Assembly: GCA_965197745.1 (NCBI GenBank)
Contig: CBDANS010000007.1
Location: 1,056,001-1,120,000, forward strand
DNA from: Opitutales bacterium
Lineage (GTDB): Bacteria; Verrucomicrobiota; Verrucomicrobiia; Opitutales; PNEW01
DNA: 64,000 nt
Reading direction: 5' to 3'
Each line of letters starts with the position of its first letter. The first letter of the stretch is position 1. A program made the translations under genes and the position numbers. A model generated the notes under the pieces. That model saw only the letters and a list, made by a program, of their open reading frames with translations, searched no databases and was not told the DNA's origin. Shown here piece by piece: positions 1 to 64,000 of this stretch.

Positions 1-1
1 T

Positions 2-1081
2 TTATCGGGGGATAAAATTATTACAACCAGAGATACACGATTGTTAAATTTGAAAAATATAAGTATGAATGTGGGTGCTTCAGGAAGAATCTCTTTTAAA
101 GTAATTATACCAACGAATACAATTCCGGGTATTTATTACCTAAGTTATATTCTCGACTCTGATATGAAGATTAAAGAAACCGATGAGACTAACAACACAG
201 GTTATGCTGAAATTACGGTATCGGAACCTATTTCAGACGATGATGGAGACTTAGTGCTTGGTGGCTTTGGTGATATAGCTGGAAAGGATATTCAGCACCC
301 TAATGGAAACGTCTTTGACCAAATTTTGCTCACTGGACCATTCATAAAGCTCAAGGCGAAGCCAGGTCAGATCACGAGGGCATCGTTTATGGATGAAAAC
401 GAAGACATTGTCCAGGTAGAGTTCTCAGGCAGCGGTACCTTTACCGTGACATTAGACCCGACCACTTTTTTACCTCCCGCTTTACCCCCACGCTATAACC
501 AGCAGGTGGAGTACGTCACCGGCAAGCCCAGCGTGGTGATCGAAGGAGCAGACTCCTCGACCTTCTTCAGTATCTTCACGGTGGGATCGATCAACGCGGT
601 GAACCAGACGTTGTTCCCCGAGGGACAGGTCTATGATGCGCAAGCGGATGTGACTCTGGTGGAGGTAATTAACTCCACGGGTACCGGAGGGATGCAGTTG
701 TCGAACACGGTGTTCAGTGGAAGCACGGGCAACGTCGGGGTGATTGCAAGAGTGGTGCCGATTGCAGTACGCTTAACAGTTGGTGATATCGATGCTGATG
801 GCGATGCAGTGCCGCACCTCTTGTTCGGAGAAGGTTCGTTCACGGTGCCATCTGGCAATCCCGGGTTGCGCATCACCGGTGGAGACTTGAAGCAAACAAA
901 CAGTGCTTCAATCGTGATCGCGGAGAGCAGATCGACAACTCCCGGGTTTGAGATCCTGATCTCTCAGAATAACTTCAAGTCCGATGGAATCCCTCAGCCC
1001 GCTCAAAGTATAGATGCTACCTTTGTAAACGAGGACGGAACTGTGATCCCCGTAACTGTGGATAATTTAACAATCGAATAA
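2..1081 (+). CDS. 5'-truncated secreted/surface protein: CARDB-like Ig region plus a ~280-aa C-terminal domain shared with 56309..58285
   Basis: Frame is open from base 2. The 'PGIYYLSYILDSDMKIKETDETNN' motif is CARDB-like. The C-terminus (GDIAGKDIQHPNGNVFDQILLTG…LTIE) is clearly homologous to the C-terminus of ORF 56309..58285. Confidence 0.75.
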   Translation, partial: LSGDKIITTRDTRLLNLKNISMNVGASGRISFKVIIPTNTIPGIYYLSYILDSDMKIKETDETNNTGYAEITVSEPISDDDGDLVLGGFGDIAGKDIQHPNGNVFDQILLTGPFIKLKAKPGQITRASFMDENEDIVQVEFSGSGTFTVTLDPTTFLPPALPPRYNQQVEYVTGKPSVVIEGADSSTFFSIFTVGSINAVNQTLFPEGQVYDAQADVTLVEVINSTGTGGMQLSNTVFSGSTGNVGVIARVVPIAVRLTVGDIDADGDAVPHLLFGEGSFTVPSGNPGLRITGGDLKQTNSASIVIAESRSTTPGFEILISQNNFKSDGIPQPAQSIDATFVNEDGTVIPVTVDNLTIE

Positions 1082-1332
1082 GATCGGTATTAATTAACGT
1101 AATTCATGGCTTTGTAAGGTCTTACCAGGTATTCGAAAATTCCTTCTGATTTCTTTGCTTTACTATTTTTAATCATCCCATTCCTTGATAGATTATATTC
1201 GAGTATGGAAAGTCTTAGAATGGCTTGGGATCGCCTTGAATTAAAAACCGGTAGGACCCCTTTATCGCCCTAGCCTGTACTTTGCGTTACCCCGGCCGTT
1301 GCAGGTGTCTAGCTATTGATATTTATTCCCTC

Positions 1333-1572
1333 CTATAAATAGCTACTCTCACTTGCCATACGGGAGAGCCCAACATCGTCGCATAGTTCAAGCTGCGATT
1401 TGTCCCGGAAGGTAAAAGTATCTTCTTGATAGGTGATATTTTCGCGACAACTCTGCGCCTCCCTCCGGTTGTGTTTGTCGATGACGTCTTGTCTGGTGCC
1501 ACGGTGTTGCCAGAGCAAGGACAAGCCAATCAAAGTAAAGACCAGAAGAAAGCAAATAAGAACGATAACCAT
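1333..1572 (-). CDS. small hypothetical protein with N-terminal hydrophobic anchor
   Basis: ATG start and hydrophobic N-terminal 22 aa; no recognisable family. Confidence 0.35.
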   Translation of the reverse strand: MVIVLICFLLVFTLIGLSLLWQHRGTRQDVIDKHNRREAQSCRENITYQEDTFTFRDKSQLELCDDVGLSRMASESSYL

Positions 1573-2103
1573 GAGAGTAACTTTATACGTGGTTCTCTGG
1601 TTGTGACTAGTTCAAAAATCTCATATCTTAACATTAGAAGCAAGACGCACGTCGTTTGGATAGGTCCTGGACAAATGCATTTTACAGTTTCTTATGACAG
1701 ATTTCTATTTCGAGACAGGGACAGGGAAATCTCGAGCTTCCTGAATCTAAGAGCGGGACAGAGGGGGGCGGTTTTTTTTGCGTTAGGTTGACGCCGTCAT
1801 GATGCCTTCAATATATAAATTTATAACTTTTCTTTTGTTTGTTGTTTTGCGCGCGCAAGTTGTAAAAACAGGACTTCAATCTTATCTGTAGACACACTTA
1901 AAAAAGAGAGGGAGGATCGACACGATTCTCTCTTATCAAGCTGTCCATTAATTAATGGATATTTTAGGTTGTCCGCAATGAAGACCAACCTGTGGACACA
2001 CTAAAAAAGTGATCTATCGTTTCTGGGTTGCTTGAGCAGACCGTTATTGGCGGTAGTGTGCGCGGACCAAAAGGGGATACCCTAAAAGGAGATCTTAGAA
2101 GGA

Positions 2104-2131
2104 GACCCGCACAATCGTTATTATGTCCAGT
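2104..2131 (+). other. dif-like XerC/XerD site
   Basis: GACCCGCACAA-TCGTTA-TTATGTCCAGT has the 11-6-11 layout and resembles the E. coli dif GGTGCGCATAA-TGTATA-TTATGTTAAAT. Confidence 0.55.
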
Positions 2132-2424
2132 TGATTTGTAAATAATTGATATTCAACATATTAAATTTATACATAAAATTCCTAACGGTCTTAGAACGAC
2201 GCTAATTAAGGGGTAAGCCCCAGTTTAAAACCCTAATTAAGCCGGGGTTGACATACTATTGTTACACGCACTGCGCCCCATAATTCAGAGTATCCCTATC
2301 AAGAAAACGTTCGCCGTCTGACATCGCCGGTGTCCGCTAATTTGGGAATAAACCAATCTGGGAGCAAATCAGGTTACAGAGGGGCGGGGGGGTGCGATCG
2401 GAAGACCGACCCTTAGTCCATATA

Positions 2425-3235
2425 TCGATTTACTCACCGGAAAATATTTTTACAAAGGGCAAAGTTTGGGAGCAAAATAATTTAAAAAGACCCTGCTTAA
2501 ATTGGCTTTTAAATGTACGATTCCCCTCCGTTATGAAACCCCCTTTCTCGAGGCTCTCAGACCCCTTCACGGGCAAATCAAATCAAGCTTCCAGGCTTCA
2601 AAAAATCCCCTCGGACACAAACCCATTCAAGCGAGCGTACGAAAGCACGCATTATCTTTTAGAATATTTCCCCGCAGTAAAATCTGTTCCTTAAAGATAT
2701 TGTCTGTGTCTGCTTGGGACAGCTCATTTCAAATATTAAAATGTCCATTGATAAAAAACATGTAGGTAACCAAATTAAATCTTGGTTGCTTTCGAGGTTT
2801 TATTATTACGGTTTTAATCAGCAGATCGACCGGGGGTCCCCCAATTAATTTACTCACCGTAAAATATATTTACAAAGAGGGATGTAAGGGACCCAAAAAA
2901 TAAAGCCACAAGCATTAAATTGGCTCTAAAAGGTACGATCACCCTTCGTCATGATATACATTATGCCTTAAGATACAACCGCCCTTTCTCGAGGTATTCA
3001 GCCCTCTTGAAGAGCAAATCAAATTAAGCTTAGAAGCTTTAAATATTCCCCCAGCCTTGAAAACATTCAATCGAGCGTACGAAAGCACACATTTTTATAA
3101 CTTAAACTATATTCCCCAGACAATGTCACCGTACTAAAATAGTATAGAAGAGAATTTGCCTACATTGCTCGTTTATTTATAAATGCATTAACAAAAAAAC
3201 ATAACGGGTAACCAAATTAAACTTTGGTTACCCCA
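2425..3235 (+). repeat. diverged tandem duplication of a ~400-bp non-coding unit (~2425-2790 and ~2845-3235)
   Basis: Shared blocks in the same order: ATTTACTCACCG.AAAATAT.TTTACAAAG, TTAAATTGGCT, CCCTTTCTCGAGG, GCAAATCAAAT.AAGCTT, CGAGCGTACGAAAGCAC, GGTAACCAAATTAAA.TTGGTT. Confidence 0.75.
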
Positions 3236-3390
3236 ATGTTCTTTAATATCTATGTTCTTATCAACCTTGTTCTTCGTACAAGTCTGCACCCTGTGCTGGT
3301 TTTATCACAATAAAGATGTCCAGGGTGCATGTATAAGATCGATAAGGTGTCCAGTATGCATATTTATTAAACCTGTGCATAAAACTATTT

Positions 3391-3546
3391 CTGATCGATC
3401 AGGATTTGCATTTTGGCATCATTTTCGTGATTTTTCGTAATCCTGATCGATCAGAACTTGTGTTTTTGTGTCATTTTCGCGATTTTTCGTAATCCTGATC
3501 GATCAGAACTTGTGTTTTAGCATTATTTTTGTGATTTAGCCTTTTT
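3391..3546 (+). repeat. 3 x 52-bp tandem repeat, each starting with the palindrome CTGATCGATCAG
   Basis: The palindrome starts at 3391, 3443 and 3495 (exact 52-bp period); the rest of each unit is also similar. Confidence 0.9.
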
Positions 3547-3944
3547 CGTTTTAGCAAGACTTACGTTTCAGGGCCATTTTGTGATTTTTCATGATTCGCT
3601 TTTGCGAGATTTGCATTTTTCCCCACGCCCGCACCTCGTAAAGAGGTTAATGATGCGGCGATAGCTACAGAGCCGACGCTACTCCAGGCAAACTTACTAG
3701 CATGTTTTTATTGATGACCTAAGTAATGGTTTTACTTAAGTAGAAGATGAACCCCGACCTGAATGACCCGGGGAATCCAAAAGAGTGGAAATAGTATTTT
3801 TTTTGCATGGATCATCTTTTTAAAACGACCGGTAAATATATTTACAACTCAGACCCTTATCCCTCAGACAATATTTTCGTACTTAAATACCATACAAAAG
3901 AATTTGTCCGCAATGCCCGTTAATAAAAAAGCTGATGCTTGAGG

Positions 3945-3975
3945 GAAGGGGGTGTTACCAAGCACCCCCTTTTTA
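3945..3975. terminator. probable bidirectional intrinsic terminator
   Basis: AAGGGGGTG-ttaccaag-CACCCCCTTTTT hairpin next to the stop codon of the 3973 gene. Confidence 0.55.
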
Positions 3976-4557
3976 TCTTGTTTTTGGAAAGTATTCCTTT
4001 CCAGCCAACCATAAATAAGTATCAATCTCTCTAAGCGAAAAACCGGTTAGCTTATAAAACATCTGAAATTTCTTAATAACATCTGAAAATATCTTGTAAG
4101 TCTTTAATTCATATCTTTTAAACTCAGCAAATTGATACATATTTCTAAAGTGCCATAGCATTTCACTTACGTGATGATCATAAATCGAATAAACATTTGG
4201 TTTATGATAACTGTAGTATTTTGTCGCGAAAGAATAATTATTCCGGGATTTACCACCTATCTCGACTGAAGCAATTTCGTTTATTAAATCTCCTTTCCCG
4301 CTGTTCAAGTCTTCATCTATATCTGAAACATAGATATGGTTCGATACTGAATAAATATCAAATATATTGGTTCCGGAGAGTCGGTTTAATGCTGTAGTCT
4401 TCAATAGAACAAATCTTAAATCGTTGTTTTCTGGACATAGTTTAGTAAATAAGACTTTCAATGCATCTTCTTGATCATTGTATTGTTTCATATATCTCCA
4501 TTTCTTGAGATAAGATTTAACAATTCTTTTACTTGGTTTCTCAACTGATCTTTTCAT
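3973..4557 (-). CDS. conserved hypothetical protein (NYSFATKY…IYD…REIDxYLW family)
   Basis: AT-rich, protein-like ORF; the likely start is MKRS at 4557. Confidence 0.7.
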   Translation of the reverse strand: MKRSVEKPSKRIVKSYLKKWRYMKQYNDQEDALKVLFTKLCPENNDLRFVLLKTTALNRLSGTNIFDIYSVSNHIYVSDIDEDLNSGKGDLINEIASVEIGGKSRNNYSFATKYYSYHKPNVYSIYDHHVSEMLWHFRNMYQFAEFKRYELKTYKIFSDVIKKFQMFYKLTGFSLREIDTYLWLAGKEYFPKTR

Positions 4558-4575
4558 TGTTCTCCTGGTCGTGAC

Positions 4576-6162
4576 CATCCAAACCTAAATGACTATGGTC
4601 GGGTGATCGGGTTACGTAAACTGGTCCACCGAGAGAGTTAGTCTGGAGAGGTTAATGTTGAAGTTAAGTTGGTAGAGGAAGTCAAGGCTTGGGCGCAATG
4701 AGGGCGTAGCCCGAATGGAGCACGAGCCTTGTTTATAGGCGTCCAAAGCGAAGCGTCTCGGTGTAATGTTGCCGAGACTGCGGTGTGGGCGAACGTTGTT
4801 ATAAAGCCAGCGCCAGTCTTCGATAACGACACGCGCTTCGGTCAATGTCCATAATTGCTCGCGATTTAAGCACTCCTCGCGAAACCGGGCGTGGAAGGAT
4901 TCAATGTATCCGTTGTTATTCTCGCTATCGCTCGTTGAGGTGTCGCTTCGCTCGGTAGCCAGGGACTTCCCGGTTCGATGTAGATGGTTCTGATATTCAT
5001 GGCAGCAAGCCAGGTCCGCAACTGCGTTTCTATTAAATGGCTTCGCATGTCGTCGCTTCGCTCCTCGGAACCGAACCGTTGTCGCTGCGGATATATGGTG
5101 GAGGTCCCTATTGCTTGATCAGCTTCTGCATGACAGCCCGTGCGCTCTGTGCATTGATAAGACGATCGACAGGGATGAACAGGCACTCGCGCGTATAGGT
5201 CTTCGCTTCACTTGAGTGTCGTCGCTTTCAGCTCCTCGGTACATCGAGTATCGTCAGCATCTTGAGACGGCCACCGCGGATCGTCTTATCGTGGATAAAA
5301 TCCCAGCTGAAAACGTGGTCAGGATATTCGGCGGCAGTCAGCAAGCCGGTGGAGACACCCCGTCGCCGGCGTTTCGGCCTTGCGCGGGGCAATGGCCAAA
5401 CCTAACTCGCGACGCAAGCGTTGCACCAAGCGTTTACCTACCTCCCATCTTTCGTCCTTCAACAACTTCGTGATCCTGGTATAGCCCCCAGCTGGCATAT
5501 TGCCGGGATAACCGCCGTATCGCCGCTTTCAGCTTCATTAACCACACGCATCAGATTGCCTCGTCTCATAGACATACGTGGGACGGTGGAGGAGAAAATA
5601 TCGGCACGCTCCACGCATCGAACATCGGCCCCGAGCTGCATATCTTTCCGCCACCTGAGGTTTGTGCCCAGGGCTTACTACCGAGCGTATGCGACATCTC
5701 CCATTTTTTTTCGAGGGTCTCCTGCAGGATCTCTATCCCTAGCAGCTTGTCCGCCAGCATCCGCTTTAACCGCGTGTTTTCCTTCTCCAGTTCCTTCATC
5801 CGCTTGGCCTGATTCACATCAATCATCACAAACTCCCGTTTCCAACGGTGGAAGGTCTGTTCGCTGAGGTTATTCTCACGGCACACTTCCTGGGTCGACT
5901 TGCCTCTGTCTGCTTGCCGCAATATCCGTATCTTCTCTTCGGTTGTATATCTTTTGCCTTTCATTGTCTGAGTCCTTTCCAGGTTACCCAGAATAACTTT
6001 TCAAGGGGCTCAGTTTCCGTGGTCTCGACCAACTACTACCTTCTTGAAATAGAAGCAAAGCCTCGTGGATATGAGAATACTGTAGTCCATGCTTATTCGA
6101 TTCCAAAACAACAGCTTTATGAAGTTTATCAATCGCTAACAAAGCATTTTCAGCCAAAATAG
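4576..6162 (+). pseudogene. IS3-interrupted, 5'-deleted homolog of 28750..29106
   Basis: Removing the IS and one ACTA gives HPNLNDYYLLEIEAKP…QLYEVYQSLTKHFQP, which matches HPDLDGSYALVIEA…ELYQVLQSITKHLKP. Confidence 0.65.
4596..6031 (-). mobile_element. IS3-family element, degenerate copy 1
   Basis: OrfA MKGKRYTTEEKIRIL, an A-run frameshift site, OrfB motifs (YIEPGSPW, EARVVIEDWR.YN..RPH.SLG), IRs TGATCGGGTTACGTAAACTGG / TGGTCGAGACCACGGAAACTG, and ACTA on both flanks (4-bp TSD). Confidence 0.9.
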
Positions 6163-6336
6163 TTATATCACATTCTTCTTTAGTTAATGAGGGTTTATCA
6201 CAAGTTTATATTAGTGTTTCCATAGTTGTATCTTTATATAAGTCAGTGTTTATTATTATTTTTTAGTTAAGATCTAATTCTAGGAAATTCCGTTAATAAA
6301 TTCATAAACACATCATTAAGTGTCTCATGTGTCTTT

Positions 6337-6918
6337 TTAATTATGACTTATGTTTTCGATGTCATCTTCCACTTTCTCATCGAACTTAATTAAAGACTTT
6401 TTCCAGTCAAATAACGCTTCCCATTGGCCAGTCGAGGGATTTTCTCTTTTCCAGTTATTTTTCTCTTGTAGTTCCCAAAATGAGTCAGCAGCTCTTTCGT
6501 CAATACCCATAGCATCGCAAATATCGATGAACTCATCGTAATTTTTCGGAAGAGGACGGGGTGAAGGAAGGGCTCTTTGCCTCTCCTGCGCTGCGGGGGT
6601 CAATAAGGTGTAAGTATTATATACTCTCCTGCCTCGACCTGATTCTATTTTCAGCAACGTTATAGCGCTTAATATTTTAAGCACAGCGGAGGTTTTACTT
6701 TTCGATAAACCCGCGCGGTAAGCGATCAATCCGATCGAAGCAGAGAAGGGACGAAATTGATCTCCATGATCATTAGCAATCCAGTTCAGGGCACTGTAAA
6801 CAGAAATTGTAAATGAAGCGTTGGTCCCCAGTACTTCCTGTAAAATAATTATATGCGCATCCTTATAATTTCGGTAATAGGAGAGCTCTTTACTTTGACC
6901 TGCTGGATTTTCAGGCAT
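6337..6918 (-). CDS. HTH-containing putative replication initiator of the integrative element
   Basis: wHTH-like segment (ASIGLIAYRAGLSKSKTSAVLKIL…NTYTL) and a C-terminal FW…NNWK…DWKK motif like phage replisome organisers; overlaps the upstream HTH gene. Confidence 0.55.
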   Translation of the reverse strand: MPENPAGQSKELSYYRNYKDAHIIILQEVLGTNASFTISVYSALNWIANDHGDQFRPFSASIGLIAYRAGLSKSKTSAVLKILSAITLLKIESGRGRRVYNTYTLLTPAAQERQRALPSPRPLPKNYDEFIDICDAMGIDERAADSFWELQEKNNWKRENPSTGQWEALFDWKKSLIKFDEKVEDDIENISHN

Positions 6919-7156
6919 GTCTCTTCCTGTGCTTGCGGGCTGCTGTCTGCTGATTCTCCAACTTTTCCAAAGTCGTTAAGAGCGTCTCCCGGCGGTATAA
7001 CTTTCTGCCTCCTATGCGAATCGGTTTAAGCAGTCCGCGCCTGTCGTAATTTCGTACTGTGCGAATGGAGACCCCGAGTATTACTGCGGTCTCTGACTCC
7101 CTCAGCAACAGGGGCGGGTCGATACGAACTGAATTGAGTGTAGATGGGGTATCCAT
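6911..7156 (-). CDS. AlpA/excisionase-like HTH DNA-binding protein
   Basis: LLRESETAVILGVSIRTVRNYDRRGLLKPIRIGGRKLYRRE is a typical MerR/HTH_17 Xis-like motif. Confidence 0.85.
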   Translation of the reverse strand: MDTPSTLNSVRIDPPLLLRESETAVILGVSIRTVRNYDRRGLLKPIRIGGRKLYRRETLLTTLEKLENQQTAARKHRKRHA

Positions 7157-7246
7157 GGTGCCTTGTAATTTAAGGCACACACTATACCATCACATTTCTC
7201 GATTTTTCCTGTAATCGCATACAGTAACTTTAGAAGATACTGTATG

Positions 7247-8246
7247 TTAATGGAGAACAGGTGAATTCCCTCTTTCAAGAGCGATTTTAATTATTTCTGT
7301 GACTGAAAAAACGTTTGGATAAACACGTTGTATCAACCCATTTTGATCGGGACAATCTTCGTTGCTATTATCTATCGCATCGGCTTGTCCCTCAATACGG
7401 GAATAGTATCGCCTTTTTCGAAGAACCGGGTTAAGGTTTTTACCAAATCCCCGCTCAACAATCGCTTTCTCAATTGCATCAGCCCGTGGTAGAGATTCAG
7501 ATGTGCGAAAGTGCTCAACAGCCAGAAAGGATTTCCACTGCGCCTCTGTCCCAAACAACTGGACTTTTGTGGCGGGGAATCCTCTTCCAGTTTTTCGGTA
7601 ATAAGCTTGATGATTTTATCACGGGAACTTTTGTCTCTCATAGAGACACGAGGGACGGCAAATAAACGATAAGTATTAACTGTCCAGTGCCAATACAGTG
7701 CCGTATCCGAAAAACAGCTCTCAAGAGCTGCTTGCGAATGGTCTTCGTGGGGCAGCGCAGGGGCTATTTCTATATCAGGAGGTATTGCATCTTCGTTGGG
7801 ATATAATCCTGAAGGGACGATCTCGCAAATATCCGCCGTATAGTCCGCCCAATAATCTCTGTACGCCTTCTGAAATCCTCGCGGGGTATTGAGCCAGGTT
7901 GAATCAAGCTTTAAAGGGGCACGCCCTTTTTTCTTATCCTCTTTGTATTCTTCTAAAAACTCAACCTGGTCCTCTTCTATCCTCGGACCTACTACCTGAC
8001 GATGTCCTTCTTTGGGCCCAAGCCCACGTGGGATTATTACTGGTTCATGCATCCAGTTCCAGGCCGCTCCCGCAAAATAATTACGGTCATCTTGAACGAA
8101 CCTGAATTTTTCCCATCTTCCCTCTTTGCCCTGAAGACTATGCTAAGCTCCTTTGTTTTTTCTTGAAACGCTTTATTGCGTCGAAGTAATTCCCATATCT
8201 TCGCCGGTATGCCGTCCTCACAGGGATTGTAGATTGATAAGCTCAT
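7247..8246 (-). pseudogene. DUF6499-like (WELLRRN) regulator, split by two frameshifts
   Basis: ORF pieces 8037..8246, 7372..8052 and 7247..7558. The first two align to 30071..30841 (+2 nt near 8143). A second shift near 7568 leads into the third piece. Confidence 0.7.
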
Positions 8247-8751
8247 GCACGCTAACGGTCTAATGGTTTAAATGTGACCACCCTTGGAATTCCATCCTTC
8301 ACTCCTTGAAATGGACACAGCCCAGCGCTTCAATTGCTGGAGATGATCCCTGTTTATTTGCAATAACGTTAGCCCTCACAACTTCGCGAACGCAAGGTGC
8401 AATTTGAGATTTACCCGGTATCGTTCTCCCCGCCATGTTTGAAATTCGACTGGAAGCACGCTGGCTAATGTATCTCCCGCGACTCTCCCACTTCCTGCAC
8501 CGACAGATCCTCTGGGGTGTTTCTATCCCTGTCCCTTAGCTGTCATGAGCGCTGTCCCGTGCGTGAGTTTCCCTGCCCCCGAACTGCGATGAAAAATTTC
8601 CTTGCCCACGAGGTTCCGTCCTTCCGCTCTAACTTATGCACTGGCGCAACCTTATGGCTGATTTCCCGCTCGCCCGTATCCAACACTACGACGCACGTAA
8701 CAGGCTGCTTGCCATCGCGGGAATGTTTTGCTCTCTCCTTCACGATGAAAA

Positions 8752-8779
8752 ATTATGACACAAAATCGGCGCGGTGCAA
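8752..8779 (-). promoter_or_regulatory. putative sigma70 promoter (TTGCAC-16-CATAAT, extended -10 TG); conserved at 31263..31290
   Basis: Present in both module copies and pointing toward the regulator gene. Confidence 0.5.
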
Positions 8780-9040
8780 ACGCAATATTTTTCAAACTGA
8801 CCCACTAACGGTAACCGTTAATCTGGCCAACCCCCTCGCTGGTGAGGCTGAAGATGTCACCCAAAGTAATCATGGAAAACTTTAAAACCCCTCTCAAATC
8901 TATAAGCGAAAATAGGATCGATAAGTTGGACTGCTGTTCGGCAATCAGGGCACAGATAGCGGTTGAAGGTTTGGAATCGAGTTGTTTTACAGCTAAATTC
9001 GCTGCTTAAGGGTATCATGAACCCGGATGGCAATACCCCA

Positions 9041-10327
9041 TCAATCTAATGGTTTAAATGCGACAACCGATTGCTCTGCATTTGCCGGGAGAATTGAGAA
9101 ATATTTTTCCCCCTCTGTTCTGCTAGCAAGACTCCGGTAATGATCAAACAGTACCTGGTCACTCGAACGATGGCCCAGCATCGCTGCTGTCTTGCTTGAA
9201 TCACTGGTCAGGGCATAATAGTAGCTGCCGAAGCTGTGGCGCATCGCATTGCTGTAGTTTCCCCCCCAATGGGGAAAGCCCGCTTGTTTGGTTAACTTAG
9301 CAAAGTTTATGTATGAATTTGCGGGTGCAACTTTACCCTTTTTATTATGACATAGCTGCAACCATGCCACACAATTGTCCATAAGATCCATGACTCTTAA
9401 CTGGCGCTTTTTAGCTATCTGTGGGCCAACCGTCAGTAACTTGCGCTCCAGATCAATAACCGACCAGTCAAGCCGGTAAATCTCAGTGCTCCTTAACCCT
9501 GCGAACAGCCCTAGTGCCACCAATGGGAGCAGCCCCATATCTTCATCTGTCTTTGCCGCATGCAAAACCAAATCTTCTGCTTGAGTGACTTTGAGAATGA
9601 CAGGGGGCTTCCAGTCTATTTTTGGGATTGGAATTTTCTTCACGGGGTTATCGACCCGAAATCCCTTGTTCACCGCATAGTTAAAAAAGCTGCTTAAGCA
9701 TAAGCGGTAGTTTATAATGCTTCTCACAGAGAGATCGGTAAAGTTATTGAGCCACTCCTCTATTTCCGTTTGAGAAATCTCCTTGACCACTCGGCTCCCA
9801 AAGTTTCTAGAGAAGATTCCCAGCCGGGAGCGGATATCATTTATGGAGCGCGAGCGCAGATTCCGGTTTTCTTTTTCCTCAATCAATGTTGCCGTTAATT
9901 CCAGAACCGTAATATCACCGGCAGGGGGATTCAAATGCAGCTTGGCAAACTCCGCTGCCTGCAAGAGGGTAATGTCGAAACCTTCCAGTATTTCGAATGC
10001 GTTGAAAGCGTCCTTGGACTGGTACCCGGTCAGGTTATAATGATGCTGCCCGTGTTGAAGCAATTGTTCGTGTTGTTCTTTTGCCCAGGCAAAAGCGACC
10101 TCTTTATCCTTGAACTGTCTTCTCATTCGCTTGCCCGCGAACTTCGCGGGAATCAAAACCTGGTAGGAAAATCCGTAATCATCGCCAGCGGTTCGATTGA
10201 TAACTTCCCTGATTGTGATAGCACTTTTTTTAGGGTGCTCCCAGCTATTAAGGGGACTCGATTTTTTACGTTTTCCTTTAGTTGCCTCCATCAAGCAAAC
10301 TAATGCCTCAATCAGGTTTACTTGCAA
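9041..10327 (-). CDS. tyrosine recombinase/phage integrase (copy 1)
   Basis: GLRSTE, AKKR, NAMRHSFGSY, LGH and DHY catalytic motifs; SAM-like core-binding domain. The true start may be the ATG of MEATKG. Confidence 0.95.
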   Translation of the reverse strand: MQVNLIEALVCLMEATKGKRKKSSPLNSWEHPKKSAITIREVINRTAGDDYGFSYQVLIPAKFAGKRMRRQFKDKEVAFAWAKEQHEQLLQHGQHHYNLTGYQSKDAFNAFEILEGFDITLLQAAEFAKLHLNPPAGDITVLELTATLIEEKENRNLRSRSINDIRSRLGIFSRNFGSRVVKEISQTEIEEWLNNFTDLSVRSIINYRLCLSSFFNYAVNKGFRVDNPVKKIPIPKIDWKPPVILKVTQAEDLVLHAAKTDEDMGLLPLVALGLFAGLRSTEIYRLDWSVIDLERKLLTVGPQIAKKRQLRVMDLMDNCVAWLQLCHNKKGKVAPANSYINFAKLTKQAGFPHWGGNYSNAMRHSFGSYYYALTSDSSKTAAMLGHRSSDQVLFDHYRSLASRTEGEKYFSILPANAEQSVVAFKPLD

Positions 10328-10396
10328 GCTTTATTGACAATAATAATACAGGAACATTACAAGTCATTGATATATTTATATATAAACGATTCGATG

Positions 10397-11412
10397 ATCC
10401 GTTCTGCCAAGGGCTTGCTGGTTCGATATAGAGGGTATTGATTTTCATCGCAGTTAGCCAGGCTCTCAATTCACTTCCAATAAATGGCTTCGCATGTCGT
10501 CGCTTCGCTCCTCGGAACCGATCCATTGTCGCTGCGAATATATTGTGGCGGCCCATGACGGTCGAGCAGTTTTTGCATGACCCCGCGCACCTTCTGCGCA
10601 TTGATATGGCGATCGACATGGATCACCCGACACTCGCGGGTGTACTCGTCGAGGACGGTCAGCATTTTGAGATTCCCACCGCGAGCCGTCTTATCGTGGA
10701 TAAAATCCCAGGTCCAAACAGGGTCGGGATGTTCGGCCTTGGTCGGCAGCCCGGTGGAGATACCCCGGCGCCGACCTCTTGGCTTGCGTGGGGGGATCGC
10801 CAGACCCAGTTCACGTCGCAGACCTTGCACGAGACGTTTACCCACCTGCCAGCCTTCGTCCTTCAACAGCTTCGTGATCTTCGGATAGCCCCACCTCGCC
10901 TATTGCCGTGATAACCGCCTTACTGCCGCCTTCAGTTTCGTTAGCCAGGCATCCGGATACTTCGCCCGATACGCATAGGTGGAGCGGTGCAGGTGAAAGT
11001 ATCGGCACGCTCCACGCATCGAACACTGGCCCCGGGCCACAAGTCTCTCTGCCACTTGCCGCTTGTGCCCAGGGCTTACCGTTTTTTTTCGAGGGTCTCC
11101 TGCACAATCTCTATCCCCAGCAGCTTGTCCGCCAGCATCCGCTTTAACCGCGCGTTCTCCTTCAAAGAGTTCCTTCATCCGCTTGGCCTGGTTGACATCG
11201 ATCATTCCAAACTCACCCTTCCAGTGGAGGAAGCTCAGTTCGCTTAGGTTGTTCTCACGGCATCCTCTTCCTGGGTCGATTTGCCTCTGTCTGCTTGCCG
11301 CAATATACGTATCTTCTCTTCGGTTGTGTATCTTTTATCTTTCATTGTCTAAGTCCTTTTTAGGTGGCCCAGACCAACTTTTCAAGTGTCACAGTTTCCG
11401 TGGTCACGACCA
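10397..11412 (-). mobile_element. IS3-family element, truncated copy 2
   Basis: Homologous to copies 1 and 3; IR TGGTCGTGACCACGGAAACTG at 11412; the other end is lost after the PWQNG codons. Confidence 0.85.
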
Positions 11413-11677
11413 ATAATATCCCTAGAACTAATATTATATGCATACTTAGAGGTAATATATTACCGATTACTTCTTTCACTTCCATTGTAATTTTCCTTTC
11501 TGTTATTTGTTTATCTGAATTGTGACTTTTGTATATAATTCCCTAATTTAGCTTAATTTCTCGTTCTCATTGGATCATGGTCCAAACTCAACAAATTGGT
11601 TCAACCGGACTTGTTTGACGAATGGAAGCAAGCTTCACGTTTGGTCTGGCTGAAATCGAAAGCGGATATAGGCGGAC

Positions 11678-13885
11678 TCACTGCTGGCGGGGCAGAGTTT
11701 CCGCGATAGCTGGCGATGAGGTCGTGGGTAGCTCGATGATCATCTCGGTAAATGCAGCGGGTTCGGATTCCACTAGTATGCTTCCCCCGTGTTCGCGTAC
11801 GATATCATTGGAGAGGGCAAGGCCCAGCCCGGTGCCCTGATTCGTCGGCTTGGTCGTGAAGAACGGGGTAAATATCTTCTTGATGACATCGGGCTTTATT
11901 CCGTTTCCATTGTCGCGAATGCGGATTTGGATACAGTCCGTCATGCGCCGGGTGGTGAGCCGCAGAATGGGCTCGTAGTGCACGGTCTTTTTCCCTTCGG
12001 TGGCGGACGAATCGGGAGACTTGCCGTTACCCGCCTCGACGGCGCGCCGCTTCTCGTCAGTGGCATAACAGGCGTTGCTCGCCATGTTCAGGAACACCCG
12101 GCCCAGTTTCTGTTGAATGACGTCGAGTTCCCCCACCTCAGAGTCAAAGTCCTCTTCGATTTTCAGGCAGAATGTCGGGTCAGTGACCCGGGCGCTGTGG
12201 TAGGCAAACAGGGTGTGTTTGGAGAGCAGGGCGTTGATATCCGTCGGCTGCCGCTCGCCAGAGTGCCTACCCATCATAAGCATGCTTTGTACGATCTGGT
12301 TGGCCCGTTCGCCGTGCTCGTGGATGCGCTTGAGGTTGTCGGTAAGATCGCCACTGATCTCGTCGATCAGCTCGCGGCTTTCTTCACCGCCTTCACCAGT
12401 GGATTTTGGGATCTCCTCCAGTAGTTCTTCCAGTAGTTCCTCCGAAACCTCCGAAAAGTTCTTAATAAAATTCAGCGGGTTCTTGATCTCGTGGGCGACG
12501 CCAGCGGTCAATTCGCCGAGCGACGCTAGTTTTTCACGCATGATGAGTTGGTCCTGAGCCCGTTCCAGGTCGGCCAGTGCGCCCGCGAGTTGATCGTTCT
12601 TGCCCTTGAGCTCTTCGGCTAGCTTTTCCACCATATTCAGCCGTTGGACTTCCAATGCGTGGCGGCGAAAGACCTCAAGTGCCGCAGCCATATCCGCTAT
12701 CTCATCGTTCCCACTGATATCGACGGTTGCCTCCAAGTCACCCTTAGCCATGCGGCGCATTCGATCCGACAGCTGTCCAAGCCGACGTGACAGCACCCGG
12801 CCGACATACAGCCAAGCGATCAGTACCGCTCCGACGACGCTGATGACGCTCAACGCGAACAAGAGATTGCGTCCGGTAAGGATCGTTCGAGCGGATGTGA
12901 GGGAGGCATCCCGTACGCTTGCGTGAGCCGCACTTACCAGGCTTTCGACCTCGGACACGAGTTCTATGGCAAGAACACGATTATGGGTAAGCAAGTCTCT
13001 CTGGTACTGGTCAAGCGCGAGTTCCCGTGAGCGGAGGTTGAAACCACCCTCCGGCCCAATGCCCAACTCAATCAACCGGGTGAAGAGAGGCGAGAGTTTC
13101 TGGCGCATCGCTGTTGATCCGAGTATGGACAGGCGCCGCTCGATACCGGAGGCGGTGGACTCGAAGCGCTCCCGCAGCGGTTCTAGCAGGGGGATGTCCG
13201 AGACATTGAAGGCGGTTGCCAGAATCTGATCCCCAATGGTGGCATCAGCCTGTAACTCGGCAAGGTGGCGATAGCGATTGAACTCCGCTTGCGAGAAATG
13301 CTGTGCTCGGGGTGCGGGCATATCGTTAAGGTTGTCGTAGCCCGTCATTGCATAGAACAATTGATCGTCAATCGATGGAATCAGGATGTTGGTCAACTTG
13401 CTGCGCAGCGCCGCCAGTTCTCTGCGCAGCGCCTGTTGCAGGTTGGTCAGCGCGAAGTGTCCCTCCACCGAATCCTCAATGGCTTTGATGTTTGTAATCA
13501 GAGCATCACCCCGCGCACGGATGCGCTTTGAGCGTTTCGCTTCCCCGCCTTTCCGTGTCAATGCGGCCAACTGCGTCTCGAAGGCCTTTCGATCCTCGTC
13601 GATTTTTCCAACGACGCGGGCCAAGTCCTCCGGCGACACAGCGGTAGTCAAGCGCAACGCGGCGTCTACGAGAGCGCCGCTTTGTTGCGCGGTACCAAAG
13701 GCGGCCGCCATCTTCGGGACACTATCCTCGTTCACGCGGCTCTGGACATCACCCACCCGGGCGAAGGATACCCAACCGACCAGACTGGCGACGATGGTGA
13801 GGGCAACTCCGCCGCCGATACCTATATAGAGCTGCGTCGAGATTAGGAAACGGCTTTCAAATAGGCGTTTAAGTAGGTCTTTCAC
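11678..13885 (-). CDS. membrane sensor histidine kinase (large periplasmic sensor, HAMP, HisKA, HATPase)
   Basis: Two TM segments, HAMP (DEIADMA), H-box GVAHEIKNPL, DNGNGI, FFTTK and GTGLGL. Confidence 0.95.
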   Translation of the reverse strand: MKDLLKRLFESRFLISTQLYIGIGGGVALTIVASLVGWVSFARVGDVQSRVNEDSVPKMAAAFGTAQQSGALVDAALRLTTAVSPEDLARVVGKIDEDRKAFETQLAALTRKGGEAKRSKRIRARGDALITNIKAIEDSVEGHFALTNLQQALRRELAALRSKLTNILIPSIDDQLFYAMTGYDNLNDMPAPRAQHFSQAEFNRYRHLAELQADATIGDQILATAFNVSDIPLLEPLRERFESTASGIERRLSILGSTAMRQKLSPLFTRLIELGIGPEGGFNLRSRELALDQYQRDLLTHNRVLAIELVSEVESLVSAAHASVRDASLTSARTILTGRNLLFALSVISVVGAVLIAWLYVGRVLSRRLGQLSDRMRRMAKGDLEATVDISGNDEIADMAAALEVFRRHALEVQRLNMVEKLAEELKGKNDQLAGALADLERAQDQLIMREKLASLGELTAGVAHEIKNPLNFIKNFSEVSEELLEELLEEIPKSTGEGGEESRELIDEISGDLTDNLKRIHEHGERANQIVQSMLMMGRHSGERQPTDINALLSKHTLFAYHSARVTDPTFCLKIEEDFDSEVGELDVIQQKLGRVFLNMASNACYATDEKRRAVEAGNGKSPDSSATEGKKTVHYEPILRLTTRRMTDCIQIRIRDNGNGIKPDVIKKIFTPFFTTKPTNQGTGLGLALSNDIVREHGGSILVESEPAAFTEMIIELPTTSSPAIAETLPRQQ

Positions 13886-15063
13886 GGGTGTGCCGAATCC
13901 CGGAGTGTCTTGATCGGGTAGTAGCGACCATCTGCGCCGATGACAGTGAGGAAAACCGCGTCCGAACCTTGGTTGTCGTTGTCGCTATAGTGGAGCTTGA
14001 ACCCGTCGAGGTCAATGATATCGACGCGGCGCAGACTATCGAGAAAACATGCCCGGTCAGGCTCTCGTCCGCAGAGTTCAAGGGCGACAATAGCCAGACG
14101 GCCGGCCAAGTAGCCTTCGAAAGAGACAAAGCCGGGAAGTGCGCTGGGGGCATGAGTTTTTAGGGCCCGGCGGTAAGCCGCCGCGATGGAGGGTTCATCC
14201 GCTGTCGGGAAGGGCACCACCTGTGTGACAAAGACTCCAGTGCCGTCGGGGCCGAGTTCTCGGATCAACGCGTTGCTGCCTACGAAGGATATTGTTATAA
14301 AAGCCGGTTCGAACTTGATGTGTCGCGCCCAGGCGATCAGGGCCGCGACTGGCTGATAAGCCCCGACCAGAATCACTGCTTCAGGATCTCCGTCGCGCAG
14401 ATCCAAGAGGGCCGTTTTTACGGCCGTGGTATTGCGCGGGTACACCCCGATTGCCGCCGGTTTCAGATCGCGCCTCCCGAGGGCGCGGCGAACGCCGCGG
14501 TAGCCTGCCCGACCAAAGGAGTCGTCCTGATACAACACTGCGATGCGGTAGATACCCAGGTCACTGATTATACGGGCTACCATTTCCTCGGTTTCTTGGA
14601 AGTAAGAGGCGCGCAGATTTATCACATTTCGCCACTTCGCTTCGCGAAGGAAAGCGGCTCCGGTAAATGGCGCGATATATGGAACGTCTGCAATCGCGGC
14701 GACCGGAGCAGCGGAGCGTGATGTCGGTGTTCCAACGGCTCCTATCAATGCAAAGACCTCTTCCTCCTCGATCAGCCGACGGGTGTTGGCGATAGCGGCT
14801 TCCGGTTCGTACGCATCGTCGAGGGAAAGAAGCTCAATCCGGCGCCCATGGACGCCACCCCGCCCATTTACCTCCCGGAAAGCCGCGTCGATACCGAGCC
14901 GCATGTTTTTGCCGAGATCCTGAGCGGGGCCGGTGAAGGCGGCGGACTGGCCGAAAAGGATACGTTGGGCGGAAACCCCGAACTCACCGGAGATCGGCGT
15001 GTTGCCCGCGCTGAGTACCGCGACAAGCAGAAAGGCTCCGTACCGCGGCAGCGACCCCTTCAT
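13882..15063 (-). CDS. periplasmic binding protein (branched-chain amino acid/LivJ-like, Peripla_BP_6)
   Basis: Signal peptide; N.RGGVHGRRIEL…DDAYEP and GAVGTPT motifs. Confidence 0.9.
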   Translation of the reverse strand: MKGSLPRYGAFLLVAVLSAGNTPISGEFGVSAQRILFGQSAAFTGPAQDLGKNMRLGIDAAFREVNGRGGVHGRRIELLSLDDAYEPEAAIANTRRLIEEEEVFALIGAVGTPTSRSAAPVAAIADVPYIAPFTGAAFLREAKWRNVINLRASYFQETEEMVARIISDLGIYRIAVLYQDDSFGRAGYRGVRRALGRRDLKPAAIGVYPRNTTAVKTALLDLRDGDPEAVILVGAYQPVAALIAWARHIKFEPAFITISFVGSNALIRELGPDGTGVFVTQVVPFPTADEPSIAAAYRRALKTHAPSALPGFVSFEGYLAGRLAIVALELCGREPDRACFLDSLRRVDIIDLDGFKLHYSDNDNQGSDAVFLTVIGADGRYYPIKTLRDSAHP

Positions 15064-15497
15064 CCGTTCCTCCGCTTAATTAAGGTTAGAAGGTTCTTGC
15101 CGCTCTCCCGCCGATAGTGCACCTCATCCATCAGGGTGCGCACCAGATGGATGCCGAGCCCGCCCACGGGGCGGTCTTCGAGAGACGCGTTGATATCGGG
15201 TGGGGGAGTATCGGTCAGTGGATTGAACGCACGGGCGTCGTCGGTGATCTCAACGGTGATTGTATCCATGTCCGAGACGATCTGGATTTCGACCTCGTGG
15301 GGGCCATCGTCGCCGTGCCCATGATTCACGATGTTGATGCCTATCTCCTCGAACACGAGCTTAACCTGAAATTCGAGCTCGGGGGACCAGCTCTCCGTCC
15401 GCGCGAACTCTTCGATCGATTCGTCGATTCGTCGAAGCTCGTCGAGCGTCGTTTCCATGCGAAGTGATAACTTGGCGCTCATATGTCCCCTCCGCAT
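15060..15497 (-). CDS. anti-sigma factor Ser/Thr kinase (RsbW-like)
   Basis: EEIGINIVNHG, DDARAFNP and GGLGIHLV motifs. Confidence 0.9.
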   Translation of the reverse strand: MRRGHMSAKLSLRMETTLDELRRIDESIEEFARTESWSPELEFQVKLVFEEIGINIVNHGHGDDGPHEVEIQIVSDMDTITVEITDDARAFNPLTDTPPPDINASLEDRPVGGLGIHLVRTLMDEVHYRRESGKNLLTLIKRRNG

Positions 15498-16678
15498 CGG
15501 TGAAGCGTCAAACAGGTGATGTCGTCGAATTGGGGAGCGTCGTCGGCGAACGATTTCACCGCCTGGAAGACAGCAGTGGTGATGTCGTGGGCGTCCCCCG
15601 GCGGCAAACCGGCGAAGACCTCGCGCAGACGGTCGATCCCAAACTGCTCGCTCGCGTTGTTCTCCGCCTCGGTTACGCCGTCGGTATAGAGCACCACCGT
15701 GTCGCCCGGCGATAGACTCATGACACGCTTACCGTAGGGAAGATCCGGAGCGACCCCGAGGGCAATCCCGCCGGTCAACGGCAACAGCGTCGAGGTTCCA
15801 GCGGCGTTAAAGATGATTGGAGGATTATGTCCTCCGTTGACGTAAACTAGTTCATCACTCGCGGGATCGAAAACCGCCAGGAAGACGGTGACGAACATCA
15901 AGGAGTCGTTGTTCTCACAGAGCAAATGATTGGCCTGGCGTAGTATTTCGCTCGGATCTGAATGGCTAACGGCGGCCCCTTTGATCAGCGTGCAGATGGA
16001 CATCATGAAAAGGGCGGCGGGGACGCCCTTGCCCGAGACGTCAGCCACAACGAGGCCGATACGCCCGTCAGGCAAGCGCAAAACGTCGAAAAAGTCGCCG
16101 CCCACATCGCGAGCTGGCTCCATGCTCGCGAATACCTGATAGTCTGTGGCCTCGGGAAATTTAGTTGGCAGAATCGACTGCTGCATTCTGTTGGCTATGT
16201 CGAGCTCGTTCTCCAGTGCGACCAGTTTGTCTCGAGCCTCAAGGGCCGCACGCCACTGGGCGAGGTGTTCAAGGGTCCGTCTGATGGTTAACTGCAGATC
16301 TTCGAAGTCGATCGGCTTGATGACGAAGTCGAAGGCACCCCGGTTCATCGCCATGCGGATGTTCTCCATATCGCCATAAGCCGAGACCACCACTGCATGG
16401 ATATCGGGGTTGACGGTCGGGATTTGCTCGAGAAGTGTGAGCCCGTCCATTTCGGGCATGTTGATGTCGGAGAGGACCATACCGATATTCTGGTCCTTAT
16501 TCAGCCGATCAAGCGCCTCTACACCATTTCGGGCGAACACGAACTCATACAAGCCTCTACGAATCTCGCGGCGCATACGCTGGCGCACGAGTTGTTCCAG
16601 ATCTGGCTCGTCGTCGACTACCAAAATCTTGTGGGGCTCTTGCATTATCACTTCTTCTGATTTTCCCTCACACCGCAT
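15479..16678 (-). CDS. REC-PP2C phosphatase (RsbU/SpoIIE-like)
   Basis: REC domain (VVDD, SDINMP, KP) plus GGDFFD, ADVSGKG, YTDGVTE and FDDIT. Confidence 0.93.
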   Translation of the reverse strand: MRCEGKSEEVIMQEPHKILVVDDEPDLEQLVRQRMRREIRRGLYEFVFARNGVEALDRLNKDQNIGMVLSDINMPEMDGLTLLEQIPTVNPDIHAVVVSAYGDMENIRMAMNRGAFDFVIKPIDFEDLQLTIRRTLEHLAQWRAALEARDKLVALENELDIANRMQQSILPTKFPEATDYQVFASMEPARDVGGDFFDVLRLPDGRIGLVVADVSGKGVPAALFMMSICTLIKGAAVSHSDPSEILRQANHLLCENNDSLMFVTVFLAVFDPASDELVYVNGGHNPPIIFNAAGTSTLLPLTGGIALGVAPDLPYGKRVMSLSPGDTVVLYTDGVTEAENNASEQFGIDRLREVFAGLPPGDAHDITTAVFQAVKSFADDAPQFDDITCLTLHRCGGDI

Positions 16679-16728
16679 ATAGTATACTATCCGGTCTCAA
16701 TCGACAAAAGCAGCCCCCTCGATTCACG

Positions 16729-17106
16729 TCAAACGCTGGGAGGCGGTTTTGTAATAGATTTCTGATCAAGGGAGGCGAGCACCTTGGCTCGGGATTCAAA
16801 GATTGCAATGATCTGGTCGAACCCGCTGATCTCAAAAATTTCCTTGATCGAATCCGACAGAGAATAGAGAGCAAACTTGATGTTCTGTTTCCCAAAAGTC
16901 TTGGCAATCAAGAGGACCGCCCGAAGGCCTGCGCTGCTGATGTAGGTAATCTTTTCAAAGTCGATTATCACGGTATAATCATTTTCCGTAATTGAGGTTC
17001 TGACCGCCTCCTCGAACTCACGTGCATTGGCGCCATCAATGCGCCCCTCCACCCTGATGGTCAAGATGGTGTCTTGTCGTTCAGATTTCAACTGCATCGC
17101 TGTCAT
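16729..17106 (-). CDS. STAS anti-sigma factor antagonist (RsbV-like)
   Basis: GRID…YISSAGLR…EIFEISGF. Confidence 0.92.
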   Translation of the reverse strand: MTAMQLKSERQDTILTIRVEGRIDGANAREFEEAVRTSITENDYTVIIDFEKITYISSAGLRAVLLIAKTFGKQNIKFALYSLSDSIKEIFEISGFDQIIAIFESRAKVLASLDQKSITKPPPSV

Positions 17107-17276
17107 CTCCTAAGTTTGTTCATGCCCCCAACTATATTTCCACTTGCACGGTGATTATACTTTGAAACACACTTCTATAATGTAGGGTAGAATATAATTT
17201 GCAACTATAGTGGTAATGTTGCCTATATCAAGGTTTTTTGACAGCGCCCGCTATCTGAAAAGATCATATTAAATGC

Positions 17277-18662
17277 TTATTTGTCCTCCTCCGGCATCAG
17301 AACGAATTCAGGGTAGGCTTCTATACCCAGTTCCCCCACGTCTTGGCCAAGGCCCTCGATAGACGGTGCGATCCGGGCTCCCAGAGTTTTATCGATGATT
17401 AGCCAGACAAGTAACGAAGTGAAAAATGTAAAGGCCCCGATGGCTGCGATGCCGACAATCTGCACTAGGAAATTACCACCGGCCGCAATACAGGTCGCAA
17501 GCGTTCCCCAGATGCCTGTAAAAAGATGGGCTGGAACCGCACCGACCACGTCATCAATCTTTAAGCTCTCCATCACTTTTATCCCGATGAAGCAAATCGC
17601 TCCGCCCACTGCCCGAATGATAACAGCCCAGTAGTGCACGACAATGTCGGGGGCTGCGGTGATCGCGACAAGACCGGCGATTACACCGTTCAGGCCCGCG
17701 AACAGGTCGACGCGTCCTAAAATGGGCCGCGACAAGCAGATCGCGGTCATAACCCCCGCTGCCGCCGCGAGATTGTTGTTGGCAAAAATATTGCTTATAG
17801 CCACGGCATCTGCCGCGCCGCTCATGGCAAGTTGCGAGCCTCCATTGAAACCAAACCAGCCCATCCAGAGGATGAAGACGCCGAGCATCACGATGGGCAC
17901 ATTCGAGGGCGGTGTCATCTTCACGGTGCCATCGGCGCGAAATTTGCCTTTCCGTGCCCCAATAACGATGGTCCCTGCGAGCGCCGCCCAACCACCGGTA
18001 GAGTGTACGATTGTCGATCCGGCAAAATCCTTGAATCCCATTTCGGAGAACCATCCGCCGCCCCATGTCCAGGCACCAACGACCGGGTAAATGATTGTCG
18101 TCAACAATGTGATGAAGATGAAAAAAGACCATAGCTTCACTCGTTCGGCCAGGGTCCCGGACACGATCGACGCGGTCGTCGCTACGAACACCATCTGGAA
18201 AAACCAGTTCGCCATTGTGGATTTACCGCTCCTTAAGACGGCCTCAGCGGCGGCATCGTTTCCAGACAGCAACGCAATCTCCTCTCCTGTCGGCCCATAC
18301 AGGAACTTGAACGACCCGAACCAGTCGTCGACATACATGATATTGTAGCCAACTAGGTAGAAGGTAAGTCCCGCGATGGAATAGAGCCCGACATTCTTCA
18401 GACAGATCATTGATGCGTTCTTGGTGCGCACGGAACCCGCTTCGAGCATGGTGAAGCCCGCGCACATCCACATTATCAGAACCCCCCATACTAGGAGCAT
18501 GAAGCTGTTCAGAACGAATTGCGTTTCGCGATCAACGGCTGCGTACGCGTCCGTTGGGGAAATCAACAGAAAGAGAATGGCTGCAACGGCGACGAATCTG
18601 GCCGTATGCCAGCAGTGCGCACCAAGACAGGCACCAAATAATCCGGTTTCGTTTCTACTCAC
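17277..18662 (-). CDS. amtB: ammonium transporter (Amt family)
   Basis: FFQMVF, SGTLAER, DFAGSTIVH, GWFGFNGGS and DDVVGAVPAH motifs. Confidence 0.93.
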   Translation of the reverse strand: MSRNETGLFGACLGAHCWHTARFVAVAAILFLLISPTDAYAAVDRETQFVLNSFMLLVWGVLIMWMCAGFTMLEAGSVRTKNASMICLKNVGLYSIAGLTFYLVGYNIMYVDDWFGSFKFLYGPTGEEIALLSGNDAAAEAVLRSGKSTMANWFFQMVFVATTASIVSGTLAERVKLWSFFIFITLLTTIIYPVVGAWTWGGGWFSEMGFKDFAGSTIVHSTGGWAALAGTIVIGARKGKFRADGTVKMTPPSNVPIVMLGVFILWMGWFGFNGGSQLAMSGAADAVAISNIFANNNLAAAAGVMTAICLSRPILGRVDLFAGLNGVIAGLVAITAAPDIVVHYWAVIIRAVGGAICFIGIKVMESLKIDDVVGAVPAHLFTGIWGTLATCIAAGGNFLVQIVGIAAIGAFTFFTSLLVWLIIDKTLGARIAPSIEGLGQDVGELGIEAYPEFVLMPEEDK

Positions 18663-19028
18663 TTCCCTCTTACCTCCCAGGTATCTTTTGATCCAAGGGT
18701 TTCACGAAAGACTGAAACCACCAAAGAGCATACCACCCTGCTCCAAACAGGTGATCTAGGCTCATTTTCAGGTGTTGTTAAGGTGATCATGCAAGGCTTC
18801 TGCATCAATCCATTTATAAAATAATATTAACTGGATTTATGCTATTATTACATGCACATCCCAGCTATAAGTCAATGTCATTCTTGATCCGTTTATTGGT
18901 TCGAAAAATCTGGCGATCGTCCATCCCGGACGCGTCAGCAACGGCGACAAGGGTACCATTCGGGCATGTGGTCCTGGGTATCCTTCGGCCGCTTATCTAG
19001 TCAGCAAACACCGACGGGCCGAGCGCAT

Positions 19029-21525
19029 TCAGAATAGCTTGCGCAATGTCACGCCGAAGGTCCGTGGTTCGCCCAGGAAGGCGTTAAAGGTCTGAGTCGA
19101 GTCCGGCCCCAGTTCCCCTACCTTGTAGCGGCGCGTCAAAGGCAATTTGAATGTAGTTTTTGGCGAACAGGTTCTTGGCCCACAGCTCCAAGCTCCAATC
19201 CCCGTTGATGCTCCCTATGCCAATGCGCCCATTTACCAAGGCAAAACTATCTTGAAGTTTCTCAACATCCAAGTCTGAACCGGTGTTATAGCTACTCATG
19301 TATCGCAGATTCAGATGCAGGAAACCGAGTAAGGCCCCGTTGAGATCGCGTTCATAGGTGGCAGCACCGGTAACAGTCCATTCAGGCGCGTTGGTGAGCT
19401 GTTGTCCCGCCAAGGATGCATTGGAAATGTTCGCGCCGTACTTCGTATCGGCGTAGGTTAGACCTCCACGCACCGTCAGACCCTCTGATAGCAGGGCTGT
19501 CGTTTCCAGTTCAAGCCCCCGAGAGGTCACCTCATCCAGATTCTCGACTATAAACTGGATTCCATTGAAGGTGTTAAGCTGGAAGTCTTCGAAGTCCATG
19601 TAAAACATCGTCGCATTGACAGTCACACGCTGGTCGAAGAGGCCAAACTTGCCGCCAACCTCGAAGGAGTCCACTGTCTCCGGCTCGAATTAGAGATCCG
19701 CGATCGAAGGAATGGCGCCCAAGAGTGGATTGGACAGACCGGAACGGTCAAGATTGAAGCCGCCTCCCTTGTAGCCGTGCGCATAGTTGGCGAAGATCAA
19801 ATCGTCATCACCGAAGTTATAGGCTATACTGAAGGTGCTGGACCATTCTGTCTCCTCGCGGTCGCCAGTGTATGCACCATCATTGAACGGATTGGTAGAT
19901 GGCAGACACACAAGCCCTATAATGGTGGGTGCCATTTCCGCTGGAATTAGTCCCGAAGCGACCGCCTGTTGCACATTAGTGACGAAAGAAGGGGTACAGG
20001 CACGGTTATTGCTTAGCAAGCTTGCATCGAGATCTTTGGTCTCTTTGGTGTAGCGCAATCCCACAGTGAACTCAAAGTCATCCGCGAAGGTCAAGGTATT
20101 ATGAGTGAATATGGCCGAGCTCCTCGACTGCTGAAAAAATTCGTCCTGAACTACACCGTCACCTTCCAAGAACACGGTGCCAGGCGCCAAACCCGTGAAC
20201 TGAGAGTAAAAACCACTGAATGGATCTCCGGAAACAAGGCCGTTGATGTAATTCTCATAGTGGGCCCCCGTACGGATGGCGTCTCGAAAAGCAAGGTCCT
20301 CCTTACTGTAGAAAAACCCCACCAGCCAGTCCACCATTCCGATTTCGCCCTGGGCCCGAAGTTCCTGGGTAAATGTCTCGAACCCTTGGATAAAACTATC
20401 CTCGTCTCTGTACAGAATATCCACGTTGGTAAAGTCGACATCCTGGCTACGAGCCACCTGCCAATCGCGGTAGACTGTAATTGGGGTAACCGTGGCAAAC
20501 TTTGCATCCCAGTTGATCTCAGCTGACAGTCCCCATTCTTTCACATCCTGTTGATAGCCGCGATCAGCATCGACAGCGCTCTTGCGCTCGAACGGATCGC
20601 CAAGCAGTGTGCCGCCGAGGGCCTGTATGAGGCCAAGCGTCGGTCCAGGCACCCAAGTGACAGCACCGCAACACTGTTCATTGCGGTCGGCGTAGTCGCC
20701 GATCATGCGGACGCTGATAAAGTCGTCCGGTTCCCAAAGCAACTGGCCACGGAATAGCACACGGTCCCGATCGTTGTAATCTCGTTCCAACTCAATATCT
20801 TCCAGAAATCCGTCCCGTTCACTGAACACGGCATCAATGCGCGCTGCCAAGACGTCTTTAATTAAGCTCCCCGTAGCGCCACCTGTCACCCGAATATTGC
20901 TATAATCGCCGTAACCGACTTCAGCGTACCCGTTGCCTTGGTACTCTGGTGCCTTGGTAATGACATTGATCAGTCCTGCCGAGGTGTTGCGCCCAAACAG
21001 GGTTCCTTGCGGGCCGCGCAGGATTTCGATGCGCTCGACCTCGCCGAGTTCGGTCAAACCGACGTTGTTGCGGTTCCGGTAGACGCCGTCGACAAAAATG
21101 CCAACTGCGGATTCGAGGCCAGGGTTGTCGCCCGTGGTACCGACACCGCGGATGCGCGCTACTGCGCCCGCGGATTCCGACCCGGAGCTAGATAAAAACA
21201 AGCTCGGCGAGATGGCCATGAGTTCGCGGATATCCTGAACACCGGCAAACTCAATCTGTGTCTCCGAGTAGGGCGTAACGGCAATGGGCACTTCTTGGGA
21301 TAAGCGTTCCCGCTTTGTGGACGTCACCACAAATTCCTCCATATCTATCACCAGGATCGATTGTTCTTCCTGTGCCTCAATCTCCTTCCCTTGTCCGTTA
21401 TCTCCATCAAGGGGCTCATGGATCCTTGCAACAAAGAAAAGGCAGATTACAAAATACCTACCCTTATTGTTAAATGTCATATATTCTTCCCTCTCGCCTG
21501 ATTTGGAGCCCGCACAGAGGTCCAA
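19029..21525 (-). pseudogene. TonB-dependent receptor with an in-frame TAA (19690) and a frameshift near the C-terminus
   Basis: Plug motifs (RIEILRGPQGTLFGRN). ADL*FEPETVDSFE continues in frame. The alternative frame ends …FLGEPRTFGVTLRKLF with a terminal Phe at ~19032. Confidence 0.85.
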
Positions 21526-21681
21526 TTAGAACAGTCTACTTTTAAGTAGACTCACATATTCCAGTGGAAATCAAGCAGGATAAGTGGTCTAGTCCACAAA
21601 ATTCATAATTTTGCGATTGCCTGGGTAGTTGAATTACATTAAGATATTTTCTGTCAACAAGATATCGTATAATCTCACCAT
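21382..21681 (-). repeat. ~300-bp near-identical duplication (second copy 23356..23655) of an upstream/N-terminal module
   Basis: The two copies are nearly base-for-base identical, and both encode MDLCAGSKSGEREEYMTFNN…. Confidence 0.9.
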
Positions 21682-21829
21682 CCTACACACAATTATATGC
21701 GGTGTAATAACCCTATTGGAATTTCAAGCTTTAGCGAGGCGAGAGGGTTGCCGTTAAGAGAATTTGGAAATAAAAAGGCGATTGAGCTAGTGTTTCATAG
21801 ATTCTCGTGGACAAGGGTTTGTTGAATCA

Positions 21830-21990
21830 ACCTGCAACTCGGCGAGGTGGCGATAGCGATTGAACTCCGCTTGCGAGAAATGCTGTGCTCGGGGTGCGGG
21901 CACAGCGTTAAGGTTGTCGTAGCCCGTCATTGCATAGAACAATTGATCGTCAATCGATGGAATCAGGATGTTGGTCAACTCGCTGCGCAC
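21830..21990 (-). pseudogene. internal fragment of the histidine kinase gene (copy of ~13249..13408)
   Basis: LTNILIPSIDDQLFYAMTGYDNLN..PAPRAQHFSQAEFNRYRHLAELQ is nearly identical to the kinase. Confidence 0.85.
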
Positions 21991-22017
21991 CTTGACCAAT
22001 GACCACGATCCGACTGG

Positions 22018-23271
22018 CTAGAAATTGTAAATCAGGTTTAACTCGATGAAGCTGTCGCGTCGTAACTCATAGTCGAGAGCTGCTCTGTCGATACCGAGAA
22101 GAGCGATTACCTCCAGGTGTAGAAACCACTGTTCAGAGATACGCCGGTTCAATTCGACAGCCATTACACGTGAAGTCATGTCCAAGTCTTTCAGGAAACT
22201 GGTGAGAATCTCTGTGCTTTGGGGATCGTTAAACGAAACGCGCGTGCCAAAGAATAGATCATTCTGGAAGATATTGGTCGCATTTCGGTCACGCTCATCG
22301 TAAGTCCATTCGCCGAGCAGGCTGATATCGGTAGTCGAACCCCATACGGAATAAAACGTATATTCACCGCCAAAAGCGGTAGCAACGTAATCCTCTTCCA
22401 GGCCGAGCCGGTTTCGAGTGCCGGAGCGCTGAATAGCCTCAAGCTTGAACAACCAGGAGCCGATAGTTAGCTGGGTGTCCAGCCCAAACTGGCGGATCTG
22501 CTCGTAGTGCGGAGCGAAGACCAGCGCGCCACTGCGGTCTCTGCTCGGCAGTAGTAAAGGCTCCCGGCTGGTACCATCGAATACGCTCAGACCAATATCC
22601 AAGGGTCCTAAACTGTGGCTGTAGCGGGCAGCGAGATCCAGATGCCACTTCTCGGCATCGCTCTCATAAGAGGTCTGCTCAGTGTCCACGACTAGTGGAA
22701 AGCGCAGACGGCCAAATCTGCTCGGAAAGGTGCGCGCGCGGTGGTAGGTCAGACCAAATATTTCTGCCACACCCCAATCTCCGGACCAAGTGAGATGGGC
22801 CATGGGTTGACCTAGCTTAGGTTCTTTGTATGGGTGTTCCACCAAGTCGATCTGGTTGATGATATTTACTAGGTGGCGGGATTCGGTAACTCCCCAGAAT
22901 ACCCGGTCAACGCCCAGGCGCAGTTCCCATTCATCATTGCCGATTTCGCCGAATAGCAAAAGGTAGGCTTCACGCAGATCGGCATGCGTGCGGTGTGGAT
23001 CCCAGGCGTCGTAACGAAATAACGGCGCCAGAGTGAGGCTTCTACCCTCGACGTCCTCAAGATAGAGTTTTAGCTCCGCAACAAAACCGCTGGCATGCGA
23101 GCGCTGGTCGGAATGAGCGGCGGCTTGGGGATGCCACCGGCTTCCAACACTCAAGCGTCCAGAAAACTCGCGGTTAACGATCTCAGCACGTACTTCGACG
23201 GGTAAGACCAAGGCCAAAATCCAGACGGTGCTGAGAACCGTGCTTTGAAGAATAACACGAATCAGCATCAA
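22018..23271 (-). CDS. outer-membrane beta-barrel protein associated with MMPL/LolA-like module
   Basis: Signal peptide, DLREAY…RVFWGVTES motif, C-terminal YNF. Confidence 0.75.
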   Translation of the reverse strand: MMLIRVILQSTVLSTVWILALVLPVEVRAEIVNREFSGRLSVGSRWHPQAAAHSDQRSHASGFVAELKLYLEDVEGRSLTLAPLFRYDAWDPHRTHADLREAYLLLFGEIGNDEWELRLGVDRVFWGVTESRHLVNIINQIDLVEHPYKEPKLGQPMAHLTWSGDWGVAEIFGLTYHRARTFPSRFGRLRFPLVVDTEQTSYESDAEKWHLDLAARYSHSLGPLDIGLSVFDGTSREPLLLPSRDRSGALVFAPHYEQIRQFGLDTQLTIGSWLFKLEAIQRSGTRNRLGLEEDYVATAFGGEYTFYSVWGSTTDISLLGEWTYDERDRNATNIFQNDLFFGTRVSFNDPQSTEILTSFLKDLDMTSRVMAVELNRRISEQWFLHLEVIALLGIDRAALDYELRRDSFIELNLIYNF

Positions 23272-24211
23272 CTTACTCGTCTCAGCCCTGTTTGGGTGAA
23301 ATCGCAGTCATTGAGTTCAGTTCGGAACTGATAATCCGTCCAGGTCAACACGGTGCTCCTTCCCTTGTCCGTTCGCTCCATCAAGGGGCTCATGGATCCT
23401 TGCAACAAAGAAGAGGCAGATTACAAAATACCTACCCCTATTGTTAAATGTCATATATTCTTCCCTCTCGCCTGATTTGGAGCCCGCACAGAGGTCCAAT
23501 TAGAACAGTCTACTTTTAAGTAGACTCACATATTCCAGTGGAAATCAAGCAGGATAAGTGGTCTAGTCCACAAAATTCATAATTTTGCGATTGCCTGGGT
23601 AGTTGAATTACATTAAGATATTTTCTGTCAACAAGATATCGTATAATTTCACCATAAAGGTGTCTTCCAGAATCTTAAGTGCAATCTCAAGGCTTACCAG
23701 AAGCGGTCCAATCTGGGGCTAGAGTGGCCATTCGGGGACCGCAGGCCATACGTTTTCCACACTGACTGTTTCGATGTAACCGTTGTACTCTCGCCGATCA
23801 TCGCCAGCTGCGGACGCTGAACGTGAAAAGTCTGGATTGTGGTCCATTGGATAGGAAAGAGAAGTGTATACTTAATTAACAAACCTCCTCTTTTTTCGCA
23901 TAGCGCTGACAATCTCGTTGGCTGAAAAGTGCCTGTCAAGATCCGATGACACTAAATTGACTGGTTTCTTGGTAATGTAGCACCCTGCACCGTGGCCCTG
24001 TTACATTGCAATTTGGCACTTGTCGATCATTGCATCCAGAACTGGCTTCATTTGCTAGGGGACAAGACTCTGGATATTACGGTTGAGCCCTTCACCATGG
24101 ATGGGAAGCGAACGCCCGACAAGCAGCCGCCGTTCAAAGGCGTGAGGCTCAGCCCCTGATACATATTACTATTGACACGCCAAAGAAATATCGACAAATT
24201 GAAAATTTGAG

Positions 24212-25366
24212 ATGGTTAAAATACCAACGGCATATACGGAAAGTTATGCGAAGGCCTGTCTCGTCGACCCTACGGCGGCTGATAACTATATCAAGCACAC
24301 CCTGATTGGGGATCCTGAACTTGACCCGGTGATGGAGGAACTCTCCTCGTTGCCTCCTGGGGACCTGCACCGGTTCATCGAGGCTGGCATAGAGCAGCAG
24401 GATGATGTCCTGCCCACTGCGCCGCGGGTACTGCGCGATTACTTCGAAAATTTTAAAGATCCTCCCTGGCTCGACTACGAAGCCTTTCGTCCAGGGATTC
24501 GCGCCTTCCACGCAAACGTAAACCTCATGCTCGTTGCATTCGTTACGGGGGTGCTAGTGGAAGGCTTTTCGACGCTTATCGCGAAGTCTTTCAATATTAC
24601 CGGGCGGGTGGCCTCGACGAAAAGACGACTCCAGCAGAATAACCGCCACATGATGGATATTTTTTTCCCCGGTGGATTGCTAAGAAATGGCGATGGATGG
24701 AAGCTGTCCACGCGCATTCGCTTCATTCATACTCGGATAAGGAACCTGTTGGCGAAATCCGACGATTGGAATCACGAAGCTTTGGGCATGCCGGTAAGTG
24801 CTGCGCACTTGGGATTTGCCATATCCGTATTTTCCCAGCGCTTGGTAGAATACTCGTTGTTGGTGGGCGCGTTACTTAACAAGGAAGAACAAGAGAGTGT
24901 TATTAATGTTTGGCGCTACACCGGTTATCTCATGGGGATACCTGAAACAATCCTGTATACCAGTCGCGCGGACGCGGTAAAAATGTACAAAATCGGGTAT
25001 CTGTGCGAGCCGCCGCCGGACTCCGATTCGGTGACTGTGGCGAATATGTTGATTCAGTCCATTCCTTCAGTTGCGGATATAAACGATCCCGTTGAAAAGA
25101 AAAACCTAGTAAAATTGGCCTACCGTCTTTCACGAGCCCTCATAGGAAACCGAATCGCCGACCAGTTTCAGTTCCCCAAGACCTCTACCCTAGGAACCCT
25201 GTGGATTTACCGGATGAAACAACGCTTCCAGCGATTCCTGAAGAGCAATCAGATCCTTAGGTCGGAGAATTTTTCTCAACTTCTGAAAATCTCGGTGTAC
25301 GACGATCAAGGACTAAGTTACAGGATGCCCAACCACGTCCACACAGCAAAATCAATCGACTGGTGA
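24212..25366 (+). CDS. oxygenase MpaB/DUF2236 (rubber oxygenase-like) family protein
   Basis: GDPELD, PPWLD, RIRFIH..IR and WRYTGYLMGI motifs. Confidence 0.8.
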   Translation: MVKIPTAYTESYAKACLVDPTAADNYIKHTLIGDPELDPVMEELSSLPPGDLHRFIEAGIEQQDDVLPTAPRVLRDYFENFKDPPWLDYEAFRPGIRAFHANVNLMLVAFVTGVLVEGFSTLIAKSFNITGRVASTKRRLQQNNRHMMDIFFPGGLLRNGDGWKLSTRIRFIHTRIRNLLAKSDDWNHEALGMPVSAAHLGFAISVFSQRLVEYSLLVGALLNKEEQESVINVWRYTGYLMGIPETILYTSRADAVKMYKIGYLCEPPPDSDSVTVANMLIQSIPSVADINDPVEKKNLVKLAYRLSRALIGNRIADQFQFPKTSTLGTLWIYRMKQRFQRFLKSNQILRSENFSQLLKISVYDDQGLSYRMPNHVHTAKSIDW

Positions 25367-25543
25367 AGATGCTTAAGGCTGTTGTACAACCAACTTCGAA
25401 TGGCACCCGTTTCCGTCTGGTAACAGGAAACAGGGATTTGGCCATTAGAGGGAACAAAGGTATCTGTAGTCGGCAGTGTCGATAGCACTACGCAATCGAG
25501 TCGGCGATTCAGTCGCAGCTTGCAGCCCAGGAGCGTCGAGGCT

Positions 25544-27835
25544 ATGAATCCTTTGCAATTGGACCGCTACATTGCGACCATTGTGAGCCACCGGTGGCTG
25601 GTCGCTGCTCTGGCCGTGTTGGTCATGGTGGTGATGGCGGCGGGCGTACGCTTTATTTCCGTGACAAACGATTACCGAATCATGCTGGGTGAAGACAATC
25701 CGCAACTCGCGGCTTTTGACGCCCTGGAGAACACCTATTCGGTATCGAACAAGGCCCTGATTGCCGTCGCCCCTCAGGAGGGCTTGGTGTTCACTCGCGA
25801 GGCGCTTGGGGCGATTGAGGAGCTGACCGAAACCGCGTGGCGTGCCCCTTATTCCAATCGGGTCGACTCCCTGAGCAACTACTCCCATAGCGAGGCCTCC
25901 GGGGATGATTTGATTGTCGAACCGCTCGTCGATAACGCGCAATCGCTGAGTGATGCTGACGTGGCGCGGATCGAGACGATCGCGCTGAACGCAATCGAGA
26001 TTGCGGGGCGTCTGGTCTCCCATGACGGACGTGTGGGCGGGTTGGTGATCAATTTCGTACTGCCCGAAAATCCGGATGCCGCGGTGGTCGAGATAACCGA
26101 TTATCTTGATGCCCAGCTGGAAAAGGCGCGCGCGCGCCATCCGGATGTCGCTTTTTACCTGACCGGCGATGTTATCATGAACCGCGCTTTCGCCGACGCC
26201 ACCCAAGATGATTTGAAGACCCTCGTACCGGTCGTGTTTGTGATCATCACAGCCGCTGCAGCCTTTCTGCTGCGTTCGGTATGGGGCACTCTGGCCATCG
26301 TTGTCGTGCTGGTGTTCGTGGTCAACACCACTATGGGGTTCGCCGGCTGGCTCGGCACGGTGTTCAACCCCGCCAATTCTGGCGTACCGCTCATCGTCAT
26401 GGCAGTCGCCGTCGCGCATTCGGTGCATATCGTCTTAACCACTTTACAGCGCATGAGCCATGGTCTGGACAGGAATGCGGCGATTGCGCAATCGCTTCGT
26501 AGCAATGCCTATCCGGTGTTTCTTACCACCCTCACGACGGCGATCGGGTTTCTCAGCCTGAATGCATCGGATTCGCCACCTTTTCACGACTTAGGCAATT
26601 ACGTGGCCTTTGGCGTGTTATGTGCCTTCGTCTACTCCATGACTCTCCTGCCAGCGATGCTTTCGCTCCTGCCATTGCGTGCGCCTCCTGTCCGCCCTGA
26701 ACGGCCTGTCTTCTTCGACCGCTTCGGCGCCTTTGTCGTCGAATACCGCAGATTCTTGCTTTGGTTCGTCGTCCTTCTGGCCGTGTTGCTGGCCATGGGC
26801 ATTCCCCGCAATGAACTGAGCGACAACTGGACGCGGTATTTCGATGATCGTTATGAGTTTCGGCGCCACACAGACTTCGTCATCGAAAACCTGACGGGTT
26901 TGGAAACGCTGGAATACTCGCTGAACACGGGGTGCGAAGGCGGTATCACCGATCCCGAATACCTACAGACAATTAATGGTTTCGCCGAATGGTACCGGGG
27001 GCAACCCGAAGTGGTCCATGTCCAGGCCTTTCCGGACATCATGAAGCGTCTCAACAAGAACATGCACGGCGACGACCCGGCCTTCTATCGGTTACCTGAC
27101 AATCCGTCGCTCGCTGCGCAATATCTGTTGCTCTACGAGCTTTCACTTCCGTTCGGCAGTGATCTCAACGACCGTATTGACGTCGCCAAATCCGCAACGC
27201 GCATGACCGTCGTGGTCCGCGGTTCGTCGGCTAGGGAGCAGCGCGAGCTTGATGCGCGTGCGCAGGTTTGGCTCCGCGACCATGCGCCCGACCTTACGAC
27301 CGCAGCATCGGGCATCAGTATGGTCTTCGCTCACCTTTCCAAACGAAACATCGACAGCATGCTACGTGGCACGATCATGGCCATGGCCCTCATTTCGCTC
27401 ATCCTGATCTGGGTTTTCAAAAGCGTGCGCCTGGGCCTCGTCAGCCTGATCCCAAATTTCCTTCCCGCAGTCATGAGCTTCGGTCTGTGGGGCTATCTCG
27501 TCGGCCGTGTGGGCATTGCCTCCTCAGTCGTCACCGCCGTCGCCTTCGGCATTATCGTGGACGATACCATTCATTTTCTGACCAAATACCTAAAAGCTCG
27601 CCGCGAGGGCCTCCAAGCGTCCGAAGCGGTGCGCTCGGCCTTTCGCACTGTAGGTCAGGCGTTATGGACCACGACCGCGGTCTTGTCGGCGGGCTTCCTG
27701 GTGTTCGCTTCATCGGGATTCGAAGTCAGTTGGGCGCTTGGTCTTCTGGTCACGATCACCGTCATCTTCGCGCTCCTCACCGATTTCTTTCTTCTGTCCA
27801 CTCTGCTGATAGCCATCGACCGGGAGAAACCATGA
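25544..27835 (+). CDS. MMPL/RND family transporter
   Basis: Two MMPL repeats (TTLTTAIGFLSL; GIIVDDTIHF). Confidence 0.92.
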   Translation: MNPLQLDRYIATIVSHRWLVAALAVLVMVVMAAGVRFISVTNDYRIMLGEDNPQLAAFDALENTYSVSNKALIAVAPQEGLVFTREALGAIEELTETAWRAPYSNRVDSLSNYSHSEASGDDLIVEPLVDNAQSLSDADVARIETIALNAIEIAGRLVSHDGRVGGLVINFVLPENPDAAVVEITDYLDAQLEKARARHPDVAFYLTGDVIMNRAFADATQDDLKTLVPVVFVIITAAAAFLLRSVWGTLAIVVVLVFVVNTTMGFAGWLGTVFNPANSGVPLIVMAVAVAHSVHIVLTTLQRMSHGLDRNAAIAQSLRSNAYPVFLTTLTTAIGFLSLNASDSPPFHDLGNYVAFGVLCAFVYSMTLLPAMLSLLPLRAPPVRPERPVFFDRFGAFVVEYRRFLLWFVVLLAVLLAMGIPRNELSDNWTRYFDDRYEFRRHTDFVIENLTGLETLEYSLNTGCEGGITDPEYLQTINGFAEWYRGQPEVVHVQAFPDIMKRLNKNMHGDDPAFYRLPDNPSLAAQYLLLYELSLPFGSDLNDRIDVAKSATRMTVVVRGSSAREQRELDARAQVWLRDHAPDLTTAASGISMVFAHLSKRNIDSMLRGTIMAMALISLILIWVFKSVRLGLVSLIPNFLPAVMSFGLWGYLVGRVGIASSVVTAVAFGIIVDDTIHFLTKYLKARREGLQASEAVRSAFRTVGQALWTTTAVLSAGFLVFASSGFEVSWALGLLVTITVIFALLTDFFLLSTLLIAIDREKP

Positions 27836-28647
27836 TCCACGTCTATCTCACTCGATCGGCATGCTTGTTTCTCGTCCCCTGCCTGGCTTATCTGGGTACG
27901 CCCTCCCTCGCCCGTTCAGACGACGCCACTGCCGAGGAAGCTGGGCTGAAAATCGCGGTTGAAGCACGCGATCGTGCAAAGGGTTTTGGCAATTTTACGG
28001 CTCGCCAGACCATGGTGCTGCGCAACAGGCAGGGACAGGAGAGTCAGCGCGAACTGCGCGTAAAGGTTCTGGAGGTTGACGGTGACGCCGACATGAGCAT
28101 GTTCGTGTTCGATCATCCGCGCGACATCAAGGGGACCGCACTTCTCATCCACGCCCACCGGAAAGGGGCGGACGACCAATGGCTCTATCTGCCCGCCCTG
28201 AAACGGGTCAAGCGCATCAGTTCCTCGAATCGTTCCGGTTCCTTCATGGGCAGCGAATTTGCCTATGAGGACATGAGCGCCCCGGAGGTGGAGAAGTTTA
28301 CCTACCGCTACCTGCGCGACGAGCCTTACGGCGAGTTGACATGCACGGTCTCCGAACGCGTCCCCGTCGATAATAAATCGGGCTACACTCGCCAACTCGT
28401 CTGGCGCGACAAGGACGAGCTTCGCGTCTTGAAAGTGTATTACTTCGACCGCAAGAATGAACACCTGAAGACTCTCACCATGAGCAACTACGCGCAGTAT
28501 CTGGATCGTTACTGGCAGGCGGGCACGATGACAATGGTCAATCATCTCACCGGTAAAAGCACCGTTATGACTTGGTCCGATTATCAGTTTCGTACCCAAC
28601 TCGATGCCTCCGACTTCTCCCAAACCGGCCTCAGACGCACGCGTTGA
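27832..28647 (+). CDS. outer-membrane lipoprotein-sorting (LolA-like) protein
   Basis: Start overlaps the MMPL stop (ATGA); DDQWLYLPALKRVKRISS…SFMGSEFAYED motif. Confidence 0.9.
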   Translation: MIHVYLTRSACLFLVPCLAYLGTPSLARSDDATAEEAGLKIAVEARDRAKGFGNFTARQTMVLRNRQGQESQRELRVKVLEVDGDADMSMFVFDHPRDIKGTALLIHAHRKGADDQWLYLPALKRVKRISSSNRSGSFMGSEFAYEDMSAPEVEKFTYRYLRDEPYGELTCTVSERVPVDNKSGYTRQLVWRDKDELRVLKVYYFDRKNEHLKTLTMSNYAQYLDRYWQAGTMTMVNHLTGKSTVMTWSDYQFRTQLDASDFSQTGLRRTR

Positions 28648-28749
28648 TCCCTACCCCTCCTCATCACGCGCGCACCTTTTCTTGGCCGTCTGCGTTTCCG
28701 GCAAGATAAAAATTAAGGGGACAATATACAATGCTAGCCAAAAGTAAGA

Positions 28750-29106
28750 TTAAAGAGATTTCTTCTCAAGAAGAGACAGAATCTGATCAAGTTTCTCGTC
28801 TATCGGTTTTAATCGATCAAAAATCTGATCTTGAGAAGCTGGCTTTAAATGCTTTGTTATCGATTGAAGAACTTGATATAGCTCTACAGCGTGAATCTGA
28901 CAGGTTAAAGTCACAGGGGTATCCACCTGAGGATTGTAAAACGTTCTCCATGTTGCTTCGATCACTAGAGCGTAGGAACCATCTAGATCCGGATGGGGAT
29001 GACATGATATGTCAATTACGCGAAACGAATAGTCGTGTCTCCTTAATAACTCTCGCAACGAATCTGGTTGCATGGTATCGTCGTGGTTCTCCTTTGAATC
29101 GTTCAT
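28750..29106 (-). CDS. hypothetical protein (has a disrupted homolog at 4576..6162)
   Basis: Protein-like ORF; homology to the IS-interrupted gene; shares an upstream leader with 29225..29527. Confidence 0.7.
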   Translation of the reverse strand: MNDSKENHDDTMQPDSLRELLRRHDYSFRVIDISCHPHPDLDGSYALVIEATWRTFYNPQVDTPVTLTCQIHAVELYQVLQSITKHLKPASQDQIFDRLKPIDEKLDQILSLLEKKSL

Positions 29107-29224
29107 AAGTTTTATATCTTTCGTTTGTTGTTAATCATTAAATAGTTAAAATATGATATTTATGTTTATACTCTTACAGGTAGTGTTTTATCTAGGGATC
29201 TCGGCTTTGTTTTTTATACATCCT

Positions 29225-29527
29225 CTAAGAAGCCCCCCTCCCTCTTCCAGCGAACCAGAAAGCAATTATACTGCTAGCTATCGGGAGAATTGTTGTGAAC
29301 AGGTTCTTAGCATCATCGAGCTTATCGATATAAACAAGGAAACCAATAAAGAGGGGTCCTCCAAAAAAGAGAAACAAAGTTGCGGCCAAGCTAATAATGA
29401 TACGAACCCAACTTCTACGAATCTCCAATAATTCTAATCGTTGATTAACAGATAGCGGTTCTGTCTCACATAATCTTTCCCACCAACGCAATCTGATAGG
29501 TTTTTCTAGTAGTTCGTCGTTTCCCAT
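29225..29527 (-). CDS. small two-TM membrane protein
   Basis: Two hydrophobic segments, ending SIIAFWF; same upstream leader as the neighbouring gene. Confidence 0.65.
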   Translation of the reverse strand: MGNDELLEKPIRLRWWERLCETEPLSVNQRLELLEIRRSWVRIIISLAATLFLFFGGPLFIGFLVYIDKLDDAKNLFTTILPIASSIIAFWFAGRGRGAS

Positions 29528-30070
29528 GTTTATACTTTCGTTTATTGTTGATTATTAAATAGTTAAATAAGAAAAAAATGAAATGTGTATTAAGTCAGCC
29601 TCGTACAGGGGGAGCAGGCGGTGGAAATTATCTAACGATCAATGGATATTCACCAGCAGGCGGTGGAAATTATCTAAGAGAACTTAAACGTGATAACGGA
29701 AGCACCCTTCGGAATGTTGAATTCTTTAATGTCTTGGATAATCCCAAGATCGCGAGCACGTTTAGGGAGCAAGATATCACTTTTACTGAATAATCTATTC
29801 GCTTGGTTCTTGGTGACTTTAGTCCTTTCGACCAGTATTGATTCTGCAAAGTTTTGGCCGGCGTTGAGCTGATTAACCATCTCGATAAGTTCATTCTGTC
29901 TATAGTTAAGGGGATGCTCGATAAGAGATTGACCTACAAAGGATTGGTATCTTAAAGGGGCTTATACCAAAAAAACCAAAACTTATTGAACCAGTAAAAG
30001 GAACTTTGAAACAAGTAGTTAAGTCTATCTTTATAAAAGACTTAAAGCCTAAGAGGGTTAAGAAAAAGAA

Positions 30071-30841
30071 TTAATTTTGGCTAGCATTGTATATTAGCCC
30101 CACTTTTGGTTCCGGTGAGCCCTCTTTCAGTTTTTCGGTAATAAACTCGATAACTTTATCGCGGGAACTTTTTTCTCTCAAAGAGACACGAGGGACGGCA
30201 AATAAACGATTAGTTTTAACTGTCCAGTGCCAATACAGTGCCATATTCGAAAAGCAGCTCTCAAGAGCTGCTTGCGAATGGTCTTTGTGGGGTAGTGCAG
30301 GGGCTGTTTCTATCCCAGGGGGTATTTCATTTTCGTTGGGATATAATTCTGAAGGGACGATCTCATGGACATCCGTATAATCCGCCCATTTCGCCTTGAA
30401 TGCATTCTGGAATCCCCGGGGAGTATTGGGCCAGGTTGAATCAAGTTTTAATGGGGCACGATCTTTTCTCTTATCCTCTTCGTATGCTTCTAAAAACTCA
30501 ACCTGGTCCTCTCCTATCCTCAGACCCAATCTTTGAGGCTGTCCTCTTTTGGGCCCAAGCCCACGTGGGATTATTACTGGTTCATGCATCCAGTTCCAGG
30601 CCACTCCCGCAAAATAATTATTTTCTTCTTTAACGGACAGGAATTTTTCCCTTCTTCCCTCTATGTCCTGAAAACTATTAAGCTCCTCTGACTTTTCTTT
30701 AAACGCTTTATTGCGTCGAAGCAATTCCCATACCTTTGCCGGTATGCCATGATTACAGGGATTGCAGTCTGATAAGTTCATGCGCACTATTGCTTCTTCT
30801 AGTGGTATTAAATTTAACAAACGTTTGGACTCATCCTCCAA
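30071..30841 (-). CDS. DUF6499-like (WELLRRN) regulator, copy 2, probably C-terminally truncated
   Basis: PAKVWELLRRNKAF motif; similarity to copy 1 ends at PEPKV. Confidence 0.7.
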   Translation of the reverse strand: MEDESKRLLNLIPLEEAIVRMNLSDCNPCNHGIPAKVWELLRRNKAFKEKSEELNSFQDIEGRREKFLSVKEENNYFAGVAWNWMHEPVIIPRGLGPKRGQPQRLGLRIGEDQVEFLEAYEEDKRKDRAPLKLDSTWPNTPRGFQNAFKAKWADYTDVHEIVPSELYPNENEIPPGIETAPALPHKDHSQAALESCFSNMALYWHWTVKTNRLFAVPRVSLREKSSRDKVIEFITEKLKEGSPEPKVGLIYNASQN

Positions 30842-31482
30842 TACTTAAAGTAGGCACTTTAGCCAGCGCTTCAATTGCTGGAGATGATTCCTGTTTATCT
30901 GCAATAATGTTAGCCCATACAACTTAGCGATCGCAAGGTGCAATTTGAGATAACCCTGTATCGTTCTCCCCGCCATGTTAGAAATGCGACAGGAAACACG
31001 CTGGCTATTGTATCTCCCGTGACTCTCCCATTTCCTGCACCGACAGATCCTCTGGGGTGTTTCTATCCCTGTCCCTTAGCTGTCATGAGCGCTGTCCCGT
31101 GCGTGAGTTTTCCTGCCCCTGAAGCTTCGCCCTTCTGCCCGAACTTATGCACTGGCGCAACCTTATGGCTGAAATACCGCTCGCCCTTATCCAACACTAC
31201 GAGGCACTCGACAGGCTGTTTGCCATCGCGGGAACGTTTTGCTCTCTCTTTCACGACGAAAGACTATGACACAAAATCGGCACGGTGCAAACGCAATATT
31301 TTTCAAACTGACCCACTAACGGTAACCGTTAATCTGGCCACCCCCCTCGCTGCTGAGGCTGAAGATGTCACCCAAAGTAATCATGAAAAAAGGCACAGAT
31401 AGCGGTTGAAGGTTTGGAATCGAGTTGTTTTACAGCTAAATTCGCTGCTTAAGGGTATCATGAACCCCGATGGCAATACCCA

Positions 31483-32769
31483 TCAATCTAATGGGTTAAA
31501 TGCGACAACCGATTGCTCTGCATTTGCCGGGAGGATTGAGAAATATTTTCCCCCCTCTGATTTACGCGCAAGACTCCGGTAATGATCAAAGAGCACCTGG
31601 TCGCTTGATTTATGCCCGAGCATGGCTGCCGTTTTACTCGCATCGCTGGACAGGGCATAATAGTAACTGCCGAAACTGTGACGCATCGCATTGCTGTAGT
31701 TTTCTTTCCACTTGGGAAAGCCCGCTTCTCTGGTAAGTTCTGCAAAGCTTTTGAATAAATTGGTTGGTGCAATACGCCCTGTCTTTTTAAAGCATAACTG
31801 TAACCAAGCTACACAATTGTCCATAAGATCAACAACCCTTAATTGGCGCTTTTTAGCTATCTGCGGTCCAACCGTCAGTAACTTGCGCTCCAAGTCGATC
31901 GCAGACCAGTCAAGCCTGGATATTTCAGTGCTCCTTAACCCTGCGAACAGTCCTAATGCCACCAATGGGAGCAGCCCTATATCTTCATCTGTCTTTGCCG
32001 CATGGAAGACTAAATCTTCCGCCTGATTGACTTTGAGAATGACAGGGGGCTTCCAGTCTATTTTTGGTATTGGAATTTTCTTCACAGGATTATCGACCCG
32101 AAATCCCTTGTTCACCGCATAGTTAAAAAAAGTGCTTAAGCATAAGCGGTAGTTTATAATGCTTCTCACAGAGAGAGAGGTAAAGTTATTGAGCCAGTCT
32201 TCTATTTCCATTTGAGAAATCTCCTTGACCAGTCGGCTCCCAAAGTTTCTTGAGAAGATTCCCAGCCGGGAGCGGATATCATTTATAGAGCGCGAGCGAA
32301 GATTCTGACTTTCTTTTTCTTCAATCAATGTTGCCGTTAACTCCAACACTGAGATATCACCGGCCGGGGGATTCAAATGCAGCTTGGCAAACTCTGCTGC
32401 CTGCGATAGAGTAATGTCGAAACCTTCCAGTATTTCGAGAGCATTGAATGCATCCTTGGATTGGTAACCGGTCATGTTATAATGATGCTGCCCGTGTTGG
32501 AGCAATCGTTCGTGTTGCTCTTTTGCCCAGGCAAAAGCCACCTCTTTTTCCTTGAACTGTCTTCTCATTCGCTTGCCCGCGAACTTCGAGGGAATGAGTA
32601 CCTGGTAGGAAAATCCGTAATCATCGCCAGCGGTTCGATTGATAACTTCCCTGATTGTGATAGCACTTTTCTTAGGGTGCTCCCAGCTATTAAGGGGACT
32701 CGACTTTTTACGTTTTCCTTTAATTGCCTCCATCAAGTAAGACAATGCCTCAATCAGGTTTACTTGCAA
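31483..32769 (-). CDS. tyrosine recombinase/phage integrase (copy 2)
   Basis: Same motifs and same length (428 aa) as copy 1, highly similar. Confidence 0.95.
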   Translation of the reverse strand: MQVNLIEALSYLMEAIKGKRKKSSPLNSWEHPKKSAITIREVINRTAGDDYGFSYQVLIPSKFAGKRMRRQFKEKEVAFAWAKEQHERLLQHGQHHYNMTGYQSKDAFNALEILEGFDITLSQAAEFAKLHLNPPAGDISVLELTATLIEEKESQNLRSRSINDIRSRLGIFSRNFGSRLVKEISQMEIEDWLNNFTSLSVRSIINYRLCLSTFFNYAVNKGFRVDNPVKKIPIPKIDWKPPVILKVNQAEDLVFHAAKTDEDIGLLPLVALGLFAGLRSTEISRLDWSAIDLERKLLTVGPQIAKKRQLRVVDLMDNCVAWLQLCFKKTGRIAPTNLFKSFAELTREAGFPKWKENYSNAMRHSFGSYYYALSSDASKTAAMLGHKSSDQVLFDHYRSLARKSEGGKYFSILPANAEQSVVAFNPLD

Positions 32770-32840
32770 GCCTTATTGACAATAATAATACAGGAATATT
32801 ATAAGTTATTGATATATTCTTTAAAAGACGGGGAGGAAGA

Positions 32841-32882
32841 CCCGTCTTCTTCTCGCGATCGCGGGACTACGCCGTGGCAAGC
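32841..32882 (+). repeat. REP-like palindrome (family also at 38536..38588, inverted)
   Basis: CCCGTCTTCtTCtCGCGatcGCGGGACTAC matches the reverse complement of GTAGTCCCGCaaaCGCGGGACGAAGACGGG. Confidence 0.7.
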
Positions 32883-32914
32883 GAAGACGAAGCTTATTAT
32901 AACATTCAAAATCA

Positions 32915-34276
32915 CTATAGCTCCTCCATTATCTCTTCCGCTGTTTTGAGTCCGGCAAGCAAGCATTTCCCGACGGCGACACCGGTGTGGTAACTTCCCG
33001 TGATATGAAGGGTGGGATTATTTTTTTCCACCTTATCAATAATTTCCAAAAACCGCCCATAACCTATGTTAAATTGAGGTATCGCATTAAGCCAATGAAA
33101 CTGCTTGAGGTAAACCGGGTCGCCTTTTAATCCGAGCAGTTGGTCAAGTTCGTTTAAGACTAAAGACTGCTGTTTTTGTAAAGGCAATGTCGCTATTTCC
33201 GGCTGTCGAGTGCCGCCGATAAAAGTGGCTAAGGCGGCATGGCCTTCCGGAGTGTGAGAGGGAAAGACGGATGAGTTAAACAGTGTTCCCAGGATATTCA
33301 TCTTTTCCTTTTCCGGAACGAGTAAACCAAAGCCATCTAAAGAATGCCTGATGTGCTCACGCTTAAATCCCAGGACAAGAATAGTTACGGGCGTATAAGG
33401 TATGGAAGCAAGCTGCTCGAGACTCGACGAGAGAGCATCCTCAAAGGGGAGAGAGGTCAGAGAGAATGCCGGTGTCGTAATAACGAGCGCGTCAAATTTA
33501 GTTTCTTCGCTCTTCCCGTTTCGTTTCCAGATAATATTCCAAGTGTCATTCCTGCTTATGGAAGTAATTTCAACATCGGTTTGAACAGGATCAGCCAATT
33601 TTAAAACTATCGCTTGTGCCAGAGTGCTCATTCCCTTTTTAAAGGAGACAACACGTTTTTTAAATGGAGTATGGCCTTTCCTGCTTTTCAGGCGCGACTT
33701 TACGCCCCCTACAATCAATGAGCCGTACTCCTGTTCGAGATTATAGAAGAGGGGAAAGGCATAACGCGCAGAAAGTTTTTCGGGATCCCCAGCATACACG
33801 CCGGCGGCCAATGGGTTGATGGCATAGTCAAGTACCTCTTTTCCCAACCGGCGAAGCGCAAATGCGGCTAGACTTTCCTCACCATTTAATGGCCTTTTTT
33901 TAATGAAGGGCTCTTGCAGGAGCCGGAGTTTCGCGCGTGTTGAAAAAAGCGGTGTCGTGATCAGTGGAATAGGTGAAAGGGGCAGGGTAACCGGTTTCCC
34001 TTTTTTTACGACGAAGCGTTGTTTTATCCTGGGGTCGGGTTCAATAATTTCATTGTCCAGATTTAATTCATTAAGAAAGTTATCGAGGTCTTGATCCATT
34101 ATCCGCATTGTATTGGGTCCAGACTCAGAAATAAATCCGTCCTCGATCGTTGTTTGAATAACGCCACCGACGTGATTTTTCTTTTCAAAGACAGTCACTT
34201 GAATCCCCAATTGATTCAAGCGATAGGCAGTTGCTAAACCGGTGATTCCGGATCCTATAATCGCTACCGATTTCAT
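32915..34276 (-). CDS. hemG: protoporphyrinogen oxidase (HemY/HemG type)
   Basis: GSGITGL FAD motif, ESGPN, GVYAGDPEKLS, GFGLLVP; downstream of hemE. Confidence 0.93.
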   Translation of the reverse strand: MKSVAIIGSGITGLATAYRLNQLGIQVTVFEKKNHVGGVIQTTIEDGFISESGPNTMRIMDQDLDNFLNELNLDNEIIEPDPRIKQRFVVKKGKPVTLPLSPIPLITTPLFSTRAKLRLLQEPFIKKRPLNGEESLAAFALRRLGKEVLDYAINPLAAGVYAGDPEKLSARYAFPLFYNLEQEYGSLIVGGVKSRLKSRKGHTPFKKRVVSFKKGMSTLAQAIVLKLADPVQTDVEITSISRNDTWNIIWKRNGKSEETKFDALVITTPAFSLTSLPFEDALSSSLEQLASIPYTPVTILVLGFKREHIRHSLDGFGLLVPEKEKMNILGTLFNSSVFPSHTPEGHAALATFIGGTRQPEIATLPLQKQQSLVLNELDQLLGLKGDPVYLKQFHWLNAIPQFNIGYGRFLEIIDKVEKNNPTLHITGSYHTGVAVGKCLLAGLKTAEEIMEEL

Positions 34277-34317
34277 CTCAACCAGGTGTTTATAATGGGA
34301 TGGTTGTTCATGATCGC

Positions 34318-35340
34318 TTATGAGAATCGATGAACAGTTTCGACCAGGGCTTCCACATTTTCAATTTTAGCGTTGGGAAGAATGCCATGTCCCAGGTTAA
34401 AGATATGGCCCTTTTTCCCTCGCATACCACTTAATATTTTTTCCGCTTCATCACGCACCGTTTCCGGTGTCGTGGAAAGGATGGCGGGGTCAAGGTTTCC
34501 CTGCAGGGCAATGGAAGATGAAAGTTTCAGACGTAATTCGTGTAATGGCACACTGCTGTCGACACTCAATACACGGGCACCGGCTCTGCAGAGACTTGAA
34601 TGATGGTGGGCCATTCCCTTAGCAAATAGAATGATAGTCACATCATCGGGCAGGGCATCGATAATATCTTTAATCCAGCGTAAAGAGGCATCCCAGTAAT
34701 CTTCGTCAGAACATAGACAGCCCCAACTGTCGAATATTTGCAGGGCATCGACACCCGCGTGAATTTTCATTTTGAAGTAATCGATCAGAGCAGAAGTCAG
34801 TTTTTCCATCAGGGCATTAAAAGCCGCACGATTATTCTGAAAGAGATCATTCACTTTAGGGAAAGATTTTGAGGCTCCACCTTCAGCCATGTATGCGGCC
34901 AGGGTCCATGGAGAACCGCCGAACCCGAGCAGCGCAGTTTCCGTGCCGAGTTCTTTTCTTAATAGGGCCAAAGCTTCTCCGACATAACTGAGCTTGTCTT
35001 CGATTCCAATACTATCGAGATCATCGATCTGCTCTTTCGACTCGAGCGCATAATCCATGGATATGCCTCTGTCATTAAACCGGTAACCCTGACCCAGCGC
35101 TTCAGGAATGACGAGAATATCACTGAAGAGAATCGCGGCGTCAAAGTCGAATCGTCGAAGCGGTTGTAATGAAATTTCTGCCGCAAGCTCCGGGGTTCGA
35201 ACTAAATCCAGAAAAGAATGGCTCTCCTTCAGTTTTCGATACTCGGGTAAATAACGCCCGGCCTGGCGCATGATCCAAATGGGAGTGCAGTCCACGGTTT
35301 GGGAATGACATGCGGCAAGAAATCTTTCGCGACGGGTCAT
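34318..35340 (-). CDS. hemE: uroporphyrinogen decarboxylase
   Basis: PIWIMRQAGRYLPEY, FSDIL and FNLGHG motifs. Confidence 0.97.
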   Translation of the reverse strand: MTRRERFLAACHSQTVDCTPIWIMRQAGRYLPEYRKLKESHSFLDLVRTPELAAEISLQPLRRFDFDAAILFSDILVIPEALGQGYRFNDRGISMDYALESKEQIDDLDSIGIEDKLSYVGEALALLRKELGTETALLGFGGSPWTLAAYMAEGGASKSFPKVNDLFQNNRAAFNALMEKLTSALIDYFKMKIHAGVDALQIFDSWGCLCSDEDYWDASLRWIKDIIDALPDDVTIILFAKGMAHHHSSLCRAGARVLSVDSSVPLHELRLKLSSSIALQGNLDPAILSTTPETVRDEAEKILSGMRGKKGHIFNLGHGILPNAKIENVEALVETVHRFS

Positions 35341-35364
35341 TGATAGCGATGGTAAATATAAGCT

Positions 35365-36276
35365 TTAACTTCCCAACCAGTCGCGGGGTTTAAGGAATTT
35401 TTCATGCAGTTCCGCTTCTTTACTGCCCTTATCCGGTTGCCAATTATAATCCCAGCGGACAAGGGGAGGGAGGGACATTAAAATAGATTCCGTGCGCCCT
35501 CCCGATTGTAATCCGAAAAGTGTACCTCGGTCATAAACGAGATTAAATTCAACATACCTGCCACGACGATAGAGTTGAAATCGACGTTCAGCTTCACCGT
35601 AAGGGTGGTCCTTTCGTCGAAGGACAATAGGATGGTATGCGGGCATAAAATGATCGCCCACACTTTTAATAAAAGCAAAGGAACGGTCGAAATCCAGTTC
35701 ATTGAAGTCATCAAAAAAAAGACCTCCAACGCCCCGTGTCTCCTGACGATGTTCAAGGTAAAAGTAGCGATCGCAATTCTCTTTAAACTTCTGATAGTAT
35801 TCGTTTCCGATGGGCTCACAGGCTTTGCGCGCCATGCGGTGCCATTCAATTGCATCTTCTTCAAAACCGTAATAAGGGGTGAGATCAAAACCGCCTCCGA
35901 ACCACCAGACCGGGGATGGGGTGTCATTTTTTATAATGACGAGGCGGATATTCATATGGGTGGTTGGGACAAAGGGATTTATGGGGTGGAAGACTAATGA
36001 TACCCCCATCGCTCGAAATCCCATTCCTTTTAATTCCGATCGCGTTGCCGTTGCCGAAGGCGGGAGATGATCACCTTCCACGTCAGAAAAATTAATGCCC
36101 CCTTTTTCAATGACATCACCTTCTTCAAATATACGGGAGAGGCCACCGCCCACCTTGTAGTTCCACTTGTCCTCACGGAATCGCCCCCCGGGATCCAGGG
36201 TTTCTAAATCGGTGCAGAGGGAATGCTGCAGGTTTTTTAAATAGCTGCTTACCTCCTCGATATTGATCTTATCCAT
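35365..36276 (-). CDS. hemF: oxygen-dependent coproporphyrinogen III oxidase
   Basis: [11 protein letters not shown] and [35 protein letters not shown]. Confidence 0.97.
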
Positions 36277-36382
36277 ACGTTATGAGGACTGTTGAAAAAT
36301 GAAGGAAAAGTCTTTTAAATTTTTGTCCTTGTCGAGTGTAAAGAAGGTATAGTCATGTCACGATATATTTACTTGTCAAAAA

Positions 36383-37306
36383 ATGATTGAGAAAAAAGGG
36401 TTAACATTAACTATTTTCGGGTGCGGTTACATTGGCTCAGCCTTTGCACGTAGAGCAATCGAAGAGGGAATGTGCGTGGCCGCACTGACACGAAATCATG
36501 ATACCGCAAATAAACTGCGTGACTTCGGAGTAAGTCCGGTTGTCGAAGCTGAACTGAATTCTTCAGACTGGTACCGAGAATTAAATCCTCAACAGGACTT
36601 TGTTCTCAATTGCGTCGGATCGGCAGGTGACGGCTTGAAGGGTTACATAAAATCATATTTTCAAGGCCAGGCCTCAATTCTTGCCTGGGCAAGCGGGGGA
36701 AGGATAGGCACTTTTGTTTACACCAGCAGCACCTCAGTCTATCCACAATCTGACGGTAATTGGATCAGTGAATCGAATCCTCATAATGAAGTTTCTCCAT
36801 ACGGAAGGATTTTATTGGATGCAGAACAATTGCTCTTAAATAATCCCCGGGGTATCACCCGCTATTTCATTCTTCGCCTGGCCGGAATTTACGGTCCGGA
36901 ACGCCATCGTTTTCTAGATCAGCTTCGACAGGGTGAATCAATATTTGAGGGGTCAGGCAAGTATCATCTTAATCTTGCACACCGGGATGATATCTGTTCA
37001 GCCATTCACGCCTGTCTCTTTGCTTCTTCCGAAATCAGTGACCAGATTTTTAACATTGCCGATGATAAACCCAGTCCGAAAAAAGAACTGGTCTACCATC
37101 TTGCAGATGAGTTGGGAACGGACCGACCCCTATTTCAATCAACCCATTCCAATCATAAGCTATCACAATCCAGGGGCAGAAGAAGTGGCACCGTGGATCG
37201 CAAGATCAGTAATAAAAAAATAAAGTCAATGTTAGGATGGCATCCTGAATATTCTTCCTATAAAGAGGGCTATCAAAGTATTCTGGAAAAAATGCACGCG
37301 CCGTGA
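36383..37306 (+). CDS. NAD-dependent epimerase/dehydratase (SDR)
   Basis: GCGYIG, YTSSTSVY and LRLAGIYGP motifs. Confidence 0.9.
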   Translation: MIEKKGLTLTIFGCGYIGSAFARRAIEEGMCVAALTRNHDTANKLRDFGVSPVVEAELNSSDWYRELNPQQDFVLNCVGSAGDGLKGYIKSYFQGQASILAWASGGRIGTFVYTSSTSVYPQSDGNWISESNPHNEVSPYGRILLDAEQLLLNNPRGITRYFILRLAGIYGPERHRFLDQLRQGESIFEGSGKYHLNLAHRDDICSAIHACLFASSEISDQIFNIADDKPSPKKELVYHLADELGTDRPLFQSTHSNHKLSQSRGRRSGTVDRKISNKKIKSMLGWHPEYSSYKEGYQSILEKMHAP

Positions 37307-37411
37307 TCATCTCTCTTAACCGGTTGTGGGTATCCCCTTGACTCATGAGCGCCACTTTATGATAGTCACTTTCTCACTGCTGAATTTATTCCCTCATAAC
37401 ATAGGATAAAA

Positions 37412-37720
37412 ATGCCCGGTGTCGGAAAATTATTAAAGCAAGCGCAAAAAATGCAGAAGAAGATGGAAGCTTTGCAGGCGGAGCTTGCGCAGCGAGAAAT
37501 TGAAGTTTCCAGTGGAGGTGGTGCCGTAAAATTGAAAGTAAATGGTCAGCAGGAAGTGATAGCATTGACGCTTGATGATGAATTTTTAAAAGAGGACAGG
37601 GAATTCATTGAAGAGACACTGCTTAACGCCATTCAGGAAGCGATAGCCAAAGCCAAAGAAATGAATGAAGAAGAGATGGGTAAAATTACTTCCGGTTTAA
37701 ATCTCCCCGGCCTGGGGTAA
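37412..37720 (+). CDS. ybaB: YbaB/EbfC nucleoid-associated protein
   Basis: KQAQKMQ…SGGGAVK motif; directly upstream of recR. Confidence 0.95.
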   Translation: MPGVGKLLKQAQKMQKKMEALQAELAQREIEVSSGGGAVKLKVNGQQEVIALTLDDEFLKEDREFIEETLLNAIQEAIAKAKEMNEEEMGKITSGLNLPGLG

Positions 37721-37774
37721 GCTGACTGTTTTCTCTCAAATTGCTAACCGGTATCATTGATTCCGCCACCGTGA

Positions 37775-38371
37775 ATGACACCTGTTTTTGAAAAACTTCA
37801 GAAGATACTTAAGCAATTACCCGGCCTGGGATACCGCTCGGCGGAACGTGTAGCATTACACCTCACCGTGGAAAAACCGGATTTGCTTCCACAGCTTGTA
37901 GATTGTCTGCAAGAGGCAGCACAAAAAATTAATCGATGCAGCATTTGTGGCAATCTCTGCGAAGATGAGAACTGTGAAATTTGTCTACATCCAAAACGTA
38001 ACCACGCGGAAATTTGCATCGTTGAGCAGGTGCCCGATCTCATTGCCATTGAGCGAAGCGCAGCCTATCGTGGATGCTATCACGTCCTGCATGGAAAACT
38101 CTCTCCTATTCATGATGTCGGACCGGACGATCTCAATTTCCAATCGCTTAAAGAGCGGTTGGACTCCGGAGAGGTAGAGGAAATAATCCTCGCTTTATCC
38201 AATGATATCGAAGGTGAAGCGACCTGTCACTATATTCAGGAGACGATCATTGGTAATCAACCCCTTAAAGTAACCCGTATCGGATTCGGTTTGCCTAGCG
38301 GGGGGGGCATTGTCTATGCCGATGCTGTAACTTTGAAAAGCGCGCTTGAAGGGCGACGCAGCTATCACTAA
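37775..38371 (+). CDS. recR: recombination mediator RecR
   Basis: LPGLG.RSAER HhH, CxxC…CxxC zinc finger, Toprim (EGEAT). Confidence 0.97.
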   Translation: MTPVFEKLQKILKQLPGLGYRSAERVALHLTVEKPDLLPQLVDCLQEAAQKINRCSICGNLCEDENCEICLHPKRNHAEICIVEQVPDLIAIERSAAYRGCYHVLHGKLSPIHDVGPDDLNFQSLKERLDSGEVEEIILALSNDIEGEATCHYIQETIIGNQPLKVTRIGFGLPSGGGIVYADAVTLKSALEGRRSYH

Positions 38372-38418
38372 ATTATTTATTGTTCATTACCGAGCTGGTC
38401 TATTCAAGAGAAGTACAT

Positions 38419-38492
38419 GCGGACGTAGTATAGAGGTAATACGTGAGCTTCCCAAGCTTGAATCGAGGGTTCGATTCCCTCCGTCCGCACCA
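38419..38492 (+). tRNA. tRNA-Gly (CCC)
   Basis: GCGGACG/CGTCCGC acceptor stem, anticodon loop TTCCCAA, GGTTCGATTCC T-arm, encoded CCA. Confidence 0.95.
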
Positions 38493-38853
38493 GGTATCAG
38501 TATTCGGAACCCCAACAATACTTTAATCGCTCTATTGCCTGGCGAAGGCTGCGCGCTGTAGTCCCGCAAACGCGGGACGAAGACGGGCATTTCGTGTACG
38601 TCAGCCGTTTACGCAATAAATTACGCCTTAATCTTGACGAAGGGCTATCTTCGTCGCATTGCCCGTGTTCAGGGGAGGGGGCCCTCAAACACCCCCCCTA
38701 AATCATCCAATTGAAAAACCCATACACGGAATATACCCCTTCCTACCCCAAGGGGATTCAACACTAGCGCAGTGCTGGTGAGTGCTGTGAAGCCGTGAAG
38801 GGGTTTTGATAGGTGGGGGTATTACCTGGATACCCCTCTCAATTATTTCCTCA

Positions 38854-41800
38854 CTAATCCAACCCTAGAATCTGCTTTCGTTTTCGCTCAAGTACAATAA
38901 AACGCGGCTCTTTCCGGAGGAAGTCAAAATGTAGCAAATAGAGAGGATAATATTTCTCCTCCTCATAGGCTTGTTCAAGCGCTTCTAAGGTCTTTTCCTT
39001 CTGGCCTAAATTGGCGTAAAGGAAACGTGTCCAATTCAATTTTGCAAAAATAATTTCCAACTCTGGTGTAGCAGACACGGGCTTACCTGTACGCTTATGC
39101 TCTTCTACGAGCGAAACATAGTGCTGCATAGCTTCTTTATTTTCACCTGTAAGCTCAGCCCAGTGAACATACTCGCGTGTGGCATCCTCATACTTTTTTG
39201 CATGAAGATACGCAGCCCCTAAATGTAACCATGTAGTAGCGTTGTTTGAGTCCAGCTCAAGCGATCTCTGCAACTGATTAATAGCCACGTCGTATTGCCG
39301 CGATACTAAGAGCGTTATTCCTAGCATAAATGAGTAATGGGCTGAAAAGGGATCAAGTTCATAAGCCTTTCTCCTTTCATTAAGAGATTCGTCTAAGCGA
39401 TCCGTCAGATATAGCACACTCGCATAGAAGTGGTACGTCGGCGCATACTTTGGATTGAGTTCAATCGCACGCTGAAACTCCCTTTCAGCGCCTTTAAAGT
39501 CTTTCAGAAAATAGTCCTTATAACGCCCCATAGAAGCATGGGCTTCAGCAAGGTTCGGGTCGAGCGCTAGTGCCTTCTTCGCCACTTCTTCGGCTTGTGC
39601 TTTTACATCGCTTTTTTTAACACTAGCTATTTTCATAGGAAGAAAATTATAAACATCCGCGAGCCCAGAGTATGCTAGGGCGTAGTTGGGATCCAAGGCA
39701 ATGGCTTCTTTGAAGTGTTTCATCGCGGCCATTAAATCTTCATCAGTCTGCTGGAAATTTTCACCCCGTTTGTTCCAACGATAACGCCCTAATAGGTATG
39801 CGTTGTAGGCTTCGGTGTTCTCAGTATAGTGCTTTACCAGAGGCGCACCCGCTTCACCCATAAGCTCAACATGAAGAGATTTGGCAATCGCCTGAGAGAT
39901 TTCATCCTGGATGGCGAAGACATTTTTCAGCTCCCTGTTGTAGGTTTCTGACCAAAGATGATGATCGGGTTACGTAAACTGGTCCACCGAGAGAGTTAGT
40001 CTGGAGAGGTTAATGTTGAAGTTAAGTTGGTAGAGGAAGTCAAGGCTTGGGCGCAATGAGGGCGTAGCCCGAATGGAGCCCAAGCCTTCGGTATTAATGT
40101 CTTCAGCGAAGCACCGTGGGGTGATATTGCCGAGGCTGCGGTGGGGTCGGACATTATTGTAAAGCCAGCGCCAGTCCTCGATCACCACGCGGGCTTCGGT
40201 CAAAGTCCATAGCTGTTCACGGTTTAAACACTCCTCGCGAAAACGGGCATGCAACGATTCGATGTATCCGTTCTGCCAAGGGCTTCCTGGTTCGATATAG
40301 AGGGTTTTGATTTTCATCGCAGTTAGCCAGGCTCTCAATTCCTTTTCAATGAATGGCTTCGCATGTCGTCGCTTCGCTCCTCGGAACGGAACCGTTGTCA
40401 CTGCGAATATATTGTGGCGGCCCATGACGGGCAAGCAGTTTTTGCATGATACCGCGCACCGTTTCCGCATTGATATGGCGATCAACATGGATCACTCGAC
40501 ACTCGCGGGTGTACTCATCGAGCACGGTCAACATTTTTAAACTGCCACCGCGGACCGTCTTATCGTGGATAAAATCCCAGGTCCAAACATGGCCGGGATG
40601 TTCGGCCTTGGTCGGCAGCCCGGTGGAAACACCCCTGCCCCGACGTCTTGGCTTGCGTTGGGGGATCGCCAAGCCCAGTTCGCGTCGTAGACCTTGCACG
40701 AGACGTTTACCCACCTCCCAGCCTTCGTCTTTCAACAGCTTCGTGATCTTCGGATAGCCCCACCTGGCATATTGCCGTGATAACCGCCTTACTGCCGCCT
40801 TCAGTTTCATTAACCAAGCATCCGGATGCTTCGCCTTATACGCATAGGTGGAACGGTGCAGCCGAAAGTACCGGCACCCCGCTCGCATCGAACACTGGCC
40901 CCGAGCCACAAGTCTCTCTGCCACTTGCCGCTTGTGCCCAGGGCTTACAGTTTTTTTTCGAGGGTCTCCTGCAGGATCTCTATCCCCAGCATCTTGTCCG
41001 CCAGCATCCGTTTTAACCGCGCGTTCTCCTTCAAAGAGTTCCTTCATCCGCTTGGCCTGGTCGACATCAATCATCCCAAACTCACGCTTCCAGCGGTGGA
41101 AAGTCTGTTCGCTAATGTTGTTCTCGCGGCATGCTTCCAGGATCGTTTTCCCTTTGTCCGCCTGCCGCAGCATCCGTATTTTCTCTTCAGTTGTGTATCT
41201 TTTGCCTTTCATTGTCTGAGTCCTTTCTAGGTTACCCAGACTAACTTTTCAAGTGTACCAGTTTTCGTGGTCACGACCAATGAAAACCATCAGCAACATT
41301 TATAAGCTGTGTCGTGATGCGGAGGTCGTTTCCTGATTTACGCACACTCCCTTCAAGCACCGTTGCAACTTTGAGTTGTTCACCGATTGATGGGATGTCT
41401 AAATTTTCTTCCTTGAATCTGAAGGATGAAGTTCGCGCAGCTACGTGCATACCTGCAATCTTGGTAAATGCATTAATGAGCTCCTCCGCCATCCCCTCAC
41501 AGAAGTATTCCTGATCTTTATTCGGACTCATGTCGTGGAAGGGAAGGACAGCGATGGACTTTATTACAGACTCAGGCTCAGGTGCTTTTCTTAATATTAA
41601 ATAACCGATGACAGTTACCGCTAATAGCAATAAAGGGATCAGTCCCCCCAGGGCTACGTTCCGCCATGTGAAAATCTTATGTCGATGAACCTTTTCCTCT
41701 GTGCCCCCTTCTGTTGCAGCGTCATCAGGATCTGTCTCCTTGGGCTTCGCCCTTTCCTGGACAAACGCGGTAGCCACAACCATTGGGAAGCCGACAAGGA

Positions 41801-41963
41801 GCAACACTATTGCCATAGTTGGTGACCACTCGGGCAAACCGAGACTGGTCGTTAGATGCTGAACGACCTGCAAGACGATCCAGCTGCCAACAAGGTAGAT
41901 TAATATCACCTGCCAAAGTGAACGTCGATGAATCTCGTGTATAAGCTGGGTTAAGCTAGGCAT
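38854..41963 (-). pseudogene. membrane-anchored TolB-like/TPR protein interrupted by IS3
   Basis: Removing the IS restores …DGFHLWSETYNRELKNVFAIQDE, matching paralog 48399..50417. Confidence 0.9.
39962..41279 (-). mobile_element. IS3-family element copy 3 (1318 bp, ATGA target duplication)
   Basis: IRs TGATCGGGTTACGTAAACTGGTCCAC / TGGTCGTGACCACGAAAACTGGTACAC; ATGA at 39958-39961 and 41280-41283. Confidence 0.95.
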
Positions 41964-42233
41964 GGCTATTGCAGCAAAAGATGGCGAATGCTTGAGAGGA
42001 ACTGGGTCGTTAGTCTGAAGCCATTGCCTTAAACTGTAAAGGATGAAGCAAACGGCTATGTGAAGGGGCTATCTCACAGCTAACCATTCTCGAGCTTTGA
42101 AGAGCAATGAGCGCAAGAATGAATTTTTTGATCTTAATAAAACCTTGAAACCAACATCAAATGTTATATTTCTAGGAGGAAGCAGACGTTAGACTGCGGG
42201 GAGACTGAAAGTCACACTTGTGGAAGACATAAA

Positions 42234-43236
42234 ATGACTGAAACTGATGGGTTAATTTGTGCCTATATATTAGACGGCAAGGGCGGTGGTCACCGTATAG
42301 AGTCTTTGCAGCGTCTCACACAGCCGCAGGAGGGCTTTCTCTGGGTTCATCTGCAAAGAACTGGCAAGGAAGCACGGGCGATGGCTATTGGAGAAAAGCG
42401 GTCTAGATTTAGTCATGTGCAACGCTCTGATCGGAACCACAGAAATGTCCACGGAACAATGGATCAAGGAAGGGCATCCCCATAGTATATTTTATAAGAG
42501 CGGTGTCTCGATAATCCTGCGAGGGGTTAACCTCAATCCAGGTGCTGACGTGAACGATATGGTCTCGATCCGTGCCTGGTTTGACTCGGATAAAGTCATT
42601 ACAGTAAGGGAACGCCATATCAAAGCGATCGACGACATCCGGGATCGCATTGCCGAATCGAAGGGTCCGATAGGGCCTGCGGATTTCATGGGTTTACTCG
42701 CTGGACGACTTGGCGATCGAATATCCGAAGCGCTCACAAGTCTACGGGAGGAGATAGACGACTTGGAAGAGGCCGTCATCATCGAACGAGCACCAGCGGT
42801 GGGCAAAAAACTCGGTTCATTGAGGCGGCGAGCCATCGCAAAGCGGCGGCACCTTCTCCCGCAACGCTATGCTTTGTTACAGCTTGCGCAGGAGAAGTTA
42901 TCTTGGATTGAAGATCACCATCGAGCACAGCTCCAAGACATCGCAGACCGCACAGCCCGGCAGGTAGATGATCTTGACGCACTGAGGGAGAGAGCTGCCG
43001 TTATCCAAGACGAGATCATGAACCAACTCTCCGCACGGCTCAACCGCACCATGTATTTGCTGTCTGCCATCGCGGCGATCTTCCTCCCGTTGAGTTTACT
43101 TACGGGACTGTTCGGCATTAATCTCGGGGGTATCCCTGGACGCGACTGGACATGGGCGTTCCCAATCGCTTGTATCGTCTTAGCTCTCACAGCGATTATC
43201 GAAGTGTGGCTTTTCCGGCGTTGGAAGTTGTTCTGA
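42234..43236 (+). pseudogene. zntB: ZntB/CorA-family transporter with a +1 frameshift near 42378
   Basis: N-terminal LDGKGGG…LWVHL; LRGVNLNPGA…MVSIR; FLPLSLLTGLFGINLGGIP. An extra G in GCACGGGCGATGG shifts the frame. Confidence 0.8.
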
Positions 43237-43447
43237 ACTTCCCTCAGGCTACAACACAGGGCATTATAGGAGACAGACGGAGGGGTTCAATAAACCTCTT
43301 ACAGTTTAATGTTCTCGAGCGCTGAAGAGTGATGAGAGCGTTTTGATGGGCTGGGGTATACCTGGGATACCCCTTGGACGATTTAACAGTTCAGATTGCT
43401 ACCAAATTTTAAGAAATCTTAAACTTATATGAGAGGGTGTGCACTCT

Positions 43448-43741
43448 TCAAACTACTTTATTGATAATATTCCCTATCTCATCAGCCGAAAAGGCCCGCA
43501 GTGTTTGCGTCCGAACATTCCCCAACGATCCGACGCTTAGTCCAAGAGCAGTTATCGACTCATCGTCAGGTGCATCCATGGTTATAACTAAATCGTATTG
43601 GCCCAGAGTCCAGAATATATCTTTAACGGTAACACCAGCATCCTTCGCCATTGACTTGAAAGCTTCAGCTCGTTTTTCCGTTTCCTTAACATTGCGTATT
43701 CCCTGGTCGGTGAAATTTCCAAGCACTATATAATTTGCCAT
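43448..43741 (-). CDS. GYD domain protein
   Basis: FTDQGIRNVK…WTLGQYDLV…GNVRTQTLRAF. Confidence 0.9.
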   Translation of the reverse strand: MANYIVLGNFTDQGIRNVKETEKRAEAFKSMAKDAGVTVKDIFWTLGQYDLVITMDAPDDESITALGLSVGSLGNVRTQTLRAFSADEIGNIINKVV

Positions 43742-44120
43742 TTTGAACCCCCTTTATTGATGTTATATTGATTACCAGTCACAGTTAAATATTACCCTTT
43801 AAATGTGAAAATCAAGTAATGGGGAAAGGAATATAATTGTCACCCCCCACAAATCCCCCAAGCCCTACCTTCATGTTCTCAAGCCACAGCTAGCGGTGAG
43901 AGCGTTTTGATGCCACTTTCGCTAATGAGGATGGCATTGACATCAGTGTTACAGTGGAAGAGATGGTGATTGAGTAATCCTAGCTTTAATTTCCACTGCT
44001 TTCAGGACGCAGAGTTTCCCCTTTACCTATGCGGGTTTCAGGGGCAGTTGCCAGAAAACAGAATATTTGGCAACTATTGTGAATTTTCAACTACTCGCGA
44101 TAGGTTCTGAGATCAAAATG

Positions 44121-44510
44121 TTAATTTATATTTTTGCTTTGGGAAAGCATTATTTTGATTACTTTCTTAACATCATTCGATGATAGAATGGAATGAAGAG
44201 ATCTAATAAATTCTTCTTCATTTTCGACTTTATATTCTTCATTTGATATTTCGTTAAAAATTTTTAGAGGATAAAGAAAAAGTGGCTGTTCAATACGGAG
44301 CACGGTTACACTATAGTCGTCTAAATTTTGTGCTAAGATATCAAGTCTGATAGTGATTGTATTTGCAGATATGATGGGCCAAACTTGTCCTCTAAGAGTT
44401 CCATTTGTCTGTGTTCCTAAAATTTCTGCTTGCTTTTTGAGTATTGTAAATGGCGGTGTTATGTCATCACCAGTTGGCAGATCACCCCATAAATTTTCAT
44501 CTTTATTCAT
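44121..44510 (-). CDS. hypothetical protein
   Basis: AT-rich, protein-like ORF (LWG…ILKKQA..L..QT.G.L.G). Confidence 0.7.
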   Translation of the reverse strand: MNKDENLWGDLPTGDDITPPFTILKKQAEILGTQTNGTLRGQVWPIISANTITIRLDILAQNLDDYSVTVLRIEQPLFLYPLKIFNEISNEEYKVENEEEFIRSLHSILSSNDVKKVIKIMLSQSKNIN

Positions 44511-44602
44511 GATAGCACCATCCTTTCTATCTCAATTTCAAAATCAAGGGGAAAATGGTCATCGCCAATGTCATAATGCGTATGATCGAGGTCAAACGTA
44601 AA

Positions 44603-44789
44603 GGGTCAGACTGCGAATTCTTTGATTTTATTCAAAGTTCTGTAGGCTTTACTTCTGTTCTTCTGCTCACGCCGAAAGATACTAACATAGAGTTCGTCGT
44701 TACTTTCAATCCTTGGCTTTCGAGCCATTCTCTCGCAATTCCAGTTCTCCCATAGTTTCTTATAAATCAAAGAATTCGCAGTCTGACCC
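44603..44789 (-). mobile_element. internally deleted Y1/RAYT-like transposase element (MITE) with 26-bp perfect IRs
   Basis: IR GGGTCAGACTGCGAATTCTTTGATTT; 40-codon ORF 44606..44728 beginning MARKPRIESNDELY. Confidence 0.75.
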
Positions 44790-46362
44790 GAATGGCGTTA
44801 AGATAAGGGATAGAATGAGTGCAATAGATGCTTGTACAGGGACCGTTGGAGAGCTACCCTAACGAGCATGCAAAAACAAAACTTAACTCGTTATTTTCCA
44901 GGATTTAATCAGGTCCTGTTCGGTCGTGCTCCCCGAACAGCCCTTGCACAGATGGAGGGTAAGCTGGTAGAAATACGGCGGTCAAGTCTTTCCGAGCTAT
45001 CGGATATCTTCGGGCAGTGGGTGCCGCAAAAGTATTTACACCGGAAGCCTCGAGGGGCTAACAGCCGGCGGAGATTGTTCAGCCAAAACGTGACCTTCTG
45101 GGCATTTTTGTTCCAAGTGCTCTCACCACGGACTGCCTGCCGGGAAGTGGTGCGCAAGCTCCAGAGCTATTGCAGCATGAAGGGGCTGAAGTTGGCTAAA
45201 GGAACGGCCTCGGCCTACTGTCAGGCGAGGCAACGGCTGTTGGTGCAAGACCTGCACGGGATCCATGAAGCGATCAGTGAAGAGGTGGCCGGGAGAGTGA
45301 CCGACGATCAACGGTGGAAAGGTCACGAGGTAAAAGTGGTCGACGGCACGGGTATCGCCACCGCCGATACGCCGTGCTTGCAGAGGTGTTACCCACAGCC
45401 TTCGCAGCAACGAAGCGGCTGCGGCTTTCCGGTGGTGAAGCTGGTGGGCTGTTTTTCTTTAGCCAGTGGGGCGCTTTTACACTGGATGGAGTCCTCACTA
45501 AGGCATCATGACAGTGTGCTGTTGCGGGGCATGATCGGATTTTTTCAAAAGGGTGATGTGGTCCTTGCCGACCGGGGATTTTGCTCTTACCTCAATATTG
45601 CCCTGCTTAAAGGCCGCGGTGCTGAAGCGGTCATGCGTTTGCATCAGCAACGAAGAAGCGACTTTCGTCAGGGCAGGTCCTTGGGTAGGTATGACCGGCT
45701 GATCATGTGGAAGAAGCCGCAAAATGTCTTCGGCTTCAGTCGCGAGCAGTGGCGGCAAATCCCTGATGAGATCCCCGTACGGCTGGTGAAGATTTTCATT
45801 TTCATCAAAGGTTTCCGCGCCCATAGCGTAGACCTCGTGACTACCTTGAGCGATCCTCACCAATACTCCCACCACGATCTCGGAGAATTATACTATCGGC
45901 GCTGGGCAGTGGAGCTTTACTTTCGCCACATCAAAACCACCATGGGGATGGAGATCCTGCGCTCTCGCTCGGTCGCTCTCGTGCGCAAAGAGATTGCGAT
46001 GTTTGCCATCGCCTACAATCTCTCATCCGCGCTCTTTTGCAGCAAGCTGCCAGTGCCTTCCACCGCGACCTCTCCCGGCTAAGCTTCAAGGGGGCTGTTG
46101 ACACCCTCCGCCAATATCAAAGTGCGCTCGCGGCCACCCGGTTTAATCCCAGAGCCCAACGATCTGTCATTGACGAGATGATACACCTCATTGCCCTCGA
46201 ATCGGTCCCCCTACGTCCCTTCCGATACGAACCAAGAGTCCTCAAACGTAGACCTATACCTTTCCAACGATTGACTCATCCACGAGCCATGATGACCGTC
46301 TCTGCTTCACGAAAAAACAAAGGCTTTTATCATCCTAAACCACCCTTATCTTAACGCCATTC
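44790..46362 (+). mobile_element. IS4-family element; transposase frameshifted near 46020
   Basis: 20-bp perfect IR GAATGGCGTTAAGATAAGGG; 11-bp TSD CAGTCTGACCC; VVDGT, ADRGF and YYRRWAVELYFR.IK motifs. Confidence 0.95.
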
Positions 46363-46543
46363 CAGTCTGACCCTATTTCTTCTGCCCAGCCACAGCACAG
46401 TGCTGGTGAGTGCATATCAAGGCGTGAGGACGTTTTGATTGGGAAGGTATACGCCTAGATACCCCTTGATCTAAAAAAATGCTCAATATATTTTAGTTCT
46501 AAGAGAAGCAAATTAAGATAGATACAGAAGGAGGTGAACGACC

Positions 46544-46942
46544 ATGAGGAAAGAAGAAAATGTAAACATAGTGCGGGAAATTTACGCGAACTTTGGTCGG
46601 GGGAACATCCCTAGCATACTGAATGTCCTAGCGGATGATATTGTGTTTAAGCAGCCGACAGCAGGTCCATCACCGCTTGCTGGCACTTATCATGGACCTG
46701 AGCAAGTCGGAGAATGGTTTGGCAAGTTGGATGAAGTGGCAGAATCTCAGAACTTCGAGCCTCGAGAGTTCATCGCTCAGGGAAACAAGGTAATCGTCCT
46801 AGGTTACTACAAGTTTCTGGCAAAACCCACAAATAAAACATGGGAAGCTGAGTGGGTGATGGTATGGACTTTCAAAGAGAGCAAGGTAGTAGGGTTCCAG
46901 TTCTTCGGTGATACTGCTGCTGAAACCGCAGCTTTCTCATGA
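46544..46942 (+). CDS. SnoaL/NTF2-like protein
   Basis: ENVNIVREIY.NF.RGNI…GTYHG…FIAQG.KVIVLG; GGAGG RBS. Confidence 0.9.
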   Translation: MRKEENVNIVREIYANFGRGNIPSILNVLADDIVFKQPTAGPSPLAGTYHGPEQVGEWFGKLDEVAESQNFEPREFIAQGNKVIVLGYYKFLAKPTNKTWEAEWVMVWTFKESKVVGFQFFGDTAAETAAFS

Positions 46943-47035
46943 AGCTAGTTTCTCCCAGTCTTAACTTAGTATTCTCGAGTACTGAAGAGCGATGACGACG
47001 TTTTTATGAGTGGGGGTATACCTAGGGGATCCCCC

Positions 47036-48370
47036 TTAAAATCCAAGGACACGAAAAGCTAATCCTGGCCGCATGAGGCTTTCTGGTGGTTTAACCAAGG
47101 ACAATGTATCCAGCAACGCCCGTCGGACTTCTAACCTTTTTTCGGCTTTGGCAAACAGACGTTTAACATACCAATTGATAAAATTCAGTTTCAAAGGTCT
47201 TCTGCCACGGGTCTGTGGATAAGCAAGATCAGACCCAGAAGTCAGTTCCCACGCCCAGTTTGCGCCAACGTTACCCATCTGGCTCCGAAATCTATCTGAA
47301 AATCCATTCAGGGTGCTGCCTTTTTCGGCGAGAGCTGAGAGACTATTCCACAGGAACACACCCTCTTTAGCAGCCTTTGTCATGCCTTGGCCATAAATTG
47401 GATTAAGTTTACATACTGCATCACCCATGACTAATAATCTATCAGGAAAAGTCTTCAGGCGATCGAAACGTTGTAAGTGGCACGATGGGATCCGGTAGCT
47501 TCTGAACTCCGAAACTGGTGTGGCATTTTGAAGGAATTCTGAAATATCGGGTGCATCCAATTTTTGAGCGAAAGCTTGGAAACCAGCGTCGTCTGAAGGG
47601 GCATTCTCACCGAAGTATCCCCAAAGAGTTACAATCCATTGATTGTCTTCAACTCTCTCCATTACACCCCCGAGCCATCCCTTAGGCGCATTCGGATTGA
47701 GTAAAAGCAAATTCCAATCAGGTGAAAATTCTGGAGCTTTGAAAAGGCGACTGGTGTAAGAAATGTCAACCTCTACAATTTCTGTTTCAGGTGCATCAAA
47801 ACCCAAGCCAAGCAACTCTTTCGGTAGTGTGGATGCACTACCACGAGCATCAACTGTGAGATCGGAGTCGAGTTGAATTTCTTTATCTGGACCCCTGGCA
47901 ACAATGCCCATGACGCTTTTTCCTGATGGATCGGTTATCCACTCTGAGAATCTATAACCCTGCATGAACTCGACATTATTAAGACCTGCTACATATTGCC
48001 TAAGGTAGTATTCGTAAAACGGTCGGGTCGATCCGATAAAAGTTTGGTTGGTTTCTCCTCGTGCCAACCATTTGCCGAAATGTCTCCACTTCAATTCACT
48101 TCCTCCATCAAAGATGTGTGCCCCATTAGAAACCAGTTGCTCAATTACCTCTGGCATTAACTGCTTTAAAGCTTCGTAAGAGGGTGGTAATATTCCGTGA
48201 ATGTGATTCCCTTGTGGCACTCCCTTTCGTGGACTAAAATGTGTCTCCAAGTTGTCCCTCTCGACAACAACAACTCTCTCGAAGAAGTCAGCCAATGCAC
48301 GAGCCGCGAAAAGTCCAGCGACACTTGCGCCAACAACTACAGCTTGACTGGAAAGCAAATGTTTAGCCAT
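47036..48370 (-). CDS. FAD-dependent monooxygenase/epoxidase-like oxidoreductase
   Basis: VVGASVAGL, RKGVPQG.HIH, DARG and MGDAVC.LNPIYGQGM motifs. Confidence 0.88.
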   Translation of the reverse strand: MAKHLLSSQAVVVGASVAGLFAARALADFFERVVVVERDNLETHFSPRKGVPQGNHIHGILPPSYEALKQLMPEVIEQLVSNGAHIFDGGSELKWRHFGKWLARGETNQTFIGSTRPFYEYYLRQYVAGLNNVEFMQGYRFSEWITDPSGKSVMGIVARGPDKEIQLDSDLTVDARGSASTLPKELLGLGFDAPETEIVEVDISYTSRLFKAPEFSPDWNLLLLNPNAPKGWLGGVMERVEDNQWIVTLWGYFGENAPSDDAGFQAFAQKLDAPDISEFLQNATPVSEFRSYRIPSCHLQRFDRLKTFPDRLLVMGDAVCKLNPIYGQGMTKAAKEGVFLWNSLSALAEKGSTLNGFSDRFRSQMGNVGANWAWELTSGSDLAYPQTRGRRPLKLNFINWYVKRLFAKAEKRLEVRRALLDTLSLVKPPESLMRPGLAFRVLGF

Positions 48371-48398
48371 AACCTAACATACCCCTCTCAAATATAAC

Positions 48399-50417
48399 TT
48401 ACTCCTCCAACCCCACCTTCCTCACAAGCTCTATGAAACGGGGATCTGATCGAAGAAAGTCAAATGCTGGCGTTATCTTTAAGAATCTAAGAATAACACC
48501 TCGGTGCTCGTAGACTTGCTCAAGAAACTCCAAGGTTTGTTCCTTTTCGTTTAACTCAGCATATAGCAAAGCGAATGCATAATAGGGTGGAAATCCATGC
48601 CTCGCAATAATAGCTTTTTTCTGCGCTTGCTCGAGTGATTCTAAAGCTTTTTCCTTCTGCCCCATTTTGACATAGAAGTGAGCAAGATAATAATCAGGGT
48701 CCTTATTTTTCTCGGAGTATATGAAGTTTCTATAGTCTAGACCATTGAATTCAAGAAAACATACACCGATTTTAGGATCAGCCTCGAGTTTGGGTGGAAG
48801 AGACATTGGGATTCCTGTCCGTTTATACTTGATCACATTTTTACAGAAAAGCCACAACGTTTCCTCATCTATAGAGATAGCCTTCTGCTCAGACCACCGA
48901 CTGAACGCATCGACAGCCTCGTCAATCCTTTCAGCCTTAAGATGTAATACCCCTATATTATTCAAATACCATTGTACTGCCTGGCGTTCCGGGTAAAGCA
49001 TGATTGTCTTTTCATACTGCTGAATAGCTGCATCGTCCTGTCCTGCAATTTCAAGCAACATTGCGAGCGCACCATTGTAGGTGTGAGATATAGGATCCAA
49101 CTCCAAGGCCTTATTTCCTCCCATCAAAGCCTCATCAAAACGACCCATGCTCGCCAGCATCATCGAATACCAATGGTGTGTGTCCGCATATTCCGGGTTT
49201 GAATCAATGGCCAGCAGAAATTCCTTTTCGGCACCACGCATGTCGTAGCTGTTACGCTTCATAAAACCAAGGAGGGCATGAGCTTCGGCAAGGTTCGGGT
49301 CAAGAGTGAGAGCATTCTCCAATGCTTCTTGGCTTTGTGTGATGTAGTCCTTTCTAAATGCAATTCTTTCAGCTACTGATATGTTTTCTGGAGGACGGTT
49401 TTGCGAAAAGAGAATAGCACTAGCAAGACCAGAGTATGCGAGCGCATAGTTTGGATCCAAGGCAATGGCCTCCTTGAAGTGTTTAATTGCAGTTTTTAAA
49501 TATTCCGTTGTCTGCTCATCCGTGACGATTCGTTTGTTCCAAAGATAAAGACCTTGAAGGTAATGGTCGTAAGCTTCGATATTTGTAGTCGAGAGTTTAA
49601 TTAAAGGAGCACCTGCTTTACCTATGAGTTTAACATGAAGTGCATTGGCAATTGCCTGTGAGATTTCATCTTGGATGGCGAAGACGCTCTTTAACTCTCG
49701 TTCATAAGTCTTCGACCAGAGATGAAAGTTATCAGCAGCATTGTTAAGTTGAGCTGTGATCCGGATGGAGTTTCCCTCCTTTCGCACGCTCCCTTCGAGC
49801 ACGGTTGTGACGTTGAGTTGCTCGCCAATCGTGGATATGGCCTCATTTCTGAGACGAAACGAAGAGGTTCGAGCAGCTACACGCAACCCTTCGACCTGAG
49901 CGAGAGCGTTCAGGATTTCCTCTGCCATACCCTCGCCGAAGTATTCCTGATCTTTATTCGGGCTCATGTCGCGGAAGGGGAGGACGGCGATGGACTTAAT
50001 CACAGACTCCGGTTCAGGCTCGGGCTCCGGTGCAGGTGCATTTCTCATTATTAAATACCCAATGACAGTTACCGCTAACAGCAATAATGGGATCAGACCG
50101 CCCAGGGCTGTGTTCCGCCATGTGAAAATCTTATGCCGATGAACCTTTTCCTCAGTGCCCCCTGTCGTTGAAGTGTCATCATCACCTGTCTGTTGGGGCT
50201 TTACCCTTTCCTGGACAAAGGCTGTTGCCACAACCATCGGGAAGCCGACAAGGAGCAACACTATTGCCATTGTTGGAGACCACTCAGGTAAACCGAGACT
50301 GGTCGTTAAATGCTGAACGACCTGCAAGACAATCCAACTGCCAACAAGGTAGATTAATATCACCTGCCATAGTGAACGTCGATGAATCTCGTGGATAAGC
50401 TTGGTTAAGCTGGGCAT
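48399..50417 (-). CDS. membrane-anchored TolB-like/TPR protein
   Basis: N-terminal TM segments, SIAVLPF…EYFGEG.AEE…VLEGSVR, TPR repeats, C-terminal FDFLRSDPRF. Confidence 0.9.
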   Translation of the reverse strand: MPSLTKLIHEIHRRSLWQVILIYLVGSWIVLQVVQHLTTSLGLPEWSPTMAIVLLLVGFPMVVATAFVQERVKPQQTGDDDTSTTGGTEEKVHRHKIFTWRNTALGGLIPLLLLAVTVIGYLIMRNAPAPEPEPEPESVIKSIAVLPFRDMSPNKDQEYFGEGMAEEILNALAQVEGLRVAARTSSFRLRNEAISTIGEQLNVTTVLEGSVRKEGNSIRITAQLNNAADNFHLWSKTYERELKSVFAIQDEISQAIANALHVKLIGKAGAPLIKLSTTNIEAYDHYLQGLYLWNKRIVTDEQTTEYLKTAIKHFKEAIALDPNYALAYSGLASAILFSQNRPPENISVAERIAFRKDYITQSQEALENALTLDPNLAEAHALLGFMKRNSYDMRGAEKEFLLAIDSNPEYADTHHWYSMMLASMGRFDEALMGGNKALELDPISHTYNGALAMLLEIAGQDDAAIQQYEKTIMLYPERQAVQWYLNNIGVLHLKAERIDEAVDAFSRWSEQKAISIDEETLWLFCKNVIKYKRTGIPMSLPPKLEADPKIGVCFLEFNGLDYRNFIYSEKNKDPDYYLAHFYVKMGQKEKALESLEQAQKKAIIARHGFPPYYAFALLYAELNEKEQTLEFLEQVYEHRGVILRFLKITPAFDFLRSDPRFIELVRKVGLEE

Positions 50418-50680
50418 GGCTATTACAGCAAAGATGATGAATGCTCGTTAGGGAACTGGACCTTCAGCTTGAAGTTTTTGGATAAAACTGTAAAGGATGA
50501 AGCAATTGACTGTGAGATGGGCTCTTTCTTATATTAACCATTCTCAAGCTTCAGCAAGAGAGTTTACAGAATTGCTTGATCCTATCGCTTCTATGAATAG
50601 GATGCCCAGTTAGCAGATGCGAAGAAGATAACTACAATATTTTAGGCCCCTTTACCCATCTCAACAATCAGGAGATTATA

Positions 50681-51022
50681 ATGATCTTTGAGATACGAAA
50701 CTATCATTTCAATCCAGCTCTTTTTGAATCCTACAAACAATGGGCAAAGAGCGAGGCGACTCCATATTTATTTAGCAAACTCGACATTGTTGGCTTCTGG
50801 GTAAATACCAGTGACGAACCTGAAGTAAGGGGCCAGCCGCAAGACGATCTCGGATCAGCTAATATCACGTGGATTATCCGATGGAATGATATGGAACATC
50901 GGAATAGAGTTCTCCCTGATGTTCTTTCAAGCCCTGAATGGCAGACAATTTTCACCAGAGTTCCTGGTGGTAGAGCAAGCTATCTGCGCATAGAGTCCAA
51001 ATTTGCAGAGTCTCTTCAGTGA
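50681..51022 (+). CDS. NIPSNAP-family protein
   Basis: MIFEIRNY…VGFW…WIIRW.DME.R; AGGAG RBS. Confidence 0.8.
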   Translation: MIFEIRNYHFNPALFESYKQWAKSEATPYLFSKLDIVGFWVNTSDEPEVRGQPQDDLGSANITWIIRWNDMEHRNRVLPDVLSSPEWQTIFTRVPGGRASYLRIESKFAESLQ

Positions 51023-51163
51023 CAGCACTTCCTAACGTCTTGTGTCAAGCTACAGCGAGCGGTGAGAGCGTTTTGATGGGCTGGGGTATAGCTGAATACC
51101 CCTTGGGCTAACCAGCATTTTAAAATATTGTGGTCCCTACGAGAATAGGTTATTACGGATTGT

Positions 51164-51850
51164 ATGCAATCTAAGGTTGGAGCTGTTTCTGCAATTGCAG
51201 GAGCTATTATTCTGCTCGTTGGAACTTCCCTACATCCTATGGAGGAAGATCCAAACGATCCAGTTGCCGCATTTACAGAATACGCAGATGACTCACTGTG
51301 GGTAGGCAGTCATTTAACTCAGTTACTAGGCATCGTTTTAATTGTAGCAGCACTTCTTACACTAACCCACCTATTGACTAATGATAAAGGTGGCGGGTGG
51401 TCACAGTTTGGCTCAGCGTTTGCTATTTCTAGTTTGGCCATTGCAGCGGCTCTTCAAGCTGTAGATGGTATTGCGCTAAAGGTGATGGTAGACAATTGGG
51501 TGGCTGCACCAGAATCAGAGAAGATGGCTATTTTTCATGCTACAATTGGCGTCAGGCAAGTTGATGTAGGACTGGCCAGCATGTTCAGTATGTTTATCGG
51601 TTTAACTGTGGTGCTGTATGGTGTATCTATTGTGATGACCGATCGGTTTCCGAGCTGGCTAGGGTTGATCGCAATCTTTGGTGGCGGTGCGACAGTAACA
51701 GCTGGTGTAATGTATGCGTATACGGGGTTTTCAAAAGTAGCAATGTCTGTAAGCATGCCAGCAAGCTTGTTACTATTGCTTTGGTTGATTGTTCTTGGGG
51801 TAAGAATGTGGCGAGTAAGTAACAAATGTAATATTACACCCCATTCATAG
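51164..51850 (+). CDS. DUF4386-like membrane protein
   Basis: Multi-TM protein; LHP…W.GSHL.QL…AVDGIALK…P.WLG. Confidence 0.7.
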   Translation: MQSKVGAVSAIAGAIILLVGTSLHPMEEDPNDPVAAFTEYADDSLWVGSHLTQLLGIVLIVAALLTLTHLLTNDKGGGWSQFGSAFAISSLAIAAALQAVDGIALKVMVDNWVAAPESEKMAIFHATIGVRQVDVGLASMFSMFIGLTVVLYGVSIVMTDRFPSWLGLIAIFGGGATVTAGVMYAYTGFSKVAMSVSMPASLLLLLWLIVLGVRMWRVSNKCNITPHS

Positions 51851-52126
51851 CTTACCATTCTCGAGCGCTGAAGAGTGATGAGAGCGTTTAGTTAGCAGAG
51901 GGTATAGCTTATTTACCTTCAGTGACAAAACGCTGTGGTTACTCGCTGTCGCTGTTCAGAGGTAAAATAAATGCTATATCTATGACCCCTTTTAGCCTTT
52001 CTTTGTTCAGGGGTAAAATTGATTCTGCATCTTTGACCCCTTACAACTCCTCAACATTGACATCATTATCCGCATACGCGAATATACAGAACTTTAGAAC
52101 CACTTGTTATCCCACGAGAGCCGACG

Positions 52127-53059
52127 ATGGTTATTGACTGCGAAACACACATATTCCCACGGTGCTTTGATTATCGTCGCTGTCACGTTGAGGACCAGCT
52201 CGAGGATATGAATCGCTGCGGCGTGGATCGGACCTTCCTCACGTTCTACTGTGACAGTACGCTCACCTCGCCATGCGGGGAGATCACGGATCCCAGTATC
52301 AAGCGGTTCGGTGACAGTGATGCGGAAGTCTGGGACTACTTCAAGGAATCATGGCTCGCGCATCAAGATAGATTCTTCTTCTTCAGTGTTCCCGATCCTC
52401 GTGAGCCGGACTGTATCGAACGACTCGAGGAGCAGTGCGAACTTGGGCTCCACGGCATCGGAGAAACCCAGCCGGCAACGCAGAACATTTTTCCGAATGG
52501 TCCCGAGTTCATGCGTGTATATCGGTTCGCGGCTGACAGAGGATTGCCGGTTGTGCTGACCATGGAACGATGGGAGGAGTGCCTGTGCTTTCGCGGCAGA
52601 TACTTCGATGAGTTCTTCGACATGTTTGAGCAAGTGATCCGGGAGTTTGAGGATGTCCGGTTCATGATCGGCCACAGCGGCGATTGCGGCAGTGTCCGTT
52701 CAAAGGATTGGGATACCTACCTGGAAAGCAACCTGCGGTGCTACGAATTGGCTGCAAAGCTGGACAATGTGTGGGTCTGCTCATGCATGCCATGGTGGTT
52801 TGCCGACAACAAGGTCAATCCTCTCCTGGAACGACAGGTCAGGTTCCTTAGAGACCACGTGGGCTTCTCGAAGGTGACATGGGGCAGTGACTGGCCGTAC
52901 AACGGTAGTGGTACGAGCTTCTCCTTCAGGAGTGACTACGGGACGGTGGTCGATTACTACCGTAACCTGCCATTCTGCAGTGAGGAGGAACTGGAGAGCC
53001 TCCTTGGCGGAGCGGCTTATGAGTTTGTCACCGGCCACAAGATCGACTCCGACAGCTAG
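52127..53059 (+). CDS. amidohydrolase_2 family metal-dependent hydrolase
   Basis: IDCETHIF, GIGE, IGHSG and WGSDWP motifs. Confidence 0.85.
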   Translation: MVIDCETHIFPRCFDYRRCHVEDQLEDMNRCGVDRTFLTFYCDSTLTSPCGEITDPSIKRFGDSDAEVWDYFKESWLAHQDRFFFFSVPDPREPDCIERLEEQCELGLHGIGETQPATQNIFPNGPEFMRVYRFAADRGLPVVLTMERWEECLCFRGRYFDEFFDMFEQVIREFEDVRFMIGHSGDCGSVRSKDWDTYLESNLRCYELAAKLDNVWVCSCMPWWFADNKVNPLLERQVRFLRDHVGFSKVTWGSDWPYNGSGTSFSFRSDYGTVVDYYRNLPFCSEEELESLLGGAAYEFVTGHKIDSDS

Positions 53060-53218
53060 GAAGACCCGCGTGGGTCAACCGATGCATAGTGCACCGGTTG
53101 TCCCAAATTACTAGATCGTCCGGCTGCCATCTGTGTCGGTAGACAAATTGGGGTTGTACTGCTAACGCAGTAAGCTCTCTCAGAATACGCCTGCTCCCCC
53201 GATCAAATTCAAGCGGCC

Positions 53219-53992
53219 TTAACCTTTAGGACTCACCGCTTTCTTCTCCAGTACTGCCTGGTAGCGATCCGTTTTAAATACGGCCTGATTGAGAGTTTCG
53301 TTTTTGCAGGTAACCTCACCCGTTACCCAATGGGTGACGTAGGCGCGACGCCAGCGATCTGAATAATTGCGGTGTGAACTGTGCAGCGTTTGAATTTGAT
53401 GAAATACAACACCCCCTTTATGGACAGGAGCCAGTCCTTCATTCTTCATTTTAATATCCTCTTCTCTCGGTAAGAAGCTGTGCGGCTCAGCGGCTGATTT
53501 TTGGTAGTGAGGTATAATTCCTACTTTGTGTGACCCACTGATATAGCGCAGGCATCCGTTTTCTTCGTTTACATCGTCGAGCGCGATCCACGCGGTAATA
53601 ACATGATCTGCGGGAAAGCACTGGTAATGAAAGTTATCCTGGTGATAAGGTACGGGGCCTCCGTGATGAGGGGGTTTCAAGAATACCTGATCCTTTAACA
53701 ACAATGGAGTGTCACCTAAGAACTCCTCAATTACACTATTAAAACAGTCGTCTAAAACAAATTCTTGAAATGAAGGATGCTTGAAATATGGATTTGTAAT
53801 TTTACGGGGAATGACCTCCCCGCTTTCCAGTCGTTCCCCGGCTATGGCAGCTACATCGGGGCTTTTTATTTCTTCTTCAATTATCGTCGTCGCTGTCTTC
53901 GCTATACCGTCCACAACGGCATGATCAAATACCCCTTCGATCACGACCCATCCTTTTTCCAAATAGTGATCCATCTGTTCTTGAGTAACCAT
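53219..53992 (-). CDS. PhyH-family Fe(II)/2OG dioxygenase
   Basis: YHQD, WIALDD…NGCL..I.GSH, LHSS..N.SDRWRR. Confidence 0.92.
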   Translation of the reverse strand: MVTQEQMDHYLEKGWVVIEGVFDHAVVDGIAKTATTIIEEEIKSPDVAAIAGERLESGEVIPRKITNPYFKHPSFQEFVLDDCFNSVIEEFLGDTPLLLKDQVFLKPPHHGGPVPYHQDNFHYQCFPADHVITAWIALDDVNEENGCLRYISGSHKVGIIPHYQKSAAEPHSFLPREEDIKMKNEGLAPVHKGGVVFHQIQTLHSSHRNYSDRWRRAYVTHWVTGEVTCKNETLNQAVFKTDRYQAVLEKKAVSPKG

Positions 53993-54293
53993 TTCTGAGC
54001 CCTTTTTCGTTTTATAAAAAATTTATCTTTTAATAGTGAGACTTCAATAATTAAAATCCAGATCGCTTTTATTCTCGGGGAAGGGGAGGAAAAGGGGTCA
54101 ACATTGACAACATTACCAGCATACGCAAATATACAGAACTTTAGAACCACTTGTTGAGCGAAGGAAGATCAGAGCTAACACACAACAGCAAAAAGGAGGA
54201 CAGATGATGCAAGATTCAAATAGCGTCGTCGAGCCGCCGCACTCCATGGAACAGCCGCTTGCCGGGCCCGATCCCCGAGAGTAAATAACCACC

Positions 54294-55511
54294 ATGAACC
54301 TGACTTTGGAGCAAGGACAATTTTACGACGAAAACTGTTATCTCGTCGTAAAGGGGGCGTTTACGGATGAAGAGTTGGAGCGCCTGGATCGTGGAGTGTA
54401 CGGGGCGGTCACATCCGGCAATTGCAGCAGCTGCGGAAAAGTCTATCCGGCGCCAGAGACTTTGTATATTGTTGAAGGACAGTACCAGGACGATCCGGAC
54501 TTGTTGTTGATTGGCGAGCATCCGGCCGTTACCGGTCCGGTCGAATCGCTTCTTGGCGGTCACGCCTGTCTATCGGCCTTCGTTTCTTACTTGAAAACGC
54601 CCGGAGCCGTCGGCACCAGTGGCGATTACCAGGGGAGTCACCCCACCGGGCACTGCGACTACAAAACCTACCAGCAGGCGGGTTCGTCGTTCAACTGGCT
54701 ATTTGCGATTATTCCGCTCACCGATCTCGATGAAGAGACCGGGTCGCTACTCGTTTCCCCCGGCTCGCACAGGGAGTCGAAGATCGTGCCGGTCACCGAC
54801 AAGGTTAGCGAGGTCCATCGCGCGCAGGCGTCCGACATCGCGCCGTTGATCGATGCGGAACTGAAGCGGGGCGACCTTTGCTTTATGCACGAGTTCACCT
54901 GGCACGAGGGCAAGGGCAACAGTTCCAATCACGACAGGTACGGGATCTACCTCAAGTACCGGGCCGTCAATGCACCGCCGGGATGCGGCCCGCAGTTGTT
55001 TCGCGAGAGAGCTTTCTCGGCGTTCAGCGAGGCGGGCAAGCGATTTGTGCCGCATCACGGGGGCCGGTCTTTTGCGGAGGCGCGGTTGATTATCGATCAT
55101 GGGGGAAATTTCCTGCTCGTGGAAGGCGATGCCAGGGATTGGAAACTGCCGGGTGTGGCTCCGCTGGAAAAGCTAGTGAAGGAGTCGGTGACGGCCGATG
55201 TAATCAGGCAGCTGGATATGTTGCTACAGAAGAAATACGGTCTCGAGATCCCGTGGATGACTTACATTGCCGATTATCGCAACGGGGACGGCGTCCGCCG
55301 GGTATATGCCTACCAGGACAGCGGAGGGGCAACGGCCGCTCGCACACCCGGGCTGGAGTTCCGGTGGTGCAGCGGTGAGGAAATTCGGGCTCTCGCCGAC
55401 AGTGGAAAACTGGAGTCCGAAGACGCGGTTGCGATTCACCGATGGGAAACCGAGGGTTGCGTGCGCGGAGTCGGCGAATCGATGGAGCGCGCGAAGAAGT
55501 TCGCTCAGTAG
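54294..55511 (+). CDS. PhyH-family dioxygenase with C-terminal extension (degenerate NUDIX-like)
   Basis: GHCD, PLTD…GSL.V.PGSH, WH…N.S..DR; C-terminal LLVEG…WKLPG. Confidence 0.8.
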   Translation: MNLTLEQGQFYDENCYLVVKGAFTDEELERLDRGVYGAVTSGNCSSCGKVYPAPETLYIVEGQYQDDPDLLLIGEHPAVTGPVESLLGGHACLSAFVSYLKTPGAVGTSGDYQGSHPTGHCDYKTYQQAGSSFNWLFAIIPLTDLDEETGSLLVSPGSHRESKIVPVTDKVSEVHRAQASDIAPLIDAELKRGDLCFMHEFTWHEGKGNSSNHDRYGIYLKYRAVNAPPGCGPQLFRERAFSAFSEAGKRFVPHHGGRSFAEARLIIDHGGNFLLVEGDARDWKLPGVAPLEKLVKESVTADVIRQLDMLLQKKYGLEIPWMTYIADYRNGDGVRRVYAYQDSGGATAARTPGLEFRWCSGEEIRALADSGKLESEDAVAIHRWETEGCVRGVGESMERAKKFAQ

Positions 55512-55539
55512 CAACAGCCAACGGCGAAATCTATGCTAT

Positions 55540-55696
55540 CGGGGGAGGTAGAGGAGATTACCCTCGCCTTATCCAATGATATAGAAGGTGAAGTAACCTG
55601 TCACTATATCCAGGAGACGATCATTGGTAAACAACCGCTTAAAGTAACCCGTATAGGATTCGGTTTGCCCAGCGGTGGGGGCATTGTCTATGCCGA
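55540..55696 (+). pseudogene. diverged duplicate of the recR 3' portion (~38166..38322)
   Basis: EVEEITLALSNDIEGEVTCHYIQETIIGKQPLKVTRIGFGLPSGGGIVYA. Confidence 0.9.
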
Positions 55697-55725
55697 CCCG
55701 AAACCCGCATAGGTAAAGGGGAAAT

Positions 55726-55770
55726 TCTGCGTCCCGAACGCAGCGCTTTACCGGGCTGAGCTACACCTCG
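55726..55770 (-). pseudogene. 5' half of tRNA-Pro(CGG)
   Basis: CGAGGTGTAGCTCAGCCCGGTAAAGCGCTGCGTTCGGGACGCAGA has a D-arm and anticodon arm but no T-arm or 3' end; TTGACA lies upstream. Confidence 0.75.
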
Positions 55771-55936
55771 CTTAATACAGGGTAATACTTATATTACTTT
55801 TTAAAGTGTCAACGAAAGTAAATATTTACGGGGTGCTCGTATAATTCATTGATTGCCATTTACCATAGCGACCATGATCAGCCTTCGTCCCGCGGTAGTT
55901 TGACTAATGTAAGGCAGGGTATAGATTTATCCCTAT

Positions 55937-56073
55937 GTCATTGCGAGGATCCCGCAGCTGCGGGAGACGCGGCTACCGATGGCAAAGTCCGACATCTTCC
56001 ATTCCAGGCGAATGAATGTACGCAACCGACATCCCCCTGGATCGCCACGGCTGACAAGCAGCCTCGCGATGAC
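55937..56073. repeat. GTCATTGCGAGG…CCTCGCGATGAC palindromic element (RPE/BIME-like)
   Basis: Terminal inverted repeats with internal hairpins. Confidence 0.7.
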
Positions 56074-56168
56074 AAATAGGATGCAAACTAGATCTGCTTT
56101 AATTTCGCTACAGTAGGACTACGGCTGTCAGGTAGTCTGCTCCACCTAATGTTAATTAATAATGTAAA

Positions 56169-56252
56169 GAGGTGGAACGCGGTGTCCCTACCGCGTTATA
56201 TATTTAAATTGTAGTGATAAAATAAGTGTGCTGGGACAGCCCGCTCCACCTC
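56169..56252. repeat. inverted pair of GGTGGA-type REP elements (related copy at ~62763..62787)
   Basis: GAGGTGGAACGCGGTGTCCC… versus …GGGACAGCCCGCTCCACCTC. Confidence 0.6.
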
Positions 56253-56308
56253 ACTTAATTGCGTAACACTTTAAACTTAATACTTAAAACTGATCGATAG
56301 ATCACACA

Positions 56309-58285
56309 TCACTCGATCGTGATCTCATCAATAGCCACGGTAATCTCGTCACCGTCCTCGTTGGCGAAAGTGGCGTCGATACTCTGTGTCGGCTGAGGTG
56401 TTTCGTCGGACTTGAAGTTGTTCTGGGTGATCAGGGTGTCAAACCCGGTCGTTGTTGAACCACTCTCCGCGACCACGACCGCGACGCCGTTTGTCTGCAA
56501 GAGGTCGCCACCGGTGATCCGCAACCCAGGGTTGCCCGCCGGTATCGTGAAGGACCCATCAGCGAATAAGATGTGGGGCACCGCATCGCCATCAGCATCA
56601 ATGTCGCCGATGGTTAAGCGTACCGCGATCGGTACGCCCCGTGCATCGAAGCCCACCTTGCCCGTGCTTCCACTGAACACGGCATTCGATAACTGTACCC
56701 CTCCCAGTCCCGTGGAGTTGACTACTTCCACGAGGGCCACATCGGCCTGGGCGTCATAAACCTGTCCTTCGGGGAACAGCGCCTGGTTAAAGGCGTTGAT
56801 CCTGCCCACCGTGAAGATGCTGAAAAAGGTGTTGGCGTCCGCTCCGTCGATGACTACGCTCGGCTTACCCGTCACATACTCAACCTGCTGGTTGTAGCGT
56901 GGGGGAATGGCCGGGGGCAGGAAGGTGGCCGGGTCGAGGGTTACGGTAAAGGTACCGTTGCCTGAGAATTCTACCTGTACAATGTCCTCGTTTTCATCCA
57001 TGAAGGAAACGCGGGTGATCTGTCCCGTTTTGACCTGCAGTTGGACGGACTCACCGGTGAGTAAAATCTGGTCGAAGACATTACCGTTGGCATGCTGGAT
57101 ATCTTCTCCGGCAATATCACCTGAGCCGTCGAGGACGAGGGGCACGGAGGGAGCGGCCACGGTGATGACCGCGGTATCGCTGTCGGGTGCGCCGATAGGG
57201 GTAAACCCAAAATCATCGATAGAAATAAGTTGAAAACTGCCGCTCGTATCGGTTTCTGCACTATTAGTATAAGTAACTTTACCAATTCCACCTGGGGCCC
57301 CTAATTCAGCGGCATTGAAATCAAAAAAAGTGAAAGGGACAATAGATGCAATATTGATACTTTGCGGGATTTCATCTGTCGAGGTAAGCAAAATGTCTTC
57401 GGTGTCAAAAACATTGATCTCTCCGTCACCCGAAATAAAGGAGGCGGCGTAAAACTGAACTTGAGCAGCCGGTGTTTCAAAGGTGATCGTCCCTGTCGTG
57501 TCGTTGAGTACCGCCCAGACTGCCCGACCGTCATTTCTAGAGAAATCAATGGGTAAAGAGTGATTGAATGCTGGTATATCAAAAACAACTTGCGCTATCC
57601 CGCCCGTAAAAGTGACAGTAGCGGGAGACTGACCGAGGGTAAAATTAACTCGGGCGGTGAAGTCACTCAGGACAGGATGAATGTTTAATCCCTCAAAATC
57701 TTCGAAAAGAGTATTGTTCGGCGGTCCTACCACATAAGTGAATCCAAGATCATCGAGGGAAAATTGCCCCGTTACGTTAGTGACCTTTAGTTCTATAACG
57801 CCGTTCACAAAATTGAGATCCGAAGTGTCCTGGGCATCTCCACTAAAGGCGGTGAAACTTTGAAATGCGGGACTAACGTCAGGGTTAATATTAGTCGGTA
57901 GTCCCTCAGCTATACCTTGCTCGGTTATAACTTGAAGACCCCTTTCTCTTAACTCGATCCTTCCCGCGCCATCTGTTTCAGCCGCATAGAACTGGAGGTG
58001 ATTGACCCCTCGTTCAAAAATAATTTTTCCCTCCTGTGCGCCTGGGACAAGGACCAATGCCTGGGTACCCGAATGGGCGAGATTCGGGTTGTCTACGGTT
58101 TCCAGGGTAAAGTTAATTACCCGGATAGTGAAGGGGGATTCGCCAATGACAAATTCAGTTCCCTCCACGGTTACTCCTTCAAAATCGATGAAGGTTTCAA
58201 GGTCTTGGGGTAGGGCATAGAGACACACCGGTAAATAGAGCAAAAGAATCAGAAGCGGAATTATTTTTATGGGTTTTATTTTCAT
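56309..58285 (-). CDS. secreted protein: two beta-rich repeats plus the shared C-terminal domain
   Basis: Signal peptide; internal repeats (DFEG…QFYAA…DD.GFT); C-terminus homologous to ORF 2..1081. Confidence 0.85.
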   Translation of the reverse strand: MKIKPIKIIPLLILLLYLPVCLYALPQDLETFIDFEGVTVEGTEFVIGESPFTIRVINFTLETVDNPNLAHSGTQALVLVPGAQEGKIIFERGVNHLQFYAAETDGAGRIELRERGLQVITEQGIAEGLPTNINPDVSPAFQSFTAFSGDAQDTSDLNFVNGVIELKVTNVTGQFSLDDLGFTYVVGPPNNTLFEDFEGLNIHPVLSDFTARVNFTLGQSPATVTFTGGIAQVVFDIPAFNHSLPIDFSRNDGRAVWAVLNDTTGTITFETPAAQVQFYAASFISGDGEINVFDTEDILLTSTDEIPQSINIASIVPFTFFDFNAAELGAPGGIGKVTYTNSAETDTSGSFQLISIDDFGFTPIGAPDSDTAVITVAAPSVPLVLDGSGDIAGEDIQHANGNVFDQILLTGESVQLQVKTGQITRVSFMDENEDIVQVEFSGNGTFTVTLDPATFLPPAIPPRYNQQVEYVTGKPSVVIDGADANTFFSIFTVGRINAFNQALFPEGQVYDAQADVALVEVVNSTGLGGVQLSNAVFSGSTGKVGFDARGVPIAVRLTIGDIDADGDAVPHILFADGSFTIPAGNPGLRITGGDLLQTNGVAVVVAESGSTTTGFDTLITQNNFKSDETPQPTQSIDATFANEDGDEITVAIDEITIE

Positions 58286-58458
58286 GCTGTTATAACGATT
58301 AAATCGAGGCCAGAGATGTGGCGAGGAAATTGCGCTTTCGGAAAACTCGATGGCCTTTCTTGAAGCAGTTAAACTTTACTTTTCCTCTCGATTGCCACAA
58401 TAATTGTAATAGTATGCAACAGTTTTTTAGCCGGTTAGAAAAATCCATTATGGAGTGA

Positions 58459-59274
58459 TTGATTATGACGCCTGAAGAAAGATATTTATTCGACCTCCAA
58501 GGTTACCTTTTCATCCCACAGGCGATACCGAGTGATTTGGTGCAGCGAATGAATGATGAAATTGACAAGCTGGAATCTCTTAATGATGAGGAGGCAGCCG
58601 ATCTGGGAATAAGTCGGAAGTATCACGATGATCTCAAGTCCGGATGGAATGAGATATCAAAAAAGAATCAATCACGCGATTACGATTGCAATTTATTGCG
58701 CTGGGGAGGTCCTTTTGAGGAGATAATCGATTGTCCTCGGACTCTTCCCTACATCGACGCGATGATTAATGAGCCTCTGCGCCTCGATGGATATATGTTT
58801 ATGACACGCAATCAGGGGCACTGCACCAAATTACATCACGGTTATGCTGAGCTTTTATCTTACAGTGAATATGCCATTGATGAAGGGCAGTTTAAATGTG
58901 TGAGTGTAAAAATTTCCTACGCACTCAGGGATGTTTCTACCGAGGAGGGTTCATTCGCCGTTATTCCGGGAAGTCACAAAAGCAATTTTAAAAATCCATT
59001 TGAAAGAGAGATACCCGATGAAAATCACCCTTTAATTGTAGCCTGTCCCTGCAAAGCGGGTGATGCGGTCATTTTCTCTGAAGATCTCACTCATGGATCA
59101 TTAGTCAATAAAAGCAATAGGGCTCGCCGCACCCTCTTCATCTCTTACGCCCCGGCATTTCAAAGCCCCTGGGGTAAACTGGTGGATACCGCGGACGGTT
59201 TCGAAGATAGAGCTACTCCCAAGCGATTGGAATTGATTAAAGGCCCTGCACCATTTGCCATCGCGGGGACTTAA
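58459..59274 (+). CDS. PhyH-family dioxygenase
   Basis: YLFDLQGY, LHHG, VIPGSHKSNF, THGS…N…RR. Confidence 0.9.
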   Translation: MIMTPEERYLFDLQGYLFIPQAIPSDLVQRMNDEIDKLESLNDEEAADLGISRKYHDDLKSGWNEISKKNQSRDYDCNLLRWGGPFEEIIDCPRTLPYIDAMINEPLRLDGYMFMTRNQGHCTKLHHGYAELLSYSEYAIDEGQFKCVSVKISYALRDVSTEEGSFAVIPGSHKSNFKNPFEREIPDENHPLIVACPCKAGDAVIFSEDLTHGSLVNKSNRARRTLFISYAPAFQSPWGKLVDTADGFEDRATPKRLELIKGPAPFAIAGT

Positions 59275-59378
59275 CCGACGACCTGCAGAACTACCCAACT
59301 GCCAATAAGGTAGATTACTATCACCTGCCAATGTGAACGTCGATGGATCTCGTGGATAAGCTGGGTTAATCTGGGCAT
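59271..59378 (-). pseudogene. 5' fragment of a third TolB-TPR paralog (with its upstream region to ~59500)
   Basis: [34 protein letters not shown], then stop. Confidence 0.85.
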
Positions 59379-59560
59379 GGTAAATGCAGCAAAAGATGGC
59401 GAATGCTTGGGAGGAACCAGGTCGTTAGGCTGAAACCATTAGCTTAAACTGTAAAGGATGAAGCAATCGACTGAGTAAGGGGGGCATTTTGACCCAATCG
59501 TTTTCAAGCCGTAGTAAGAGGAAACTCTATGGGGTCGGGGTGTAGTCTTAACTTTTATTA

Positions 59561-60400
59561 TTAATTATTCATCGCTTCGATAAAGCCCCAATCATCTAAC
59601 CATTTTATCCAGCGTGCTCGCTTCTCACTGCCATCGGGATTTTCCAACCACCACGGATGATAGTATGGCGAATCGTGCAAATCCATTCTCGAACTGATGG
59701 ATTTGGCATTTTCCGCCAGCGCGCGCAGTTCCTCTTCTTCTTGAGCCGTCTTTGGATTGCTGTAAAAAGCTAGTGAACAGTTCCTGCGGTCTTCATAACC
59801 CCCAAAAGCCGCGTGCCATAATCTCTGGTTAAAAGTGATGACATCACCCGGCTGCGAACAGAATATATAAGCGGGGATATCTTCACCACGCATGCCCGAC
59901 TCATTTCGAAATGTTTCTTCGTTATCATCAGATATACTCAACCCTATGCGAATCAGTTCATCGAATAAGGGACTAATATGCGAACCCGGAATTAAACGCA
60001 ATGATCCGTGGTCACCGGAGGTGGGTTGCAGATAGGTGAGGTTTTTGAGACCGCGAATATGCCGCTGTATCATATCCGGGTGCCAGAGGGTGTCATGTCT
60101 ATAGCTGTGGGCATTGGAATACACGGGGACCGTGTCTTCTCCTTGTAATTGCTCCGTTGGCACACAAATGCGCGGATCTTCCAAAAGACCCGCCATTAAT
60201 GGTGTTTCTGGAATGAGGTTAGACCAATTAGGCCATTTACGGGTACGGAGATCTATCTTTTTATCAAAATCATCTTTAATCGTGTCGAGATGCTGATCGA
60301 ACTCCTTGTTGATCCGGTCAATTTCCTCGCGGCTGAAGACCCGGCGACGGATAAGAAAACCGAAGATTTCAAAATGCTGGATCTCTTGTTCGGTGAGCAT
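59561..60400 (-). CDS. PhyH-family dioxygenase
   Basis: FEIFGFL, WHPD, LRLIPGSH, WHAAFGG..DRR. Confidence 0.9.
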   Translation of the reverse strand: MLTEQEIQHFEIFGFLIRRRVFSREEIDRINKEFDQHLDTIKDDFDKKIDLRTRKWPNWSNLIPETPLMAGLLEDPRICVPTEQLQGEDTVPVYSNAHSYRHDTLWHPDMIQRHIRGLKNLTYLQPTSGDHGSLRLIPGSHISPLFDELIRIGLSISDDNEETFRNESGMRGEDIPAYIFCSQPGDVITFNQRLWHAAFGGYEDRRNCSLAFYSNPKTAQEEEELRALAENAKSISSRMDLHDSPYYHPWWLENPDGSEKRARWIKWLDDWGFIEAMNN

Positions 60401-60715
60401 GACTTTCCTAAGGGGTTGAATTTATTTATGAGGCAAAATAGAACTTGAAACAACTTTATTTGCGTTTCCAACTAACCAGCGCTGACTCATAATTACTCTC
60501 AGGCACAGCGCAGTGCTGACGAGTGCTGTGGAGGCGTGAGAGGGTTTTTAGAAGTGAGGGTATACAAATTAGATACCCCTTGCGTAAAAAAGAAGATATA
60601 GAATATTTAGCGGTTACTCTTATAATACCTGGCGTGATAGAAGATCAACTCTGAGCTAGAGAAAAGCATAGTAAGAAACCAATTAATGAGTCACTAAATA
60701 TAAGGAAAAATACCA

Positions 60716-61126
60716 ATGTCTATACGTGTGTTTGGATGTAATCATATCGTTCTCGAAGTCGGTGATCTCGATAAAGCAATCGAATTTTACACTGACGTTT
60801 TTAATCTTGAGCCAAAAAATGAAGGTGAAGGTGATGCTTTTTTCCAACTTGGCAATCATCAGTTCTTAGCACTATTTCATTCTGATGATCCTCACGTTGA
60901 CAAGCATAGACATTTCGGCCTCATGGTTCGAGATGACGCACAAGTTTCAGAAATTCGTGAGAAGATTAGTAAGAAATATGGATTAAAGACGATTCCGCCG
61001 TTTCGGTGTGATTTCCGAGACCCTTGGGGAAACCGGATTCAAGTGGTTGACATGCATGATGAATCGACTGCTTGGCTACAGCCATACGAAGAGGTTCAGA
61101 AGGTCGGCGCAAAACTGCCAGAATAA
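60716..61126 (+). CDS. VOC/glyoxalase family protein
   Basis: NHIVLEV.DL.KA.EFY…HFGL…FRDPWGNRIQVV. Confidence 0.92.
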   Translation: MSIRVFGCNHIVLEVGDLDKAIEFYTDVFNLEPKNEGEGDAFFQLGNHQFLALFHSDDPHVDKHRHFGLMVRDDAQVSEIREKISKKYGLKTIPPFRCDFRDPWGNRIQVVDMHDESTAWLQPYEEVQKVGAKLPE

Positions 61127-61342
61127 TTTCATGCTATCCTACAGCTTAGTGCGAGGGCATGCTGTAGCTATGTGAGAGGGTATATTTTGACTGGGGTATA
61201 CCTGGATACCCCTTGAAGGGTTACTCAAACAGCACTTCTTCCACAGTGACAGAGATTCCCTGACCAAACTCGTTTATGAAAGTAGCATCGATGCTCTGTG
61301 TTGGCTGAGGACTGATCAGGTGGATAATGTTCTGAAACACAA

Positions 61343-62548
61343 TTACTGACTTAAGAACACTCCCCGAATTCCACAAATTCTTACATCTTCATGTTGAGGA
61401 TGACTCTTGGGTAATACCTGTTCTCCCTTATCAGAGCTGAAAGCGATGAATAACTTCTCTCCAAGGTTTACGGAACTGGAGTATCCTCCATCAGTGTCGT
61501 AATCTTCTATAATCTGCCTCAGCGACCAGGTTTTGCCATAGTCAAACGAATAGTGAAGGGTCATGTCTTGGGTTGGTGTGTGTCTTGCGTGAAGAATTAA
61601 AGTCTCACCAATCCAGTTAAGGAAAGGTTTGCGAGCAGAAATTCCCTCGACTAACTGAATTGATCCCCAGCTATATCCATCGTCAACACTAACACGAGAG
61701 TAATTTTTCTCTTCCCCATCGGGCAAATACGCCAGAGTCAGAACATAAATGCTTTCATCCGGGAGAATTGTGAGTGTCGGATACCACAAGGGAGCTGTAT
61801 AGGTGTTAGGATGCCATTTTCTAGGTGCATTGCGTGAGGGAAATACGGGACTGCGCATCTGCCACGTCTCACCATTGTCAACACTGGTGTAGAGTAAAAC
61901 TCCGACATCAAAGCTTGCCGATACGAAATAGATAGTGCCGTTTTGTGTGATGACATTGGTGGTGATAGCGTCAATGTATTTTGGGTGCGATGGATCGATG
62001 TAACCCTTGTAATCATAAGTCTCGCCACTATCAGAACTGATCAAATAGACACATCCGGCAAAATGTTCCCCTTTAAGACTCAGGTTTTTGGTTTCGGCCT
62101 CTACTATGACCTCAGGGTTTGTCGTTTGAACAAACATCACCAGCTTTCCGTCAGGGGCCAGTGCGTAAGCTGGATTGTAGCAGGTTTCACCTGGTTTTAT
62201 TTTGCTATGATCGTAAACTACTCCTTCATAGTTCCAGGAAACGCCACCATCTGTGCTGCGCGATTGCACGATCAAACCTATCCCATGCATGCGTCCCTGA
62301 GCACTAGCCACCAAGAGATCCCCGTTCTCGGCTACAATTGTTGTGGGTCCATGAAAATAGGTGCCAAAAGGTTCGGGATTACCCATCAAGTGCGGAATTA
62401 CATCAAAAGGTATGTCAATTTTTGGTAACTCCGGTTGAAATGCAACTGGTTTTGTTTGCTGCTGTTGACAGCCAATGATCGGCCAAAATAAAAAAACTGC
62501 AATGACTCCTTGTATCCACCAAGCCAAAATACGGTTTGATTTTTTCAT
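61343..62548 (-). CDS. BNR/Asp-box sialidase-like lipoprotein
   Basis: Lipobox IIGC; five Asp-boxes (STDGGVSW, SSDSGETY, SVDNGETW, SVDDGYSW, SFDYGKTW). Confidence 0.85.
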   Translation of the reverse strand: MKKSNRILAWWIQGVIAVFLFWPIIGCQQQQTKPVAFQPELPKIDIPFDVIPHLMGNPEPFGTYFHGPTTIVAENGDLLVASAQGRMHGIGLIVQSRSTDGGVSWNYEGVVYDHSKIKPGETCYNPAYALAPDGKLVMFVQTTNPEVIVEAETKNLSLKGEHFAGCVYLISSDSGETYDYKGYIDPSHPKYIDAITTNVITQNGTIYFVSASFDVGVLLYTSVDNGETWQMRSPVFPSRNAPRKWHPNTYTAPLWYPTLTILPDESIYVLTLAYLPDGEEKNYSRVSVDDGYSWGSIQLVEGISARKPFLNWIGETLILHARHTPTQDMTLHYSFDYGKTWSLRQIIEDYDTDGGYSSSVNLGEKLFIAFSSDKGEQVLPKSHPQHEDVRICGIRGVFLSQ

Positions 62549-62602
62549 GATTGTTTCTGGTGAGGTGACAACGCCTACCAGCATTATTTAAGAAAACTCG
62601 AT

Positions 62603-62728
62603 GGGGTCAGGCTGTGTATTTATAAATATAGATATTAGATAAATATTGAGTGCTAACTGATTCGATTAATTTTTTATCCTGATGTTATATTGTTTACAAC
62701 TAACCTTATAAATACACAGCCTGACCCC
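62603..62728. mobile_element. MITE-like element with 23-bp perfect IR (GGGGTCAGGCTGTGTATTTATAA)
   Basis: IRs at 62603-62625 and 62706-62728; same GGGTCAG end type as 44603. Confidence 0.7.
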
Positions 62729-62844
62729 TTTTAGCCTTTCATGTCTCTATTAAAAATCAAAACGCGCTAGGGACAGCGAGTTCCACCCCTCTCTAAATCT
62801 TTTTTGTGTGAATCTTGTGCTTCTTGTGGCTATCTTGAATTTAC

Positions 62845-64000
62845 TCAGCCTCTGCGCTGGAAGCGCAAGAAGATAAAGAGGCAACCGATCCCCATCAACG
62901 CCCAGGTGGAGGGCTCGGGGACGACTACGAGATTGAGGGAATTGGCGTTGTAAATAGGGGTAAAAAACAGATTACCATCATCAAAGCCGAACTCATCGTC
63001 GACAGAACCAAATTGACCGGTCAGCGTCCCGGTCCAGGTGAGGACTTCAAATATATCACCTAATTGTGGTAATGTTCCACCTAATAGATCTATTTCCAAA
63101 GAACCACTTGAGAAAGATAAGTTTCCGTCGACATTTAATTCACTCCAATCAATAGCGTCTAATATATCTACCTCATAAATGCTGCCGGATTCAAAAACAA
63201 GAGAGTTTTCAATATCAAGGGGCCAAGTCGTTTCAGGCGCAATAGTCCCAAAGTTGTAAAACGTTTCTTGATCCGTGAGAATTTTTCCTGCACCTTTAAT
63301 TATACCATAATTGGTCACGTCAAATAATGCATTTAATTCTGATTGAGTACCGCCTGCGGTAAACATCTCTATGACACCGTTCGTTCCAACCGTAACTGAG
63401 TTGGCTTGAAGGGTCCCATCGTAATGAATATTAACCTGATTAGTGGGGCCGGATGGACCAATTGTGCCAACGAAGACATCATCCGCCGTTATTACACCGC
63501 CGGAAGACCCGCCTCCAAATATATCTACCGTACCCTGACCGGCCAAACCCACTTGCAGATCGCCGCCAATTTGCAGCGATGTATTGTCATACAATTCAAT
63601 GGTTCCGCTGCCGCCTGAACTAAAGCCGACAATTAAATCCGCATCGACAGTGGCATTCGCAGAGTCAGGATTTCCTGTTAATACAAGCTTACCGCTGCCG
63701 CCACCGCCAACAACTAAACGGCCATCGACATTAAAATTAGCATTACCCGACTCATTTGTAGCATCAACGCGAATTTCACCTATGCTGCCGCTGTTTACTC
63801 CGATGATTGCATCGTTGCCACTTACATCATTATTAACATTAAAAGTTGCTATTTCTAATATTTCGAGCAAGCCGACTCCCGTGCTGTTCCGCCCAACATT
63901 CAAGTCCAACGTATTGAAAAAAATTGAATCAATAACATTAAGATGTCCCATACCGGAGCTTCCAATTTCGGTAAGAAAGTCAACGTTCACTATGCCTTCC
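62845..64000 (-). CDS. PEP-CTERM surface protein with beta-helix/autotransporter-like repeats (5' end beyond window)
   Basis: C-terminal VVVPEPSTWALMGIGCLFIFLRFQRR; Gly-rich VG..G.G.L repeats. Confidence 0.92.
   Translation of the reverse strand, partial: EGIVNVDFLTEIGSSGMGHLNVIDSIFFNTLDLNVGRNSTGVGLLEILEIATFNVNNDVSGNDAIIGVNSGSIGEIRVDATNESGNANFNVDGRLVVGGGGSGKLVLTGNPDSANATVDADLIVGFSSGGSGTIELYDNTSLQIGGDLQVGLAGQGTVDIFGGGSSGGVITADDVFVGTIGPSGPTNQVNIHYDGTLQANSVTVGTNGVIEMFTAGGTQSELNALFDVTNYGIIKGAGKILTDQETFYNFGTIAPETTWPLDIENSLVFESGSIYEVDILDAIDWSELNVDGNLSFSSGSLEIDLLGGTLPQLGDIFEVLTWTGTLTGQFGSVDDEFGFDDGNLFFTPIYNANSLNLVVVPEPSTWALMGIGCLFIFLRFQRRG

Follow-up and report, generated by a model that had tools for sequence, protein, structure and literature searches.

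Downstream of a tRNA-Gly gene of an Opitutales bacterium, a row of accessory genes is punctuated by copies of a short structured repeat. The first-pass annotation of this locus proposed a distinct system for capturing and shuffling gene cassettes, integron-like but built on a different hairpin. The question raised is whether the repeat is the site of a dedicated enzyme or takes part in gene exchange in another way, as a passive joint for recombination. We analyzed the stretch of 64,000 nucleotides that carries the locus (herein the window) together with the source genome and related genomes, including two sister genomes with matching loci (herein G001 and G002).

The repeat and its array

Models detect 10 copies of the repeat in the window (eight full and two partial), each ~80 to 85 nt long and together spanning 38756 through 61220. 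The copies first annotated are real: all eight full ones were found by a repeat search, an iterated nhmmer profile, and a covariance model alike, with coordinates offset by at most about 20 nt. Two of the partial copies listed at that stage (42068 through 42115 and 43857 through 43931) were also picked up by the models, whereas three others (~50525 through 50600, ~59485 through 59560, and a stub at 48379) have no match in the nhmmer profile or the covariance model; these decayed copies were accepted because they are visible by eye and stand in paralogous or orthologous register with detected ones. The array and its surroundings comprise the following (position, strand, feature):

38419..38492, +, tRNA-Gly(CCC); the array begins 264 nt downstream
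38756..38844, +, repeat copy 1 (full), 17 nt from the TPR gene stop; a G001 copy has the same place relative to the TPR gene
38854..41963, -, membrane TPR sensor gene, interrupted by an IS3 element at 39962-41279
42068..42115, +, repeat copy 2 (decayed, hairpin lost), upstream of the TPR gene start; matches the G002 copy at C1:84437
42388..43236, +, CorA transporter module between two repeats; absent at the equivalent G001 joint
43293..43381, +, repeat copy 3 (full, top-scoring); the copy and ~40 nt past its 3′ end are common to G001 and G002 (82-84% identity)
43448..43741, -, GYD-domain gene; an unrelated 85-aa ORF takes its place in G001 and G002
43857..43931, +, repeat copy 4; its 5′ half runs, across a TTGATG microhomology, into the final ~80 nt of a 740-aa-family gene
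43877..44588, +, imported unit with ORF129 (44121-44510, -); three loci in G001 and G002 match it at 96-97% identity
~44604-44788, ~185-bp element just upstream of the IS4-family element, with the same inverted repeats as the Y1 transposase gene
44781..46381, +, IS4-family element, directly adjoining repeat copy 5 at its 5′ end
46384..46473, +, repeat copy 5 (full; nhmmer profile and covariance model)
46544..46942, +, SnoaL-like single-gene module
46953..47042, +, repeat copy 6 (full), occupying the gap of the convergent SnoaL and monooxygenase stops
47036..48370, -, FAD-dependent monooxygenase
48379..48400, +, repeat 3′ stub behind the second TPR gene, by eye and paralogy only
48399..50417, -, second TPR sensor paralogue (intact)
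50525..50600, +, decayed repeat on the upstream side of the second TPR gene, undetected by the models; first ~25 nt align with a G002 copy
50681..51022, +, NIPSNAP-like gene (18.2 bits, below the Pfam cut-off of 22.3)
51026..51110, +, repeat copy 7 (full; nhmmer profile and covariance model)
51164..51850, +, DUF4386 gene
51839..51927, +, repeat copy 8 (full, weakened hairpin), overlapping the DUF4386 stop codon
52127..59274, no strand, repeat-free block; contents include an amidohydrolase, a tRNA-like fragment, and three PhyH-domain genes, of which two share 95-96% identity with G001 or G002 genes
55539-55696, recR 3′ fragment inside this block
56309-58285, -, 658-aa member of the 740-aa secreted family, inside the same block
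59278..59560, +, 5′ remnant of a third TPR module, including the decayed repeat at ~59485-59560
59561..60400, -, PhyH-domain gene
60497..60587, +, repeat copy 9 (full; nhmmer profile and covariance model)
60716..61126, +, VOC/glyoxalase single-gene module; G001 and G002 relatives (86% identity) lie in a different, repeat-free context
61133..61220, +, repeat copy 10 (full); after it, a 740-aa-family gene has left a ~97-nt 3′ remnant (61218-61314, -)
61343..63990, -, right flank common to the sister arrays: BNR gene (87% to G001) and PEP-CTERM gene (82% to G002)

Each repeat has a 5′ hairpin that varies among copies, then a conserved linker (GAGAGCGTTTTGATGGGCT) and finally a 3′ hairpin with the stem GGGGTAT/ATACCCC, after which comes TTGAAGG (sense) or AGCCCATCAAAAC (antisense). 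The 3′ stem and its variable loop bear out the initial description: 86.6% of cells are paired in the 17 best copies of the source genome, and the loop measures 3 to 14 nt in the 49 copies with a detectable stem. Both annotated forms of the 5′ stem (CACAGC/GCTGTG and TACAGC/GCTGTA) are likewise present; the covariation check proposed with them gave, over all copies, no excess over shuffled controls. A GGGGTAT-type stem of at least 5 bp is retained in ~24 of the 67 listed copies, fewer than half, and the linker is more conserved than the stem. Mean likeness among copies is only ~66%, and a 26-nt core is identical in just some of them. One 3′ module occurs with differing 5′ modules, half copies break within the conserved linker, and many copies are decaying.

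Even spread across the genome, which the first-pass annotation had set against its own proposal, is not what we observe: the 4.45-Mb source genome holds 26 copies, 10 of which lie within 22.5 kb, or 0.5% of its length (binomial P = 5e-17). A profile search of this genome finds a second cluster and no third, and a covariance model scan of the rest of the window, outside 38756 through 61220, finds no copy, as initially described. Beyond the source genome, its family of marine Opitutales contributes three genomes, and all three carry the repeat; of the 37 other families in the order, none does.

The description of the copies as lying on one strand also stands, with all 10 model-detected copies in the window on the + strand (two-sided p = 0.002). 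Across genomes, adjacent copies less than 10 kb apart share an orientation in 24 cases and oppose each other in three, although the pairs cannot be counted as independent, some being paralogues or orthologues. A marine metagenome contig carries three co-oriented copies. The 24 co-oriented pairs out of 27 match the expectation of a directional site-specific system, which counts against a passive role. Intervals between copies in the window measure 0.4 to 8.5 kb, with genes on both strands and IS elements included. Across the arrays, several intervals contain one compact small gene (SnoaL, VOC, GNAT). Such compact single-gene intervals, of the integron-cassette type, likewise speak against a passive joint.

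A position downstream of tRNA-Gly, as first annotated, holds in the window (264 nt) and not as a conserved link: tRNA-Arg lies beside the array of G001, and no tRNA gene lies beside the matching array of G002. A tRNA-Ser gene adjoins the second cluster of the source genome and the copies on the metagenome contig.

Repeat-bounded differences between sister genomes

Gene gains, losses, and swaps between genomes break at the repeats, as the first-pass annotation had supposed, and the differences in content among the three genomes are repeat-bounded. At the matching locus the sister arrays are co-oriented and the cargo is different; in G001 and G002 a TPR gene stands at one end and BNR or PEP-CTERM genes at the other, and what lies between differs. 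CorA is found only in the window, its flanking repeats being 17 nt apart in G001. Another joint has the GYD-domain gene in the window and the 85-aa ORF in G001 and G002, enclosed by one and the same pair of repeats, and where G001 has a single repeat, G002 has two, with 17 kb of additional DNA between them. Cross-genus segments of 93 to 99.5% identity have their edges at a repeat or no more than ~30 nt from one (L008, L009, L014, and window position 43877), a count of boundaries that is biased because loci were sampled around repeats; in flanking core DNA the identity is ~73%. Breaks lie at the 5′ edge of the repeat (position ~1), at ~25 to 30, at ~36, and at +45 nt past the 3′ end, and one junction is a 6-nt microhomology (TTGATG); these differing positions do not fit a single precise crossover. 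Contigs from three studies carry the array in identical form.

In the window, the array makes up the variable portion of a flexible island adjoining a tRNA gene, and the sister genomes hold this island with other cargo. Three kinds of material went into the island: paralogous TPR modules, of which two are genes and one a remnant; IS insertions; and imported DNA 95 to 99% identical to another genus. As unrelated modules share no sequence except the repeats, the repeats may act as patches of homology for recombination. General or illegitimate recombination at them would insert, delete, and swap modules, the repeats being used passively. In a Campbell-type event, a circle bearing one repeat would enter a chromosomal repeat and leave two direct repeats, so that co-orientation would be explicable without an integrase. 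We put at roughly 0.5 the probability that the repeat is a REP- or NIME-like extragenic element and that it serves tRNA-linked islands, which have recently exchanged genes heavily, as a passive joint for recombination. The mean likeness of the copies counts against this reading, since it would make them a poor substrate for RecA.

Relation to known systems

Identity with integron attC sites is rejected, as the first-pass annotation had concluded from the lack of paired RYYYAAC/GTTRRRY cores. Complementary attC cores 52 to 157 nt apart occur nowhere in the whole window on either strand, and at none of 12 repeat sites do the two motifs occur together on a strand. Folded as ssDNA, 19 copies form separate local hairpins, with termini unpaired with each other in most. 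No IntI was found in the source genome (92% complete), where the best TIGR02249 match scores 80 bits against a cut-off of 265, and the tyrosine recombinases near the arrays of G001, G002, and the window all fall far under IntI cut-offs. The window was rightly said to lack IntI; its two tyrosine recombinase genes, each of 427 aa and on the - strand (9041-10324 and 31483-32766), are part of a distinct 2.8-kb element that is present in multiple copies. The array resembles integron attC arrays and CALINs in its co-oriented structured repeats, in having several intervals with a single compact accessory gene, and in cargo varying at one locus. It differs from them in having two local hairpins per repeat (attC has one long one), genes on both strands, varied breaks, and many decayed sites. 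Against Rfam, the tRNA alone scored above threshold, with two chance-level matches elsewhere in the region.

We give about even odds to the repeat being a lineage-restricted, interspersed extragenic element of ~85 nt, nearest in kind to REP/BIME, neisserial NIME/dRS3, and Correia elements, and not a recombination site served by an enzyme of its own. Like REP, BIME, and REPIN sequences, it is a lineage-specific extragenic hairpin repeat found behind genes and between convergent genes. It occupies short spacers behind genes, in either orientation relative to the preceding gene: 16 of 29 fuller copies lie no more than 70 nt from a stop codon on one side or both, and none lies inside a long ORF. 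Unlike those sequences, it is ~85 nt long with two dissimilar hairpins and has only 18 to 26 copies per genome, whereas REPs occur in hundreds of copies. A REPIN-RAYT system is rejected, the sole Y1 gene being flanked by a different inverted repeat of 25 nt. The neisserial dRS3/RS and Correia elements are small clustered intergenic repeats that mark rearrangement and gene-module exchange between strains and need no nearby enzyme. NIME, dRS3, and Correia share with our repeat a small size and a position at module-exchange sites with no enzyme encoded nearby; they are unrelated in sequence and have terminal inverted repeats, which our repeat lacks. The arrays studied here are strictly co-oriented.

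The pdif (Xer) modules of Acinetobacter plasmids use 28-bp sites with a fixed 6-nt spacer in alternating orientation. They too are discrete modules between short recombination sites, served by a housekeeping recombinase in trans; our repeat differs in its loop of 3 to 14 nt and its co-oriented copies. An Xer/dif-like site would need a fixed spacer of 6 to 8 nt and is rejected on the loop lengths of the 49 copies. A MITE is rejected because the ends are unlike and lack terminal inverted repeats; no clean empty site was found that would show a target-site duplication.

Alternatives to a passive joint

The alternative that survives best, though we consider it unlikely, is that the repeat acts at the RNA level as a 3′-end element. 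Like the REPs of E. coli, its palindromic 3′ hairpin would work in either orientation as a terminator, mRNA 3′ stabilizer, or gene insulator; genes would travel with their 3′ flank, and the arrays would be rows of gene-plus-tail units. The closeness of copies to stop codons, noted at first pass and confirmed here, favors this: copies stand 3 to 17 nt from stops, often filling the whole spacer of convergent genes. Six single copies begin 1 to 2 nt past the stop codons of paralogous surface-protein genes, the 740-aa family. The G001 array at 1.506 to 1.513 Mb has seven repeats, six of which follow the neighboring gene in antisense on both arms, so that the orientation switch tracks gene direction; the seventh is sense after a recombinase gene. 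The pairing of 86.6% of stem cells in the 17 best copies of the source genome agrees as well. However, only 6 of 79 complete 740-aa-family gene ends bear the repeat, two full copies (46384 and 60497) lie in the 5′ regions of genes, covariation does not exceed that of shuffled controls, and the linker is better conserved than the stem, which under half of the copies keep. An intrinsic terminator is rejected: the hairpin lacks a following T-run, and no repeat coincides with any of the 17 terminator-like sites in 42000 through 61500.

Less probable again is the dedicated non-integron cassette system of the first-pass annotation, in which an enzyme acting in trans would directionally insert and excise one-gene circles at the repeat. 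Several parts of that proposal stand, namely the distinction from attC, co-oriented arrays (in at least four genomes or contigs), and repeat-bounded differences, with single small genes between repeats and swaps between the same two; half copies broken in the linker, and one 3′ module joined to different 5′ modules, also fit. Circles bearing one gene and one two-hairpin site would enter chromosomal sites in a set direction; a candidate enzyme family would be that of IS607-like serine recombinases, and the system would feed tRNA-linked islands common to co-resident Opitutales symbionts. In G001 the array switches orientation exactly at such a gene, which is enclosed by two repeats in inverted orientation, and 5 of 10 relatives of this gene have a repeat within ~6 kb in a manual tally confounded by shared island residence. 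These two observations also tell against a passive joint. Yet none of the relatives in the source genome is flanked by the repeat, the window array neither contains nor adjoins a recombinase, and the nearby tyrosine recombinases are not IntI-like; the suggestion of a tyrosine recombinase or HUH/Y1 enzyme acting in trans is not supported, the sole Y1 gene having different repeats. Further points against are the varying break positions with one microhomology junction, the loops of 3 to 14 nt, which argue against a fixed double-stranded core site, the many decayed copies (~24 of 67 stems kept), the six copies merely placed behind 740-aa-family genes, and the identity of the array in contigs from three studies.

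Similarly improbable is that the repeats are what remains of a non-autonomous transposable element whose two ends formed unlike hairpins, in the manner of palindrome-associated elements that descend from IS200/IS605. Past insertion would have been strand-specific and just behind stops, the arrays arising by repeated insertion into tolerant spacers. In keeping with this, the ~85-nt repeat has unlike ends, no terminal inverted repeats, and two different subterminal hairpins; its 3′ end lies 1 to 2 nt from the stop in the six 740-aa-family genes; most copies are decaying, as after an old burst; and the strand of positive GC skew is mildly preferred (12 loci against 6), a bias that is not significant. 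However, the only Y1 (HUH) gene (Y1_Tnp at C6:163380-163706) is flanked by its own, different 25-nt inverted repeat, which has small derivatives of ~185 bp, and no longer element with the ends of our repeat is among the 26 genome hits; an IS200/IS605-derived element with a cognate Y1 is rejected on both counts. A search for a Y2 gene found none, a weak negative as its positive control matched nowhere. No clean pair of filled and empty sites was found, and insertion alone is insufficient since different genes lie between the same two repeats.

If the repeat is a passive recombination joint, a small repeat would organize modular gene exchange between bacterial genera that share a habitat, with no integron machinery. 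This would aid the reading of flexible islands in uncultured Verrucomicrobiota and would advise caution against calling every repeat-bounded row of genes an integron. Were a dedicated cassette enzyme at work instead, gene-cassette capture would have been solved a second time, independently. The repeat is also a practical marker, its copies flagging recently exchanged parts of these genomes.

A family-specific extragenic repeat

The repeat described by the first-pass annotation is real: an extragenic element of about 85 nt with two hairpins, eight full copies of which were recovered in the window by three routes (a repeat search, an iterated nhmmer profile and a covariance model). The covariance model (R1) is in effect a sequence model, and its matches agree with those of nhmmer. 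Two partial copies were also recovered, and all 10 detected copies lie on the + strand, as had been claimed (orientation p = 0.002).

Repeat copies detected in the window
38756-38844, +, full copy
42068-42115, +, partial copy
43293-43381, +, full copy
43857-43931, +, partial copy
46384-46473, +, full copy
46953-47042, +, full copy
51026-51110, +, full copy
51839-51927, +, full copy
60497-60587, +, full copy
61133-61220, +, full copy

Three further relics proposed earlier (~50525-50600, ~59485-59560 and a stub at 48379) gave no match to the nhmmer profile or the covariance model; they were accepted by eye and because their placement matches that of detected copies next to paralogous or orthologous genes for a membrane TPR sensor (TPR genes).

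In an alignment of 17 copies from the source genome, G000 (mean per-column identity 66%), the variable 5′ part folds as one of two alternative small hairpins, the linker around GAGAGCGTTTTGATGGGCT is well conserved, and the 3′ hairpin reads GGGGTAT-loop-ATACCCC, followed by TTGAAGG. The 3′ stem has 86.6% of its cells paired and the 5′ stem 65%. The compensatory change read earlier in the 5′ stem is present; over all copies, covariation is no higher than after shuffling (values as high as those observed came from 44 and 57 of 500 shuffles). RNAalifold returned no consensus structure for the 17 copies. Across three genomes and a metagenome contig, a GGGGTAT-type stem of at least 5 bp is kept in ∼24 of 67 copies, loop length ranges from 3 to 14 nt, and many copies are clearly decaying.

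The repeat is not evenly spread: 10 of the 26 copies in G000 (4.45 Mb in seven contigs, 92% complete; the window is C7:1056001-1120000) fall within 22.5 kb (P = 5e-17), and no match came from 37 genomes representing as many other families of Opitutales. A loose second cluster lies at C7:1.46-1.51 Mb, with scattered single copies elsewhere; the scan of the whole genome showed no third cluster. All three other genomes of the family carry the repeat, with 22 matches in G001 and 18 in G002 (a sister genus) and one in the fragmentary G003. An exact-pattern scan of the genome collection returned G001 only; a metagenome scan gave 13 loci, with real copies in two marine contigs that are nearly identical (L065 and L074), where three and two copies, respectively, are co-oriented in the stretches examined. 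The portions of the literature consulted, a non-exhaustive selection, describe neither such a repeat in Opitutales nor a repeat-bounded non-attC cassette array.

Co-orientation extends beyond the window. Adjacent copies less than 10 kb apart agree in 24 of 27 pairs across three genomes (p = 5e-5; the L065 copies are additional), pairs that are non-independent because some are paralogous or orthologous. Repeat strand agrees with positive GC skew at 12 loci and disagrees at six, which is not significant.

Position of the repeat relative to genes

Copies occupy the short gaps that follow genes and may point either way with respect to the gene; several span the entire gap between convergent genes. 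The tight spacing to gene stops noted earlier holds: 16 of the 29 fuller copies have a stop codon (ORF of at least 80 aa) no more than 70 nt away on one side or both, and the copy at 46953-47042 is separated by 16 nt from the SnoaL stop before it and by 3 nt from the monooxygenase stop after it. At 1.506-1.513 Mb in G001, a run of three − copies gives way to a run of four + copies. Of these seven, six lie antisense behind the neighboring gene, on both arms, so repeat orientation there tracks gene direction. Such placement is what an RNA 3′-end element would show, yet we consider that reading unlikely: no repeat hairpin qualifies as an intrinsic terminator. A permissive Rfam scan of 36000-64000 placed the tRNA alone above threshold, with no ribozyme, intron or small RNA family.

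Six G000 copies start 1 to 2 nt after the stop codons of genes from a large secreted-protein family (the 740-aa family), although repeat-bearing ends make up only 6 of its 79 complete gene ends. Short 3′ remnants of such genes adjoin the copies at 61133 and 43857. The family comprises secreted paralogues of ∼650 to 750 aa, with ∼79 complete copies across G000; window members lie at 56309-58285 (−) and at 251-1078. Its conserved 295-aa C-terminal domain has no Pfam or NCBIfam match and shares 80 to 95% DNA identity between copies in all three genomes, and in most copies homology ends exactly at the stop codon. At G000 C7:1474991-1480653 (loci L014/L015), a 4.9-kb stretch containing an 855-aa ORF without a Pfam match is enclosed by two units in inverted orientation, both consisting of a repeat and a 104-aa C-terminal fragment from this family. 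G000 is rich in small intergenic repeats, and several other short families also stand behind 740-aa-family genes, among them GTGTTAGGTTTTAAGT-type runs, a GTCCCGC...GCGGGAC hairpin and a GGTGGAGCGGGCTGTCCCTAGC motif (example 3′ flanks at C6:108338, C7:891444 and window 56180-56300).

Integron, REP and recombinase candidates

The array is not an integron; integrase search, core motifs and fold all set it apart. The best match to an integron integrase in the whole genome reaches 80 bits, where the cut-off is 265, in line with the absence of IntI from the window remarked on before. Complementary RYYYAAC/GTTRRRY pairs at attC-like spacing are absent from both strands of the window and from every repeat, and single-stranded DNA folds give two local hairpins per copy rather than one pairing both ends; by these tests the non-attC description was correct.

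An HUH/Y1 enzyme serving the repeats in trans, as had been suggested, is not supported by the only Y1 gene in G000 (C6:163380-163706), which has a different 25-nt inverted repeat on either side; membership of the repeat in the genome's REP/RAYT system was rejected on the same ground. The Y1 inverted repeats (GGGTCAGACTGCGAATTC...) bound an element of ∼185 bp and form a small REPIN/RAYT-like family, with only three derivatives besides the gene-flanking pair. A Y2 transposase search had no match and was uninformative, its control matching nowhere either.

Y1-type elements in G000
C6:162758-163789, Y1 gene with flanking inverted-repeat pair
window ~44604-44788, ∼185-bp derivative inside the array
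C6:517353-517524, ∼185-bp derivative
C7:30078-30248, ∼185-bp derivative

The TPR protein was rejected as a hidden recombinase, having membrane helices and a periplasmic region that is weakly FlgO-like. The 427-aa tyrosine recombinases of the window are encoded by a 2.8-kb multi-copy element (30102-32897 and ~7560-10380) that has its own end segment and no adjoining repeat; this ∼70-nt segment (32825-32900) occurs in eight solo copies on C7. No serine recombinase of G000 is repeat-flanked; the one at C6:172742 has a weak partial copy at a distance of 0.8 kb. None of these lends support to the recombinase acting in trans that the first-pass annotation thought possible. In G001, the orientation switch holds a gene for a 239-aa IS607-like serine recombinase, flanked by an inverted pair of repeats (C1:1509400-1510116, L031:11401-12120; a weak match, 47.5 bits against a cut-off of 110). 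Its relatives in G000 and G002 (61 to 67% identity) often lie beside 400-aa tyrosine integrases; by hand tally, 5 of 10 are within ∼6 kb of a repeat, with none repeat-flanked in G000 and none within the window. We treat the association as a lead, not a finding.

Gene exchange at the repeats

Matching arrays are present in both sister genomes, whose core DNA flanking the array (hem genes, recR) is ∼73% identical to that of G000.

Co-oriented arrays in the sister genus
G001 C1:3609742-3625486, −, repeat array
G002 C1:84437-101958, +, repeat array

Both begin with the same TPR gene (70 to 72% identity), and the arrays end near common genes (BNR, 87% to G001; PEP-CTERM, 82% to G002); the cargo between these shared ends differs among the three genomes. 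The link to tRNA-Gly holds for the window, where the array starts 264 nt downstream, and is not conserved: the G001 array starts 240 nt after tRNA-Arg, its recR-tRNA-Gly being ∼49 kb away, and no tRNA was found beside the G002 array in the stretches scanned. With tRNA-Ser(GGA) preceding both the second G000 cluster and the metagenome contig, these are variable islands linked to tRNA genes. The spacer from tRNA to repeat in the window does not resemble that in G001, and no direct repeat of the tRNA-Gly 3′ end occurs within 70 kb downstream.

The window array contains two TPR paralogues (one interrupted by an IS3 element) and a 200-bp remnant, each with its own repeats, together with an IS4 element, the Y1-type small element, imported PhyH genes and an imported unit (ORF129 unit, 43877-44588). 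Its SnoaL, monooxygenase, NIPSNAP-like, DUF4386 and amidohydrolase genes have no DNA-level relative in G001 to G003. An internal recR fragment of 158 nt (55539-55696; 91% identity with 38165-38322) sits 17 kb downstream from recR itself and next to a truncated tRNA-like piece (55697-55770) that recurs inverted in the ORF129 unit; the pair looks like a scar of integration or rearrangement. A 58-nt element at 52051-52108 and 54098-54155 (93% identity), upstream of the amidohydrolase and one PhyH-domain gene and with about a dozen look-alikes in G001 and G002, may be a shared promoter or operator.

Comparison of gene order shows several gains and losses that break at the repeat. CorA lies between two repeats that are 17 nt apart in G001; the next pair encloses a GYD gene in the window versus an unrelated 85-aa ORF in G001 and G002; and G002 carries ∼17 kb enclosed by two repeats at a point occupied in G001 by a single repeat. 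A VOC gene shared with G001 and G002 was set aside as capture evidence, as homology covers the gene alone. Many segments are 92 to 99.5% identical between G000 and the sister genus, well in excess of the ∼73% core identity, which means that exchange was recent. Segments of 1.7 to 5 kb at 95 to 99.5% identity across genera indicate that such exchange between Opitutales lineages is extensive (L016:14906-19922 with L052; L014:4847-6516 with L042; L012:1125-4279 with L048 and L034). A high-identity boundary falls at a repeat or no more than ∼30 nt from one at L008, L009, L014 and window 43877, a count biased by the choice of loci centered on repeats.

The joints are not precise, and the place of the break varies by case.

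Break positions relative to the repeat
∼45 nt past the 3′ end
5′ edge (L009)
near position 25-30
near position 36 (L008)

At 43857, a half copy is fused to a 740-aa-family gene end via TTGATG microhomology; as part of a 0.7-kb unit, this junction later reached four loci across three genomes (96 to 97% identity). The "empty" CorA site of G001 consists of a 25-nt remnant, 17 nt and a repeat with an internal deletion, unlike the residue of a single site-specific crossover. In assembled contigs of three public studies the array is unchanged (e.g., 46344-50268, zero to five differences); repeat-to-repeat joints in them have sides of only 22 to 35 nt, most probably represent further repeat copies and carry no weight for or against excision.

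The cassette-capture system proposed earlier keeps the breaks at repeats and the co-orientation in its favor; with imprecise junctions and no linked recombinase, a dedicated non-integron cassette system is quite improbable. Equally improbable are relics of a hairpin-ended non-autonomous transposon, for which the two unlike hairpins and the decay of copies speak, and against which count the different ends of the only Y1 gene and the different genes enclosed by the same two repeats. We favor, at a probability of about one-half, an extragenic repeat specific to this family and acting as a passive joint for recombination in tRNA-linked islands with heavy exchange of genes, where Campbell-type insertion between repeats would leave the copies co-oriented.
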